From the IMG/VR virus record IMGVR_UViG_3300012662_000013, positions 1-43,404 of that record: a stretch of 43,404 nt of DNA; one strand, written 5' to 3'. The notes beneath the pieces were generated by a model. The model was not told the origin of the DNA. It worked only from the letters and a program-made list of their open reading frames with translations, and searched no databases. Of the stretch, positions 1 through 43,404 are shown piece by piece. The position numbers and the translations under genes were made by a program. Numbering within the stretch: the first letter of the stretch is position 1; every line of letters begins with the position of its first letter. Origin of the DNA: a virus (Duplodnaviria > Heunggongvirae > Uroviricota > Caudoviricetes).

Positions 1-247
1 TGAATGATATGAGTGTTAACAAAATGTGTTAAAAAAACTCATTCTTAAATAATTTACATAAGATTTTCTAGAATACCCTACTGCAACCGCAGCAATTTTT
101 GGGTCAAAGTTATCAAGTTGATTAATTGAAAATTGATAAATAATTGAAACTTGAAATAAAACGCTACCCACTCTATATATAGTAAGGTGTGTAGAAAATT
201 ATTTCAAGTTTCATCATAAGATTTTCTAGAAAGGAGGTAATGTAATC

Positions 248-919
248 GTGATTGAAATTGGTAAAACCTATAAATTTAAAGAAGAATTTTGTAGGGAACT
301 AGGTATTCCAAATTGTCAAGTGGAACGTAGATTAAATGATTTATTAGATTGGCTAAGTAGCTTCTATGATTTTGATTTCAAAAAAAGTCGTCCATTTCTT
401 ATTACAGTTAAAGAGATTATTGGTGAGTATAAACCCTTACCTCGTAAACTAACTAAAAGTAATGAACTTACTGAATAGAAGAAAAAAGATTATGCTGAAT
501 TTACTAAATTTTCTCTAACTCCTGACTATACACCTAATAGTAAATCTAAAGTAGCTCGTGAAGCTATGGCATAGTTTGGTAAAGAAAAATATGGTCATAT
601 TAATTAGAGATGGGTCATTCGTAATTTTGTTAAAGAACCATTTAATAAGTATGGAGAAACCAATGATGAAAGTGTATGGGTATATTATTCTACTTATAAG
701 CCTCTTGAACCTGAAGTATGTGAAAAATGGCGTAGTATTTTGAGAGAAGAACATATTGGTGAAGAAGAAGCCAGTAATGCATTCTATCGTCAAGCTGAAG
801 GATAGGATATTTCAAAAGAATTAGGCTATTTTAAAAAGGCAAGAGATAGATTTATGGAAAAGTATGATGATATTCCTATATTAGTTAAGGAATGGCGTCT
901 GAAGAAAGACGTTGAATAA
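248..919 (+). CDS. hypothetical protein, 223 aa under TAG=Gln (possible N-terminal helix-turn-helix)
   Basis: AGGAGG RBS then GTG. Frame has no TAA/TGA until 917-919. Four in-frame TAGs (476, 572, 605, 803) join the track fragments. Followed at once by a terminator. Confidence 0.8.
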
Positions 920-947
920 AAAAATGGAGGCTTATGCCTCCATTTTT
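920..947. terminator. intrinsic terminator, probably bidirectional
   Basis: AAAAATGGAGGC-TTAT-GCCTCCATTTTT hairpin directly after the TAA. Confidence 0.85.
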
Positions 948-1110
948 GTTTTATATAAACAATTATTGAATAGGAGTAGTGTAGATATTGTTTATATAAA
1001 AAGAATGATTAGGTAAAATTTTTAAAATATATGTAAGTAAAAGGAAGCGGATAGTAGATAGGGATATAAGCAATGTTATAATAAAATAGCATTAAAATTG
1101 TAATAGATTG

Positions 1111-1173
1111 AAATTCAATTGTGTTAAATTGAGCCAAATCGTATTAAATTGAGTCAAATTAAGCCAAATTGAG
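1111..1173. repeat. 10-bp-periodic imperfect tandem repeat
   Basis: GTGTTAAATT GAGCCAAATC GTATTAAATT GAGTCAAATT AAGCCAAATT (1121-1170). Confidence 0.7.
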
Positions 1174-1271
1174 AAGCGGGTGTGCCCCTACTGTACATGC
1201 TGTTGTTCTTGTATCCACTATCGACCGTCATCAAATCTTCTCCAACCTATTCAATAATTGTTTTTTTTAAT

Positions 1272-1300
1272 ATTATATCATATTTTTTTTAAAAAGTCAA
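1272..1300 (-). promoter_or_regulatory. sigmaA/70-type promoter with no downstream ORF
   Basis: TTGACT-17 bp-TATAAT with TGn extension. Confidence 0.65.
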
Positions 1301-1380
1301 ATTAGAGCATTTAAAAGAGTAAGTATAGGGGCTTGTCCCCTATACTTACGATTGATAGGCCGGCTTGCCCGGACTATCAT

Positions 1381-1776
1381 TTACCACCCCATCAGATCAA
1401 GAAACTTGTCAATGACTTCATCAGCAGAGCCAGTAAACTTATAGACCTTAGTCTTAGTCTTATCAGTAGGTTCCTTAACCGCCTTACCAAGGTCATCGAA
1501 GGCACGACCTACCTTACCAGCCACATCAAACACCTTCATCAGGTCTTCCGGTGCAACCTTAATGTCATAGCCGTAATAATCCTTTGCAAACTTAACTAGG
1601 CTCTGGCAGATAACCTCTGCATCAGCCTTCTTTACTTCTTCTCTCTTGGACTTTTCAGCCTGAGCCTTCAGTTCCTCATCTCTCTTGGTCTGTGCCTTAT
1701 TCAGTTCCTCAGTGATACTCTTAGCAATATCCTCTGCGGATTCACCCTTCATCAGACGATCATAAAAATCATACAT
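1381..1776 (-). CDS. hypothetical protein, 131 aa, charged/coiled-coil
   Basis: Intact ORF with AGAGG RBS and its own promoter. TAA stop. Confidence 0.85.
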   Translation of the reverse strand: MYDFYDRLMKGESAEDIAKSITEELNKAQTKRDEELKAQAEKSKREEVKKADAEVICQSLVKFAKDYYGYDIKVAPEDLMKVFDVAGKVGRAFDDLGKAVKEPTDKTKTKVYKFTGSADEVIDKFLDLMGW

Positions 1777-1828
1777 ATGTATACTACCTCTTTATAAAGA
1801 TTTCCAGAACTCTTTATTCTGTATATAT

Positions 1829-1857
1829 ATTATAACAAAAAATTTTTTGAAAAGCAA
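1829..1857 (-). promoter_or_regulatory. sigmaA-type promoter with A/T-tract spacer
   Basis: TTGCTT-TTCAAAAAATTTTTTGT-TATAAT. Confidence 0.7.
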
Positions 1858-1893
1858 ACTGGAAAAATTTTCCAGCTAATATTTTTTTTTATT

Positions 1894-1922
1894 ATTATAT
1901 AATATTTTTTTTAAAAAGTCAA
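1894..1922 (-). promoter_or_regulatory. sigmaA-type promoter (near-copy of 1272-1300)
   Basis: TTGACT-17 bp-TATAAT. Confidence 0.65.
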
Positions 1923-2084
1923 CTTTCGGGAAAATCAAGGGCCATATGAAAGTCCGCTAGATTGAGCAAAAAATTGCCATATAGGGTTTTGGAAGGAAAA
2001 ACCGGTCATCACCCTCAGTGACGACCGGGCAATTTTTACCATCTGTTCCAATTATTTCCTTGGAAAAATTTTCCAATTATGAAA

Positions 2085-2120
2085 CCAAAAATTGGAATGG
2101 GATTTTCTCCCATTCCAATT
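2085..2120 (-). terminator. intrinsic terminator
   Basis: 13-bp stem AATTGGAATGGGA/TCCCATTCCAATT overlapping the stop, followed by a U-run on the - strand. Confidence 0.75.
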
Positions 2121-2478
2121 ATTTCCTTGGACGTATCAGGGTCAATCGGTATTTAATTCCATTGTAAGCAAATTCCAATTCTCTCTCAGGATTTACCACT
2201 CGAATATCATTTACATCATAATCTACTCTGTGGGCGTCATCCAGTTTACTTTCAAAATATCTAATTAGATCACGCTTATCTTCATCCGGTTTGCGTTCCC
2301 GCTTGACACTTTCCACTTTCTTCCTATCAGCACGTCGTGCCTTTTTAGCACCTGCTTCAAGCTCCGGCGGCAATTCAAACAGTTTTTCGCCCCTATCAAT
2401 TCGCTTGTCCATTTCCAAAACTTGTTTGGCTTCTTCAATAGAGATTTTAAGCGAATTTGCCAATTTTTCAGCGTTCAC
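2119..2478 (-). CDS. hypothetical protein, 119 aa, paralog of 5080-5475
   Basis: GTG start with AAGGTGG RBS. Aligns by eye with 5080-5475 (D..IDR..K..F.L.PE; N.ER...F..NG..Y.LTLI..R). Confidence 0.85.
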   Translation of the reverse strand: MNAEKLANSLKISIEEAKQVLEMDKRIDRGEKLFELPPELEAGAKKARRADRKKVESVKRERKPDEDKRDLIRYFESKLDDAHRVDYDVNDIRVVNPERELEFAYNGIKYRLTLIRPRK

Positions 2479-2576
2479 AGTGTTCTTTCCACCTTTTTGA
2501 AATTTTGTTCCATAGAGCTAACTAGAGTTAGTTCTAGCTTAGAGGGGCGTTAAGCCCCTCTAGCCTTTTTCGGCGT

Positions 2577-2951
2577 TTATGCCTTGGTGTAATAAACACG
2601 CCGCTTTTCAGTGGTCTTAATCACCTTACCACTATCTACCAGAGTTTTCAGCAAGTTCGCCATTCTCTGCGTAGACATATCATTTTCATGCTTGGCATTG
2701 AAATCAGCCACAACCGGCAGTTCCTTGAGCAGTTCCGCAATAGAATAAGTCCGGTTCATTTCCATCTGCTGATAAATCTGTTCCACCATCTCCGCATTCT
2801 CCGCCTGCTGTTCGGTGGTTTTCTTGTCTGCGGACTTCTTAGAAACAGAAGCAAGCAGGGCTTCCAGCTTCTTCCGCACATCATCTGCAAGGACAATGTC
2901 AGTGTTGTTCAGAACGGTGTTCAGAGCCTGGGCGTAGGTAATCTTTTCCAT
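2577..2951 (-). CDS. putative winged-helix DNA-binding protein, 124 aa, paralog of 5524-5910
   Basis: AGAAAGGAATTGATA RBS. C-terminus STQRMANLLKTLVDSGKVIKTTEKRRVYY fits a wHTH recognition helix plus wing. Confidence 0.7.
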   Translation of the reverse strand: MEKITYAQALNTVLNNTDIVLADDVRKKLEALLASVSKKSADKKTTEQQAENAEMVEQIYQQMEMNRTYSIAELLKELPVVADFNAKHENDMSTQRMANLLKTLVDSGKVIKTTEKRRVYYTKA

Positions 2952-3022
2952 GGTATCAATTCCTTTCTAGCGGTAGGTCGCAACCCTTATTTGTTTTTGT
3001 GTTCCTCTCTTGGAACAATTAT

Positions 3023-3051
3023 ATTGTATCACAAATCTGCTGATTTGTCAA
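3023..3051 (-). promoter_or_regulatory. sigmaA-type early promoter
   Basis: TTGACA-17 bp-TACAAT with TGn extension. Confidence 0.75.
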
Positions 3052-3177
3052 TACCTTTTTAATTAAATTTGCCACGATTTTTTTTCGGCTTGACATTTTA
3101 TCGCGGGACGCTGGAAGTATTTGTAGAATCGGCAATTTCAATACCGTAGCTATGAAAATTTTGGAAGGGGTGGGGCT

Positions 3178-4080
3178 TTATTCCAAGCCCCAATCATTGT
3201 CATATCTTCCCAATTTCTTGAAGGGAAAATATTCAATACCTCTTTCAAACTTGTGCTTGGTCTTTGCACCAATCAGGGCAAACAGCATACTTTCAATAAT
3301 TGTATCTTCAAGGGCAGTATGTGCTTCTTCAAAATCTTCCTGCTGGAAACAATAGGCAAATGCTTTTTCTGCATTAGTCGGGTAATATCTTCCGCTTGCA
3401 GTATGCCAATCATTATTATAACACATCTGCTTATATTCAGGATTATTCAACAGGTGTTCACAAGACAGACCCCAAAGGTCAAACAGCGGATAACACTTGC
3501 TACGGAGGCGGAACACATCCGGTTCAAACTCTTTCTGCGAATAGGGCTTGCTTCCGCGGGCTAATGCGTCACATCTGTTATTCTGGTAGGCTTCCCATTC
3601 AAAAAAGTCCTGTGAATACAGCTTGGAAACATAAAGCTCTGTGAATGGAATCGCTTTCTTGAAGTCGAACATACTGTTATATGCTCCGACAGCTTCAACA
3701 GCGTCCAAATCTTCAACCAATTCAGCAATAGCCGTGTTCCAATCGGTTAAATGAATTTCTCCGGTTTTCAGACGCTCCAAATAAATCGGACGCTTACTTG
3801 CATAATATGCAGTATTGAAAACTGCGGGAACGCTGAAAATCTCAGAAATGAGATAAGACGCACGCTTATAGACCTTGCCCTTAATATCCACAATCTGCCA
3901 TCCCAAATCATAAATCAGGGGCTTAGCGATTGCGACATTCTTTTTCTGTTCTGCGGTAAATTTTGCCGCATACGGAAGTGTTGCCGTTTCACAATCCAGA
4001 ATCAGGTAATACTTACGACGCTTGTCTAACTTAATCATAGGGAAATCCATCCTTTTAATATAGTCAATAGGGCTTGCCAT
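3178..4080 (-). CDS. DEDDh (DnaQ-like) 3'-5' exonuclease, 300 aa
   Basis: ExoI LILDCET, ExoII AYNSMFD, ExoIII HTALED motifs. Confidence 0.85.
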   Translation of the reverse strand: MASPIDYIKRMDFPMIKLDKRRKYYLILDCETATLPYAAKFTAEQKKNVAIAKPLIYDLGWQIVDIKGKVYKRASYLISEIFSVPAVFNTAYYASKRPIYLERLKTGEIHLTDWNTAIAELVEDLDAVEAVGAYNSMFDFKKAIPFTELYVSKLYSQDFFEWEAYQNNRCDALARGSKPYSQKEFEPDVFRLRSKCYPLFDLWGLSCEHLLNNPEYKQMCYNNDWHTASGRYYPTNAEKAFAYCFQQEDFEEAHTALEDTIIESMLFALIGAKTKHKFERGIEYFPFKKLGRYDNDWGLE

Positions 4081-4101
4081 CGCTTCCCTTATTGCTCTTT
4101 C

Positions 4102-4130
4102 ATTATATCACACATCAGGCGATTTGTCAA
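4102..4130 (-). promoter_or_regulatory. consensus sigmaA early promoter
   Basis: TTGACA-17 bp-TATAAT with TGn extension. Confidence 0.85.
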
Positions 4131-4203
4131 GAGTTTTTTTTATTATTTGAAAATTTCTTTTTGATTGCCTTTCGTGTTTTGTCCTCTCTCTTGGAACAAT
4201 TAT

Positions 4204-4232
4204 AGTTTATCACATCTTGCCCAAAATGTCAA
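4204..4232 (-). promoter_or_regulatory. sigmaA-type promoter with no downstream start codon
   Basis: TTGACA-17 bp-TAAACT (TGn), followed by the conserved leader ATTGTTCCAAG. Confidence 0.55.
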
Positions 4233-4435
4233 GAAGAATATTTATTCATTTTCAATGAATATTTATGCACGCTTTAACACTTTAATGCACTAAAGTGGTG
4301 CCACTTTAGGGATTTATCACTTTAGTTAAATGAAGCAGGATTTTGCTGGAAAAATTGGTAAATACTGGAAAAAATGAAAATTCCTCGCGGCTGGGCCGTG
4401 GCCGCGAGGCTCAAATGTCAATAGTCAAAATGCAC

Positions 4436-4462
4436 AAAAATAAAAGGGGCATTTCTGCCCCT
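4436..4462 (-). terminator. intrinsic terminator overlapping a TAG stop
   Basis: AGGGGCA-GAAA-TGCCCCT followed by TTTATTTTT on the - strand. The AG of the TAG forms the stem base. Confidence 0.85.
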
Positions 4463-5024
4463 ATACATTCGCCATTACCAAATTGTAATTATTTTCAAAA
4501 ACTTGTAAATCTTCAACAGTCGGTTCAAAAGCCTCAAATCTGTCATTCGGGATATACTTATGAGACTTGCGGAAATAATTTCTCATCAGACTTTCCAGCA
4601 CCTGAGCCAAATCATCATTCGGCACTTGGTAAGATTTTACAACTTCTACATCAGAGATAACAACGCCATCCCTTTTGTATTCATGGTTAATAAAATCACG
4701 CATCCGCTTTACAACAATATTAGCTTTTCCAATTTTTGTAAAAACCCAATTGCCTACATCATCGAACATCTTAATCAGATAAGTGTTGCTAACTCCATCT
4801 TCTTTTGGACGCTTCTTAGTGATAAATTCACCAATGGCAAGAATTACCCTGTTTACTTTATCCAGAATATACTTTTTTGCCCAATCCTTACAGGCATTAA
4901 AAATTTCTTCACAGGCTTCAAACCAATGCAGCTTCCAACGTGCATTAGCATTGTCAAATCTTTCCTTTGCACCCTCAAAATCATTCGAGGAAACATAATC
5001 AGAATAAGTGGGATTTTTTGCCAT
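4461..5024 (-). CDS. putative GIY-YIG superfamily (T5orf172-like) nuclease-domain protein, 187 aa, ends in TAG
   Basis: AAGGTGA RBS supports ATG at 5024. Motif TYLIKMF...FTKIGKA..VVKRM...E resembles T5orf172/GIY-YIG. Confidence 0.6.
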   Translation of the reverse strand: MAKNPTYSDYVSSNDFEGAKERFDNANARWKLHWFEACEEIFNACKDWAKKYILDKVNRVILAIGEFITKKRPKEDGVSNTYLIKMFDDVGNWVFTKIGKANIVVKRMRDFINHEYKRDGVVISDVEVVKSYQVPNDDLAQVLESLMRNYFRKSHKYIPNDRFEAFEPTVEDLQVFENNYNLVMANV

Positions 5025-5079
5025 TTTTATCACCTTTTTCAATTTTTTTTGTAGAAAATGGGGAAAATTCCCCATTTTC

Positions 5080-5475
5080 TTATGCTTTTTTAGCTCTTTT
5101 CTGGATTAAAGTCAATTCGTAGCGATTTCCATTGCTTGTAAACATGATAGTTCGCTCTTTATTTGTGATTTCTTCATCCAGCACTTCAAATTCTGCCAAT
5201 TCTGTCAAAAATTTTGACAAACCGGCGATAATTTCGCCCTTTGTTGCATTAGGCTTACGCGGGCGGTAAACATTGCTTTTGACATTGTGCTCTTTGACAT
5301 TAGCCAATTTCATAGCTTGCTTATGTTCTTCTGGAGACAAATCAAAATCAACTTTCTGATTTCTGTCAATAGCTTTGTCAGCGTCCAGAATGTCAACAGC
5401 TTCATCGATTGAACATTCCAGCTTATCAACAAGATTATCGACTTTTGCCCATTCCTTTTCTGTCAGCTTTCTCAT
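5080..5475 (-). CDS. hypothetical protein, 131 aa, paralog of 2119-2478
   Basis: Intact ORF with GAAAGGA RBS. Similarity visible by eye. Confidence 0.85.
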   Translation of the reverse strand: MRKLTEKEWAKVDNLVDKLECSIDEAVDILDADKAIDRNQKVDFDLSPEEHKQAMKLANVKEHNVKSNVYRPRKPNATKGEIIAGLSKFLTELAEFEVLDEEITNKERTIMFTSNGNRYELTLIQKRAKKA

Positions 5476-5523
5476 AAATTTCCTTTCAATGAGTGGGGCG
5501 GATTTCTCCGCCCCCTTGGTTCA

Positions 5524-5910
5524 TCACGCCTTAGTGTAGAACACTCTACGCTTCTCCGTGGTCTTGACGACCCTGCCACTATCTACCAGCGGCTTAATCA
5601 GGCTTGCCATCTTCTGAGAAGAAAGTTCCGTCTCATGCTCTGCATTATATTCAGAGACAACAGGCAGTTCCTTCATCAGGTCTGCGATTGCATACTTGCG
5701 TTCAAACGCCATCTGCTCATAAATATGTTCAGTGTAAGCGGCGTTTTTCTCCTGTTCCTGAGACTGCTTCTTGTTTTCCTTCTTGTTGTCCAGCAGTTCA
5801 ATCTGGTGATTGATGAAGTCAATCAGAGATTCATCTGCGTCATGCTGGGCGAGGAAGTCAGAAACAGAGGTGAACATTTCCTTGCGGGTGGGAGCCTTAA
5901 TCTTATCCAT
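5524..5910 (-). CDS. putative winged-helix DNA-binding protein, 128 aa, paralog of 2577-2951
   Basis: AGAAAGGAATTGATA RBS places the start at 5910. Shares KELPVV and LVDSG(K/R)V(I/V)KTTEKRRV(Y/F)YTKA with its paralog. Confidence 0.7.
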   Translation of the reverse strand: MDKIKAPTRKEMFTSVSDFLAQHDADESLIDFINHQIELLDNKKENKKQSQEQEKNAAYTEHIYEQMAFERKYAIADLMKELPVVSEYNAEHETELSSQKMASLIKPLVDSGRVVKTTEKRRVFYTKA

Positions 5911-5960
5911 AGTATCAATTCCTTTCTGGTTTTTAAGTGTTTCCCTCACTTGTTGACTTA

Positions 5961-5989
5961 ATTATATCACATCAGGTGGGGTTTGTCAA
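5961..5989 (-). promoter_or_regulatory. consensus sigmaA early promoter
   Basis: TTGACA-17 bp-TATAAT with TGn extension. Confidence 0.85.
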
Positions 5990-6088
5990 GACTTTTTTTT
6001 ATTTTTTTTCAACCTTTTTTTCTTGACTTCCTTATGCACTCGACAGGGTTTTGTTGCAAGCTTTACCAGCCCCCTCCTGACATTATGT

Positions 6089-6117
6089 AGTATAGCACAT
6101 TTCAGGAATTTTGTCTA
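6089..6117 (-). promoter_or_regulatory. sigmaA-type promoter with no substantial ORF
   Basis: TAGACA-17 bp-TATACT with TGn extension. Confidence 0.5.
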
Positions 6118-6235
6118 TGGGCAAAATGCACAAAATTTGCATGAAAAAATTGTGCAATCTGCACAAAAATTAAAATGCCGCCCGGTGCGCAAGACATCGG
6201 GCGGCTCAAATGAACCGCCCATTTTTTAAGAATTT

Positions 6236-6532
6236 TCATTCCATGCCGCAGGCAATTTCTGTTAAATTTGCAACAGACCGGAAAATTTCAGATGCGTTCC
6301 AGTCATCATCCAGAAAACACCAACAACCGCAATACTCACCCATAATGTTAATAGGATAACAGACCCAATAGGGGAATGGGCAAAACCTCATATTCTTTTC
6401 TTCTGGAATAAACTGGTCAGGAAGGCTTCCGGGTCTATAACTATCAAGCTTAGACCCATCAGCTCCATAGAGTACATAACTAATGTTGTTGTCAGCAAGC
6501 CAAGCATACATAACAGATAAAAAGAAATTCAT
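6236..6532 (-). CDS. hypothetical protein, 98 aa
   Basis: ATGA overlap with the upstream gene. TGA stop. Confidence 0.75.
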   Translation of the reverse strand: MNFFLSVMYAWLADNNISYVLYGADGSKLDSYRPGSLPDQFIPEEKNMRFCPFPYWVCYPINIMGEYCGCWCFLDDDWNASEIFRSVANLTEIACGME

Positions 6533-6804
6533 GTGTTAAAATCCTTCTTCCCATCAAGAATCGCTTCAATTTCTGAAGTGGTCATGCGGCCTACTTTTTC
6601 TTCAATCTCGTGAAGGATATCTCCATCGTCTCCGCAGATTTCATCGGTGATGTTCAGCCATTCATCATAAATGTGAAGCAGGACAAAATCGCCTGATTCG
6701 ATTGTTGCACCACAACAGCCGCAGATAATTTCATCTCTGTCTTGATTCCAGATACCCGCCTGAACAGTTCCCTCATTGTCCATGAAAATAACCTGATAAT
6801 TCAT
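6529..6804 (-). CDS. hypothetical protein, 91 aa, Cys cluster (CGCCG)
   Basis: GAAAGGAAATGATA RBS and its own promoter. Confidence 0.8.
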   Translation of the reverse strand: MNYQVIFMDNEGTVQAGIWNQDRDEIICGCCGATIESGDFVLLHIYDEWLNITDEICGDDGDILHEIEEKVGRMTTSEIEAILDGKKDFNT

Positions 6805-6834
6805 TGTATCATTTCCTTTCCTTTTGATAAATCA

Positions 6835-6863
6835 ATTATACTACAGGTCAAAGGGCTTGTCAA
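6835..6863 (-). promoter_or_regulatory. consensus sigmaA early promoter
   Basis: TTGACA-17 bp-TATAAT. Confidence 0.8.
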
Positions 6864-7279
6864 GCCCTTTGATTAAATTTTACTCCAATATCCAAAATCT
6901 CTTTAAGGATTTCTTCATAATTGCGCCACTCGCCATAACGATATTCAGAGTCATAATACCACAGACCATAGCGCGAAACAATTCCATTTATAATTTTAAT
7001 GGGAACTTCATAGCCCATGTCATCAAAATAATCATTGATAAATTGTGCTTGGGCATAAGAATGAATTTCTACAGCTTCAATTTCATCGCATTGCGGATAA
7101 TTAAACCCCTCAATTTCCTTGCCCTCAAGGTCAAACAGTTTCAAAGGTTCGCAGTTTTCAGATTTACACAAATCTTCGTATCTGCATTTCCATTCATGAT
7201 GAAGACATTCTGCTTCATCGTCGAACACCTGCCCGCAGAAGTCGCATTCATAAGTAGTAATTTCAGTCATTATTATCAT
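6860..7279 (-). CDS. hypothetical protein, about 139 aa, N-terminal Zn-finger-like motif
   Basis: CDFC...ECLHHEWKC motif. GAAAGGAAATGATA RBS. Start could be 7270. Confidence 0.8.
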   Translation of the reverse strand: MIIMTEITTYECDFCGQVFDDEAECLHHEWKCRYEDLCKSENCEPLKLFDLEGKEIEGFNYPQCDEIEAVEIHSYAQAQFINDYFDDMGYEVPIKIINGIVSRYGLWYYDSEYRYGEWRNYEEILKEILDIGVKFNQRA

Positions 7280-7301
7280 TTCCTTTCCTTTTGGTACTAT
7301 T

Positions 7302-7330
7302 ATTATATCAAATTTTTTTTAATTTGTCAA
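7302..7330 (-). promoter_or_regulatory. consensus sigmaA early promoter, abutted by a 12-bp GC stem (7331-7372)
   Basis: TTGACA-17 bp-TATAAT with TGn extension. Stem GCCGGTTGGGAA/TTCCCAACCGGC. Confidence 0.85.
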
Positions 7331-7378
7331 GCCGGTTGGGAATTTTTTTTTATAATTTTTTTCCCAACCGGCGGTCGC

Positions 7379-7690
7379 TTAAATGTAAATAATTCCCTGA
7401 CCAGCAGCAGGCGGATTCGTACTGTCTACAGTGATTTCTGTTTCCGCGTCCTGCCCTTCTTCATCTTCATATTCAACATGGAAAGTCAAATCTCCAACAT
7501 TATCCAGATAAGCCTGAATTGCTTTTCTGATTCCATCCATGTATTTTTCTTCTTTCTCTTGGTCAAGTTTGTTAATACGCTTCTTTGCAAGGTCAATCAG
7601 GGTCTGCAATTCTTCCGGAGTCTTTTTATTCACATAATCGTGCAAATCCTGCAAATTCATTGCTTCGACGATAGCACTTTCCATATACAT
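7379..7690 (-). CDS. hypothetical protein, 103 aa
   Basis: AGAAAGGAATTGATA RBS places the start at 7690. Confidence 0.8.
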   Translation of the reverse strand: MYMESAIVEAMNLQDLHDYVNKKTPEELQTLIDLAKKRINKLDQEKEEKYMDGIRKAIQAYLDNVGDLTFHVEYEDEEGQDAETEITVDSTNPPAAGQGIIYI

Positions 7691-7735
7691 TTTTATCAAT
7701 TCCTTTCTTTTATGGTAGGCTGTTAAGCCTACCAT

Positions 7736-8149
7736 TTATTTCATAATCGGGCACGTGTTCATTCCATTGTCTTTCATCCAGTGAATAAAATCTTCGGCGG
7801 AAAGTTCTTCCGAAAGTCTCTTGAAACTCAAATCATAATCAAGCGGATTGTAAATTGTTTCACGTGAAACAGGGAAGCTAATTTTTTCGGGCTTGTAATC
7901 TTCGCCTTTCCAATATCTTATATTTTCAAGATGGAATTTTTTGATTCTATTGTTGAAAATGCCGCGTTTGATAGAACCATTGACATAGTGGCGGCTGATA
8001 GCTACCGCGAAGTCTGTTGCATCTTTGATTGTCATTGTTTCACGATCAGGCGGTTCAGGGCAATAGACAAGCTGAGTAGACCAATTCAGAATAGGCTCTT
8101 GACCATCATTCATTTTCATATAAATGCGTTTCCAATACAGATTCTTCAT
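7736..8149 (-). CDS. hypothetical protein, 137 aa
   Basis: GAAAGGAAATGATA RBS and an upstream promoter. Confidence 0.8.
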   Translation of the reverse strand: MKNLYWKRIYMKMNDGQEPILNWSTQLVYCPEPPDRETMTIKDATDFAVAISRHYVNGSIKRGIFNNRIKKFHLENIRYWKGEDYKPEKISFPVSRETIYNPLDYDLSFKRLSEELSAEDFIHWMKDNGMNTCPIMK

Positions 8150-8196
8150 AATATATCATTTCCTTTCATTTGGTTATTCTCTCTTGGAACAATTAT

Positions 8197-8225
8197 AGTA
8201 TAACTGATTCCGGGAGAAAAGTCAA
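8197..8225 (-). promoter_or_regulatory. sigmaA early promoter
   Basis: TTGACT-17 bp-TATACT, followed by the conserved leader. Confidence 0.75.
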
Positions 8226-8350
8226 CTGTCATTTTGCACAAAAATTTGGGCAAAAATTTGTGCAAAGTGCTAAAAATCTTAAATTCTGGCTGTGACGCAC
8301 GATCACAGCCAGCTCAAATGTTTTTCCATCTAATTCCAATAGGAAGGAAG

Positions 8351-8383
8351 AAAATGGGAATCCAAATTCTGGATTCCCATTTT
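8351..8383 (-). terminator. intrinsic terminator
   Basis: AAAATGGGAATCCA/TGGATTCCCATTTT stem just after the 8387 stop. Confidence 0.75.
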
Positions 8384-8386
8384 TTT

Positions 8387-8635
8387 TCAAATCGAAAGAC
8401 ATTCATTTCCAGCCATTGTTTCAATATAGGAAATTTCTTCATAATCAACGTTAGCTTTATCAAGTGCCGCTTCCACAGCATCTTGAAAATCCCATGATTC
8501 ATCCTCAAACCAATCATCTTGTGCTTCGGTTGTTTCCTCAGCATTTCCATAATCTTCCATGGGTTTCCATTTATCATCTACTTCTACTTCTACAGGAACG
8601 ACTGTCTGAACACGAACATACGCAATAAATTTCAT
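8387..8635 (-). CDS. acidic hypothetical protein, 82 aa
   Basis: GAAAGGA RBS. Very D/E-rich. TGA stop. Confidence 0.8.
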   Translation of the reverse strand: MKFIAYVRVQTVVPVEVEVDDKWKPMEDYGNAEETTEAQDDWFEDESWDFQDAVEAALDKANVDYEEISYIETMAGNECLSI

Positions 8636-8654
8636 TTTTTACCAATCCTTTCTT

Positions 8655-8726
8655 TTAACCCAATGCAATCAAAATTCTAATGTCTGTTGCTTCTTCAAGC
8701 AAAATTTCAAGTTGTTCATCATTCAT
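8655..8726 (-). CDS. 23-aa small ORF MNDEQLEILLEEATDIRILIALG
   Basis: AAAGGAG RBS. Exactly fills the gap between its neighbours. Confidence 0.55.
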   Translation of the reverse strand: MNDEQLEILLEEATDIRILIALG

Positions 8727-8770
8727 TACTTATTTCTCCTTTTTTATCAGGGGACTTTTGTCCCCTGATT

Positions 8771-9244
8771 TTATTCCAGCCCGTTCAGAATTTCTTTCAA
8801 TACTTCAAGAATGTTTGTTGTAGTCGGGTCAATCGCCCCGCCCAAGTCCCAATCACGCCGTACTCTTGCGTCATCATCAAAAATCAGGGCTTCTTCATCT
8901 GCGGCAAGTCTTGCGGCTTCAACCTTATGTTTCGGCGTTCCATAAGCTACGCACCGCAGACTGTCGAATGGAAAACCATATGATTTCAGCCAAGCACGTT
9001 TTGCTTTTCTTACTTCATCATCATACTGTTTGTTCGGCTCTTTAGAAAGCCAAGTGATAACAGCAACGTTAATTCCGCAATTCTGGAGACTACGAAGCAG
9101 ACACCCAAGTTCTGCCATATCTACAAGCGGTTCGGCGGTCTGATAGGGTGTAGGGTCATATGCTCTAAGCATTTCCAACCAGTTAGGAACATTGTATAAG
9201 TCAACCAGAGTTCCATCAAGATCGAAGCAAATTTCCTTAATCAT
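8771..9244 (-). CDS. HAD-superfamily phosphatase, probable 5'(3')-deoxyribonucleotidase, 157 aa
   Basis: Motif I FDLDGTLVD, motif II ITW, motif III K, motif IV IFDDD. Confidence 0.8.
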   Translation of the reverse strand: MIKEICFDLDGTLVDLYNVPNWLEMLRAYDPTPYQTAEPLVDMAELGCLLRSLQNCGINVAVITWLSKEPNKQYDDEVRKAKRAWLKSYGFPFDSLRCVAYGTPKHKVEAARLAADEEALIFDDDARVRRDWDLGGAIDPTTTNILEVLKEILNGLE

Positions 9245-9277
9245 TTTATCATTTCCTTTCTCTTTTGGAGTATCTTT

Positions 9278-9306
9278 ATTATAGCAGGTTCAGCCGGATT
9301 TGTCAA
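9278..9306 (-). promoter_or_regulatory. consensus sigmaA early promoter
   Basis: TTGACA-17 bp-TATAAT with TGn extension. Confidence 0.85.
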
Positions 9307-9314
9307 GTGTTTTT

Positions 9315-9698
9315 TCAAACTAATTTGATATTTTTATAATTTTCAATCACGCGGGCACTTGCGAATGGCATAATTGACATATCCTTTGCTTTAGGGTCTA
9401 CACTGATTTGGATATTTTTTCCAAGAGCATAGGCGTATCCGATTTCCCAAGCTGTTCCAGAATCAGAATACAAACCATCATACACAGCAAAAACCATGTC
9501 GCAGTCTTGAATTGCCGCGATATCCATTTTGAAAACTTCACGTGCCCAATTTTCCTGCGACATATCCCAAGCATTCGGGATTGTATGTTCTTGCGGCACA
9601 TATACATCATACCCAAGCCGGCGGAAACCAGCCACATATGAATCAATTCTTTCTTTAGTCTCAGGGCGGAAGAAAGCACCAGCCATATAAATCTTCAT
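9315..9698 (-). CDS. nucleoside 2-deoxyribosyltransferase-like (NDT / N-glycosidase fold) protein, 127 aa
   Basis: KIYMAGAFF, VYVPQ, D..AI..CD.V.A and DSGTAWEIGYAYALGK motifs. Confidence 0.8.
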   Translation of the reverse strand: MKIYMAGAFFRPETKERIDSYVAGFRRLGYDVYVPQEHTIPNAWDMSQENWAREVFKMDIAAIQDCDMVFAVYDGLYSDSGTAWEIGYAYALGKNIQISVDPKAKDMSIMPFASARVIENYKNIKLV

Positions 9699-9733
9699 TC
9701 CACATTTTCCTTTTCTTTTGGATAGAGGGGATT

Positions 9734-9931
9734 TCAAAATCCCCTCTTGATTTTCTCAAATGCGGGATAGAATCTATCTTCCCACATATCCATCAAATCT
9801 TGGTCGTTAGTTCGCTGGATTTCCCAGACAAGAGCCCCATATGCGTTATGCTCATACAGCTCAGCCTGCTCAGGGTACTCTCGTGCCCACTCCATCTGCT
9901 GATTGATAAACGACACAATTGTATTTTCCAT
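9734..9931 (-). CDS. hypothetical protein, 65 aa
   Basis: AAAGGGG RBS and an upstream promoter. The stop lies inside a hairpin. Confidence 0.75.
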   Translation of the reverse strand: MENTIVSFINQQMEWAREYPEQAELYEHNAYGALVWEIQRTNDQDLMDMWEDRFYPAFEKIKRGF

Positions 9932-9960
9932 TTTGTATTCCCCTTTCCTTTTGTACCCTT

Positions 9961-9989
9961 ATTATAGCACGGGGCATACCAGAAGTCAA
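9961..9989 (-). promoter_or_regulatory. consensus sigmaA early promoter
   Basis: TTGACT-17 bp-TATAAT with TGn extension. Confidence 0.85.
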
Positions 9990-10169
9990 GCATAAAATAT
10001 TCGTCAAATTGCACAAAGATTTTGGGAAAAATTTCCAAGAGCTAGATTGGTAGATTTTGGAAAACTTTTTTACGTTAGCACTTTAATTGGCTAAATTCCG
10101 GCCGCATGGGGCGTGTGCGGCCGGACCGAATGCTTTCCCAGATTATGGGACTGTTAAAATTTGCCGCAT

Positions 10170-10198
10170 TTGACTTTTCAACTGGAAAATTATAGAAT
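10170..10198 (+). promoter_or_regulatory. + strand sigmaA-like promoter, antisense to the early genes
   Basis: TTGACT-17 bp-TAGAAT. Confidence 0.5.
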
Positions 10199-10235
10199 TA
10201 AAATAGAAATAAAAAATTATTTTTTTTATATAAAA

Positions 10236-10264
10236 ATTATATTATTTTTTTTTATAATTTTCAA
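10236..10264 (-). promoter_or_regulatory. sigmaA-like promoter converging on 10170-10198
   Basis: TTGAAA-17 bp-TATAAT. Confidence 0.45.
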
Positions 10265-10268
10265 ATAA

Positions 10269-10296
10269 GATTTCCTCCCAAAATATTGGGAGGAAA
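10269..10296 (-). terminator. terminator-like hairpin
   Basis: ATTTCCTCCCAA/TTGGGAGGAAAT stem after the 10309 stop. Confidence 0.6.
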
Positions 10297-10308
10297 TTCA
10301 AATCATTT

Positions 10309-10524
10309 CTAAAATTTATCGTGTGGAATTTCGGGATAGTCAAGAATTTTTGCGACAAATTCATTATACTTATCGACTATCATATATTTTTCTTCAAGGC
10401 GTTTTTTAATATAATACTCAGCTTCTGAGCGACACGAAGCATCTACAAAAAACACTCGTGGCCAATTTTCCTCAGCAGGATTAAGATTGATTACTAGATA
10501 TTTCCAAGTTGGATAACCTTTCAC
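10309..10524 (-). CDS. hypothetical protein, 71 aa, ends TAG-AAA-TGA
   Basis: AAGGAG RBS 8 nt before GTG at 10524. Confidence 0.75.
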   Translation of the reverse strand: MKGYPTWKYLVINLNPAEENWPRVFFVDASCRSEAEYYIKKRLEEKYMIVDKYNEFVAKILDYPEIPHDKF

Positions 10525-10526
10525 AT

Positions 10527-10763
10527 TTACCACTCCTTAACATTTAATGTAGCTTCTACGGTGTAAACTTTTGTATCATCGGGGAAACAATCAAATTCTC
10601 CGGTAGCTAAATCAATAGCATTGATTTCATCGCCTTCATTGTCAAGAGATTCTGTTTTCATGTGAATTGTATCTGTTCTAGGGTCACGGAATACTGTTCC
10701 AATGTCAAGGGAAGCAAAATGCACAAACACTTTTTTCTGGCTGTACTCAATTTTCATTTTCAT
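10527..10763 (-). CDS. hypothetical protein, 78 aa
   Basis: Own GAAAGGA RBS. In frame with the upstream gene across a TAG. Confidence 0.8.
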   Translation of the reverse strand: MKMKIEYSQKKVFVHFASLDIGTVFRDPRTDTIHMKTESLDNEGDEINAIDLATGEFDCFPDDTKVYTVEATLNVKEW

Positions 10764-10772
10764 TTTTCCTTT

Positions 10773-11084
10773 CTATTTTCTAACTAGCCTTTTGGCAATA
10801 TTCTTTTGAATTGTATTATATAGGGCTTTCGGCATCTGCATTTGCCCGTTGGCTCTAAAAATGGCAGTTGCTTTATCAAGGTTGACATAGTATAATGTGA
10901 TTAGAAATTTCATTTCAATATCTGTAATTAAAATCACTCCTGTGTCTGTAAGGATTTGCCATTTACCTTGATATTTGAATTGAGCCACCGGATTACCTAT
11001 GCCGGTATTCATTTGAATTTGAACATATCTGTCTAAGCGGTCATTCTTGATATGCTTGCTAACTTGCAATTTTGTAATATCCAT
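10773..11084 (-). CDS. hypothetical protein, 103 aa, ends in TAG
   Basis: AAAAGGAGG RBS. The H..R..R...ITLY pattern loosely resembles RelE/BECR-type RNases (weak). Confidence 0.8.
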   Translation of the reverse strand: MDITKLQVSKHIKNDRLDRYVQIQMNTGIGNPVAQFKYQGKWQILTDTGVILITDIEMKFLITLYYVNLDKATAIFRANGQMQMPKALYNTIQKNIAKRLVRK

Positions 11085-11114
11085 TCTAATTTCCTCCTTT
11101 TGGAAGAGGGCTCT

Positions 11115-11300
11115 TCAGCCCTCGTTCCTATCATCTTCAATCCAACGATTAAGGAACTGTTCACAAGTTTCTTCTGGATTATCAATAGCTGAATCTTGAC
11201 AAGCCATTTGAAAAGGGCAGACATCGCAAGAGGAACGACTGAGCATATCAATCAGCATTTCCTTATCAAGGACATATTTTGCAAATTCAGACATTTTCAT
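11115..11300 (-). CDS. Cys-rich hypothetical protein, 61 aa
   Basis: AGGAGG RBS. C..CPF..AC...C motif. Confidence 0.7.
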   Translation of the reverse strand: MKMSEFAKYVLDKEMLIDMLSRSSCDVCPFQMACQDSAIDNPEETCEQFLNRWIEDDRNEG

Positions 11301-11313
11301 TTTTATTTCCTCC

Positions 11314-11454
11314 TTAGTCAATATAAGTGGACGTTAAGCAAATCCATTCGCGGTTCTGGTACTTGGGGCTTCTCTCCCTAGCGTCTGCTAGGGAGTAGCC
11401 ATATGCAATTTCAGTTTCATTCGTGTTGACGTTGAACATCTCGAATTCCCACAT
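11314..11454 (-). CDS. hypothetical protein, 46 aa
   Basis: GAGGAGG RBS before ATG at 11454. Confidence 0.65.
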   Translation of the reverse strand: MWEFEMFNVNTNETEIAYGYSLADARERSPKYQNREWICLTSTYID

Positions 11455-11458
11455 AATG

Positions 11459-11620
11459 TCAACCCTCCTCGATGCAACCGCAGACTGCGTACCACAGACC
11501 CATATACTCATCATAGTTGCGGGCATATGTGTTGCAGAAGTTGTTCATGCTCTCAGCACTGAAATCATGGTCATTGTCAATCCATTTGCTCAACAGTTCG
11601 GCGATTTTTTCCATTGTCAT
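11459..11620 (-). CDS. hypothetical protein, 53 aa
   Basis: GAGG RBS before ATG at 11620. First gene after the promoter. Confidence 0.65.
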   Translation of the reverse strand: MTMEKIAELLSKWIDNDHDFSAESMNNFCNTYARNYDEYMGLWYAVCGCIEEG

Positions 11621-11669
11621 TTTTTGTATCCTCGTTTCATTTTTATTTCGTTCCCCTTGGAACAATTAT

Positions 11670-11698
11670 ATTCTAGCATACCCTATAGCAAATGTCAA
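11670..11698 (-). promoter_or_regulatory. sigmaA early promoter
   Basis: TTGACA-17 bp-TAGAAT with TGn extension, followed by the conserved leader. Confidence 0.8.
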
Positions 11699-12011
11699 TA
11701 GGAAAGTCAAATTTTTTTATTCGTCAATATGCACAAAGATTTTGGTAATATTTGGTATGGAAATATATACCATAAGTGGTAGATTATGGGAAATGGAACA
11801 TAATGTCAAATATGGAAGAATTTGGCTGGAAATATGTGGAAATGGTATTAAATGGAAAATGCGGGGCGTGGCGAGCCTGCTGTGGATATAGCAATTTCGC
11901 CACGCCCCGCCCAGGCAAATTCATTTGATTAAAGTGATGATGAAGTAAAGAAGATGATTTGAAAAGTGGGCTGGAAACTGTTTCCAATTTCCAGCCCTTG
12001 GGATTTCAGGA

Positions 12012-12335
12012 TTAAATCGCCTGATGTGCCAGATTCTGCCATTCATAGATGATGTTCTGGCCTACTTCATTTGCAATTTCTCTAGCCTGACGTCTGGTGT
12101 AGGCGTGTTTTGTGCTACTGATGTAATATTTTCCATTTTTGAATTGAATATTGCAACCACCATCTAAAGTATTAAGCATTTTCACTGCAAAGATTGCCAT
12201 TTCAGGAATATCAACATCATAAGTTTTTACATTCACCTGAAAACCGCCCTTGTACTTTTTGATTTTCCCATTCTTGATGTTCAGGGTATCGCCGTCCTGC
12301 ATTTTCTTGATAGTTCTTACGTTAATCATTTTCAA
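12012..12335 (-). CDS. hypothetical protein, about 105-107 aa
   Basis: GAAAGGA RBS. Start is TTG 12335 or ATG 12329. Confidence 0.75.
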   Translation of the reverse strand: MKMINVRTIKKMQDGDTLNIKNGKIKKYKGGFQVNVKTYDVDIPEMAIFAVKMLNTLDGGCNIQFKNGKYYISSTKHAYTRRQAREIANEVGQNIIYEWQNLAHQAI

Positions 12336-12372
12336 TATTTCCTTTCTGATTTTTAATTTGGTTTGTTGTTTT

Positions 12373-12397
12373 ATGAGAGGGCTTTCCGCCCTCTCAT
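12373..12397 (-). terminator. terminator-like hairpin
   Basis: ATGAGAGGGC/GCCCTCTCAT stem with a GNRA-like loop, directly after the 12399 stop. Confidence 0.65.
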
Positions 12398-12398
12398 T

Positions 12399-12551
12399 TT
12401 ACTCGTCCATCATGACGAAGAAATTCCAGCTTGAATACTCAGGTCTGCCGTCAGCAGGGTTATTGTGGCGGACCACCTGACAGAATGAAATAGAAATCCA
12501 GAGCATAATAATAATTCCGGATAGGGTCAGTGCTAGTTTGATATTTTTCAT
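12399..12551 (-). CDS. small membrane protein, 50 aa (absent from the ORF track)
   Basis: CGAAAGGA RBS. MKNIKLALTLSGIIIMLWISISFC... has one hydrophobic helix. Confidence 0.65.
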   Translation of the reverse strand: MKNIKLALTLSGIIIMLWISISFCQVVRHNNPADGRPEYSSWNFFVMMDE

Positions 12552-12620
12552 TTCAAATTTTTCCTTTCGACTTTTGGATTCAGGTGCTCGATTGTGCAGT
12601 TTGAAAGCGGTAGAAGGACC

Positions 12621-12923
12621 TTAGAGGTCCTTCACTACTAGCGTCAGATGGTCGGCAGTATGTTCGATTGCCTGCACCACCTGATATGTTGTAAAATGAT
12701 AAGTAGTCAGTAGACCAGAAGTAAAGACCGCAGACCTACTGCCGAAGCCCACGATTTCAAGCTCTTGCATAATATAGAGCTTTTCTTCCAATTCGCGATA
12801 AAAGGCGTTCTGCCAAGGGCAGTTGAATGTGCAGGGCAAATGCCATTTGCAATATTCAGTCTGAACATTGTTTTTGTCCAGAAAGCGGATTTCAACATAG
12901 GGATTGAGATTGTTAAGTTCCAT
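12621..12923 (-). CDS. hypothetical protein, 100 aa
   Basis: AGAAAGGA RBS. TAA stop. Confidence 0.75.
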   Translation of the reverse strand: MELNNLNPYVEIRFLDKNNVQTEYCKWHLPCTFNCPWQNAFYRELEEKLYIMQELEIVGFGSRSAVFTSGLLTTYHFTTYQVVQAIEHTADHLTLVVKDL

Positions 12924-12957
12924 ATTATTCCATCCTTTCTATTGGAAGCCAAGGGTT

Positions 12958-13146
12958 TTAACCCTTGGCTCTATAGGTCTCAGTGCCATTAGAATACTGT
13001 GCCATGACTTCGCCGGTTTCCATGTCAATGACATCACGTTCGTTCCGTGCCCACAGGCTGTAGGCTCGTGCCATGTGCCGTGCCGCACTCAGGCTCTTGT
13101 AAAGAATGCCATACTTGCCAGTGCTCAGATTATAGATTTTGTACAT
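12958..13146 (-). CDS. hypothetical protein, 62 aa
   Basis: GAAAGGAG RBS. The stop lies inside the hairpin GCCAAGGG/CCCTTGGC. Confidence 0.75.
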   Translation of the reverse strand: MYKIYNLSTGKYGILYKSLSAARHMARAYSLWARNERDVIDMETGEVMAQYSNGTETYRAKG

Positions 13147-13176
13147 GATGTTGCTCCTTTCCTGTATCTGGTTGGC

Positions 13177-13515
13177 TTAGTCAGCCAACCAGATATTGCG
13201 ACTATTTGCGATACACCAGCCGCGGCAATTCTTAGACAGCCGCTCGATATCCTCAGCCAGATACATAGAATAGCCATAGGCATCAGTCAGCTTTTTCACC
13301 TTACCCTGAATGCTGTTGGTAAGCAGGCTATAGTACCTAGCCCAGTAGATAGTATAGCTAGCCTCAGCGATCTGCTGAGCAAGGTATTCACGCTGAGCGT
13401 TTATCTCTTTACGCTTGGGGTCGGAATAACCCAGTTCCTTAGTGGCACTGTTCAGACGCACAATAGTCTTCTGCATGGCGTTCAGGCGAGCACTTCTTCT
13501 GTTGATACGATTCAT
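13177..13515 (-). CDS. basic hypothetical protein, 112 aa
   Basis: AGGAGG RBS. Confidence 0.8.
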   Translation of the reverse strand: MNRINRRSARLNAMQKTIVRLNSATKELGYSDPKRKEINAQREYLAQQIAEASYTIYWARYYSLLTNSIQGKVKKLTDAYGYSMYLAEDIERLSKNCRGWCIANSRNIWLAD

Positions 13516-13560
13516 AATAATCCTCCTAATAAATGTTAGTTGGTTGGTAGGTGAAGAAGC

Positions 13561-13965
13561 TTATGCTTCTTCACCATATAACAGAGTGTACAGGTTGTCA
13601 AAGAAGTCCTCAAGCATATGCTCAAAGACATCTGCCCATTCTTCGGCCTCATCCTGCAAGTCTCTCAGTCTCTGGTAGATTGCATCATATTCGGGGCACG
13701 GACAGCCGGTTTCCATGTCCATATTGTAGTCTGTGTGTTCAAGGTCATATTCTGCACTGTCAATAGCCCATGTCAGACTATCCCATGCGTCAATGTTCTG
13801 TGCCGCATAACAATGGTATTCTTCTACCATATGCTCCCAGTCGAAGCTATCGCCAAGCATATGGTACTGCTTGACATATGTCAAGATATCTTCTGCCTGC
13901 TCTACGAGTTCTTCTTTGATTGCCTTTTCCTTGGTTTCCTTGCTAGTGATTATTGTATGTACCAT
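13561..13965 (-). CDS. acidic hypothetical protein, 134 aa; first gene of the early arm
   Basis: AAAAGGA RBS. Strongly D/E-rich. Confidence 0.8.
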   Translation of the reverse strand: MVHTIITSKETKEKAIKEELVEQAEDILTYVKQYHMLGDSFDWEHMVEEYHCYAAQNIDAWDSLTWAIDSAEYDLEHTDYNMDMETGCPCPEYDAIYQRLRDLQDEAEEWADVFEHMLEDFFDNLYTLLYGEEA

Positions 13966-13984
13966 ATTGTACCAATCCTTTTCA

Positions 13985-14220
13985 TATTATTTGACTGTTA
14001 GTTGTCAACTGTCCGTGAGTCTATGTGCCGTAGGCGTTGGACTGCCCTACAGCTTGCACCGCACTTTCCATGTTCTACCATTACGTCCGCTATGCGGTGC
14101 AGACGTTCGGCTTAAATCCAGTTTTCAAGGTTCAGGCGGTTCGGTGCTATCCGCGTCATGCCGGTCATTTTACTACACTGCCAAGGACTTGCGTGGTTTG
14201 TTGTTGTCCTCTTGACATTT
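13985..14220 (-). ncRNA. candidate structured 5' leader or ncRNA containing a boxA-like element
   Basis: About 235 nt of GC-rich, ORF-free sequence between promoter and first gene. Several hairpins, plus CCTTGAAAACT. Confidence 0.4.
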
Positions 14221-14223
14221 TGA

Positions 14224-14252
14224 ATTGTACCACACTTTGCTTTGTTTGTCAA
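14224..14252 (-). promoter_or_regulatory. sigmaA promoter heading the early arm
   Basis: TTGACA-17 bp-TACAAT with TGn extension. Confidence 0.8.
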
Positions 14253-14327
14253 GCGTTTTTTTCAAGTTTTTTTTGAAAACTTTCTTGACTGTTTTTCGTT
14301 GTTCCATGGGGTCAATTTCTGATTATG

Positions 14328-14355
14328 ATTATAGCAGATTGCAAGGAAAAGTCAA
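14328..14355 (-). promoter_or_regulatory. upstream tandem sigmaA promoter
   Basis: TTGACT-16 bp-TATAAT with TGn extension. Confidence 0.65.
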
Positions 14356-14448
14356 TACTAAAAAATGGAAAATCAATAAATTTTTTAGATTTTTTTTCGG
14401 GGCTTGTTTTTGCCAGATCCTACCAATTTTCTTGGAGGGTGCGAACGT

Positions 14449-14509
14449 ACTTTACCTCTTTACTCAGATGAAGAAAGACTATAGACTTTACCTCTTTAAT
14501 CAAATGAAG
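14449..14509. repeat. direct repeat pair, 36-bp period
   Basis: ACTTTACCTCTTT...ATGAAG at 14449 and 14485. Confidence 0.75.
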
Positions 14510-14578
14510 TTGGAAGAAACTGGGGGGGGTGCGTTTCGGGCTGGATTTTTTTGGGAATGGAAGAAAATGGTTTTCCTG

Positions 14579-14700
14579 GAAAATTAATTTCTAAACTTAT
14601 TTTTAATTTCAGAATACGGAATTAATTTCTAAAACCTTTTTCAAATTCAAAACACGGAAATAATTCCTAAACTCAATTTTAATTTTAGAAAACGGAAATA
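14579..14700. repeat. three imperfect tandem repeats of about 38 bp
   Basis: Unit approximately GAA(T/A)TAATT(T/C)CTAAA...TTT.AA.TT.A.AA.ACG, three copies. Confidence 0.7.
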
Positions 14701-14730
14701 AAAAAATAGGCGAGAATTTAATTCTCGCCT
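14701..14730 (-). terminator. intrinsic terminator
   Basis: AGGCGAGAAT/ATTCTCGCCT stem followed by a U-run on the - strand. Confidence 0.8.
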
Positions 14731-14960
14731 TAATCATCTTTAATTACTCGATAACCATTCTATTCCAATGTCTCTTTTGCAAGAGCTACAGCATCGCTTG
14801 CTTCAGGGCATTCGATGCACAAAAAAGTCTTTCCATCTACTTCATCAATATAAAATTCATAATTATGACCATTTACCATATGTAGTTCATCACGAAGCTT
14901 AGAAGGAATCATTAAACGTCCAACTGTATCGAGTTTTCTCGTATATGCTGTCTTAAGCAT
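14730..14960 (-). CDS. AbrB/SpoVT/MazE-family DNA-binding protein, 76 aa with TAG=Gln (66 aa if TAG stops)
   Basis: RKLDTVGRLMIPSKLRDEL motif. AGAAAGGAG RBS. Read-through gives ...LEQNGYRVIKDD-TAA, abutting the terminator. Confidence 0.75.
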
Positions 14961-15020
14961 TCTACTCACTCCTTTCTATGTCTGGGAGAGTATGAGCCAT
15001 CCCTTGATTTTTTATAATTT

Positions 15021-15049
15021 ATTTTACAAAATTTTTTGTCCTTTGTCAA
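15021..15049 (-). promoter_or_regulatory. sigmaA-type promoter for the AbrB-like gene
   Basis: TTGACA-17 bp (contains AAAAAATTTT)-TAAAAT. Confidence 0.6.
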
Positions 15050-15078
15050 AATTTTTCTTAACAAAATCTTAACAATAA

Positions 15079-15516
15079 TTAGTCAAAAGGAACAAGACCA
15101 TCATTTGGGTCAATTACTCCTCGTTCTTGATGGAAGCGATAATTGGTAAATCCATTTTTAAATTGATAAACTTCTACTTCAGGTATAATATATTGATCTT
15201 CCTTATCTACGATTTTAGAACCAAGAGTAATACCAATTGGATCACCCTCTTCTTCATATTTAGATAAATCAATTGCCATTGAGTCTCTCTGACTCTTTAT
15301 AACATGAACAATACCCGGCCCAATATATTTGCTCTCTAATCCCCAATTAAGTTCAATATATTTTTTATCATCCTTAAAATTCAAAAAATCATCAAGGGCT
15401 TTATTAAATTCTTTATAATACTTTGCTTTAACAATTTTGCTATAAATAAATCGTGCCGCACAACCTAATCCAATAGCTGCACTACTACCTAAAAGAAGCC
15501 CGTGGACAAACTTCAT
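15079..15516 (-). CDS. membrane-anchored hypothetical protein, 145 aa
   Basis: AAGGAAGTGA RBS before ATG at 15516. N-terminal hydrophobic helix followed by a basic patch. Confidence 0.7.
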   Translation of the reverse strand: MKFVHGLLLGSSAAIGLGCAARFIYSKIVKAKYYKEFNKALDDFLNFKDDKKYIELNWGLESKYIGPGIVHVIKSQRDSMAIDLSKYEEEGDPIGITLGSKIVDKEDQYIIPEVEVYQFKNGFTNYRFHQERGVIDPNDGLVPFD

Positions 15517-15551
15517 TAAATCACTTCCTTTAATTTTCAAATATAATATAT

Positions 15552-15707
15552 TTACTTTTTCTTGGAGTCTTTAGTGGGATTATAAGCTCCTTGCTGTTTA
15601 GGATTTTCACCCCACATAATTTGATAAACTGCTCTAGTAGCACTATTAGTTGTTCTACGTTTAGCTTTAGAAGCCATGGCTCCAAAAATACCACGAGGTT
15701 TACGCAT
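15552..15707 (-). CDS. small basic protein, 51 aa (MRKPRGIFGAMASKAKRR...), not the frame shown in the track
   Basis: AAAGGAG RBS, ATG at 15707, TAA at 15552, directly downstream of a promoter. Confidence 0.7.
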   Translation of the reverse strand: MRKPRGIFGAMASKAKRRTTNSATRAVYQIMWGENPKQQGAYNPTKDSKKK

Positions 15708-15736
15708 AATATTATCTCCTTTATTTTTATATAATT

Positions 15737-15765
15737 ATTATACAAAAAAATTTTATAATTGTCAA
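15737..15765 (-). promoter_or_regulatory. sigmaA promoter, divergent from the late promoter
   Basis: TTGACA-17 bp-TATAAT. Confidence 0.75.
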
Positions 15766-15819
15766 TTTTACATTTTATATAATTTTTTTACCAAATCGCA
15801 TAAAAATTTTTGGCCATGG

Positions 15820-15848
15820 TTGACTTTACAAATTTTTTGTGTTATAAT
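15820..15848 (+). promoter_or_regulatory. sigmaA-consensus promoter heading the packaging/morphogenesis operon
   Basis: TTGACT-17 bp-TATAAT with TGn extension. Confidence 0.8.
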
Positions 15849-15876
15849 TTTTTTAGAAGGATTGGAGGTATTAATC

Positions 15877-16941
15877 TTGATAAAATTAGATTATACTCTT
15901 GAAACTCCTGAAGAACGAAATGAATTAGTAAAAAAAATTTTAGAGGAAAATCCAAATCCTAATGAAAAGTATTTAGAAATCCTCGCAGATTATCTAATTC
16001 TATGTATGGAGAAACAAGAAAAAAAAGAAAAGAAAATATTAACTGATAATAGATTAATGACAGTTAATAAGCGTGAAACTTCTTTTGAGGGTCTTGTTTC
16101 CTAGTTAGAGAATGGTGAAGATGGTATATATAATTTAATTAATAGTGATAAAAATATGATATTTTAGCCAAAAGTTACAATTACAAAAAAAGATTTAGAA
16201 GAAATTCCTAGCTTAAAACAATTAAAAGATGCTATTACAACTTGGGAAGCAAAAATGAAAGTAGTGAGTGGCAAAGATGCTTTCACTATAAAAAGAGCCT
16301 TGATAGAAATGCGCAAAGACCAATATGTTATTAAAAATGCTTATCGAAAGCCAATAGTGCCGGTTAAACTTACTCGGTCTAAATATAAAATTAGACTAGA
16401 CGAAGATGTAAAAGTATTTGATGATGATGGATATCCAATTCCAGAAGGCGTCTCATTAATGAATCCTGAAATTTGCTCTTGCATCTTATGTAATTATTCA
16501 CGATTAAAAGAAGATAGTTGGGACCGTTTTGAAGATGATACTTGGTATCTTATCTATGATTTTGAAAACACTTGCGATGAAGCTTTGGCTGAGTATCCTA
16601 TGTTAATGCGTATTGTAGAATGTAAAATTGATGGATTGCAAAATGTAGAAATCCAAAAAGTATTACAAGAAGAATTTAATATTACTCATAGCTTAGAATA
16701 TATATCTAGTTTATTCCGTAATAAAATTCCAAAGCTTATTGCCGATAAAGCTGTTGATAAATATTTAGAGTGGTATTATACAACACAAGAAAAAGGTAAG
16801 TATAAAAAATGCAGTCGATGCGGGCAAATAAAGTTAGCCCATAACAAGTATTTCTCTTTAAATAAAACAAGTAAAGATGGATTTTATAGTATTTGTAAAA
16901 AATGTCGAAATAGTTCTCGTAAAGAAAAAATGAAATCCTAA
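15877..16941 (+). CDS. putative DNA-binding protein with HTH-like segment and C-terminal C4 zinc finger, 354 aa (2 TAG)
   Basis: GGAGG RBS then TTG. TAG read-through joins track ORFs 15676-16104 and 16255-16941. CSRC...CKKC motif. Confidence 0.75.
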
Positions 16942-16959
16942 TGAAAGGAGAAATATTTA

Positions 16960-18174
16960 TTGTCTAGCGAAGGTAAACAATATTATTGTGAAAAATGTAA
17001 TAAAACTATGGATGGAACTTAGTTTTATACATCAAATAATTTAGATAAGTATCCTAACGATGGCAAATTACCCCAATGCAAAAAATGTATTACAATGCAT
17101 GTGGATAATTGGAAACCAGATACTTATTTATGGATATTGCAAGAATGTGACGTTCCCTACATCCCTGATTAGTGGAATTAGTTAATGGGTAAATTTGCTA
17201 AGGATAGAGCGAAAGTTACTGGAATGACAATTTTAGGTCGCTATCTCTCAGCAATGAAATTAAATCAATGGAAAGATTATAGATGGAAAGATAGTCAATT
17301 CTTACAAGATTTACAAAATAAAAAAATAGAAGAGACAATGAAGCAATAGGGCTATGATGTATAGGATATAGCTACTGCTATTCAACGTGCTTCATTTGCT
17401 TTACCGACAGAAGAACTTAAAGAGCCACCGGCTCCTACTCCTCCCTCTCTAGATTTTGGGAATCAACAAGAAGATTATTTTAAAGATAAATTGGATTTTG
17501 ATATACCTGACCTAGGGGCAGAATTGACTGACGAAGATAAACGATATTTATATTTAAAATGGGGTAAAGGCTATAGTCCAGATGAATGGGTTCGCTTAGA
17601 GCAACTGTTTAATGAAATGATGTAGTCTTATGATATTTAGTCAGCAGGCCATATTGATACATTAAAACTTGCTTGCAAGACATCATTAAAATCTAATCAA
17701 TTATTAGACATAGGTGATGTAGACGGCGCTCAAAAGATGATTAAAATGTATGATTCTTTAATGAAGTCTGGCAAATTCACAGCTGCCCAAAATAAAGAAG
17801 AATCTGGTGATTTCGTTGATTCTGTTGGTGAATTAATAGAAATGTGTGAGAAACAAGGTTATATTGAAAGATATTATATTGATTCTCCAAATGATAAAGT
17901 AGATTTTACAATTAAAGATATGCAGAAATATACCCGTACTTTAATTGAACGAGAAACTAATCTTGGCAATATGATTGATTAGGCATTAAAACAAAACGCT
18001 AAAGAAGATGAAGAAGCCAAAGAAAACGTCGAAGATACAATTGTTGATGATGTTGATATGTCTATTGAAGATATCGAAAAAACTTTGGAAGATAAAGATA
18101 TTGAAGACTTTAGTGAATTTTTAGATAACGAGACAGAGTTAGATATAGATGCTTTCTCTGATAGAGAAGATTAA
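16960..18174 (+). CDS. putative terminase small subunit / Zn-finger protein, 404 aa (8 TAG)
   Basis: AAGGAG RBS then TTG. N-terminal CEKC...CKKC. TAATG overlap with terL. Function inferred from position only. Confidence 0.6.
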
Positions 18175-19925
18175 TGGCATTACAAGATTTACTTGACTTA
18201 TCTACTAGTCGGAAAAAGATAGGTCTTTCTGAAGAACGTATTAATGCTGTAATGCCTATTATTCGTAAATATACTGCCTTTTGGCGTGAATATCCAGATT
18301 TATTTGTAGATTTTTTAGTGCGAGGAACGCGTACAGAGCCAAAAGAGGGAGAATTTAGATTCTTCTTTTATTAGCGTGTGTTCCTACGATGTGTAATGCG
18401 TTATCAATATGTTTACGCAGTTTTCCCTCGTGCTTATTCTAAATCATTCTTATCAGTTATGGCTTTAATGGTTAGATGTATTCTTTATCCTGGAGTTCAC
18501 TTATTTGTTACTTCTGGTGGTAAGGAATAGGGTGCTAGTATTTTGCATGATAAAGTTAATGAACTTTGTGATTTAATACCTAGCTTCAGGCGTGAAATTG
18601 ACTGGGGCCGTGGTAAGAGCCAAGAGAGTAAAGATAAAGTACGCTATGTATTTAAAAATGGCTCTGTTCTTGATAACTTAGCTGCTAGAGAAAGCACTCG
18701 TGGTCAGCGTCGTCATGGTGGCTTGATGGAAGAATGTGTAGGTATTGATGATTAGATTTTGCGTGAAGTCATTATACCAGTTATGGCAATTCCTCGTAGA
18801 GCTAAAGATGGTACAACCCATGAAGAAGAAGCAGTTAATAAATCTCAGATTTATATCACTACTGCTGGTTATAAGAATACTTATCCTTATGATAGACTAA
18901 TTGGTTTATTGGTTCGTATGATTACTTAGCCTGATAGATGTATGGTATTAGGCGGGACTTGGCGAACTCCTGTAGCTGTTGGCTTACAATAGAAAACATT
19001 CATTACTGACCAAAAGAATGAAGGAACTTATAATGAAGCTTCTTTTGAGCGTGAATATGAATCTATTTGGTCTGGTACTGTTGAAGATGCGTTCTTTAAT
19101 GCGGAAATATTTAATAGAAATAGAATATTGAATTAGCCTGAATATGAGGCTTCTGGCCGTTCAAGTAAATTATCTTATTATATATTAAGTGTTGACGTAG
19201 GCCGTAAAGGATGCGATACTGTTGTTTGTGTATTTAAAGTAACGCCGTAGCCGCATGGTGAACCAATTAAGAGTTTAGTTAATATTTATACTATGAATGA
19301 TACTCATTTTGAAGATTAGGCTATTAAGCTTAAAAAATTATATTATAAATATAAAGCTCGTAGAATTGTAATAGATGCTAATGGTTTGGGCGTTGGCTTA
19401 GTAGATTTTATGGTTAAGCCTTAGATCAATCCTGAAACTTCTGAAGTAATTCCTGATTTTGGAGTTTATGGTGGAACTTAGGATGATGCGGTTTAGGAAT
19501 ATAAAAAATATAAAACCAATAGTACAGAATTAGACGTTTTATATTTGATGAAAGCTAATGCACCAATTAATACAGAAGCACACAGTATTACTTAGTCAGT
19601 ATTAAATTCTGGCAAGATCAAATTTTTAATTGATGAACGAACTGCTAAATAGAAATTATTAACTACTAAAGTAGGTTAGAATATGACTACTGAAGCTCGT
19701 TCTGATTATTTAAGACCTTTTAGTTTAACCACTTCATTGCGTGAAGAGATTATGAATTTGCGTGAAGAGAATGAAGGTTTAAATATTATTTTAAAACAAG
19801 CTAATAAAAGTATTAAAAAAGATAAATTCTCTGCATTAGAATATGGTTTATATTATATAAAAAAAGTAGAAGAAGATAAAAAGAAGAAAAAATTCCGGGC
19901 TGCTGATTGGATGTTTATGAATTAA
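18174..19925 (+). CDS. terL: terminase large subunit, 583 aa (14 TAG)
   Basis: Adenine-binding YQR (Q encoded by TAG), Walker A-like FPRAYSKS, Walker B LMEE, coupling motif ITTAG, RuvC-like SVDVG...IVIDANG...DKFSA. Confidence 0.9.
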
Positions 19926-19934
19926 GCCGGGCAA

Positions 19935-19978
19935 CTCTTATTATTCTTTTAAATTAATTTTTAAAAGAATAATAAGAG
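19935..19978. repeat. perfect 19-bp inverted repeat with a 6-nt loop
   Basis: CTCTTATTATTCTTTTAAA-TTAATT-TTTAAAAGAATAATAAGAG. Confidence 0.85.
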
Positions 19979-20014
19979 GAATTTATTTGTAGATAAAGAA
20001 AGGAGACTTAATAT

Positions 20015-20371
20015 ATGGATGCCAGTCGTGCGGAAATTAAGATTAGAGAAATCTTAGAAGAAGCCGGCCTGAATTTTAAAATGGAATATATTTTCCCAGA
20101 TTTAAAAACACATAATGGTCGTCCTTTGCGTTTTGATTTTGTTATATTTGATGATGATAATAATATTGATTTTTTAATTGAATATCAAGGTAAACAACAT
20201 TATGAAGCCAGTAATAAATTTGGTGGTAAACGTGGTTTATACCAGTAGCAATATAATGATAATCAAAAACGTAGATTCTGTGCTTTACACGATTTACATT
20301 TAATAGAAATTCCTTATACAGAAGAAAATTTAATTTCTTACGATTATATAATGCGAAAGGCTGGATATTAA
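20015..20371 (+). CDS. PD-(D/E)xK / Vsr-like endonuclease, 118 aa (1 TAG)
   Basis: RFDFVIF...LIEYQGKQH...D..KR.FC...LIEIPY pattern. AAGGAG RBS. Confidence 0.7.
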
Positions 20372-20388
20372 TTGAAAGAAGGTGAAGT

Positions 20389-22083
20389 ATGGAATTAGAA
20401 AAAGAAGAATTAACCAGAAATGAATAGATACATAAAAAAGGTTTTGATATAACTGGAGGAACACGAGAGTATTCTGCGGTTGGTCCTAGTGAATATAAAA
20501 AGATTAAAGTTGGCGTTAAGACATTAGATGATGCAGTTTTAAATCTTGGTTCATTCAGATGGGATACATATGGTCGTCGTAATGAAAAATATAGCCGTGA
20601 GCGCATTTATACTAAACCTATGGTTATGGATGCTTTGATTCGTAATGATATTCCAGAGCTGCGAAGAATATCACGCTTCTTTTTTAGAGTAAGTGGTATT
20701 TATCAAAGAGTATGTAATTACTTTGCAAATATGTATCGTTATGATTGGGCTATTGCTATTTAGTCTAATAATACTGATGGCTCAACCGTCAAAGATATTA
20801 ATGAGACAAAGGCAGTAAAAGATTTCTGGCGAATTTTAAATTATTTAGATAATTCTTATATTAAGAAGATTTGCGGCGATATGGCTCTTGAAGTTATTAA
20901 ATGTGGAGCTTATTACGCTTATATCGTTCCATCTAGCACTGGATTAGTTTTATAGCAACTTCCTATTGACTATTGCCGTTCTAGATATTCAGTAGGTAAT
21001 TTGCCTGCTATTGAATTTGATATGAGATATTTTGATACTTTTGTAGATACTAATTATCGTAATAGAGTATTAAAATTATTCCCTGATGAATTTACAGTAG
21101 GTTATCGTCTTTATAGGGCCGGTAAACTTTTGCCTGATGTAGCTGGTGATAATAGCGGTAGCTGGTATTTATTAGACCCGCAGAGTACTATTAAATTTGC
21201 TTTAAACGGCACTAATGATATTCCATTATTTGTAAATGCTATTCCAGCGATTTTAGATTTGGATGCCGCACAAGATTTAGACCGTCGCAAGCAAATGCAA
21301 AAATTATTAAAGATTTTAGTTTAGAAATTACCGCTTGACAAAAATGGTGATTTAATCTTTGATATTGATGAAGCTCGCGATATACATAATAATGCTGTTG
21401 AAATGCTTCGTAGAGCAGTGGGTGTTGATGTATTAACTACTTTTGCAGATGTAGAAGCAATTGATACATCTGATAAGAACACTTCTACAACCACTGATGA
21501 ATTAGAGCGTGTTGAGCGAACTGTGTATAATGCTTTTGGTGTTTCACGCAATTTGTTTAATACGGATGGTAATATTGCATTAGAAAAATCTATTTTAGAT
21601 GATGAATCTACTATGCGTAATTTAATTTTGCAATTCAACATATTTTTTGATAGAATATTATCAGTCCTAAATGTTTAGAAAAAATATAATTATAAGTTCT
21701 ATATGTTAGAAACTACACAATATAATTATAAAGATTTGTCTAAGATGTATAAAGAGCAAACTTAGATTGGTTTCTCTAAAATGCTACCTTAGATTGCTCT
21801 TGGACAATCACAGAGTTTTATTCTTAATACAGCTCATTTTGAAAATGAAGTTCTACATTTAAGTGAAGTTATGATACCGCCTCTTATGAGTTCTACTCTG
21901 AACGGTGAAGATATTTTGGGTAAAAAAGATTAGAATAGTTCTAGCACTTCTCAAAATAAAACAAGTGGAAATTCTACCACTACTACTGTGAAAACGGAAA
22001 CTAAAGAGAGCGGCCGGCCAGAAAAAGCTAACGACGAAAAGAGCGAAAAAACAATTGCTAATCGTCAAGCGGCTGGTAAATAA
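20389..22083 (+). CDS. portal protein, 564 aa (8 TAG)
   Basis: Lies between terL and the protease. Size fits. Low-complexity C-terminal tail with GRP. Frame free of TAA/TGA. Confidence 0.75.
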
Positions 22084-22095
22084 GGAGGATTTATA

Positions 22096-23658
22096 GTGAG
22101 ACATACAAGTGTTAAGTTAGATACTCCTGTTGAGTTTATTAATATCACTAAAATCAATCCTTTAATTTCTAAATGTTAGATTAAAGTTTGTTATGTTGGT
22201 GATAAACCAAATCGCAATAGAAGTGTTATAACAAAAGAAGTTGCTAAAGATTTAGCGTAGAGTTTGCCGGGTAGTCCTATTGTTGGCTACTTTAATGAAG
22301 CCAATGGGGATTATGAAGAACATAATCGTGTAATTGATATTTCTAATGGCAAATTTGATATAAAAGATACTACTGTTCCTTACGGTTTTGTAGATTTAGG
22401 AGCGAAAGTATGGTTTTAGAAATTTTTAGATGATGGAAAAAACGAGCATGAATATTTAATGACTGAAGGCTATATCTGGACAGATATTTATCCAGAAAGC
22501 AAACGTATTATTGAAAAAGGTAATAATCAATCTATGGAATTAGATGATGAAAAAATTAATGCGTATTGGTCGAAAGATAAGAATGGAATGCCCGAATTTT
22601 TTATTATAAATGAAGCGATAATTAAGAAACTTTGTATTCTTGGAGAAGATTGTGAACCTTGCTTTGAAGGAGCTAATATTACTGCACCTACAATGCATTT
22701 CTCATTTAGTGATAAATTTAATGAGCAATTATTCTCTATGATGAAAGATTTAAAAGAATTATTAGAAGGTAAAGGAGGAACAAAAGTGTTCACAAGATAC
22801 AATGTGGAGATTGGTGATTCCATTTGGACTTCTCTTTATTCTTACATTAAGGGCTTCGGTGCTGGTAATGCAGTGATTGAAGAAGTTTGCGAAGACAATG
22901 GTAATTTATTTGCTGTTGTTAAGGAAGATGACAAGTTCGTTCGTTTAGATTTTTCTATGGAAAATGATACTTTCACTCCTGGCGAAGTTTCTGAATTAAC
23001 TGATTATTCTGTTTCTGAGAACCCTCAATTCGATTCTGAAAAAGTCGCAGAATTTGCGAAAAAAAAGGACGAAAAAGATAAAGACAATAAAGAGAATAAT
23101 GATAATAATAAGGAAGATTCTTCTGACGATAAATCAAAAGATGACGAAAAGAAGGATACTTCTGAAGATAAACCTGCTGATACTTCTGACAAAGAAGAGA
23201 AGCCAGCTAAGGATGATGAAGAAGAAAAGAAGAAAAAGAAAGCTAAGTATTCTTTAGAAGACGTAGTTGAATATGGTTTATTAAAAGATGAGTATGCAGC
23301 TCTTGAAACTAAGTATAATGAATTAGTTGAAAAGCAATCGCAACTTGAACAAGAACTTGCTTCTTTAACCCAGTTTAAGACTGAGGCTGAAAGAGAAAAG
23401 AAGCAAGAGATGATTAATAGTTTCTATATGTTATCTGATGATGATAAGAAAGATGTTGTTGCCAATATTGATACTTATTCATTAGATGATATTGAAGCAA
23501 AGCTTTCTATTATTTGTGTTCGCAATAAGGTCAATTTCGATACTAATGTAAATAAAGAAAATGACCCACTTACATATAATATTAATAATGATGTAAATGA
23601 AGATAGCATTCCTGCTTGGATTAAGGCAGTATAGGATGTTGCGAAAACTATGGAATAA
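22096..23658 (+). CDS. prohead protease fused to an acidic coiled-coil scaffold, 520 aa (4 TAG)
   Basis: AAGGAGG RBS then GTG. Globular N-terminal domain (NRNRS, PIVG, E..H, SME motifs), a K/D/E-rich linker, a coiled coil and a PAWIKAV terminal helix. Confidence 0.7.
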
Positions 23659-23682
23659 TAAATTTTTAAGGAGGAAAACCTA

Positions 23683-24459
23683 ATGCTTTTAAAAGATATG
23701 CTTAAAGACCTAAGCGGCGTATCTGCTGTTAAGGGCGGTTACGTTGAATATGGCTATGGTCAGGTTGAGCCTAATCATTTAAGTGCTCAGCGCACTGGTC
23801 AGATTTATGCTCAGTTACCTGCTAATAAAAATATCCAGCTTCTTGAAAATGGCCAGTTTGTTAAGTATGACTATGCTGCTGGTGAGCTTGGTGAAGTTGA
23901 TTTCACTGGCAAGGGCGAATGGATGTTAGTTTATAATGAGATTAAACTTTATCGTGAGGAACAGGCCGATTGCGAATTTGCTATGCGCAAGGACGATTAT
24001 TAGGCTCGTTACTACAGCCCATATGATGGCAAGCAGGAGATTGGCACGCGTCAGGCTCGTTACCTAAACGGCAAGGATGCTGCTGGTAATACTTCTATAA
24101 CTATTAAGGATAGCCAGGGTGTAGAACATACTTATGAATATGATGATGTTACTGCTGGTCCTGATATCCGTGAACTCTTCTATGAAGAAGATCCTTTACA
24201 TTTCGATGGTCCTTATGAGGCCCGCAGAATGCCTGCTGGCACTAATATGGTTCCTCGTGTTTTAAAGACCAATGTTGGTGATATTTTTACGACTAATACT
24301 ATTGCTGAAGCTACTCTTGTAGTTGGCGATATTTTAAGCCCTCGTGCTACTGACGGTATGCTTTCTAAGTCTGGTGATGGCTCTATCCAGTGGTAGGTTG
24401 TTAAGGTTTATGAAATGCCTGACCATCAGAAGGGCGTTAAGATTATGCGAATCGCGTAA
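23683..24459 (+). CDS. head structural protein, decoration-like, 258 aa (2 TAG)
   Basis: AAGGAGG RBS. Sits between scaffold and capsid genes. Frame continues past TAG 24001 to TAA 24457. Confidence 0.6.
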
Positions 24460-24476
24460 GAAAGGAGAGAAGAAAA

Positions 24477-25613
24477 ATGTTAGATAGAAAAAATCTTGTT
24501 CAATTAATGAAGACTGTCGCTAAGGCTGATCCTTCTACTCCTACTGCTTACAGCTTTAATGGCGAAAGCCTTTCTTATGATGCTCTTAATGAAACTCTCC
24601 GCAGAGAATTAAATGAACTTGCTGGAACTTATTCTCTATATCGTGATAATAAGAACCTTATTTTCTCAATGATTGAGGAAACTATTGATGAAGTTCTTCC
24701 TAAGAAAGTTGAAGAGCAATATAATCAGTTTGCTGAAGTTAAGACTTTCAAGCAGGGTGACAAGCCCATCTTCCGCAGAAAGTTCAGCAATAATACTCGT
24801 GCAAAGCAATTCATTACCCGTGTCGGCCTAGCTGGTATCTATGAAGTATTCAAGCTTGGTAAGACCGAAGAAAGCTTTGAAGTCCGTACAAGTGCTATCG
24901 GCGGAGCTGCTCAAATTGGCTTTGAAGAGTTCCTTGATGGCCGTGTCGATTTTGGTACTGTCACCCAGATCGTTATGGAAGGTATGGACGAGCTTATCTA
25001 TAAAGAGATTGCTGGTGCATTAAAGGCCTCTATTAACCAGTTACCTCCTGCTAATCGTGTTGTTGGTAATGGTTTTGATGAACCCGCGTTTGATAAGTTA
25101 CTTATGATTGCTTCTGCTTATGGTACTCCTACTATTTATTGCACATATGAATTTGCTGTTCGTATGATTCCGAAGGATGCTTGGCGTTATACTGAAGCTA
25201 TGAAGAATGAGCTTTGGAACACTGGCCGTCTTGCTTCTTATAAGGGTTATAAAGTTGTTATCCTTGAGCAGGGATTCGAAGATGCTACCAATGAAAAGAA
25301 GGTCATTGACCCAGGTTATGCTTGGATTATTCCTACTGGTGCTGATAGTAAGCCTGTAAAGGTTGCTATGGAAGGCAATACCATTGTTGATGAATATACT
25401 AATTATGACCGCAGCCGTGAAATTCAGGTTTATAAGAAGGTTGGCGTTATTGCTATGTTAGCTAATAACATCTGCTGCTACTGTGATACCGAACTTCTTG
25501 GCGATATGAAGACTTGGCATCTTGATGGTGTAACTGGTAAGGTCCGTGATTATGCTGGCCAGATTACTGGTTCTCACGACACTATTGATGGCGGAAATGA
25601 AGATACTCCGTAA
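24477..25613 (+). CDS. major capsid protein, 378 aa (0 TAG)
   Basis: Position and size, highly expressed codon style, AAGGAG RBS, strong terminator downstream. Confidence 0.8.
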   Translation: MLDRKNLVQLMKTVAKADPSTPTAYSFNGESLSYDALNETLRRELNELAGTYSLYRDNKNLIFSMIEETIDEVLPKKVEEQYNQFAEVKTFKQGDKPIFRRKFSNNTRAKQFITRVGLAGIYEVFKLGKTEESFEVRTSAIGGAAQIGFEEFLDGRVDFGTVTQIVMEGMDELIYKEIAGALKASINQLPPANRVVGNGFDEPAFDKLLMIASAYGTPTIYCTYEFAVRMIPKDAWRYTEAMKNELWNTGRLASYKGYKVVILEQGFEDATNEKKVIDPGYAWIIPTGADSKPVKVAMEGNTIVDEYTNYDRSREIQVYKKVGVIAMLANNICCYCDTELLGDMKTWHLDGVTGKVRDYAGQITGSHDTIDGGNEDTP

Positions 25614-25647
25614 TTGATATTAACTAAAAATTAATATATAATATTTT

Positions 25648-25689
25648 TAGGGGAGAATGGGGAAATCCCCTTCTCCCCTATTTTGTTTT
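25648..25689 (+). terminator. intrinsic terminator after the capsid gene
   Basis: TAGGGGAGAA-GGGGA/TCCCC-TTCTCCCCTA followed by TTTTGTTTT. Confidence 0.8.
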
Positions 25690-25711
25690 ATGAGTAAAAG
25701 GAGAATAAAAA

Positions 25712-26278
25712 ATGAATAAAAAGATTTTGTTAGTTACTAACAGAAGTGCTGGGATGGTTGTTTATAATATTCCAGAAGAGGGCATCCGTAGAGAATTTAT
25801 GCCTGGTGAAACTAAGAAGATTCCTTTTGAAGAGTTAGAGAAGCTTGCCTATCTTAGCGGTGGCCGCACTTTAATGGAAAATTTCTTAAAAATTGTAGAT
25901 ACTGAAACTACACAAGAGTTAGGTATTCATACAGAACCCGAATATTATTTAGATGATGCTGGAGTTATTAAGCTTCTTACTGAAGGAACGCTTGATGAGT
26001 TCCTTGATTGTCTCGATTTCGCTCCTATTGGAGTTATTGATATGATTAAGAGCTATGCTGTCTCTCTTCCTATGAGCGATTATAATAAGCGTAAGGCTCT
26101 TAAAGATAAGACTGGATTTGACCTTGATAGAGCATTAGCTAATAAGGAAGCTGAAGCTGCTGAGGATGAGCAGATTACTCCAAAGGCACCTGAACGTAGA
26201 GTAAAGACTGAAACTAAGTCTACAATGCCTCCTGGCCGCAGAACTGCTCCTCGTTATAATGTTGTAAAAGAAGGTTAA
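25712..26278 (+). CDS. conserved-looking head-associated hypothetical protein, 188 aa (0 TAG)
   Basis: AAAGGAG RBS. Immediately after the capsid gene. Confidence 0.75.
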   Translation: MNKKILLVTNRSAGMVVYNIPEEGIRREFMPGETKKIPFEELEKLAYLSGGRTLMENFLKIVDTETTQELGIHTEPEYYLDDAGVIKLLTEGTLDEFLDCLDFAPIGVIDMIKSYAVSLPMSDYNKRKALKDKTGFDLDRALANKEAEAAEDEQITPKAPERRVKTETKSTMPPGRRTAPRYNVVKEG

Positions 26279-26300
26279 TTATAAATAAGGAGGGTTTTAT

Positions 26301-26912
26301 ATGACATATTTTTATAAAGTTTATGAACGCTTTTTAGGTAAAGTAACAGATGATATGTATTTAGAACTTACTCCTCGTGATACATTTTTAGATTTACGCC
26401 AATTACTTGTTGATAGTATTCCTGGATTTGAATTTCCACGTAAACGATTAGACTATGTTTTAGTTGATGAAGATGCTCCTGATTTTATAAAAGGAGAGAT
26501 TGATGGCGGAGATATTGACATTCCACTGGGCGGAGATTTATCTGAAGAAGTAACTGGTAGTAATATTGATATAGATAATGCTTTTTAGGAGATATTTTCT
26601 GAGGAAAATACCTCCTATTTTAATGCCGATTTAGATGATGAAGAAATAAATATCTTAGCTTTGATTATGGTTGAAGCCTGGGTAGAGCGTCAATTGGCAT
26701 CTATTGAAGTAACTAGAATGAAGTATTCTGGCACAGATTTTAAATTTACTTCATAGGCAAACCATATGTCAAAATTGTTATCATTGAGAACAGAAGTAAG
26801 ACGTTAGGCATTTCATATGCAAAGATTATATAAGCGTCGTAAAACTGATGATAATGGATATATTAAATCCAATTGGTCTATCTTAAGGGAGGTAAGCGCC
26901 CTTGATGACTAA
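26301..26912 (+). CDS. putative head-tail adaptor, 203 aa (3 TAG)
   Basis: AAGGAGG RBS. Frame open to TAA 26910. Function inferred from synteny. Confidence 0.6.
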
Positions 26913-27198
26913 ATATAATTTTAATATTGATAATAGTTTAATTAATACCAATATTAATAGATTAACTAACTAGATATGGAAATTAATTCCTATGAAAGAA
27001 AATGAAGAAGATTGGTTATCTTAGTTAAATACTGTAATTATTGAATTAACTGGTCTTGGAGAAATTTTTAATGATAGTTAGTATTTAATTCTTTTAAGTA
27101 AATTAGAAGGATTAAAAGGTACTGAAATGGAATTTCCTATTTATAGAAAGACGGTGTTTGAAGCTATCACTCTATTAAGGGGGCTTCACATTGAATAA
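26905..27198 (+). CDS. hypothetical neck-region protein, 97 aa (3 TAG)
   Basis: GGAGG RBS. Overlaps both neighbours. Invisible in the standard code. Confidence 0.7.
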
Positions 27199-28186
27199 GA
27201 ATGAATATTTAGATGCGATGTATAATCGTATTCCAAAAGCTAATATGCTTACAAGATATTTATACGGCGGTGGAGTAACAGGTCAATAGGATAGAATGAT
27301 AAGAGATAAACGTAAAAGTTTAAGTAGAGCTTTACTTTACTCTTATTAGGCGGCACAAGTTAAAAAATTATATGATAATAACGATAATATTGAACGTCGT
27401 GCATTAATTAATCCTGATAAACTTAAATAGGATTATGATGAAAAAATTATTTCCATTGGATTTGAAAGTAATTTTAAGACTGGCGATATTTTTCAATGGC
27501 TCGGTACTAATACTTATTGGTTAATTTATTTATAGGATTTAACTGAATTAGCTTATTTCCGCGGCAATATAAGACGTTGTTCTTATGAAATTGCTTGGGA
27601 AGATGAAGATAAGAATTACCATAAAACTTATGTGGCCTTACGTGGTCCCGTTGAAACTAAAATAAATTATATTCAAAAACATGAAATCAGTATAGACACT
27701 CCTAACCATTCTTTAAATATATTGTTACCTTATAATGATGATAATGTAAAATTATGTTAGCGTTATAATAAATTTTATTTATAGAATGACCCTAATAAAA
27801 CGTGCTGGCGTATTGAAGCTACTGACTTATATTCTACTCCTGGAATAATTGAGATTAATGCAGTTGAATATTATTCTAATGAAACTGCTGACGATGTTGA
27901 TAATGGTATTGTTGGCGGTTTAATAGAGCCAATTCAAGACCCTAATGAAGGTAAAGAAAATGGTATAATTGGAGATACCTTTATTAAACCAAAAATAGTG
28001 TATGAGTATAAATATGATGGAATTAAATCTGGCAAATGGACTTGGGATAAAAAATTACCATTAACAGTTAAAGTTGATGAAGAATCAAAAACTTTAAAAC
28101 TACGATGGGAAACTACTTATTGCGGATAGTTTGATTTATTCTATGGGCCAGAATGTAAAACCATTGTAGTAGAATCTTTATTTTAA
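27191..28186 (+). CDS. putative head-closure/neck protein, 331 aa (7 TAG)
   Basis: AGGGGG RBS then TTG. No TAA/TGA in frame. Function inferred from synteny. Confidence 0.6.
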
Positions 28187-28207
28187 AGATGAAGGAGAAA
28201 CCGGAGA

Positions 28208-28798
28208 ATGAAAATCGATAATGTAAAAAATCCAGAGTCAGCATTTTTGGCCCAAGAGAAAGATATGAAAATTATTGTTGATCGTATGGCCGCGAATCAA
28301 CGTTTACGTAAATTACTTTATTATACTACTCCTGATGCTTTAAGAAAGCCAGAAGTAAGTGATTAGAATTTTGTAAAGATGTTTGGCAGAAATATTAGGA
28401 ATTTACCGAAACTTTATATAGATAAGGATGTTTTAAATTATATAGTTATTAGTTTTGATAATTTTGCTCCTAATGGAGAAAATCCTGAATTTAGAGATAA
28501 TACTATTGAATTTGATATTGTTTGTCATTATGATTAGTGGCAATTAGATGATTCATTTTAGTTAAGACCTTATAGAATTGCTGCTGAACTTGATAGTATG
28601 CTTGATAAAAAACATTTAACTGGAATTGGGCAACTTAATTTTATTGGCGCTTAGCAAATTATATTAACTGATGAATTTGCTGGACTTTGTTTATTATATG
28701 ATACAATACACGGAGGAGAAGATAAAAAATATATGCCAAATCCTGCTGATGAACAAATGTTTATCGAGGATTATTTTAAAATGCCTAAGATGAATTAA
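28208..28798 (+). CDS. putative tail terminator/completion protein, 196 aa (4 TAG)
   Basis: GGAG RBS. FDIVCH...RPYRIAAELD..L pattern. TAATG overlap with the next gene. Confidence 0.55.
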
Positions 28799-29532
28799 TG
28801 GATTATAAACTTAGTTTGATGTGCGGGACAGACTTACCTGTTCCAGAAATTCCATTAACTCTTCATTAGCCTAAGATAAAGGAAATAGCATTAATTGGCG
28901 AAAAAGAATTTTTTACTGGTGCTCAGTGTCTTTGTATTAATAAAAATAGTATTATAGACTAGGACAAAAACGGTTTAGATACTACTACCAATTTTTAGAT
29001 ATTTATGATGGTAATGCTATAGAAAGATAATACTGAACGGCGAAAAGCTGCACAAAAGGTTCTATCATTACTATTCCCAAATTCAAAGTCTACATTTACT
29101 CCTAGGTCTATTATTATTTAGTATAATGATAGTGATATTTAGATTAATATGGATAATGACAACTTTGAATTGTTTTAGTAGGTAGCAAGGCAAATTTTTT
29201 GCTTTGATACTAATAAAAATGGGCAAGATAATTATAATCCTGCTAATAAGAAAGCTCAAGAAATAGCTAATAAATTAATGAAAGGGCGTCAAAGGGTCGC
29301 TGAACTTAAAGGGGTTACCGATTCAAGCATTTTGAGCCAATACGTTTCTACTTTGACTATTGGACTAGATTCAATGTCATTAGAAGATTGTATGAATTTA
29401 ACATTGTATTAGTTATACGATTTAATAGAAAGATTCTCTCTTTATACTAATTGGGATATTGATGTAAGGAGTAGATTAGCAGGAGCCAAGTCAGACAAAA
29501 AGCCTGACAATTGGATGAAAAACATTCATTAA
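28798..29532 (+). CDS. tail-region protein, possibly chaperone-like, 244 aa (9 TAG)
   Basis: Translationally coupled start. No TAA/TGA in frame. Confidence 0.65.
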
Positions 29533-29611
29533 TTTTGTATAAATCGCTTTACTAATTTTTGTAGCGAGTTATATAAATAAAATTTAAATTTTATTAAGGA
29601 GGAAATAACCT

Positions 29612-30709
29612 ATGAAATTTGGTGTTCGTGAGATATGCGATGTCGTATTAAAAGCTCGTGCTCCTATGAAGGTTGGTAATAAAGTTTTCTATGCGAACGA
29701 ACCAGTTCTTTATTTCGATACATTAAAGACTTCTAGCCTTGAGGGTGCTTCTACGACCGTATATGCACAAGGCGGACGCGGCAATGCTCGTTTAGTAGCT
29801 TGGGACGGCGACCGTACTTTAACATTCACTATGGAAGATGCTCTTATTTCTGCTGAAGGTTTCATGATTCTTTCTGGTGCTGGCTTAATTGATGCTACTG
29901 CTAGTAATACTATCAAGCAGCACGTAACTGAAAAGACTACTGCCGTTGTTTTAGCTGAAGATAAGAAGAGTGTTCAGATTTATACTACTAACCTTCCTTA
30001 TGAATATATTTCTAAGGATGGCAAGCGTGATGGTGAATATTACATTTATGCTATGTTAGTTGACAATGATGAGCCTGTTACTGAACCTTATTTACCCACT
30101 GTAATTCGTACTGGTACTAAAGCTGATAGATTCCATTATGTTGAAGCTAGTAAGAGTTATGAAAAGTTAGCTTCTGATGAAGAAGTTACTGCAGCTCAAG
30201 ATAAGGGCGAAACTATTTATTATGGTCTTCAGATTAAAGCTATAACTGAGAATGCTGATGATAATATTAAGGGCTATGCTATCGTTGATGGTAAGACCGA
30301 AGATGATTATCATAAGCTTGCTAAGTTTGAGAATGGCGTTGTTCTTCTTGACTATTATGTTGAAAAGGCTAGTAAGGCAAAGCAGATTGAAATTACCGCT
30401 GAATCTTTCGGTGGCAACTTCTATCTTGAAGCTTCTACCTTATTCCGTACTCAGGATGGTGTTGATCTTCCTGCTGAGTTTATAATTCCTAACTGCAAAG
30501 TTCAGTCTAACTTTACTTTCAGTATGGCTGCTACTGGCGATCCTTCAACTTTCACTTTCACTCTTGATGCATTCCCTGGAACTACTCGTTTCAATCCTAC
30601 TAAGAAAGTTCTTGCGGCTATCTAGATTATCGAGGAAATCACCGATGCTTCCATGTATCGTACTCAGACTGTCCACGATTCTAAACATGATAGCTACTTT
30701 GATATTTAA
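29612..30709 (+). CDS. major tail tube protein, 365 aa (single TAG at codon 338)
   Basis: AAGGAGG RBS. Beta-rich, highly expressed codon style. Position upstream of the tape measure gene. Confidence 0.75.
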
Positions 30710-30711
30710 TT

Positions 30712-30870
30712 ATGATTATTAATTCTCGTGCCCCTCGTCCTGAGAAGGCTTATGAAGAAAAAGTTGTAGTTGAAGAATCAAAGAAGGAAACCAAAGCTAC
30801 TGTAAAAACTAAAGAAGCTCCTCTCACTGAAGATGAGCTTATTAATAAAATTATTAAAGGAGAGGGTTAA
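30712..30870 (+). CDS. 52-aa K/E-rich small ORF (MIINSRAPRPEKAYEEK...)
   Basis: ATG 2 nt after the tail-gene TAA, with no RBS. Codon style matches the tail gene. Ends in the terminator. Confidence 0.5.
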   Translation: MIINSRAPRPEKAYEEKVVVEESKKETKATVKTKEAPLTEDELINKIIKGEG

Positions 30871-30887
30871 TCCCTCTCCTTTTTTTT
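30856..30887 (+). terminator. intrinsic terminator
   Basis: AAAGGAGAGGG/CCCTCTCCTTT stem followed by a T-run. Confidence 0.85.
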
Positions 30888-30911
30888 ATTTTGTGAAAAA
30901 GGAGATAATAT

Positions 30912-32282
30912 ATGGCAAAACAAAATTGGCGTTCATTTAATAGACGTACTCTAAATTAGGCTTTTAAAGTTGCGGCTAGTAGAGGAAGAAGTAATGGTTT
31001 ACCTACTCCTAACTATTTAGCTAATATATATAATGATTATCGAGAGTAGATAAGATCTAAATTTAAATTGGGTTTTCAAAATTAGACATTGCGTCAATAG
31101 GATAAAAATGCGATGATTTTAGAAAAATTTTTAAATGCCTTAAAATTTTATAGTGCTTCAGGAAATTTATAGGGTTTTAGGAATTTATCTTAGTGGTCTG
31201 ACTTAGAAGAAGTGTTAAGTACTGAAGTATTATTAGAAGTTATAAATAATTTAAAATAGGTAAATTCAGGCTTGTTTAATCATTTATAGTTTACTTTTGT
31301 AGCTCCCTTAGGAGAAAAAGATATATAGGGTAAAGTTTGGGAATAGAAGTTGGCAGAAGTGAGTGCTACTTTAGAAGCTACTTTAGCAGGAAAAGATAAT
31401 AAATGGTGGAATGATAATAAAACCATTCAGGTAGGTAAACATTGGACTGGAGAATTAAAAGATAATACAATAGACTTAATTTCTCCAGTAGAAGATATTA
31501 GTACATAGATAGGATTAAACTTATACCGTTAGTCTTCTCATAATTAGGCTATAAATCAAGCTAAGTAGAATATATATTTCACAAAAGGTAGCGATAAATC
31601 TAAAGAAAAATTAAAAGGATTATTGGATTAGGAAATATCAGTGCAATCAGCGAAAAATAAATAGATTAAAATTGATGCCACTGGTGGATGGGTTTTAAAT
31701 GAAAATTATAGTGCTACAGCAACTATTCCACAAATTTTAATTGATGCTTTTAAAGATGCTACTTTTTCTGCTAAATCTTATTAGAAAGGTAAATATATAG
31801 AAGTCGGTGGAACAGCAGCATATAAAATTTTTATGACTGTAGCTCCTGGAGATTATCAGGAAAAACATTATAGATATTGCCGCATGTTAAATTGTTTACA
31901 TCATCATAGTGGTTTTCATGATGACAGTAAAATATATATATATAGAATAAGAGCTTTATATGAATTAGCAGGAGCTAATCAAAAACTAGGAGAGGGTTAG
32001 CTAGTTGATTCTATTATTAAAGATTTAATAGATAATCCTACAGGAGCTAAATATTTAGTAATAAATAATCCTACTGCGTAGTACACTGGTATTAAAGTCA
32101 TTCCTACTTCTTAGATTGCTAGAGCTGCTGAAGAATATATATTCTTTAATAAAAAATATGGAACTTTAGGAGAGTTTTTAGATGCCAATCAATATGGACT
32201 ATCAGTTCACCAAGCTCTTGATAGTAAAATTGTTTTAAATATGAATTATTCTGAATTATATAAAAATATATCTTAGAGTTAA
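30912..32282 (+). CDS. hypothetical protein, 456 aa (about 21 TAG), completely absent from the ORF track
   Basis: AAAGGAG RBS then ATG. 1371 nt with no in-frame TAA/TGA in very AT-rich DNA. Confidence 0.8.
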
Positions 32283-32289
32283 AAATTTT

Positions 32290-32318
32290 TTGACTTTGAA
32301 AAAATTTTTTGTTATAAT
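32290..32318 (+). promoter_or_regulatory. internal sigmaA-consensus promoter
   Basis: TTGACT-TTGAAAAAATTTTTTGT-TATAAT. Confidence 0.8.
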
Positions 32319-32395
32319 ATATTTGTTAAGAAAATAAAAATTAAAAAATTTACCTAGGTAATTTTTTAAAATATTATAAAGAAGGAGGCGAAGTA

Positions 32396-32923
32396 ATGGC
32401 AAAGTTATCATTTACCAAGCTCGCACTTCAAAAAAACTCTTAGGTAAAAGATTGGAGTTTTAACGAGTAGCTTATTGAAGTAAAACAATATCTACCTATT
32501 AAAGAGCGAATGGATATTGCTTAGACGGTCATTCAACAAGTCATTGATTTTAATAATGAATTTTTGAATGAATTTGCTTTCCATATGTATATGGATTTAG
32601 CAATAGTATTTAATTATACAAATCTATCTTTTACCGATAAGCAGAAGGAAGACTTGTATAAGCTTTATGATTTATTTGTCGGTTCTGGATTTATGAAAGA
32701 GCTGAAGAAACAAGTAGATTGTAATCAAACTGATGATTTAGAAGTCTATACTTATGAAACGCTTAATGGATATTATAAGTATCGTAATAGTGTTTATGGC
32801 ATTATGGATATTATGGGTTCCGACTACGGTTCATTAGCTACAGAAGCTGAATCATTAAGAAAATCTATTTCTGACCCCGATAGCTTAAATGTCTTAAAAG
32901 AGACTTTAACCAATTTAGGATAA
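32396..32923 (+). CDS. putative tail assembly chaperone, 175 aa (3 TAG)
   Basis: AAGGAGG RBS then ATG at 32396. Directly upstream of the tape measure gene. Confidence 0.6.
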
Positions 32924-32961
32924 AGTAATAGAGATTATTCCTAAATTAAATAGGAATATAT

Positions 32962-32997
32962 AAAGGGTATGAGGATATTCCTCATACCCTTTTTTTA
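32962..32997 (+). terminator. intrinsic terminator before the tape measure gene
   Basis: AAAGGGTATGAGGA/TCCTCATACCCTTT stem followed by a T-run. Confidence 0.85.
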
Positions 32998-33034
32998 ATT
33001 ATATAAATAGGAATTGAGAGAAAGGAGAAAACAT

Positions 33035-36000
33035 ATGGCTAATAATAGTGCCCAATATGATGTAAGACTTGCCTTTTCAGCAGATGTAGCTTAGGCAAGA
33101 TAGCAATTAAAAAGTTTACAAGATGAATTAAGTAAACTTAGTACATTGAAAGATGTAAGTGTTGGAACTCGTTTAACGAAAGAGTTAGAATAGGCTTCTT
33201 TAAAAGCGGCTGATTTAAAAGTAATGCTTGAAAAGGCAACTGATATTAATACAGGCAAGTTAAATCTAACTTCTTTCTCTAATTAGCTAACTAAAAATGG
33301 AGAAAGCCTATCTACTTATAGGAAAGCATTAAGTGCTCTAGGTCCTCAAGGTGAAGAAGCTTTTTTACAATTAACATAGAGTGTAATTACTGCTGATGCG
33401 GCTTTAACTACAGGTAGTAAGAAATTAAATGAATTTAAAAAGACTTTAGCCAATACAGTAAAATGGCAAATTTCTTCTAATATTACTCATGGTATTGTGG
33501 GAGAACTTTAGACTGCCTATTATTATGCTAAAGATTTAGATAGGGCTTTAACTGATATCAAAATTGTTACAGAAGATAGTGCTGGCTCTATGGCCGATTT
33601 TGCCTAGAAAGCTAATAAAGCAGCTTAGTCTTTAAGTACTACTACTAAAGATTATGCTTAGGCTTCTTTAATTTACTATCAGTAGGGTTTAAGTGATAAA
33701 GAAGTAGAAGCAAGAACGGCGGTTACTATTAAAATGGCAAATGCTGCTGGTGAAAGTGCATCTAAAGTGTCTGATTAGCTAACGGCTGTTTGGAATAACT
33801 TCTATGATGGTAGTAAATCTCTTGAGTATTATGCTGATGTAATGACAAAACTTGGCGCTTATACTGCCTCTAGCACTGATGAAATTTCAGAAGGTATTTA
33901 GAAATTCGCTTCTGTAGCTAATACAATTGGTCTTAGTTATGAATATGCGACATCTGCCTTAGCTACTTTAACAGCGAAAACACGTGAAAGTGCTAACGTA
34001 GTAGGTAATAGTCTTAAGACCCTTTTTGCACGTATTTAGGGTTTATCTCTTGGAGAAACTCTAGAAGATGGTACTGATTTAAATAAATATTCTACAGCTT
34101 TGGCAAAAGCTGGTATTGATATTAAAGATTAGAATGGCGAGTTAAGAGATATGAATTCTATCCTTGATGAAATGATGAACAAATGGGATGGAATGAGCCG
34201 TGCCCAGTAGGTAGCATTAGCTCAAACTGTAGCGGGTGTGCGTCAATATACTTAGCTTATTAATCTTATGGAAAATAAGGATTATTTTAAAGAGTTAGTT
34301 GGAGTAGCGGAAAATTCTGAAGGAACGTTATAGATATAGGCAGATATATTTGCTGATAGTTGGGAAGGTGCTCGAAAAAGAGTTCAGGCTGCTGCTGAAG
34401 GCATTTATGATAGCTTAATTGATGAAGAGTTTTTTAAAGATGTTGATAATGTTGTTACTGTAGTATTAAATGGTATTAATGCTACCATTAAAGGATTAGG
34501 TGGAGTTAAAGGAGTAGTATCTAATATTAGCGCTTTAATTTTAAATATATATAAAAAAGATATTACTAGCGGATTAAATAATTTTGGAACAATGTTAAAA
34601 AATCTAACTCCATAGGGTTAGGCTTCTATAGAAGCTCGTAGACAAGAAGCTTTAGAGCAATAGAAAAAATTATATACTGGAGGCATTACTCCTAGTGAAT
34701 TAAATTCTTGGGAAACTGCAAGTTATCAAGATGATGCTAGATATGAAAAATATACTAAATTAGCGGAAGTTGAATAGTAGATTTTAAATATTTCTAAAGA
34801 TTTAACAGAAGAAGAAAAAAAATAGGCTGGATTGTATTTAGATATATTGAATGCTGCTTCTGATAGAAAAGTTCTTACTAGCTAGCAAGTTGATCAAGCT
34901 AAAGAGCAATATCAAACTATAGCCTCTTCATTAATTCATTCTTTGCGTTTAGCAGGAGCTGGAGATAGAGATGTTACAGAAGTTATTAGAAAAAATAATA
35001 ATTATTTAAATGCAGCGAGTATAGCTTATTCATCTAATACTATCAGTAAAGTTGATGAAAAATCTCCTTTCGATACAGTATTACAATCTTCAAAAATAAA
35101 AGATATTGAAAATCTACAAAAAATGATTAATGATCTATAGAATTTTAATGATTTTGATTTTGCAAGATTTAATGAAGATGCTTTTATAGGAATAAAAACA
35201 TCTTTAGATGAATTAATAACTAAATTAAAAAATGGTACAGCAACAGCTAAGGAATTTAATAAAGTCTTAGAAGATACTGGTAAATTTACTATGACAGCTG
35301 CTTTTGGATAGAGAGAACAAATAGATCCAAAAACTGGTAATATTACCTAGTCAGCCATTCCAGGGGCTAGACAAGAAGTCCAAGAACAAATGGAAATAGC
35401 TACAGTATATACAGAAGCTACTGGTCCTGCTTAGCAATTAGCTTAGGCTACATAGGGTCTTAATGTAGCTATGGAAAGATAGATTAAAACTAGCAATGAA
35501 GTTAAAGCCAGTGAAGAAGGAACTACTGAAGCAGTAAAAAAATTAGGAAATAGTACTGTTGAAGCTAGCGATAAAATAGTAGCTTTTAGTACTTCAGCTA
35601 TGAATATAGCTGGAATTTTTAACTCGCTTTAGGGAGTTGTTAACATTTGGTCTAATGATAATTTATCAGGATGGGAAAAAATTTTAGGGACATTAACTAG
35701 CCTAGGGATTCTTTTACCTAATTTAGTAAGTTTAGGTAAAGCTATGACTATAATAACTCAAAAAATTACAGTTGCTAAAACTCAAGAAGCTGCTGCTCAT
35801 ACTCTTAATGGAAATGCGATACAAGCTGAAGGGGAATAGGCTAAATTAGCTAATAAAAATTTTTCTATATTAGGTAAATCAATGAGTGGTATTAGTGCTG
35901 CGGCGGGTTGGATTAGCATTGCTTTAACTGCTTTAACACTTATTATTTCAGCTGTATCAGCTGCGATTGAAGAAGCTAAAGAAAAACGAGCTGAATTTGC

Positions 36001-39000
36001 ATAGACTACTAAAGAAACTTATGAATAGACTAAATAGGAAATAGAAGAAAATGAAAAACTTGTTACTTCTTATCAAGAATTATTAGAAACTTATAAAAAA
36101 ACTGGCGAAGGAAAAACAGATTTAGTAAATACTTCAATAGAATTAATTGATGTATTTGATATAGAAAATGGTAGTTTATTATTATTATAGGGAAATTATG
36201 AAGAATTAACCAAACGTATTTTGGAAGCTAAATAGGCTAAAGATACATTAGCTATTGGTGAGGCTAAAGCAGCTTATTTTGCAGCAAATGATACAGTTAA
36301 GGATGAGTTAGGTAGTACTTTTGGTTCTTATTGGGATATTGCTAGTGAAAATGCTGGAGATAATCAAGGATCTCGTTTATAGATTGCTCATATAGCTGGT
36401 TCAGATTATGATATTATGTAGCAATATTTAAATTCTGTAGAAGGCTCTTCTAATTGGACTGTTAAAAATTTCCAAGGGAATGGAGCTTTTGATATTGCTA
36501 ATGTAATAGATTTTTATGATAATGCTAATACAAATATGTAGTAGTTTAGCGAGTGGGCTTAGAAAGAAACATCTAATGGAGGATTAGGTTGGTCTGAAGA
36601 ATAGGTTAATGAATATCTAGAAGAAAGTCGTACTAGCTTAGCTTCTATAAAAACTTTGGTTGATGGATGGAAAGATATTCAAAATGATACTAATTTAGCT
36701 ATTTTAAATGCTTCAATGAATGAATATGATGAAACTAAAGTTAAAGATTTGCCTTCTTATTTAAAATAGAGAGAAGTATTCACTAATCAGAAAGACGATT
36801 TAGAAGTTGGATATACTTCTAACCCTGATGAAATTATTACTAGCTTTTTAGGAACAAATTCTAAAACTTCTGATTATGAAACTCTTCTTAATGGATTACA
36901 ATCTTGGTATGATTAGTATTCTTCATTTTTACCGAATTTTGAAGAAATTATAAATAGTGGATTAACTGACGAAGAATTAAAAGTATTAGTCAATATCGAT
37001 CCTAGAATAACCGGTGGTTCTTTAGAAGATTTACAAAATTAGATATAGAAATATTTAAAAACTCATCCGGTAGATATATCTGCCGATATTAAAGCAGGTA
37101 AAAAGGCTTTAAAAGAAGATATGTCTGGAAAAAATGATTGGAAAGATTTTTGGGAAGCTACCAGTAATATCACTTGGGGGAAAAATGGTATTGTTAGTTA
37201 GGCTGATTTTTAGGGAATGCAATATGGTCAATAGCAGAAATACCTTAATGAATTATATTCTCAAAATGCCTAGACTTTTTCTCCTGAAGAAAGAATAGCT
37301 AGAGCTACTGAAGAAAATGCTGAGTTAGAATAGCAAATAAATAATTTAAAAGGTTTATCAGATGAATAGGTAACCGAATTACAAAGAGGCAATTTAACAG
37401 AGAAACAAAATTAGGCTTATGATGATTTTTCTAATTATGAAACTTAGATAAATAATTTATTAGAAGCTTATAAAAATTCTGATAATTATGGAAAATATAA
37501 CGATAGCTCTTGGTATGAAGATATGCTTTTCTCTAACACAGCTTTTAATAATCCAGGGATGTATGATAATTGGATTAATACCTTGATTGCTAGAATAGGA
37601 GGTACTCCTGAAAATTTCATAAAACCTGAAGTAACTACAGAGAATAATTTAATTGAAGGACGAGATACCAAAAGAAATTTAGAGAATTAGAGACAAGGGT
37701 TTTAGGAAGATAATATTACATAGTTAGAAAAAGAGCAAGCAGAAAATACTAGAGAATTATAGAATGCTTTAATAGATTATAATACTGAAATATCAAGAAC
37801 AATACAGAATTTAGCCAATACTGATTTAAAAATTGGAGATATTATTTAGCCTGAATAGGTTGAAGCTTTAAAAGCTATTGGCATAAATTTAGATGATTAT
37901 TTCATTCCAATGGAAGATGGTACTTATAAATTAATTACTGCTGCTGAAGAATTTAATAGAATCGTTGGTAAGGCTAGCATCTAGAATGCTTATAATGGTG
38001 CTGATATCATTATTCAAAATTTATAGGATAGTGGGCATTTTTTAAAAACTAATGGTTTATCAGATAAAGAAATTCGAGAACAAGCAAGAGTTTAGGCAGA
38101 AGATATTATTGATAATTAGGGACAGACTAACTGGAGTGAAGAACGTAAATAGGCTTATTTAGATGCAGCTAAAGTAGATTCTACTTAGTTTGATAGTATA
38201 GATGAGGCAATGGTTGAAGCAGCTTAGCGGCTTAAAAAAGAAATTGAAAATGGAGATTATATCATTGATGTTACCATTAAAAATGCTAATTCTATGTCTG
38301 AATTAGAAAATTTAGCTAAAGAGGCTGGATGGAATAAAACTGATAAAGAATATACTGATGCTATTTTAAATTATCAAGCTGAAAATGGTAATAGCTTAGG
38401 CCGTGATGAAGCTATAGCTGTTCAACGAGATTCTTAGAATAAATAGGCTGCTGATGAAGCTTTAGCAGAAGCTTAGAAATAGGAAAATAAAGCTAGAGAA
38501 GCTGTATATAATGCTACAGGAAATGATTCTCGTGGAATATCAAATCGAGTATTAGCAGAAGAAGAATTAGAAAAGGCAATAAATAAAAGAGTTGAAGCTG
38601 AAACAAAAGTTAAAGAGGCTGATGATAAATTAGCTAATTCAACAGAAACTTTGAGTAAAAAAATGAAAAAAGTTGATTTTACAGAAACTGTTAAAAATTT
38701 AAAGGAATATGCAGATAAATTAAAATCAGCGGGAAAAGGTACTGAAGAATATGAATAGTCTCTTAACGGTATGGCGGAAGAACTTTAGAATGCTTTTGGC
38801 GGAAATTTTGACGCAGAAATAGTTAAAAAACATCAAAATTTGATTAATAAATTAATAAATGGTACAGCTTAGGCTAGACGAGATGCAGCTGCTCAACTTT
38901 CTATAATAGGTCAAGACAGTAAATTTAAAACTAATATGGAATAGGCTTTTGAAGGAGCAGAAGAGGAAGTGCAAACTAAAGTAAATGAAATTACTTCTGC

Positions 39001-42000
39001 TTTTAGCACTATGACCAATGGTTTAAGTTTTAATGTCGATGGTAGTATTACTATGGATAGCCAATAGGCTATTGCTTAGGTTGGTGCTTTAATTGGATAG
39101 ATGGATAATCTTGAAGCCGCAGCAACATTAGGTGGTAGCTTCTTAAGAGCTTTGTTAGACAGTAATATCGAATTTGATGCTTCCTCTATGGAAAAATTGG
39201 AAAATATGCTAATAGTCTTTGCTAAAGTCCAAAATGGTGAAAATGTAGATGTTAGCGAAGTCAAAAATGCGTTTAAAGATTTAGGGGATATTGGATTATT
39301 TGCTTCCGGTAAAGCCATTGATGTTCCTCCTTATAATATGGCTAATAAAAGTGGTGGAGGAGGAAGTAAGTCTAAAAAATCTGCTGCTGATATTGGTAAA
39401 GAAATTCAAGATGAAAAATTAAAAACTTATGAAAAGAAACGTGAATTGTTAGAAGCTAAGCGTGATGGAGCTAATCCAGAAGATGCTGCTAAATATATCC
39501 AAGAAGAAATTGATTTACTTAAAGAAGAGCAAGATATTCTTGAAGATTAGATTAAATCTTGGAAAGAATTATTAAAAGTTAAAGTTCAAGAATTTAATAA
39601 AGAACATCCAGAGTTTGAAATTAAACTTACTGATGATGGCGAGATTGCTAATGCTTCTGAATTATGGGGTTAGGTTTGGGCTTAGTATCAAAAGAATCTT
39701 GAAGATGGCATGAGTGAAGAAGAACTTAATGAATGGTTCACTAAAATTAAAGACGCTCTTGATGGTCCTATGGGTATCCAATAGAACATTGATGAAAACG
39801 TTGCTCTTATCGCTTAGAAAGAAAAAGAAGCTGCTGAACTTGAACTTGAGTCAATTACAAAAGCTATTGACTGGAAAGTTAAACAGATTGATTTTTAGAT
39901 TAAACGTCTTAATTACTATCAAGAAAAACTTCTTAAATAGGCTCACGGTAATAAACAAACTATTGAAGCAATGCTTGAAGGGTTTGCTTACCAAGAGCAA
40001 GAAATGTTATAGCTCTTTGACAAAGGTGCTACATTACGTTAGGGTATTGATTAGTTAAATGCCGCGAAAGCTAAGTATCCAGGTTATGAACAAATGTTCG
40101 ATGAATAGATACTTGAATATCAAAGTGATTTGATAGATGTTAATGAAGCTATTCTAGACTTGCGTAATGATATTGAAGATTTAGTTTAGAATGTTCTAGA
40201 CTTGGCACTTGATGAAATTGATAAGTAGATAGAACGTCTTGATACTTATACATCAATGCTTGACCATCTCAATAATATTATTGATTTGTCTGGTCGCTCA
40301 ATGCTTGATATGGGATTAAAAACTTAGATTGGCGCTACTAAGGTAGAAACAATGTTAGGTAAAATGAAATCCTTAAAAGCCCAGATGGATGGCTTAACTA
40401 AAGCGACTAAAGAAGCAGAGGCGGCCCTTGCTGACCGTTAGGCTGATGGCGATACCTCTTCTGTTAAATTCTGGGAGAATCAAGTTGAGGTCTTAAAACA
40501 AGAGACTGAGAAGGCTTCTGAAGAATTCTTAGCGTCTTGGGAAGAAACTCTTGAAGCCGCTCAAGATTTATTTGAAATGCGTGTTGAAATGGCTGTTGCA
40601 GTATTAAGTAATGCCTTATCACCATTTGAAACTCTTGAAGATTTCTAGGATAAATATGAAAAGGCAAAAACCATCAATGAAGAGTACCTTGATGATGCTG
40701 AACGTCTATATGAGTTGAATAAGTTAAATCGTTAGCTAAATTTATAGCTGGCTGATGCTAATGACCTTTTAGCGAAACAAAAACTTAGAGACCTTCAGCA
40801 AGAGATTCACGATCTTCAGGCCGATGGTGTCCAGATGAGCCAATATGATCTTGAGTATTTACAAAAGAAATATGATTTACAACTTGCTGAAATTGCTCTT
40901 ATGGAACAGCAAAACTCAAAGACTTCAATGCGTTTAGTGCGTGATGCCGCAGGTAACTGGACTTACGCTTATGATGCTGATGAAGAAAAGATTGAAGATG
41001 CTACATAGAAATATGAAGATGCTGTCCATGAGTTAGATTAGCTAAGTAAAGATTATATTAATGATGTGAGTGAATAGTTGATTTAGAATTAGATTGATTT
41101 TAAAGAAGCTTTACAAGACCTTGATAAGAATTCTGCTGATTATTCTAATTAGCTATTATCATTATAGGAATATTATGTTGAAAGACAAAGATATTTACTT
41201 GATGAATTAAATAAAGGTGTTGTAAATAGCGGATAGACTTTTCATGATACCCTTTACGGCCAAATGACTGATCTGTATGATTACAATGATGCTTATATGT
41301 TATTCGTTAATAATTCTAATGCTACTATAACTGAACTACAAACCAATTATAAAGATTGGCAAAAAGTTGTAGAAACTGCAATGAGTGTTGCTGGTACATC
41401 TTGGGATAACTTTGGTACTGATATGGGCGGCACTCTTGATAGCCTTGAAGAACATATTCAAAAATTATGTGATGAAATTGAGGAACTCGTTAATGTATTA
41501 ATGGGTTATATTTCTCAGTCTATTGGAATGGTCCTGGATTGGGAATAGAAATATTCTAAGCGTACTGATTAGGAACTTGCAGCCAATGAATCTTATATTG
41601 ATGGTAATTTTATTGGCAGTAGCAGTGGTGGAGGAAGTAGCAATGTAGATATGCAAACTGACTTTACTGCTTTAATACAGCGTTGGATGGCTGGTGAACG
41701 TGATTTAACTAACTGGGATAATTCTAAAACTTATAATAGTTTGGAAGAAATAAAAGCCGATTTAGGTAAAAAATTAGATGCTTTTGAAAATGGTGAAGAA
41801 ATACTTTTCTAGGGAAGTGGAGAATCATTTGACGAAGATGCTTATCAAACAGTTTATGATCATTTTTATAAAGGTTATGGAACTAACGGCGGAAGGTATG
41901 GATCTCTTTCTTATCCGAATACTTTTAGTAATAGTATTGTGGATAAAGCTGCTAATTACTTAGGAACAAAATATACCTATGGTGGTAAAGACGCGAGTAC

Positions 42001-42724
42001 TGGTTTAGATTGTTCTGGATTAGTATATAAAGCATTGAATGATGCTGGAGTTAATGTTCCTATATTAACGGCTGAAGGATATAAACAAATGGCTAAATCT
42101 ATTAGTTCTGCTAATATCAAACCTGGTGATTTAGTATTTTTTGGAGCTAATGGCGTGGCTGATCATGTAGGAATTTATATGGGCAATGGTTAGATGATAA
42201 ATGCTACGGGTACTAAGACTTAGATTACTAGTATAGATTCTAAAAAAGCTGGATTAATTGGTTATGGTCGTATAGGTAATAGTTATTCTTCTAGCGATAC
42301 TGCTGCTTTGATGGATAGACTTGGTTTATCTAGAAGAGGTGGAGCTGCTTCTGGAGCTTATACTGGTGATTGGGGTCCTGGTTAGGGTATAGGTATTGAT
42401 AATGGAAAAATTATTAAAGTCCATCCAAAAGAATTGATACTTAATAAATCTGATACTAGAAATATACTTCGTGCAGTTGATATTGTTCGTAATATGAATG
42501 ATTGGGTAGATAAACAAGTTTAGTAGTTATCTAATTTAAGTTCTTCAAAATTAGATAGCTTATATAATTCTGCTATCCCAAGATATGATACTCAACCAAT
42601 TAAGCAAGAAGTCACTATTCAAGCAGATTTCCCAGGAGTTACTGATCATTATGAAATTGAAGAAGCATTGTCTAATCTTAGCAATAATGCTGCTCAATAT
42701 ATAAGTGCGAATAAATCTAAATGA
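33035..42724 (+). CDS. tail tape measure protein with a C-terminal NlpC/P60 peptidoglycan endopeptidase, 3229 aa (about 115 TAG)
   Basis: GAAAGGAG RBS. 9690 nt with no in-frame TAA/TGA until TGA 42722. TP901-type N-terminal core, hydrophobic helices near 35.6-35.95 kb, long coiled coils. NlpC/P60 motifs YTYGG...LDCSGLV...PGDLVFF...HVGIY (about 41.93-42.27 kb). Confidence 0.9.
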
Positions 42725-42748
42725 GGAGGATTAATTTCCTCCTCATTT
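42719..42748 (+). terminator. hairpin at the end of the tape measure gene (weak U-tract)
   Basis: AAATGAGGAGGA/TCCTCCTCATTT stem. Confidence 0.55.
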
Positions 42749-42769
42749 AGAGGAGAGAAAGGAGTTAAT

Positions 42770-43404
42770 ATGGCTTATAATAGAAAAGAAGAATACTTAG
42801 CAGTAGTTAAACAACCAAAGCAAATTACTGATGAACTATTAGAAACCATTGATTATATCGCTCGGGCCCGTGATGCTGAATTATCATTTGATAAAACTAT
42901 AATTGCTGAAATTGTAAGTCTTAATAATGCTGATACTGGTGAATATTTTGTTGAATATCAAAAAGGTAAATTTAGAGCATACGTACCAGCTGGAACTACA
43001 TATACTTATTCTAAAGGAACTAATGTATATGTAAAAATTCCTGGTGGAGATTTTACTTAGAAAAAAACTATTGAGGGAAAAGTTTCTGCTTCTTCTTATA
43101 CAGAAGAAGAGTATGAAGATTTATCTCAATAGATTATTGAAGTAAATGAAATCCATAGCGATGGCAATGAATATGGTATTTTGGCATATGCGCCAGAAGA
43201 TAATACTTATTATGAAAAAGTAATTTATAGTAATGAAAAATTAGAAGACAATTCTATTTTTACAAGTTTAATCAGCACTTATCCAAATATTATGATTTCT
43301 GCTGATTTTAGGACTTAGTTTTATGGAACTATGGTGGCCGGCAATTATGGTTTAAAAGTAGAATTTGAAGAAAAAGATACTGGTGTTATTTTTACTCGTC
43401 GTTT
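42770..43404 (+). CDS. tail tip/baseplate-region protein, partial (3 TAG so far)
   Basis: AAAGGAG RBS. Frame open to the window end. Confidence 0.65.

Follow-up and report, generated by a model that had tools for sequence, protein, structure and literature searches.

Bacillus phage SPO1 carries a host-takeover module of about 24 small genes, arranged in about 12 operons and served by strong sigma-A early promoters. In gut phages using genetic code 15, sense TAG codons are concentrated in the virion genes, the early genes are TAG-free and a phage tRNA(CUA) is encoded (Borges et al., bioRxiv 10.1101/2021.08.26.457843; Peters, PMC9523058). The model in which infection begins in the host code and the code is then switched was put forward by Ivanova et al. 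(2014) and Borges et al. (bioRxiv 10.1101/2021.08.26.457843); the idea of a switch for TAG is thus already published and is not new here, and the model has so far been built mostly on crAss-like and Lak phages. Early blocks of this type were named "dual-coded" by the authors of Mgcod, who treat differences at the gene ends as isoforms (Pfennig et al., bioRxiv 10.1101/2022.06.29.495998). The Phass-1 group (PMC10607447) comprises large TAG-recoded gut phages with TAG in many ORFs and with suppressor tRNA genes.

The window analyzed here (the whole stretch of 43,404 nucleotides) constitutes the first 43 kb of a 107-kb contig (57% complete) of a gut phage of approximately 190 kb, whose nearest named relatives, judged by an exonuclease-like protein, are Enterococcus SPO1-like phages and Phass-1 (26-29% identity). 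In this phage TAG is a sense codon, most likely for glutamine. ORF coverage of the contig rises from 63 to 93% once TAG is read as sense, and this gain falls outside one block, which is already well covered in the standard code. The following regions were distinguished:

1381-13965, minus strand: core of the putative early block, some 28 small genes forming about 12 short operons, no in-frame TAG, GC3 of approximately 0.40
15079-15707, minus strand: two TAG-free, AT-rich genes, preceded by a promoter of perfect consensus (15765-15737)
15676-43404, plus strand: TAG-rich virion-gene module, contrasting with the block

Within the virion-gene module, ORF 33014-42724 (3,236 aa) contains 115 TAG codons, and its completion requires near-complete suppression. 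TAG accounts for 305 of 13,998 codons of the late genes (21.8 per 1000) and for 102 of 13,857 codons of the replication genes (7.4 per 1000).

No tRNA gene was found in the window or the whole contig with ARAGORN (default settings) or Rfam model RF00005, and relaxed ARAGORN settings returned noise only. A tRNA(CUA) is encoded by complete relatives, namely G001 (at 2466-2540) and G005. In this suppressor tRNA, position 73 is G and 1:72 is unpaired, features which we take to be Gln-like, and its comparison with phage tRNA-Gln and tRNA-Glu gave no clear parentage. Scanning the surroundings of the G001 tRNA(CUA) gene for promoters yielded weak matches only, located in AT-rich DNA and uninformative on timing. 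Neither the contig nor three complete relatives contain genes for a release factor (PF00472) or a GlnRS-type synthetase (PF00749).

Between 1381 and 13965 the minus strand carries a tiling of standard-code ORFs, which resumes at 15079-15707, giving 30-31 genes, most of them preceded by ribosome-binding sites of the AAAGGA/GGAGG type; the gene-free gaps of the block core contain promoters and terminators. The original prediction, made from the sequence of the window, held that some 30 early genes are intact in the standard code, and this was borne out by the per-gene count of TAG codons it had proposed. The block genes contain no in-frame TAG in 3,377 codons (glutamine being encoded by 36 CAA and 78 CAG), compared with the 305 and 102 TAG codons of the late and replication genes, whose rates predict 74 and 25 TAG codons in the block, respectively (probability of observing none, 1e-32 and 2e-11). 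A non-circular check was provided by tblastn comparison of the block proteins with 43 related loci, in which TAG was likewise absent from all 29,277 aligned codons; internal stops in these alignments are limited to TGA/TAA codons located 5' of the true exonuclease start and to those in a gapped stretch of one locus. For all family-wide counts we used homolog alignments and strand-restricted ORFs, and left out greedy code-15 ORFs, which are contaminated by antisense ORFs.

Most of the block proteins could not be named by Pfam and PHROGs profile searches. The best characterized genes are:

3178-4080, minus strand: DEDD-type exonuclease-like gene, present in 43 of 43 relatives, with TAG in none; true start probably at Met14
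8771-9244, minus strand: HAD-type deoxyribonucleotidase-like gene, present in 41 of 43 relatives
9315-9737, minus strand: nucleoside 2-deoxyribosyltransferase-family gene (PF05014, E = 3e-23)

The block is also distinct in its composition and its regulatory signals. Its GC content is 0.35-0.46, against 0.27-0.33 elsewhere, and the shift is mainly synonymous (GC3 of 0.40 vs. 0.18); CTG makes up 34% of the leucine codons in the block and 1-2% elsewhere. When the whole 107-kb contig was scanned for sites matching TTGACA-N17-TATAAT in at least 11 of 12 positions, 15 of the 26 near-consensus promoters, and six of the seven perfect ones, were located on the minus strand between 1.3 and 15.8 kb (binomial P = 1e-11), in keeping with the expectation that sigma-A early promoters would coincide with the standard-code arm. 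Ten of these 15 promoters have the extended -10 TG, and 34 terminator-like sites were found, compared with 11.8 expected.

1272-15765, minus strand: 15 near-consensus sigma-A promoters
15765, 15049, 14355, 14252, 11698, 10264, 9989, 9306, 7330, 6863, 5989, 4130, 3051, 1922 and 1300, minus strand: first hexamers of these promoters

Taken together, these features point to a host-takeover-like early region of a TAG-recoded phage, probably read first in the standard code, with TAG becoming sense later. Such a region would be transcribed by the host RNA polymerase, with a near-perfect sigma-A promoter ahead of each short operon and an intrinsic terminator at the end of many, and host ribosomes that have not been modified would read its genes without error. 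The block would be expressed first, at a time when host release factor 1 would terminate its TAG-ended genes; TAG would subsequently turn into a sense codon, and the virion genes and many others would be completed only after the phage tRNA(CUA) decodes it. From the promoter types and the absence of TAG we infer that TAG would mean stop early and glutamine later; the early timing of the block is itself read from promoter consensus only.

An abrupt compositional break of this kind might be produced by an assembly chimera, in which a GC-rich segment of 14 kb was joined from another genome. This is extremely improbable, since AT-rich, TAG-using genes border the block on either side, at the same junctions, in dozens of independent contigs, among them the complete 188-kb genome of relative G001 (with terminal repeats), where the block is internal (73-89 kb) and adjoined by a homolog of the AbrB-like gene described below. 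The difference in GC3 and in the use of CTG would also be compatible with a mosaic accessory region that has repeatedly been swapped with higher-GC, standard-code phages, and that is TAG-free and GC-rich by ancestry and not by time of expression. The gene content of the block is indeed highly variable, most genes having homologs in only 1-10 of the 43 relatives, and paralogous cassettes occur. However, relatives with 48-85% identity in the exonuclease show the block layout and the GC contrast at the same place in their genomes, so the contrast must have been maintained and is not recent; moreover, the conserved core genes (exonuclease and HAD phosphatase) share the composition of the block, the concentration of promoters marks a functional class, and avoidance of TAG is seen in AT-rich genes too. 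We therefore regard ancestry as an improbable explanation. In rpsL-operon genes of the metagenome-assembled genomes (MAGs) holding related phage contigs (mostly Clostridia), CAG, AAG and ATC are preferred, as in the block, and there is no CTG/CCG preference; the binning is unreliable and these MAGs may not represent the phage's host, which is probably a member of the gut Clostridia.

The proposed coincidence of the code boundary with the GC boundary holds roughly, with the exception of TAG-free, AT-rich genes, namely those at 15079-15707 and some of the replication genes. Nor is the code boundary sharp, as a TAG-containing gene is flanked by TAG-free genes of the same strand. The features at the edges of the block are:

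248-919, plus strand: gene for a 223-aa protein without assigned function, four sense TAG codons, at the downstream edge of the block
14730-14969, minus strand: AbrB/MraZ-like regulator gene, sense TAG at 14760-14762
15049-15021 and 14730-14708, minus strand: the regulator gene's own promoter and terminator, respectively

Both genes were expected to need TAG as a sense codon, and their homologs agree. The family of the 248-919 gene includes 90 full-length homologs (217-226 aa), in which glutamate is about as frequent as glutamine in the TAG columns. In the AbrB-like gene, the TAG and the tail that follows it are kept in a 95%-identical relative, and in more distant homologs TAG lies inside the domain. 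This regulator at the edge of the block is thus predicted to be completed only when TAG is decoded. Its position within the arm and its sigma-A-like promoter count against the reading of the region as an early one in the standard code, as do the missing tRNA(CUA) gene of this incomplete contig and the lack of release-factor and GlnRS genes noted above.

Three block genes had been predicted to end in TAG, each followed by a terminator, a backup stop or a new ribosome-binding site, and the local sequence is as described:

4461-5075, minus strand: T5orf172/GIY-YIG-like early gene with TAG (4461-4463) as its stop; translation likely starts at the ATG at 5024 (187 aa)
4445-4462, minus strand: intrinsic-terminator hairpin AGGGGCAGAAATGCCCCT with a T-run, directly after and overlapping this TAG
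10309-10533, minus strand: early gene encoding 74 aa, ending in TAG-AAA-TGA (TAG at 10309-10311)
10297-10270, minus strand: conserved 12-bp terminator hairpin, 3' of the preceding gene
10773-11084, minus strand: early gene encoding 103 aa, ending in TAG (10773-10775)
10527-10763, minus strand: separate gene encoding 78 aa, with its own ribosome-binding site, matching whole PHROG families of 72-79 aa

Comparison with homologs, suggested at the outset as a check, revealed none that runs past any of the three TAG codons with conserved sequence. The T5orf172-like protein family terminates at the same residue as the 4461 TAG (...ANA/ANV). The TAG stop is kept in 15 homologs, down to approximately 44-51% identity, and was seen on DNA in eight homologs, while nearby synonymous sites and the downstream sequence diverged; a search of viral contigs with the alignment of this family returned five loci only. 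Most of the TAG-ending homologs have a terminator after the TAG and no in-frame stop before the end of the transcript. The 10309 TAG codon is TAA in three relatives. The third TAG is followed by AAAGGAAAA and then by the ATG of the next gene, and read-through would create an in-frame fusion of 185 aa. In relatives, the 10773 gene runs for five more codons to a TAA, and the gene after it is read in another frame; close relatives have the two genes in separate frames, and distant relatives have them unlinked. This agreement of homolog ends with the three codons indicates that these block genes truly end at TAG. Family-wide, GC3-rich block ORFs end in TAA (715), TGA (346) or TAG (145), and the median distance to the next TAA or TGA is 21 codons after TAG ends vs. 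17-17.5 after TAA/TGA ends, a similarity that is expected if the TAG ends are real. Judged by these comparisons, and as far as gene ends alone are concerned, the block uses TAG as a terminator.

The same gene ends could be viewed differently, with TAG partly decoded throughout infection and the three terminal TAGs being "don't-care" codons with downstream stops instead of functional terminators; the lack of internal TAG in early genes would then reflect poor suppression at the start of infection. A soft switch was argued for by the Mgcod authors (bioRxiv 10.1101/2022.06.29.495998), and a soft switch or constant suppression agrees with the lack of a phage release factor noted above, with the backup TGA one codon past the 10309 TAG and with a TAG-TAA tandem in one homolog (P0020). 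Such backup stops imply that read-through is often harmless, so that TAG ends are in themselves no proof of termination. On the other hand, the next in-frame stop after the 4461 TAG is a TGA (4425-4427) located past the T-run, and read-through on the terminated transcript would meet no stop; at 10773, read-through would join two proteins whose genes stand apart, without linkage, in relatives; and TAG stop usage (145 of 1,206 ends) is approximately what the composition of the block predicts. Constant suppression is accordingly an unlikely explanation of the whole pattern.

It is doubtful that the TAG terminators of the block were selected as such, with the code switch serving to alter or stop what certain early genes produce. 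Such a reading would draw on the retained TAG of the T5orf172-like gene, where suppression would lead to products that are extended or lack a stop, and, in the opposite direction, on the AbrB-like regulator. If it were correct, a single genome would, in view also of the GC3 split, contain two translational regimes joined by TAG-dependent on/off switches. The three TAG-ended genes, with their predictable short and long products, and the TAG-gated regulator are suitable test cases for a switch. For annotation, applying code 15 over a whole contig creates spurious C-terminal tails on early proteins, as several database entries already carry.

With the SPO1 module, the block shares dense consensus sigma-A promoters and terminators, small genes without assigned function and location in a large Firmicutes-type phage, and by analogy it resembles a host-takeover region; it differs in being, in the complete relative G001, internal and not in a terminal repeat. 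Phass-1 encodes a distant exonuclease homolog (26% identity), and is similar in its large size and in having TAG in many ORFs. The near-identical translation of Mgcod blocks under codes 11 and 15, with differences at gene ends, is matched exactly by the three TAG-ended genes; the Mgcod blocks come mostly from crAss-like contigs, and the homologs compared here show that the code-11 ends are conserved and the code-15 tails are junk. As in other code-15 gut phages, sense TAG is found in virion genes and early genes are TAG-free; a tRNA(CUA) is encoded by complete relatives. Unlike the crAss-like and Lak phages, the phage described here belongs to neither group, and thus provides a clean, well-delimited case of the host-code-first model from a lineage outside both. 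The sharp synonymous-codon difference of the early block is a feature of this phage, no description of such a GC3 split having been found in the compared literature on code-15 gut phages. This very strong split (0.40 vs. 0.18 within one genome), the retention of the T5orf172-like TAG down to approximately 50% identity and the AbrB-like gene that needs TAG decoding extend beyond the published model.

The IMG/VR virus contig (107,404 bases, linear, 57% complete according to CheckV), whose first 43,404 bases form the window, is divided into three arms, and greedy ORF coverage rises from 63% to 93% when TAG is read as sense:

1.3-15.7 kb, minus strand: arm of small genes
15.7-59.7 kb, plus strand: virion arm, very rich in TAG
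59.7-107.4 kb, minus strand: replication arm, with moderate TAG use

In the block of early genes, the minus strand is tiled by standard-code ORFs with Firmicutes-type ribosome-binding sites (1381-13965, then 15079-15707), the gaps between them holding promoter-like and terminator-like sites. The original prediction, that about 30 early genes are intact in the standard code, was borne out: not one in-frame TAG was found among the 3,377 codons of the 30 genes counted (Gln codons: 36 CAA and 78 CAG), and the corresponding counts were 305 of 13,998 codons for late genes and 102 of 13,857 for replication genes. At these rates the block would be expected to contain 74 and 25 TAG codons, respectively (P(0) = 1e-32 or 2e-11). 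Since standard-code ORFs cannot contain TAG, a test independent of ORF calling was added, in which the block proteins were compared by tblastn with 43 related loci (48-85% identity) fetched with the DEDD-type exonuclease-like gene (3178-4080, minus strand). TAG was absent from all 29,277 aligned codons. Stops within the alignments were limited to TGA and TAA upstream of the true exonuclease start, plus one locus with a gapped stretch, and the same search revealed in-frame TAG in the flanking virion genes of the relatives. Because relatives carry TGA at codon 6 and TAA at codon 9 of ORF 3178-4080, its true start is probably Met14; that of gene 4461-5075 is probably the ATG at 5024. The block also contains a paralogous two-gene cassette (2119-2951 and 5080-5949, minus strand), the pairs being 50% and 37% identical.

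Three genes of the block end in TAG, which had been predicted to act there as a true stop:

4461-5075, minus strand: T5orf172/GIY-YIG-like protein
10309-10533, minus strand: early gene ending ...HDKF-TAG-AAA-TGA
10773-11084, minus strand: early gene whose TAG lies eight bases ahead of the ATG of 10527-10763

Orthologs of 10309-10533 in three related loci (L002, L003 and L006) end ...H(Y/D)KF-TAA, with the stop at the same codon and followed by the same hairpin. Read-through of the 10773-11084 stop would give an in-frame fusion with 10527-10763. In the same three loci, the counterpart of 10773-11084 runs on for five codons to a TAA, and the counterpart of 10527-10763 lies in another frame; kilobases separate the two in relatives that are more distant. 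Gene 10527-10763 matches PHROG families of 72-79 residues over their whole length. Given the differing frames, the lack of linkage in relatives and the whole-family match, the two are separate genes. The family of 4461-5075 ends at ...ANA/ANV (alignment of 23 homologs), and homologs running past this point have a tail that starts with Q and is then unrelated in length and sequence. Judged by alignment, such tails are products of code-15 gene calling (TAG read as sense) through TAG into the intergenic terminator; database proteins with these artefactual C-termini include P0001, P0003, P0004, P0007, P0012, P0035 and P0043. Thus for none of the three genes does a homolog continue past the TAG with conserved sequence, and the check for homologs extending beyond it with Gln, which would have spoken against a TAG stop, was negative for all three. 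Family-wide, TAG is the stop of 145 of 1,206 GC3-rich block ORFs. The median distance to the next TAA or TGA is 21 codons after TAG ends and 17-17.5 after TAA/TGA ends, a similarity that fits real gene ends at TAG.

For the T5orf172-like gene, a TAG stop was read directly from the DNA of eight homologs and deduced for another seven, with identities as low as ~44-51%, and neighbouring synonymous sites and downstream sequence differ between them; five more distant homologs end in TAA or TGA. The TAG (4461-4463; also in L086, L087 and L089-L092) usually has a terminator hairpin behind it, and the T-run is then reached before any further in-frame stop. This stop is unusually persistent, which may reflect selection for a TAG end, or inheritance.

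Both genes flanking the block were predicted to require TAG as sense, and homologs support this. Gene 248-919 (plus strand) contains four TAG codons (residues 77, 109, 120 and 186) and has 90 full-length homologs of 217-226 residues. In 78 homologs, the TAG columns hold mostly Q or E (E 31 / Q 26 and E 48 / Q 23); as E is about as frequent as Q, TAG may stand for glutamine or glutamate. The AbrB/MraZ-like gene (14730-14969, minus strand) has a TAG ten codons ahead of its TAA. In a complete relative, the copy (95% identical) has retained the TAG as well as the tail beyond it, and more distant homologs extend past the TAG position, two having TAG within the DNA-binding domain. In homologs from other phages, TAG occurs at other in-domain positions (loci compared: L005, L077 and L082), and for this reason the protein was termed 'TAG-gated'.

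On the early strand, the AbrB-like gene has TAG-free neighbours on either side and a sigma-A-like promoter (11/12 matches) upstream, so the code boundary is interleaved, not sharp. The predicted GC shift is itself real, with GC3 of 0.40 in the block vs 0.18 elsewhere, and almost wholly synonymous (GC2 is 0.32 in every gene class).

Codon shares in the block and elsewhere on the contig
CTG among Leu codons: block 34%, elsewhere 1-2%
TTA among Leu codons: block 10%, elsewhere 56-66%
CAG among CAA + CAG: block 68%, elsewhere 18-20%

The same contrast is present in relatives, and in G001, a complete relative (188,474 bp, terminal repeats), the block lies at 73-89 kb. The reading of the GC3 split as a host-like codon dialect is only half supported. 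Elsewhere in the genome, a few genes share the higher GC and the preference for CAG, with no or few TAG codons (window 23683-25613 and 29612-30709; contig 105995-107377), and probably include high-copy virion proteins. Beyond the start of the contig, minus-strand genes occupy a further ~27 kb of G001 downstream of the block (41-68 kb) and are AT-rich yet mostly standard-code compatible, so that TAG-poor DNA extends well past the GC-rich block.

Near-consensus sigma-A promoters cluster in the early arm, as predicted. Both strands of the contig were scanned for TTGACA-N16-18-TATAAT (at least 11/12 matches), and 15 of the 26 hits, among them six of the seven perfect matches, fall on the minus strand of 1,272-15,765 (binomial P = 1e-11); ten of the 15 have an extended -10 TG. 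Terminator-like hairpins were three times commoner than in shuffles. Directly past the last block gene's terminator, one sigma-A-like promoter (1272-1300, minus strand; TTGACT-17-TATAAT with TG) points antisense into the TAG-containing 248-919; no convincing ORF was found downstream of it.

We infer a sequence of events in which the block would be transcribed first by the host RNA polymerase and translated by the unmodified host, TAG serving there as an ordinary stop; TAG decoding would come later, when accumulating tRNA(CUA) made the TAG-containing genes completable. A search of the whole contig for tRNA genes found none; G001 encodes a tRNA with a CUA anticodon (2466-2540) near tRNA-Gln(UUG), and another is present in G005, a more distant complete relative. 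The surroundings of the suppressor tRNA are AT-rich, TAG-using DNA. Release factor and GlnRS-type synthetase genes are absent from the contig and three complete relatives, and a means of neutralising RF1 could be encoded by one of the early genes that have no assigned function. Near-complete suppression at each codon is needed for the 3,236-aa ORF 33014-42724 (plus strand), which contains 115 TAG codons. At the early ends, suppression is predicted to add two residues (10309), to create a 185-aa fusion (10773) and to add 12 residues or leave a stop-less transcript (4461), the last because the next stop sits beyond the terminator T-run. The AbrB-like regulator would be an early-strand gene completable only after the code switch.

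The host-code-first reading of the block is already known, from the model published by Ivanova et al. and by Borges et al. (bioRxiv 10.1101/2021.08.26.457843); in the Mgcod preprint (bioRxiv 10.1101/2022.06.29.495998), early blocks were termed 'dual-coded' and end differences were annotated as isoforms. Three points exceed the published model: (i) the size of the GC3 split, (ii) the TAG-needing AbrB-like regulator on the early strand, and (iii) the persistence of the T5orf172-like TAG stop. The lineage also differs from crAss-like and Lak phages: by the exonuclease, its closest relatives in GenBank are Enterococcus SPO1-like phages and Phass-1 (26-29% identity), and related contigs were binned mostly with Clostridia MAGs.

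Follow-up and report, generated by a model that had tools for sequence, protein, structure and literature searches.

The late genes in this window raise the question of whether TAG acts as a stop or as a sense codon and, if it is translated, which residue it specifies and what decodes it. The window (the whole stretch of DNA analysed, 43,404 nucleotides) makes up the left-hand 43 kb of a fragment of 107 kb from a large lytic-type siphophage, the full genome of which is probably 145-190 kb. Under the standard code (code 11) the region falls into short ORFs. Once TAG is read as sense these fragments are joined into 20 back-to-back genes on the plus strand between 15877 and 43404, which are listed here together with the early arm and the two promoters that face each other at the boundary:

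1..15765, minus strand: early arm of small genes behind 15 near-consensus sigma-70-type promoters, 38% GC
15765-15737, minus strand: promoter with 12/12 consensus positions, facing the next
15820..15848, plus strand: near-consensus sigma-70-type promoter (TTGACT, 17-nt spacer with TG, TATAAT), preceding the first plus-strand gene
15877..16941, plus strand: 'sigma factor' by its PHROG label (phrog_5767, E=5e-53), 2 TAGs
16960..18174, plus strand: YonG-like gene 5' of the terminase (phrog_3314), 8 TAGs
18174..19925, plus strand: large terminase subunit TerL, YonF-like, 14 TAGs
20015..20371, plus strand: homing endonuclease in the terminase-portal gap, 1 TAG (aligned to Q)
20389..22083, plus strand: portal protein (phrog_2739, E=2e-75), 8 TAGs
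22096..23658, plus strand: head-associated protein (phrog_3313), 4 TAGs
23683..24459, plus strand: scaffold-like protein, named by position only, 2 TAGs, 12 CAG, 0 CAA
24477..25613, plus strand: probable major capsid protein (phrog_4088), 0 TAGs, CAG preferred
25712..26278, plus strand: head protein (phrog_30998), 0 TAGs
26301-26912, plus strand: head-tail connector/virion gene, 3 TAGs
26902-27198, plus strand: head-tail connector/virion gene, 3 TAGs
27191-28186, plus strand: head-tail connector/virion gene, 7 TAGs
28208-28798, plus strand: head-tail connector/virion gene, 4 TAGs
28798-29532, plus strand: head-tail connector/virion gene, 9 TAGs
29612..30709, plus strand: probable major tail protein (phrog_2729), CAG preferred, 1 TAG
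30712-30870, plus strand: small ORF, 0 TAGs
30912..32282, plus strand: 456-codon gene without family match, 21 TAGs, the densest in TAG
32396..32923, plus strand: gene directly before the tape measure (phrog_30570), probably a tail assembly chaperone by its position, 3 TAGs
33014..42724, plus strand: tape measure protein of 3,236 aa with a C-terminal NlpC/P60 peptidase domain, 115 TAGs, TGA end
42770..43404, plus strand: start of a tail gene of 1,072 codons continuing to 45988 of the full record, 20 TAGs overall

The first gene likely starts with the TTG at 15877, which follows GGAGG; no ribosome-binding site was found for the longer ORF starting at 15676. Its product has no match in Pfam, NCBIfam or PDB.

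The 18 larger plus-strand ORFs of the TAG-as-sense set (spanning 15676/15877 to 43402; 8,868 codons) contain 205 in-frame TAGs and not a single internal TAA or TGA, whereas the two alternative frames of these genes hold hundreds of TAA and TGA. Sixteen of the 18 ORFs end in TAA and one in TGA, and the last is cut by the window edge; TAG terminates none of the 17 complete larger late genes. Coding density over 15676-43404 (greedy ORFs) rises from 0.49 under code 11 to 0.98 with TAG as sense, against only 0.53 in a control with TGA as sense. A Shine-Dalgarno sequence (AGGAGG-type ribosome-binding site) lies in front of nearly every late gene, and TAATG overlaps are seen at 18174 and 28798. The gap-free architecture described in the first-pass annotation is thereby borne out, including its 9.7-kb frame with about 115 TAGs: the tape measure frame (33014-42724) has exactly 115 and no internal TAA or TGA. 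The statement that every late gene is interrupted by TAG proves too strong. It holds for most, but the codon is lacking from four of the 20 (the major capsid gene included), among them 24477-25613, 25712-26278 and 30712-30870; a single TAG is present in 29612-30709.

It might be argued that the TAGs are real stops and that the module consists of decaying pseudogenes, split genes or an assembly artefact, as the short code 11 ORFs would suggest. The asymmetry between the stop codons refutes this, and we give the idea practically no chance. Moreover, the pattern of interruption by TAG only is common to more than 70 related IMG/VR contigs, and the sequence was found again in contigs of several runs. 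Splitting of close homologues at the TAG positions, which would speak against recoding, is not seen either: in four standard-code phages (Geobacillus E3, Enterococcus VRE9_4, Alicyclobacillus KKP_3916 and Brevibacillus Sundance) the homologous genes are single unbroken ORFs. Judged by its reading frames, TAG is thus a sense codon in the late genes of the virion module.

To identify the residue, the proteins were aligned (tblastn, with X at each TAG) to the same four phages. Among 202 aligned residues at TAG columns Q is the commonest (39, or 19.3%), which is close to the self-identity of true CAA/CAG columns (20.3%); any other query residue is aligned to Q in at most 7.1% of cases. The maximum-likelihood residue is glutamine (log-likelihood -550.8), 30 ln units above Glu (-580.7) and followed by Lys (-601.5), Tyr (-730) and Trp (-762). 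Both TerL aa 67 (nt 18372-18374) and aa 382 are Q in all four phages, and fully conserved Q columns also include aa 205 of the gene starting at 28798. The three motifs from which glutamine had originally been proposed are all present: Y-TAG-R at aa 66-68 of TerL, AQ-TAG-VALAQ at aa 397-404 of the tape measure protein and HVGIYMGNG-TAG-MI at aa 3051-3072 of the latter. The TAG of this last, NlpC/P60 motif (aa 3070) is aligned with a Q of E. coli MepS and a Q of a Tn916-like hydrolase.

Codon usage in 80 IMG/VR relatives points the same way. At 63 TAG columns these relatives carry CAA 1,133 times, TAG 858 times, GAA 308 times and CAG 307 times, with CAA occurring at 54 and CAG at 40 of the 63 columns. 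Since CAA is two mutations away from TAG, its presence is the mark of synonymous exchange. The codons of other residues that lie a single step from TAG (TAT/TAC, TGG, TTG and TCG) are absent from the 25 commonest codons at these columns. Even among strains the TerL codon at 18372-18374 is polymorphic (TAG/CAA/CAG), being CAA in a contig from one other sample (run X2) and CAG in a contig from another (run X6).

Could TAG nevertheless specify another residue, for instance Glu, Lys, pyrrolysine, Trp or Tyr? After Q, the residues seen most often at the TAG columns are E and K, and ARAGORN labels the CUA tRNAs of relatives 'tRNA-Pyl', though from the anticodon alone. Given the likelihoods, the CAA/CAG codons of the relatives and the fully conserved Q columns, we consider this very improbable. 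Pyrrolysine decoding in particular was rejected, on the structure of the relatives' tRNAs and on the TAG columns. A pylT-type tRNA has a 6-bp anticodon stem, a very small D-loop and a 3-nt variable loop, and goes together with pylS and pylBCD. The CUA tRNAs of the relatives form an ordinary cloverleaf (5-bp anticodon stem, normal D-loop, variable loop of 4-5 nt), and the residues at TAG columns are better explained by Gln than by a Lys-like amino acid. On this comparative evidence we conclude that TAG is read as glutamine.

The codon is distributed unevenly over the genome. Among Gln-like codons the share of TAG is lowest in the early arm (12%), reaches 46-47% across the late genes and amounts to 20% in the right arm. 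The early arm uses CAG more than CAA, and in the virion module TAG has largely replaced CAG. (The fragment stems from a gut or sewage phage, and about half of its virion-gene glutamines are written TAG.) Near-consensus sigma-70 promoters follow the opposite trend: the left arm has 16 in 15.9 kb, the late module 3 in 27.5 kb. Still, the early arm departs from the standard code in places: its TAGs at 10773 and 14760 are aligned with sense codons in relatives. At least one TAG of this arm, at 4461, looks like a true stop, as a hairpin and T-run lie directly 3' of it. Nor is recoding limited to the morphogenesis module; it extends to 59.7 kb on the plus strand and into many minus-strand genes up to 107 kb, and it reaches middle genes and a few early genes.

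For the capsid, scaffold-like, head and major tail genes of the virion module, about 90% of the relatives have copies without TAG. TAG is lacking from the scaffold-like gene in 45 of 54 relatives, from the probable major capsid gene in 50 of 55 and from the head protein gene (25712..26278) in 49 of 55. The sole TAG of the probable major tail gene is found at codon 338 of 365, 28 codons before the end. Overall, early genes are poor in TAG and most virion genes are rich in it, while those for abundant proteins are again poor. No bias at position +4 was detected between sense TAG and CAA/CAG (p=0.19), and hence there is no sequence sign of competition with release factor 1.

As for the decoding factor, the 107-kb record contains no tRNA gene (ARAGORN; Rfam tRNA model, E up to 10), no release-factor domain and no GlnRS/GluRS domain, so that none of the genes for which the first-pass annotation proposed to search the rest of the genome was found on it. 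The record is itself incomplete, at 57% by the CheckV estimate. A tRNA(CUA) is carried by the relative G002, whose late module matches ours at 91% nucleotide identity over 16.5 kb, and also by G004, the only relative that is 100% complete. Both tRNAs show a normal cloverleaf with an unpaired 1:72 and G73; for E. coli GlnRS these two features, together with U35, favour charging with Gln. On the right, our record ends at a point equivalent to about 63.9 kb in G002; the tRNA cluster of that relative (44.5-50.5 kb) lies beyond it.

An alternative is that TAG is read without any phage-borne suppressor, namely by a host suppressor, in a TAG-sense host or through an unrecognised RNA or protein factor. 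The record without a tRNA would fit this, as would G005 (176.6 kb, 92% complete), which has no tRNA gene even though 29 of 4,412 aligned codons are in-frame TAGs. The G002 tRNA(CUA) sequence was found neither in G005 nor in four further relatives that are close. In addition, only ~40% of the TAG-recoded genomes studied by Borges et al. contained suppressor tRNAs (bioRxiv 10.1101/2021.08.26.457843). On the other hand, the closest long relative (G002) and the complete one (G004) both carry the tRNA, our fragment stops before the matching cluster, and the TAG-poor early arm suggests that infection starts in a standard-code cell. Nor is any bacterium known that reads TAG as Gln. Decoding without a phage-borne suppressor therefore seems unlikely for this phage. 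There is a slightly better, though still small, chance that decoding in the lineage is not always tied to such a tRNA: because the record and G005 both lack one, some members might use a host-supplied or unrecognised factor. In a milder variant of this reading, the sigma-like gene at 15877-16941 could act as a translational gate: it has a host-type promoter and two TAGs, which could tie late transcription to the code switch.

Our preferred account, to which we assign a probability of roughly 85%, is that TAG serves as an ordinary Gln codon in the late and many middle genes and would be read by a phage-borne amber-suppressor tRNA (anticodon CUA), with consequences for timing. We infer that the suppressor gene is located in a tRNA cluster past the end of this fragment. 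As no synthetase is encoded on the record, the tRNA probably receives its Gln from the aminoacylation machinery of the host. The early arm, with its host-type promoters and almost no TAG, would therefore be translatable in the host's standard code, and full-length products of TAG-rich genes would appear only after the suppressor is present. Avoidance of TAG by the capsid, scaffold-like and major tail genes is probably due to suppression being limiting.

In practice, annotation under code 11 loses half of the virion module to fragments, the 3,236-aa tape measure included, and table 15 is therefore needed for gene calling. The recoding is real and well supported, but the novelty implied by the first-pass annotation does not hold: reading of TAG as Gln has been published for this very phage group (PMC10607447) and for Firmicutes clades (bioRxiv 10.1101/2021.08.26.457843). 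What we add is a well-documented further case, with more than 70 related IMG/VR contigs, of a published pattern. TAG is avoided in the core replisome and in early genes with host-type promoters, is needed by most virion genes, and is avoided once more where the most abundant virion proteins are encoded; this is consistent with suppression being limiting and used for timing. It raises no new question beyond the literature's own, which concern tRNA charging, the fate of release factor 1 and the means by which members with no detectable suppressor cope.

The broad assignment to SPbeta-like Firmicutes siphophages is upheld by the YonF- and YonG-like homologues (35% and 24% identity, respectively, to those of Brevibacillus phage Sundance) and by a gene order shared with Enterococcus phage VRE9_4. 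From TerL to the tape measure the PHROG order (24618, 9084, 2739, 35301, 4088, 30998, 3853, 31155, 6123, 4051, 2729, 30570, 34405) is identical to that of VRE9_4, tblastn matches run gene by gene, and VRE9_4 also has a homing endonuclease at the same terminase-portal position. By the homology and order of its morphogenesis genes the phage belongs to the EF1/phAss-1-like, SPbeta-related group, termed 'Caudoviricetes code 15 clade' at NCBI. The cultured Enterococcus phages EF1, VRE9 and H1 and Geobacillus virus E3 share the terminase-to-tape-measure order, with TerL 44-47% identical; unlike this phage, they use the standard code and have no in-frame TAG. The closest public record is MT836163, an unannotated 12-kb contig with 52-62% amino-acid identity.

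For phAss-1 and EF1-like relatives from the human gut, translation of TAG as Gln with a tRNA-Sup-CTA was published by Babkin et al. 2023 (PMC10607447). As in our phage, TAG stands for Gln in the genes of TerL, the portal, the tape measure and the tail, those of the capsid and DNA polymerase are mostly devoid of it, the tape measure exceeds 3,100 aa, and the layout of terminase, structural, nucleotide-metabolism and replication genes is similar. In both the phAss-1 group and the present lineage, tRNA-Sup-CTA occurs in some members and is missing in others (PMC10607447). Differences are found in genome size (145-197 kb for close relatives of this phage, 133-138 kb for the phAss-1 group) and in tRNA number (36 in phAss-1, none in this fragment). 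Members of the proposed genus Phassvirus are 80-86% identical to each other in nucleotides (PMC10607447). Likeness of our phage to phAss-1 exists at the protein level only (amino-acid identity 42% in TerL and 37% in portal), and membership of that genus was therefore rejected.

Code 15 has been validated by proteomics in crAss-like phages (Peters et al. 2022, PMC9523058), which likewise use TAG for Gln in late genes. They form an unrelated, podovirus-like order with Bacteroidota hosts, and recoding of the present phage is deduced from sequence. Parallels exist also with the large code 15 clades of Firmicutes gut phages of Borges et al. (bioRxiv 10.1101/2021.08.26.457843), especially, by its description, 'Agate': structural genes are recoded and core replication genes keep the standard code, and the genomes, about 150 kb in size, contain homing endonucleases and introns. 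Lysis genes lie outside the window in our phage. Members with code 15, code 4 and code 11 are mixed within one clade there as well as in the present lineage, where three relatives (L057, L059 and L073) use TGA for Trp and three others (L038, L039 and L076) have no in-frame stops. The model proposed for those clades, in which a host-charged suppressor tRNA delays the expression of late and lytic genes (bioRxiv 10.1101/2021.08.26.457843), is the same as the one we favour here.

Read with the standard bacterial code (code 11), the plus strand of the window falls apart into short ORFs from about 15.7 kb onward, whereas the same stretch becomes an unbroken series of late genes when TAG is taken as a sense codon:

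Late genes obtained as ORFs with TAG read as sense
15676/15877-16941, plus strand, late gene
16960-18174, plus strand, late gene
18174-19925, plus strand, late gene
20015-20371, plus strand, late gene
20389-22083, plus strand, late gene
22096-23658, plus strand, late gene
23683-24459, plus strand, late gene
24477-25613, plus strand, late gene
25712-26278, plus strand, late gene
26301-26912, plus strand, late gene
after 26912, plus strand, eight more late genes, up to 33014-42724 and then 42770 onward

The 18 larger ORFs (8,868 codons) contain 205 in-frame TAG codons and no internal TAA or TGA; the terminator is TAA in 16 of them and TGA in one, and the remaining one continues past the end of the window. 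Since the other two frames of the same DNA hold hundreds of TAA and TGA codons, the open frames go beyond chance. Using a simple greedy ORF cover, the coverage of 15676-43404 increases from 0.49 with table 11 to 0.98 with TAG as sense (against 0.53 for a control in which TGA is read as sense). The read-through of TAG reported in the first-pass annotation is confirmed, as are its accompanying details: an AGGAGG-type ribosome binding site is found at almost all genes, TAATG overlaps are seen at two junctions, and all three quoted TAG motifs are present in the sequence.

For the identity of the amino acid, X was placed at each TAG and the products were aligned (tblastn) to the morphogenesis regions of four phages that are cultured and use the standard code (Geobacillus E3, Enterococcus VRE9_4, Alicyclobacillus KKP_3916 and Brevibacillus Sundance). 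Tabulation of the residues at TAG columns, as proposed earlier, gives Q as the commonest (39 of 202 aligned) and then E, K, D, T and S. With substitution frequencies derived from these alignments, Gln has the highest likelihood, exceeding Glu by 30 and Lys by 50 ln units; Q stands opposite TAG columns in 19.3% of cases, opposite true CAA/CAG columns in 20.3% and opposite columns of any other residue in at most 7.1%. Every aligned phage has Q at TerL aa 67 (the Y-TAG-R motif), at TerL aa 382 and at aa 205 of the 28798 gene, and in the NlpC/P60 motif the TAG column holds Q in both E. coli MepS and a Tn916-like hydrolase. Homologues split at the TAG positions, raised at first as a possible objection, are not seen: the standard-code relatives have single ORFs.

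Stronger evidence comes from the codon level. At 63 TAG columns in 80 IMG/VR relatives we counted CAA 1,133 times, TAG 858, GAA 308 and CAG 307; as CAA is two mutations away from TAG, this points to synonymous drift through CAG. The one-step neighbours of TAG for Tyr, Trp, Leu and Ser fall outside the 25 commonest codons at these columns. At the TerL TAG at 18372-18374, a contig from one public sequencing run (X2) reads CAA (T>C and G>A) and a contig from another (X6) reads CAG (T>C alone). The base following a sense TAG does not differ significantly from that following CAA/CAG (p=0.19). Overall, these comparisons of sequences support, with high confidence, that TAG encodes Gln.

The use of TAG is uneven. 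Within the plus-strand late genes it accounts for 46-47% of the Gln-like codons (TAG+CAA+CAG), but the initial statement that every late gene contains TAG is too broad: TAG is absent from the probable major capsid gene and from the head gene next downstream, and the scaffold-like gene has two and the major tail gene one. In all four, CAG is preferred or retained. Most relatives have no TAG in these genes: 45-50 of 54-55 lack it in the capsid, scaffold-like and head genes, and all 8 that aligned lack it in the major tail gene; in the genes neighbouring these four, TAG makes up 16-50% of Gln-like codons across the clade. The densest gene of the window is found at 30912-32282 (456 codons, 21 TAGs, 4.6% of codons). 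It has no match in Pfam, PHROG or NCBIfam, and its site is occupied by different genes in Enterococcus phage VRE9_4.

Nor is the recoding restricted to the morphogenesis module, since TAG also occurs in right-arm and some early genes. On the minus strand its share of Gln-like codons is 20% in the right arm (replication and nucleotide metabolism) and 12% in the early arm (1-15.7 kb). Right-arm genes differ among themselves: those for ligase and topoisomerase lack TAG, one of two DNA polymerase pieces has its sole TAG two codons before its end, and the RecJ gene has 11. The GC content is 38% in the left arm versus 32% in the late region. The minus strand of 1-15765 has 15 near-consensus sigma-70-type promoters (TTGACA, 17 nt, TATAAT; at least 11 of 12 matches), which lie in dispersed 45-64-nt repeat families ahead of small genes; only three occur in the 27.5-kb late module. 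Judged by its sequence, this arrangement is typical of an early region, which would be read by host RNA polymerase.

Four early genes with a ribosome binding site end in TAG under code 11, and these TAGs behave differently. The one at 4461 (minus strand, 4425-4463) is directly followed by a GC hairpin and a T-run and is therefore probably a true stop; read-through would add 11 residues to the 204-aa gene at 4461-5075. The TAG at 10309 lies opposite TAA in the single relative that aligned. For those at 10773 and 14760 the relatives show sense codons or TAG and the alignment runs on beyond, so that a strict use of TAG as stop in the early arm is ruled out by two of the four candidates. Given this unequal behaviour, the early arm is best described as TAG-poor, not strictly standard code. 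The same arm contains a 38-nt unit in three tandem copies (14582-14695).

Decoding of TAG would rely on a tRNA(CUA) that the phage encodes and that host enzymes charge, and the use of TAG would be staged over infection. This is a published model and it fits everything seen here, with the tRNA itself absent from the fragment. The record, a linear IMG/VR contig, measures 107,404 bp, and CheckV puts its completeness at an estimated 57% (relatives with a 96-97% identical TerL measure 114-158 kb, those with about 76% up to 197 kb). A search of the whole record gave no tRNA, no release-factor domain and no GlnRS/GluRS domain, hence none of the decoding genes (tRNA(CUA), GlnRS, release factor) that the first-pass annotation had in mind; because the record is a fragment, this says little. 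Four of five full records of relatives carry 12-21 tRNAs. In G002, a relative with 91% nucleotide identity over 16.5 kb of the late module, a tRNA(CUA) adjoins tRNA-Gln(UUG) and two structured RNAs:

RNAs inside the tRNA cluster of G002, each about 1 kb or less from tRNA(CUA)
L119:2978-3565, ROOL RNA, full-length, 320 bits
L119:4797-4909, RAGATH-33 RNA, 138 bits

A tRNA(CUA) is also present in relative G004 (100% complete). Both have an ordinary cloverleaf, unlike pylT, with 1:72 unpaired (U·U and U·C) and a G73 discriminator. Features that promote charging with Gln by E. coli GlnRS include U35, G73 and a weakly paired 1:72 position. The G004 tRNA is very similar to the phAss-1 suppressor typed as Gln by Babkin et al. 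(PMC10607447). On G002, the right end of our contig falls at about 63.9 kb, and the tRNA cluster of that record (44.5-50.5 kb) lies beyond this end; consequently the suppressor plausibly lies just off the fragment. Simple collinearity with G002 was dropped, as its 50-64 kb does not match this genome. The sequence of the G002 tRNA(CUA) was not found in five other relatives. Relative G005 (92% complete) has in-frame TAGs yet no tRNA at all, so that decoding may, as a less likely alternative, be tRNA-independent or host-supplied.

Some tRNA genes of the relatives are long (130-146 nt) and align with the Rfam tRNA model over its full length:

Long tRNA genes
L117:1753-1901, relative G001
L120:3787-3919, relative G003
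L122:1678-1814, relative G004

ARAGORN places insertions of 49-73 nt in their anticodon loops, at least one of which contains a T-loop-like GTTCAAATC motif. Group I introns are ruled out, the insertions being too short.

The 'sigma factor' gene in the 15820-16941 stretch has a further, rightward-facing promoter of the host type upstream and contains two TAGs (16102-16104, 16165-16167); in relatives it averages about three. Its product has no sequence match in the PDB, so the label rests on one family name (PHROG 5767). The gene could couple late transcription with the code switch.

Pfam and NCBIfam recognise almost nothing in the late genes apart from tape measure domains, and PHROGs were needed for naming. 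The resulting order from terminase to tape measure is the same as in VRE9_4 (EF1-like), which also shares a homing endonuclease gene, located after the terminase gene and before the portal gene.

TerL identity to this phage
Geobacillus virus E3, 47%
Enterococcus phages (EF1-like), 44%
phAss-1, 42%
Brevibacillus phage Sundance (gene annotated YonF), 35%

Together with the gene upstream of TerL, which matches a YonG-like gene of Sundance, these values make 'SPbeta-like Firmicutes siphophage' a fair broad label. GTDB genomes were unusable for host assignment due to conflicting MAG labels of relatives (Mollicutes, Acutalibacteraceae, Clostridium, Bacilli, Lachnospiraceae, Treponema, Bacteroidales and Muribaculaceae), a spread resembling binning noise in which Bacillota form the majority. 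One MAG, CAMELE01 (labelled uncultured Mollicutes), holds two clade contigs (L128 and L135, TerL 97% and 77% identical), which may be a binning artefact or a host hint. The 402,311-bp contig IMGVR_UViG_3300032167_000002 carries two different clade TerL genes separated by about 200 kb (loci L014 and L046, with 74% and 67% identity to the TerL of this phage) and probably represents two phage genomes joined in assembly.

TAG-to-Gln recoding in this phage group is already published and not new. It has been described, with tRNA-Sup-CTA, for phAss-1 and several phages of a monophyletic group to which Enterococcus phage EF1 belongs and which was compared with Spbetavirus (PMC10607447); the phAss-1 record carries the taxonomy line 'Caudoviricetes code 15 clade'. 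The general recoding pattern and the timing model were given by Borges et al. (bioRxiv 10.1101/2021.08.26.457843), who also report a large 'Agate' clade mixing codes 11, 15 and 4. A similar mixture is seen in the present TerL clade (60-72% identity): three contigs (L057, L059, L073) have in-frame TGA mostly opposite Trp of this phage and no TAG, and from their sequences appear to use code 4, and three others (L038, L039, L076) have no in-frame stops and look like users of code 11.

Follow-up and report, generated by a model that had tools for sequence, protein, structure and literature searches.

Stop-codon recoding in phages is usually read as regulatory, with TAG codons in late genes delaying expression. 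The window analysed here, the whole stretch of 43,404 nucleotides of the virus record IMGVR_UViG_3300012662_000013, belongs to a gut phage in which TAG is read as Gln, and its late genes raise the question of what TAG usage says about the virion proteins: TAG supplies about half of the Gln codons in most late genes and is nearly missing from a few head and tail genes. An earlier note on this DNA proposed that TAG dosage tracks the copy number of the proteins in the virion and could set it. The alternative is that the dependence runs the other way, with the level of translation deciding where TAG is kept.

TAG as a glutamine codon

In alignments with standard-code relatives, Gln stood opposite TAG at 144 of 265 sites (54%), and since the rate at CAA/CAG sites is also 54%, TAG is a sense codon for Gln. 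Exactly one tRNA with the anticodon CTA per genome was found in all four complete recoded relatives, a genome of the same cluster among them, and none in the one standard-code relative checked. A suppressor tRNA with this anticodon was also looked for in the window contig, which is 57%-complete, and none was found. Neither the window contig nor the four complete relatives contain a release-factor gene, and we infer from these relatives that host RF1 presumably still competes at TAG. T right after a stop codon favours termination in E. coli. The base following TAG is depleted in T (0.196, vs 0.27–0.29), which would fit continuing RF1 competition if T at this position favours termination here too. 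The cultured relatives infect Enterococcus, Bacillus and Lactococcus. Early and replication genes are TAG-free, CAA-rich and without codon bias. The crAss-like IAS virus (KJ003983) was considered as an independent TAG-recoded comparison and dropped, as it has essentially no in-frame TAG.

TAG content of the late genes

Four of 44 Gln codons are TAG in five head and tail genes taken to be abundantly expressed from the identity of their proteins (the nested scaffold, the decoration-like protein, the major capsid protein (MCP), the product of gene 25712 and the tail tube protein), whereas in the 18 other late genes of the window 282 of 551 are TAG (Fisher 1.8e-8). All features described below are on the plus strand. 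The MCP gene (24477..25613, 378 aa), homologous to annotated Bacillus phage major capsid proteins, has 11 Gln codons (4 CAA, 7 CAG) and no TAG, and gene 25712 (25712..26278, 188 aa), which has no assigned function and ranks fourth in codon bias on the contig, has none at its two Gln codons. One TAG, 2 CAA and 7 CAG occur in the gene for the major tail (tube) protein (29612..30709, 365 aa), whose homologs are annotated as tail tube or major tail proteins. The decoration-like head-associated protein (23683..24459, 258 aa), equal to MCP in codon bias, has 14 Gln codons (2 TAG, 0 CAA, 12 CAG). Among the low-copy genes used for comparison, TAG accounts for 14 of 22 Gln codons in the terminase large subunit (TerL, 18174..19925), 8 of 21 in the portal protein (20389..22083) and 115 of 215 in the tape measure protein (33014..42724, 3236 aa). 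Each of the hand counts given in the earlier note was reproduced.

No match was obtained in a Pfam search with ten virion proteins or in PDB sequence and profile searches with the tail, decoration-like and capsid proteins. AlphaFold models of the tail and decoration-like proteins, built on alignments of 16–17 sequences, were poor (mean pLDDT 54 and 43, respectively), Foldseek comparison of these models with the PDB gave no significant match, and the decoration-like protein received no assignment from family and fold searches.

With TAG at about 51% of Gln codons, the 18 low-copy late genes form a homogeneous set (chi-square p 0.10), without a significant gradient in the window, and the contrast in this genome is one between two classes, not a graded one. 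The proposed relation between TAG dosage and copy number thus holds insofar as the abundant proteins are TAG-poor, and within this genome it fails in its graded form. This bears on the main idea of the earlier note, that the number of TAG codons lowers yield and thereby sets the stoichiometry of the subunits. Abundant proteins are TAG-poor and rare ones TAG-rich, which is the expected direction, but the low-copy genes keep the same TAG fraction whatever their copy number or length, and their levels are those expected from mutation (see below). If yield is p^n, with n TAG codons each suppressed at efficiency p, the 115 TAGs of the tape measure gene need p to be about 0.98–0.99 or more, and at about 0.98–0.99 the yields of TerL and portal shift by no more than 25%, whereas copy-number ratios are in the tens to hundreds. 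Since the tape measure gene requires near-complete suppression, TAG load cannot set stoichiometry in this manner. Conventional dosage control is available in a strong intrinsic-terminator-like hairpin 3' of the major tail gene (30856..30882; an 11-bp stem, 6 of its pairs G-C, with a T run after it). A further candidate terminator (32962–32992) precedes the tape measure gene. We therefore regard control of stoichiometry by TAG load as very unlikely.

A predicted nested scaffold gene in the prohead protease ORF

The ORF at 22096..23658 (520 aa) appears to combine prohead protease and scaffold: residues 1–225 match Bacillus phage proteins annotated as prohead protease, and PHROG 3313 spans residues 8–510. 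Four of its 12 Gln codons are TAG, and three of these TAGs belong to the protease part at the N-terminus. A predicted nested scaffold gene (22786..23658, 290 aa) begins at an in-frame GTG, with aaaggagg before it; its charged, coiled-coil-like product has TAG at one of seven Gln codons. The scaffold start at 22786 proposed in the earlier note is borne out by its strong ribosome-binding site and by its conservation, as an internal start codon (GTG, ATG or TTG) with a GGAGG-like Shine-Dalgarno sequence lies at codon 227–233 in all 16 lineages compared; the single TAG which that note gave for the scaffold region is correct for the nested gene, but not for the ORF as a whole. TAG makes up 38 of 93 Gln codons upstream of the nested start and 4 of 88 downstream (Fisher 1.7e-9), and the AAG fraction rises from 0.21 to 0.40 across it. 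The internal start would yield an abundant scaffold protein sharing the C-terminus of the protease.

Nested protease and scaffold genes are known from lambda (C and Nu3) and Mu (I and Z). The pair in the window resembles them in that a prohead-protease ORF contains, towards its C-terminal end, an in-frame internal start served by a ribosome-binding site of its own; the likeness to lambda C/Nu3 is one of gene layout, the second product being predicted. The switch within the ORF provides a clean natural control, in which translation level is separated from transcript, strand and composition, and a switch of this kind in TAG use and codon bias could help to find genes that are nested or heavily translated in further phages not yet cultured.

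The switch is also relevant to timing. According to the earlier note, TAG load could let bulk subunits build up early while assembly-limiting parts remain blocked; on this view, TAG-free subunits would be translated ahead of suppressor tRNA accumulation. No suppression is indeed needed by the capsid gene, by gene 25712 or by the majority of tail and decoration-like orthologs, and published models, as far as the available parts of these sources go, have recoding delay the late proteins. However, 12–25 nt separate the abundant genes from TAG-rich neighbours within a single co-directional block, with no promoter-like site listed immediately 5' of them, and the decoration-like and scaffold proteins both depend on suppression, through a clade-wide and a cluster-wide TAG, respectively. 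Timing also does not predict the codon usage seen, TAG-free early and replication genes being CAA-rich and unbiased whereas those for the abundant virion proteins are rich in CAG and show strong bias for every amino acid, and a switch at a nested start within one ORF cannot stem from transcript timing. Early accumulation of bulk subunits is thus unsupported; nothing in the data calls for it, and we consider it quite unlikely.

Conservation among relatives

The comparison covered 80 relatives, including 13 TAG-recoded lineages. In all 13 of these, the decoration-like, capsid and tail genes together hold 0–4 TAG codons, as against 59–201 in the other genes. Pooled over the 13 lineages, which are related and whose recoding is probably ancestral, so that pooled p-values overstate their independence, TAG accounts for 10 of 454 and 1173 of 3008 Gln codons, respectively, with an odds ratio of 0.10 for TAG vs CAA. 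The gene 25712 family has one TAG among 90 Gln codons over the same lineages. The contrast extends to the more distant phAss-1 (49% capsid identity), in which the corresponding counts are 0/33 and 20/178.

TAG columns are found at only six positions of the MCP alignment of 59 recoded contigs, and five of these are TAG in a single contig. Columns in which a single contig has TAG make up 15 of 18 TAG columns in MCP, tail and gene 25712, 4 of 58 in TerL and 11 of 66 in portal; judged from these alignments, the excess of singletons in the abundant genes is a signature of purifying selection. Singleton TAGs may partly be assembly errors. The abundant genes are biased in the standard-code relatives too, where TTC and CAG show this clearly and AAG with less consistency.

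TAG depletion as part of a general codon bias

The abundant genes differ from the other genes at nearly all amino acids, far beyond their Gln codons. AAG reaches 77% vs 16%, TTC 60% vs 17% and CAG 74% vs 7%, and the shift in codon fraction exceeds 0.15 for 16 amino-acid families, with AAG, TTC, CGT and CAG preferred and GGG, CGG, CGA and ATA avoided. The depletion of TAG (log2 -4.1) lies between that of ATA (-2.9) and those of CGA, CGG and GGG (-4.4 to -7.0). Using a bias score from which Gln codons were left out, with weights taken from standard-code relatives, we found a Spearman correlation of -0.88 between bias and TAG fraction over 16 gene families (-0.79 without the top three). The four most codon-biased genes genome-wide are those for the tail protein, MCP, the decoration-like protein and gene 25712.

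In the low-copy genes TAG stands at about the level predicted by AT-biased mutation: TAG:CAG is 4.5 (6.9 in the window), comparable ratios being 6.0 for CAA:CAG, 4.4 for GAA:GAG and 11 for TTA:CTA, and T:C at fourfold sites is similar. As TAG is at its mutational expectation in these genes, selection for TAG is not needed.

The earlier note had allowed that GC3 or general codon bias might fully explain the pattern. General bias largely does. GC3 is higher in the abundant genes (0.28–0.34 vs 0.17–0.22), but it is not the cause, because TAG itself ends in G and a higher GC3 would not lower it; the most enriched codon, CAG, is one transition away from TAG, and GC3 was rejected as an explanation. 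We likewise rejected a recent acquisition of the abundant genes from standard-code phages: they are syntenic core genes in 80 of 80 relatives, at about 53% identity the decoration-like and tail proteins have diverged as far as TAG-rich ones, and the change in usage falls within a single ORF. An artefact of composition or transfer is accordingly given almost no credence.

Avoidance of TAG might also arise if truncated chains of subunits that self-assemble poisoned the building of capsids or tails. Each of the five TAG-poor proteins takes part in polymerisation or co-assembly, and termination at a rate of 1% at 11 Gln codons would leave about 10% of capsid chains truncated. However, the parallel bias at non-Gln codons is left unexplained, and the portal and tape measure proteins assemble too, yet are TAG-rich. 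Poisoning is unlikely to be the explanation in itself; it is compatible with the dependence on expression level favoured below, as an additional component of the cost.

Positions of the remaining TAG codons

The few TAGs in the abundant genes could in principle be regulatory in themselves, with one C-terminal TAG gating a tail that is critical for assembly in the scaffold, tail tube or decoration-like protein and giving both truncated and full-length isoforms, as the earlier note had suggested for the scaffold. Given the conservation of the residues that follow each TAG, as in the scaffold end PAW[IV]KA...VAK, a truncated product would probably differ in function. The TAG codons themselves behave otherwise. 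That of the scaffold (23632..23634), followed by seven residues, is confined to the closest cluster (L001, L002 and L005) and lies at a variable residue, occupied by R, M, F, L, I, Q or E in other lineages. The tail TAG (30623–30625), followed by 27 residues, occupies the near-invariant Gln of AAIQIIE, and no relative has it, not even L001. In the decoration-like gene, the TAG at 24394–24396 encodes an invariant Gln (WQVVKVY) and is a variant common to the clade L001–L005, and that at 24001–24003 is unique within its cluster. Sporadic TAGs in the scaffold, tail and decoration-like genes of relatives are scattered along the gene without C-terminal bias, and TAG positions in low-copy genes are uniform (mean relative position 0.495, KS p 0.09). 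The terminal TAGs are thus singletons or clade-restricted, which is the random placement among relatives that the earlier note had named as speaking against its proposal, and a stop at a fixed conserved position with a conserved extension, as in programmed readthrough of the Q-beta A1 type, was not found. Terminal gating, of the scaffold tail in particular, is extremely improbable.

A broader form of functional control would have TAG density keep the abundant subunits suppressor-independent whatever the state of the code switch, hold back terminase, portal, connectors, tape measure and fibres until suppression is high, and yield functional truncated isoforms from the occasional TAGs. We consider this improbable as well.

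Expression level as the probable cause of the contrast

We consider it likely that the TAG contrast is a consequence of expression level and not a device that sets expression. TAG is a Gln sense codon, read in the complete relatives by a single phage-encoded tRNA(CTA). In weakly translated late genes it would be an almost neutral synonym that drifts to the level given by AT-biased mutation, about half of the Gln codons, while the five genes translated hundreds of times per virion would be under strong selection for translational efficiency and accuracy. This selection would purge TAG along with GGG, CGG, CGA, ATA, AAA and CAA, and CAG would be kept. As causes we infer the level of expression and competition from RF1. 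Two proxies agree in relating the strength of the bias to expression, namely the switch at the nested start and copy number, the latter taken from protein identity, with the decoration-like protein and gene 25712 having no assigned role. The idea in the earlier note that amber decoding is costly is supported, as the virion genes presumed to be translated most disfavour TAG, in keeping with such a cost.

Near-complete suppression implies a small cost per TAG, and very large effective population sizes or a limited supply of suppressor tRNA would then be needed.

For one large phage family the regulatory view of recoding is tempered by these results, in that the abundance of TAG in ordinary late genes needs no adaptive explanation. 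Selection against TAG where translation is heaviest implies that suppression is not free, even in a phage with hundreds of recoded codons. For annotation, the capsid gene is unsuitable for deciding whether a phage is recoded.

Comparison with known systems

The window phage resembles the code 15 gut phages (Yutin et al. PMC7886860; the phAss-1 group, PMC10607447; and, as far as its available part goes, the preprint of Borges et al. 10.1101/2021.08.26.457843) in reading TAG as Gln in late genes, in having TAG-free early and replication genes, and in having close relatives with tRNA(CTA), some others being standard-code; phAss-1 (PMC10607447) is a distant relative with the same TAG contrast. These studies, the preprint again to the extent available, stress TAG enrichment in late and lysis genes as regulation, and the families reported in that part of the preprint are only the TAG-enriched ones. 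Among the recoded-phage studies compared, the depletion of TAG from the late proteins of highest abundance comes up just once and briefly, in the case of a crAss-like phage with a TAG-free capsid gene (10.64898/2026.08.21.746148). The avoidance of TAG may not be a universal rule, because a tail tube family of crAss-like phages is reported as TAG-enriched in the available part of the same preprint (10.1101/2021.08.26.457843).

In pyrrolysine-using archaea (PMC12626013), readthrough efficiency reflects suppressor supply over the demand of UAG-containing transcripts, and highly expressed UAG genes dominate demand. UAG stays ambiguous there, whereas in the window phage it is a general Gln codon at hundreds of sites.

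The likeness to translational selection is considerable. Phage structural genes favour host-preferred codons (Lucks et al. 2008, PMC2266997), and as in those systems the most abundant proteins of the window phage show a coordinated preference over many amino acids, with rare codons avoided and the strength of the bias following the presumed level of translation. The window phage differs from them in that the avoided codons include a reassigned stop, read by a phage-supplied suppressor tRNA, and in that the bias switches within one ORF at a nested start codon.

Gene content and genetic code

The window makes up the initial 43.4 kb of a viral contig of 107,404 bp, which CheckV estimates to be 57% complete and in which no tRNA genes were found. 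Its co-directional virion gene block, from position 15676 onward, is open only if TAG is a sense codon, and encodes a sigma factor, the terminase large subunit (TerL, 18174–19925), an HNH endonuclease, the portal (20389–22083), a prohead protease homolog (ORF 22096–23658), the major capsid protein (MCP, 24477–25613; assigned by homology to Bacillus phage proteins annotated as capsid), the major tail/tube protein (29612–30709; assigned from the annotation of homologs) and a tape measure of 3236 aa (33014–42724). Relatives that have been cultured are large siphoviruses infecting Firmicutes (Enterococcus EF1-like and SPbeta-like), and phAss-1 is the closest recoded phage to have been described. 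TAG sites match Gln in standard-code relatives at 54%, exactly as CAA/CAG sites do.

Four complete recoded relatives (185–201 kb), one of them from the window's own cluster, each carry one tRNA with anticodon CTA, which is absent from a complete standard-code relative. No release-factor gene was found in these genomes. ARAGORN called 13–31 tRNA genes per complete recoded relative, with a single tRNA(CTA) among them (genomes G001, G002, G004 and G005; locus L111, 2466–2540, minus strand). Many of these phage tRNAs decode A-ending codons (GGA, CAA, ACA, GAA, AAA) that abundant virion genes shun, and a tRNA-Phe with anticodon AAA was called in two of the genomes.

TAG usage in the window and in related phages

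Recounting reproduced all the TAG counts made by hand in the earlier note. In the five genes presumed to encode abundant proteins (nested scaffold, 22786–23658; decoration-like, 23683–24459; capsid; 25712–26278; tail) TAG accounts for 4 of 44 Gln codons, versus 282 of 551 in 18 other late genes (Fisher 1.8e-8). Since TAG use does not differ significantly among these 18 (chi-square p 0.10), this genome has two classes of late genes and no gradient.

A capsid-protein search yielded 80 related loci, which at 90% identity of the portal grouped into 13 recoded and 4 standard-code clusters, 17 in all. In each of the 13 recoded lineages, the decoration-like, capsid and tail genes contain 0–4 TAG, versus 59–201 in the other genes (pooled, 10/454 vs 1173/3008). 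TAG is depleted even against CAA, the other non-preferred Gln synonym (odds ratio 0.10), and phAss-1 shows an equivalent contrast (0/33 vs 20/178). On a tree of TerL, portal and MCP, two standard-code clades (L008–L024 and L070–L075) are nested among recoded lineages, and the outgroup is recoded too; the lineages thus do not represent independent origins. Given these clades, and TAG columns that are in part common to as many as 12 of the 13 recoded clusters, the history of the code includes either two losses or several gains within short distances. The contrast was kept up while TAG sites elsewhere in the genome turned over. Low TAG in abundant virion genes is real and conserved.

Several other genes are worth noting. 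The sigma-factor gene (15676–16941), which opens the late block, has TAG at 2 of 12 Gln codons, below other low-copy late genes, and its C-terminal region shows a weak match to the HNH endonuclease and Lar-like families. The HNH or homing-endonuclease gene (20015–20371), between terminase and portal, has one TAG. Gene 30912–32282 (456 aa), between the tail tube and chaperone-like genes, has TAG at 21 of 32 Gln codons, one being the penultimate codon; the gene has no PHROG match, and a homolog was detectable in only 11 of the 80 relatives. Terminator-like hairpins lie upstream of it (30856–30882) and, past the next gene, downstream (32962–32992). Outside the virion block, three TAG-free minus-strand genes encode Gln almost entirely by CAG (3178–4080, 8/8; 5524–5949, 8/8; contig 105995–107377, 23/25) and may be highly expressed early genes; in the last, codon bias is also on the high side for the contig.

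General codon bias and a predicted nested scaffold gene

GC3 was rejected as the cause of the contrast because TAG itself ends in G and differs from CAG by a single transition. At nearly every amino acid, codon use in the abundant genes departs from that in the other late genes: AAG 77% vs 16%, TTC 60% vs 17%, CTT 55% vs 16%, CGT 68% vs 37% and CAG 74% vs 7%. Over the pooled lineages, depletion of TAG in abundant genes (log2 -4.1) is comparable in size to that of GGG, CGG, CGA and ATA, and CAG is the most strongly enriched codon. A bias score that left out Gln codons and took its weights from standard-code relatives correlated with TAG fraction across 16 gene families (Spearman -0.88, or -0.79 once the top three were dropped). 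The four most codon-biased genes of the whole contig are tail, capsid, decoration-like and 25712. In the recoded L054 cluster (L052–L055), AAA is favoured over AAG in abundant genes (AAG 0.02 vs 0.14 elsewhere), the reverse of other lineages; TAG is nonetheless kept out of them.

ORF 22096–23658 provides an internal control. Its N-terminal part holds the prohead-protease domain and its C-terminal part is charged and coiled-coil-like. Position 22786, where the finding of the earlier note begins, is an in-frame GTG preceded by a strong Shine-Dalgarno sequence (aaaggagg), and an equivalent internal start with a Shine-Dalgarno sequence occurs at codon 227–233 in all 16 lineages examined. A nested scaffold gene (22786–23658) is thus predicted, and codon bias is higher from the internal start on. 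In phage lambda, the protease and scaffold genes C and Nu3 are nested, and the protease ORF here resembles them in its in-frame scaffold start. In the 12 recoded lineages having the gene, TAG falls from 38/93 Gln codons upstream (protease only) to 4/88 downstream (scaffold too; Fisher 1.7e-9), while AAG rises from 0.21 to 0.40. Transcript, strand and reading frame are identical across this start, and the sole difference is presumably translation flux.

Probable cost of TAG and proposed mechanisms

It was suggested in the earlier note that TAG load could set subunit stoichiometry. If product made equals p to the power n (p, per-codon suppression efficiency; n, number of TAGs), tape measure yield with 115 TAGs is 31% at p = 0.99, 10% at 0.98 and 0.3% at 0.95, a loss so steep that suppression must be nearly complete. 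At p of 0.98–0.99, terminase and portal yields fall by just 8–25%, far less than the differences in copy number, which argues against such control. By the lambda ruler rule (about 1.5 Å of tail per tape-measure residue), 3236 residues would imply a tail near 0.5 µm with several hundred tube subunits. For each virion, one tube-gene TAG would then demand roughly the same number of suppression events as the whole set of 115 in the tape measure, so that selection would see the former and not the latter.

Gating by terminal TAGs, also proposed, does not agree with their distribution. The tail TAG occurs in this contig only, where it encodes a near-invariant Gln (AAIQIIE). The scaffold TAG falls on a variable residue and does not extend beyond the closest cluster, and that of the decoration-like gene, at WQVVKVY, is a variant of one clade; along genes, TAG positions are uniform, with no positional bias. 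It is unlikely that TAG-free bulk subunits are made before TAG-rich parts, since the abundant genes sit amid TAG-rich neighbours, two of them retain TAGs in this clade, and TAG-free replication genes are CAA-rich and unbiased, quite unlike the abundant virion genes.

Of the TAG columns in alignments of the capsid, tail and 25712 proteins, 15 of 18 come from a single contig, versus 4 of 58 for terminase and 11 of 66 for portal, an excess that has the look of slightly deleterious variants. In low-copy genes the TAG:CAG ratio (4.5; 6.9 in the window) falls among the A:G and T:C ratios found at similar synonymous sites, so TAG richness there is explicable without positive selection. In low-copy late genes of the 13 recoded lineages, T follows TAG at 0.196, versus 0.268 after CAA and 0.293 after CAG, a modest effect. 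T after a stop favours termination in E. coli, and its scarcity after TAG would fit residual RF1 competition, provided that T promotes termination here.

Comparison with other systems

The best reading of the contrast, and a likely one, is ordinary translational selection that reaches a reassigned stop codon too. Phage structural genes are known to use host-preferred codons (Lucks et al., PMC2266997). A section of Borges et al. (10.1101/2021.08.26.457843) reports gene families enriched in recoded codons, and no others. A TAG-free capsid gene in a recoded crAss-like phage was mentioned in a 2026 preprint, without a translational-selection explanation (10.64898/2026.08.21.746148), and in pyrrolysine-using archaea amber readthrough has been viewed as a matter of supply and demand (PMC12626013).
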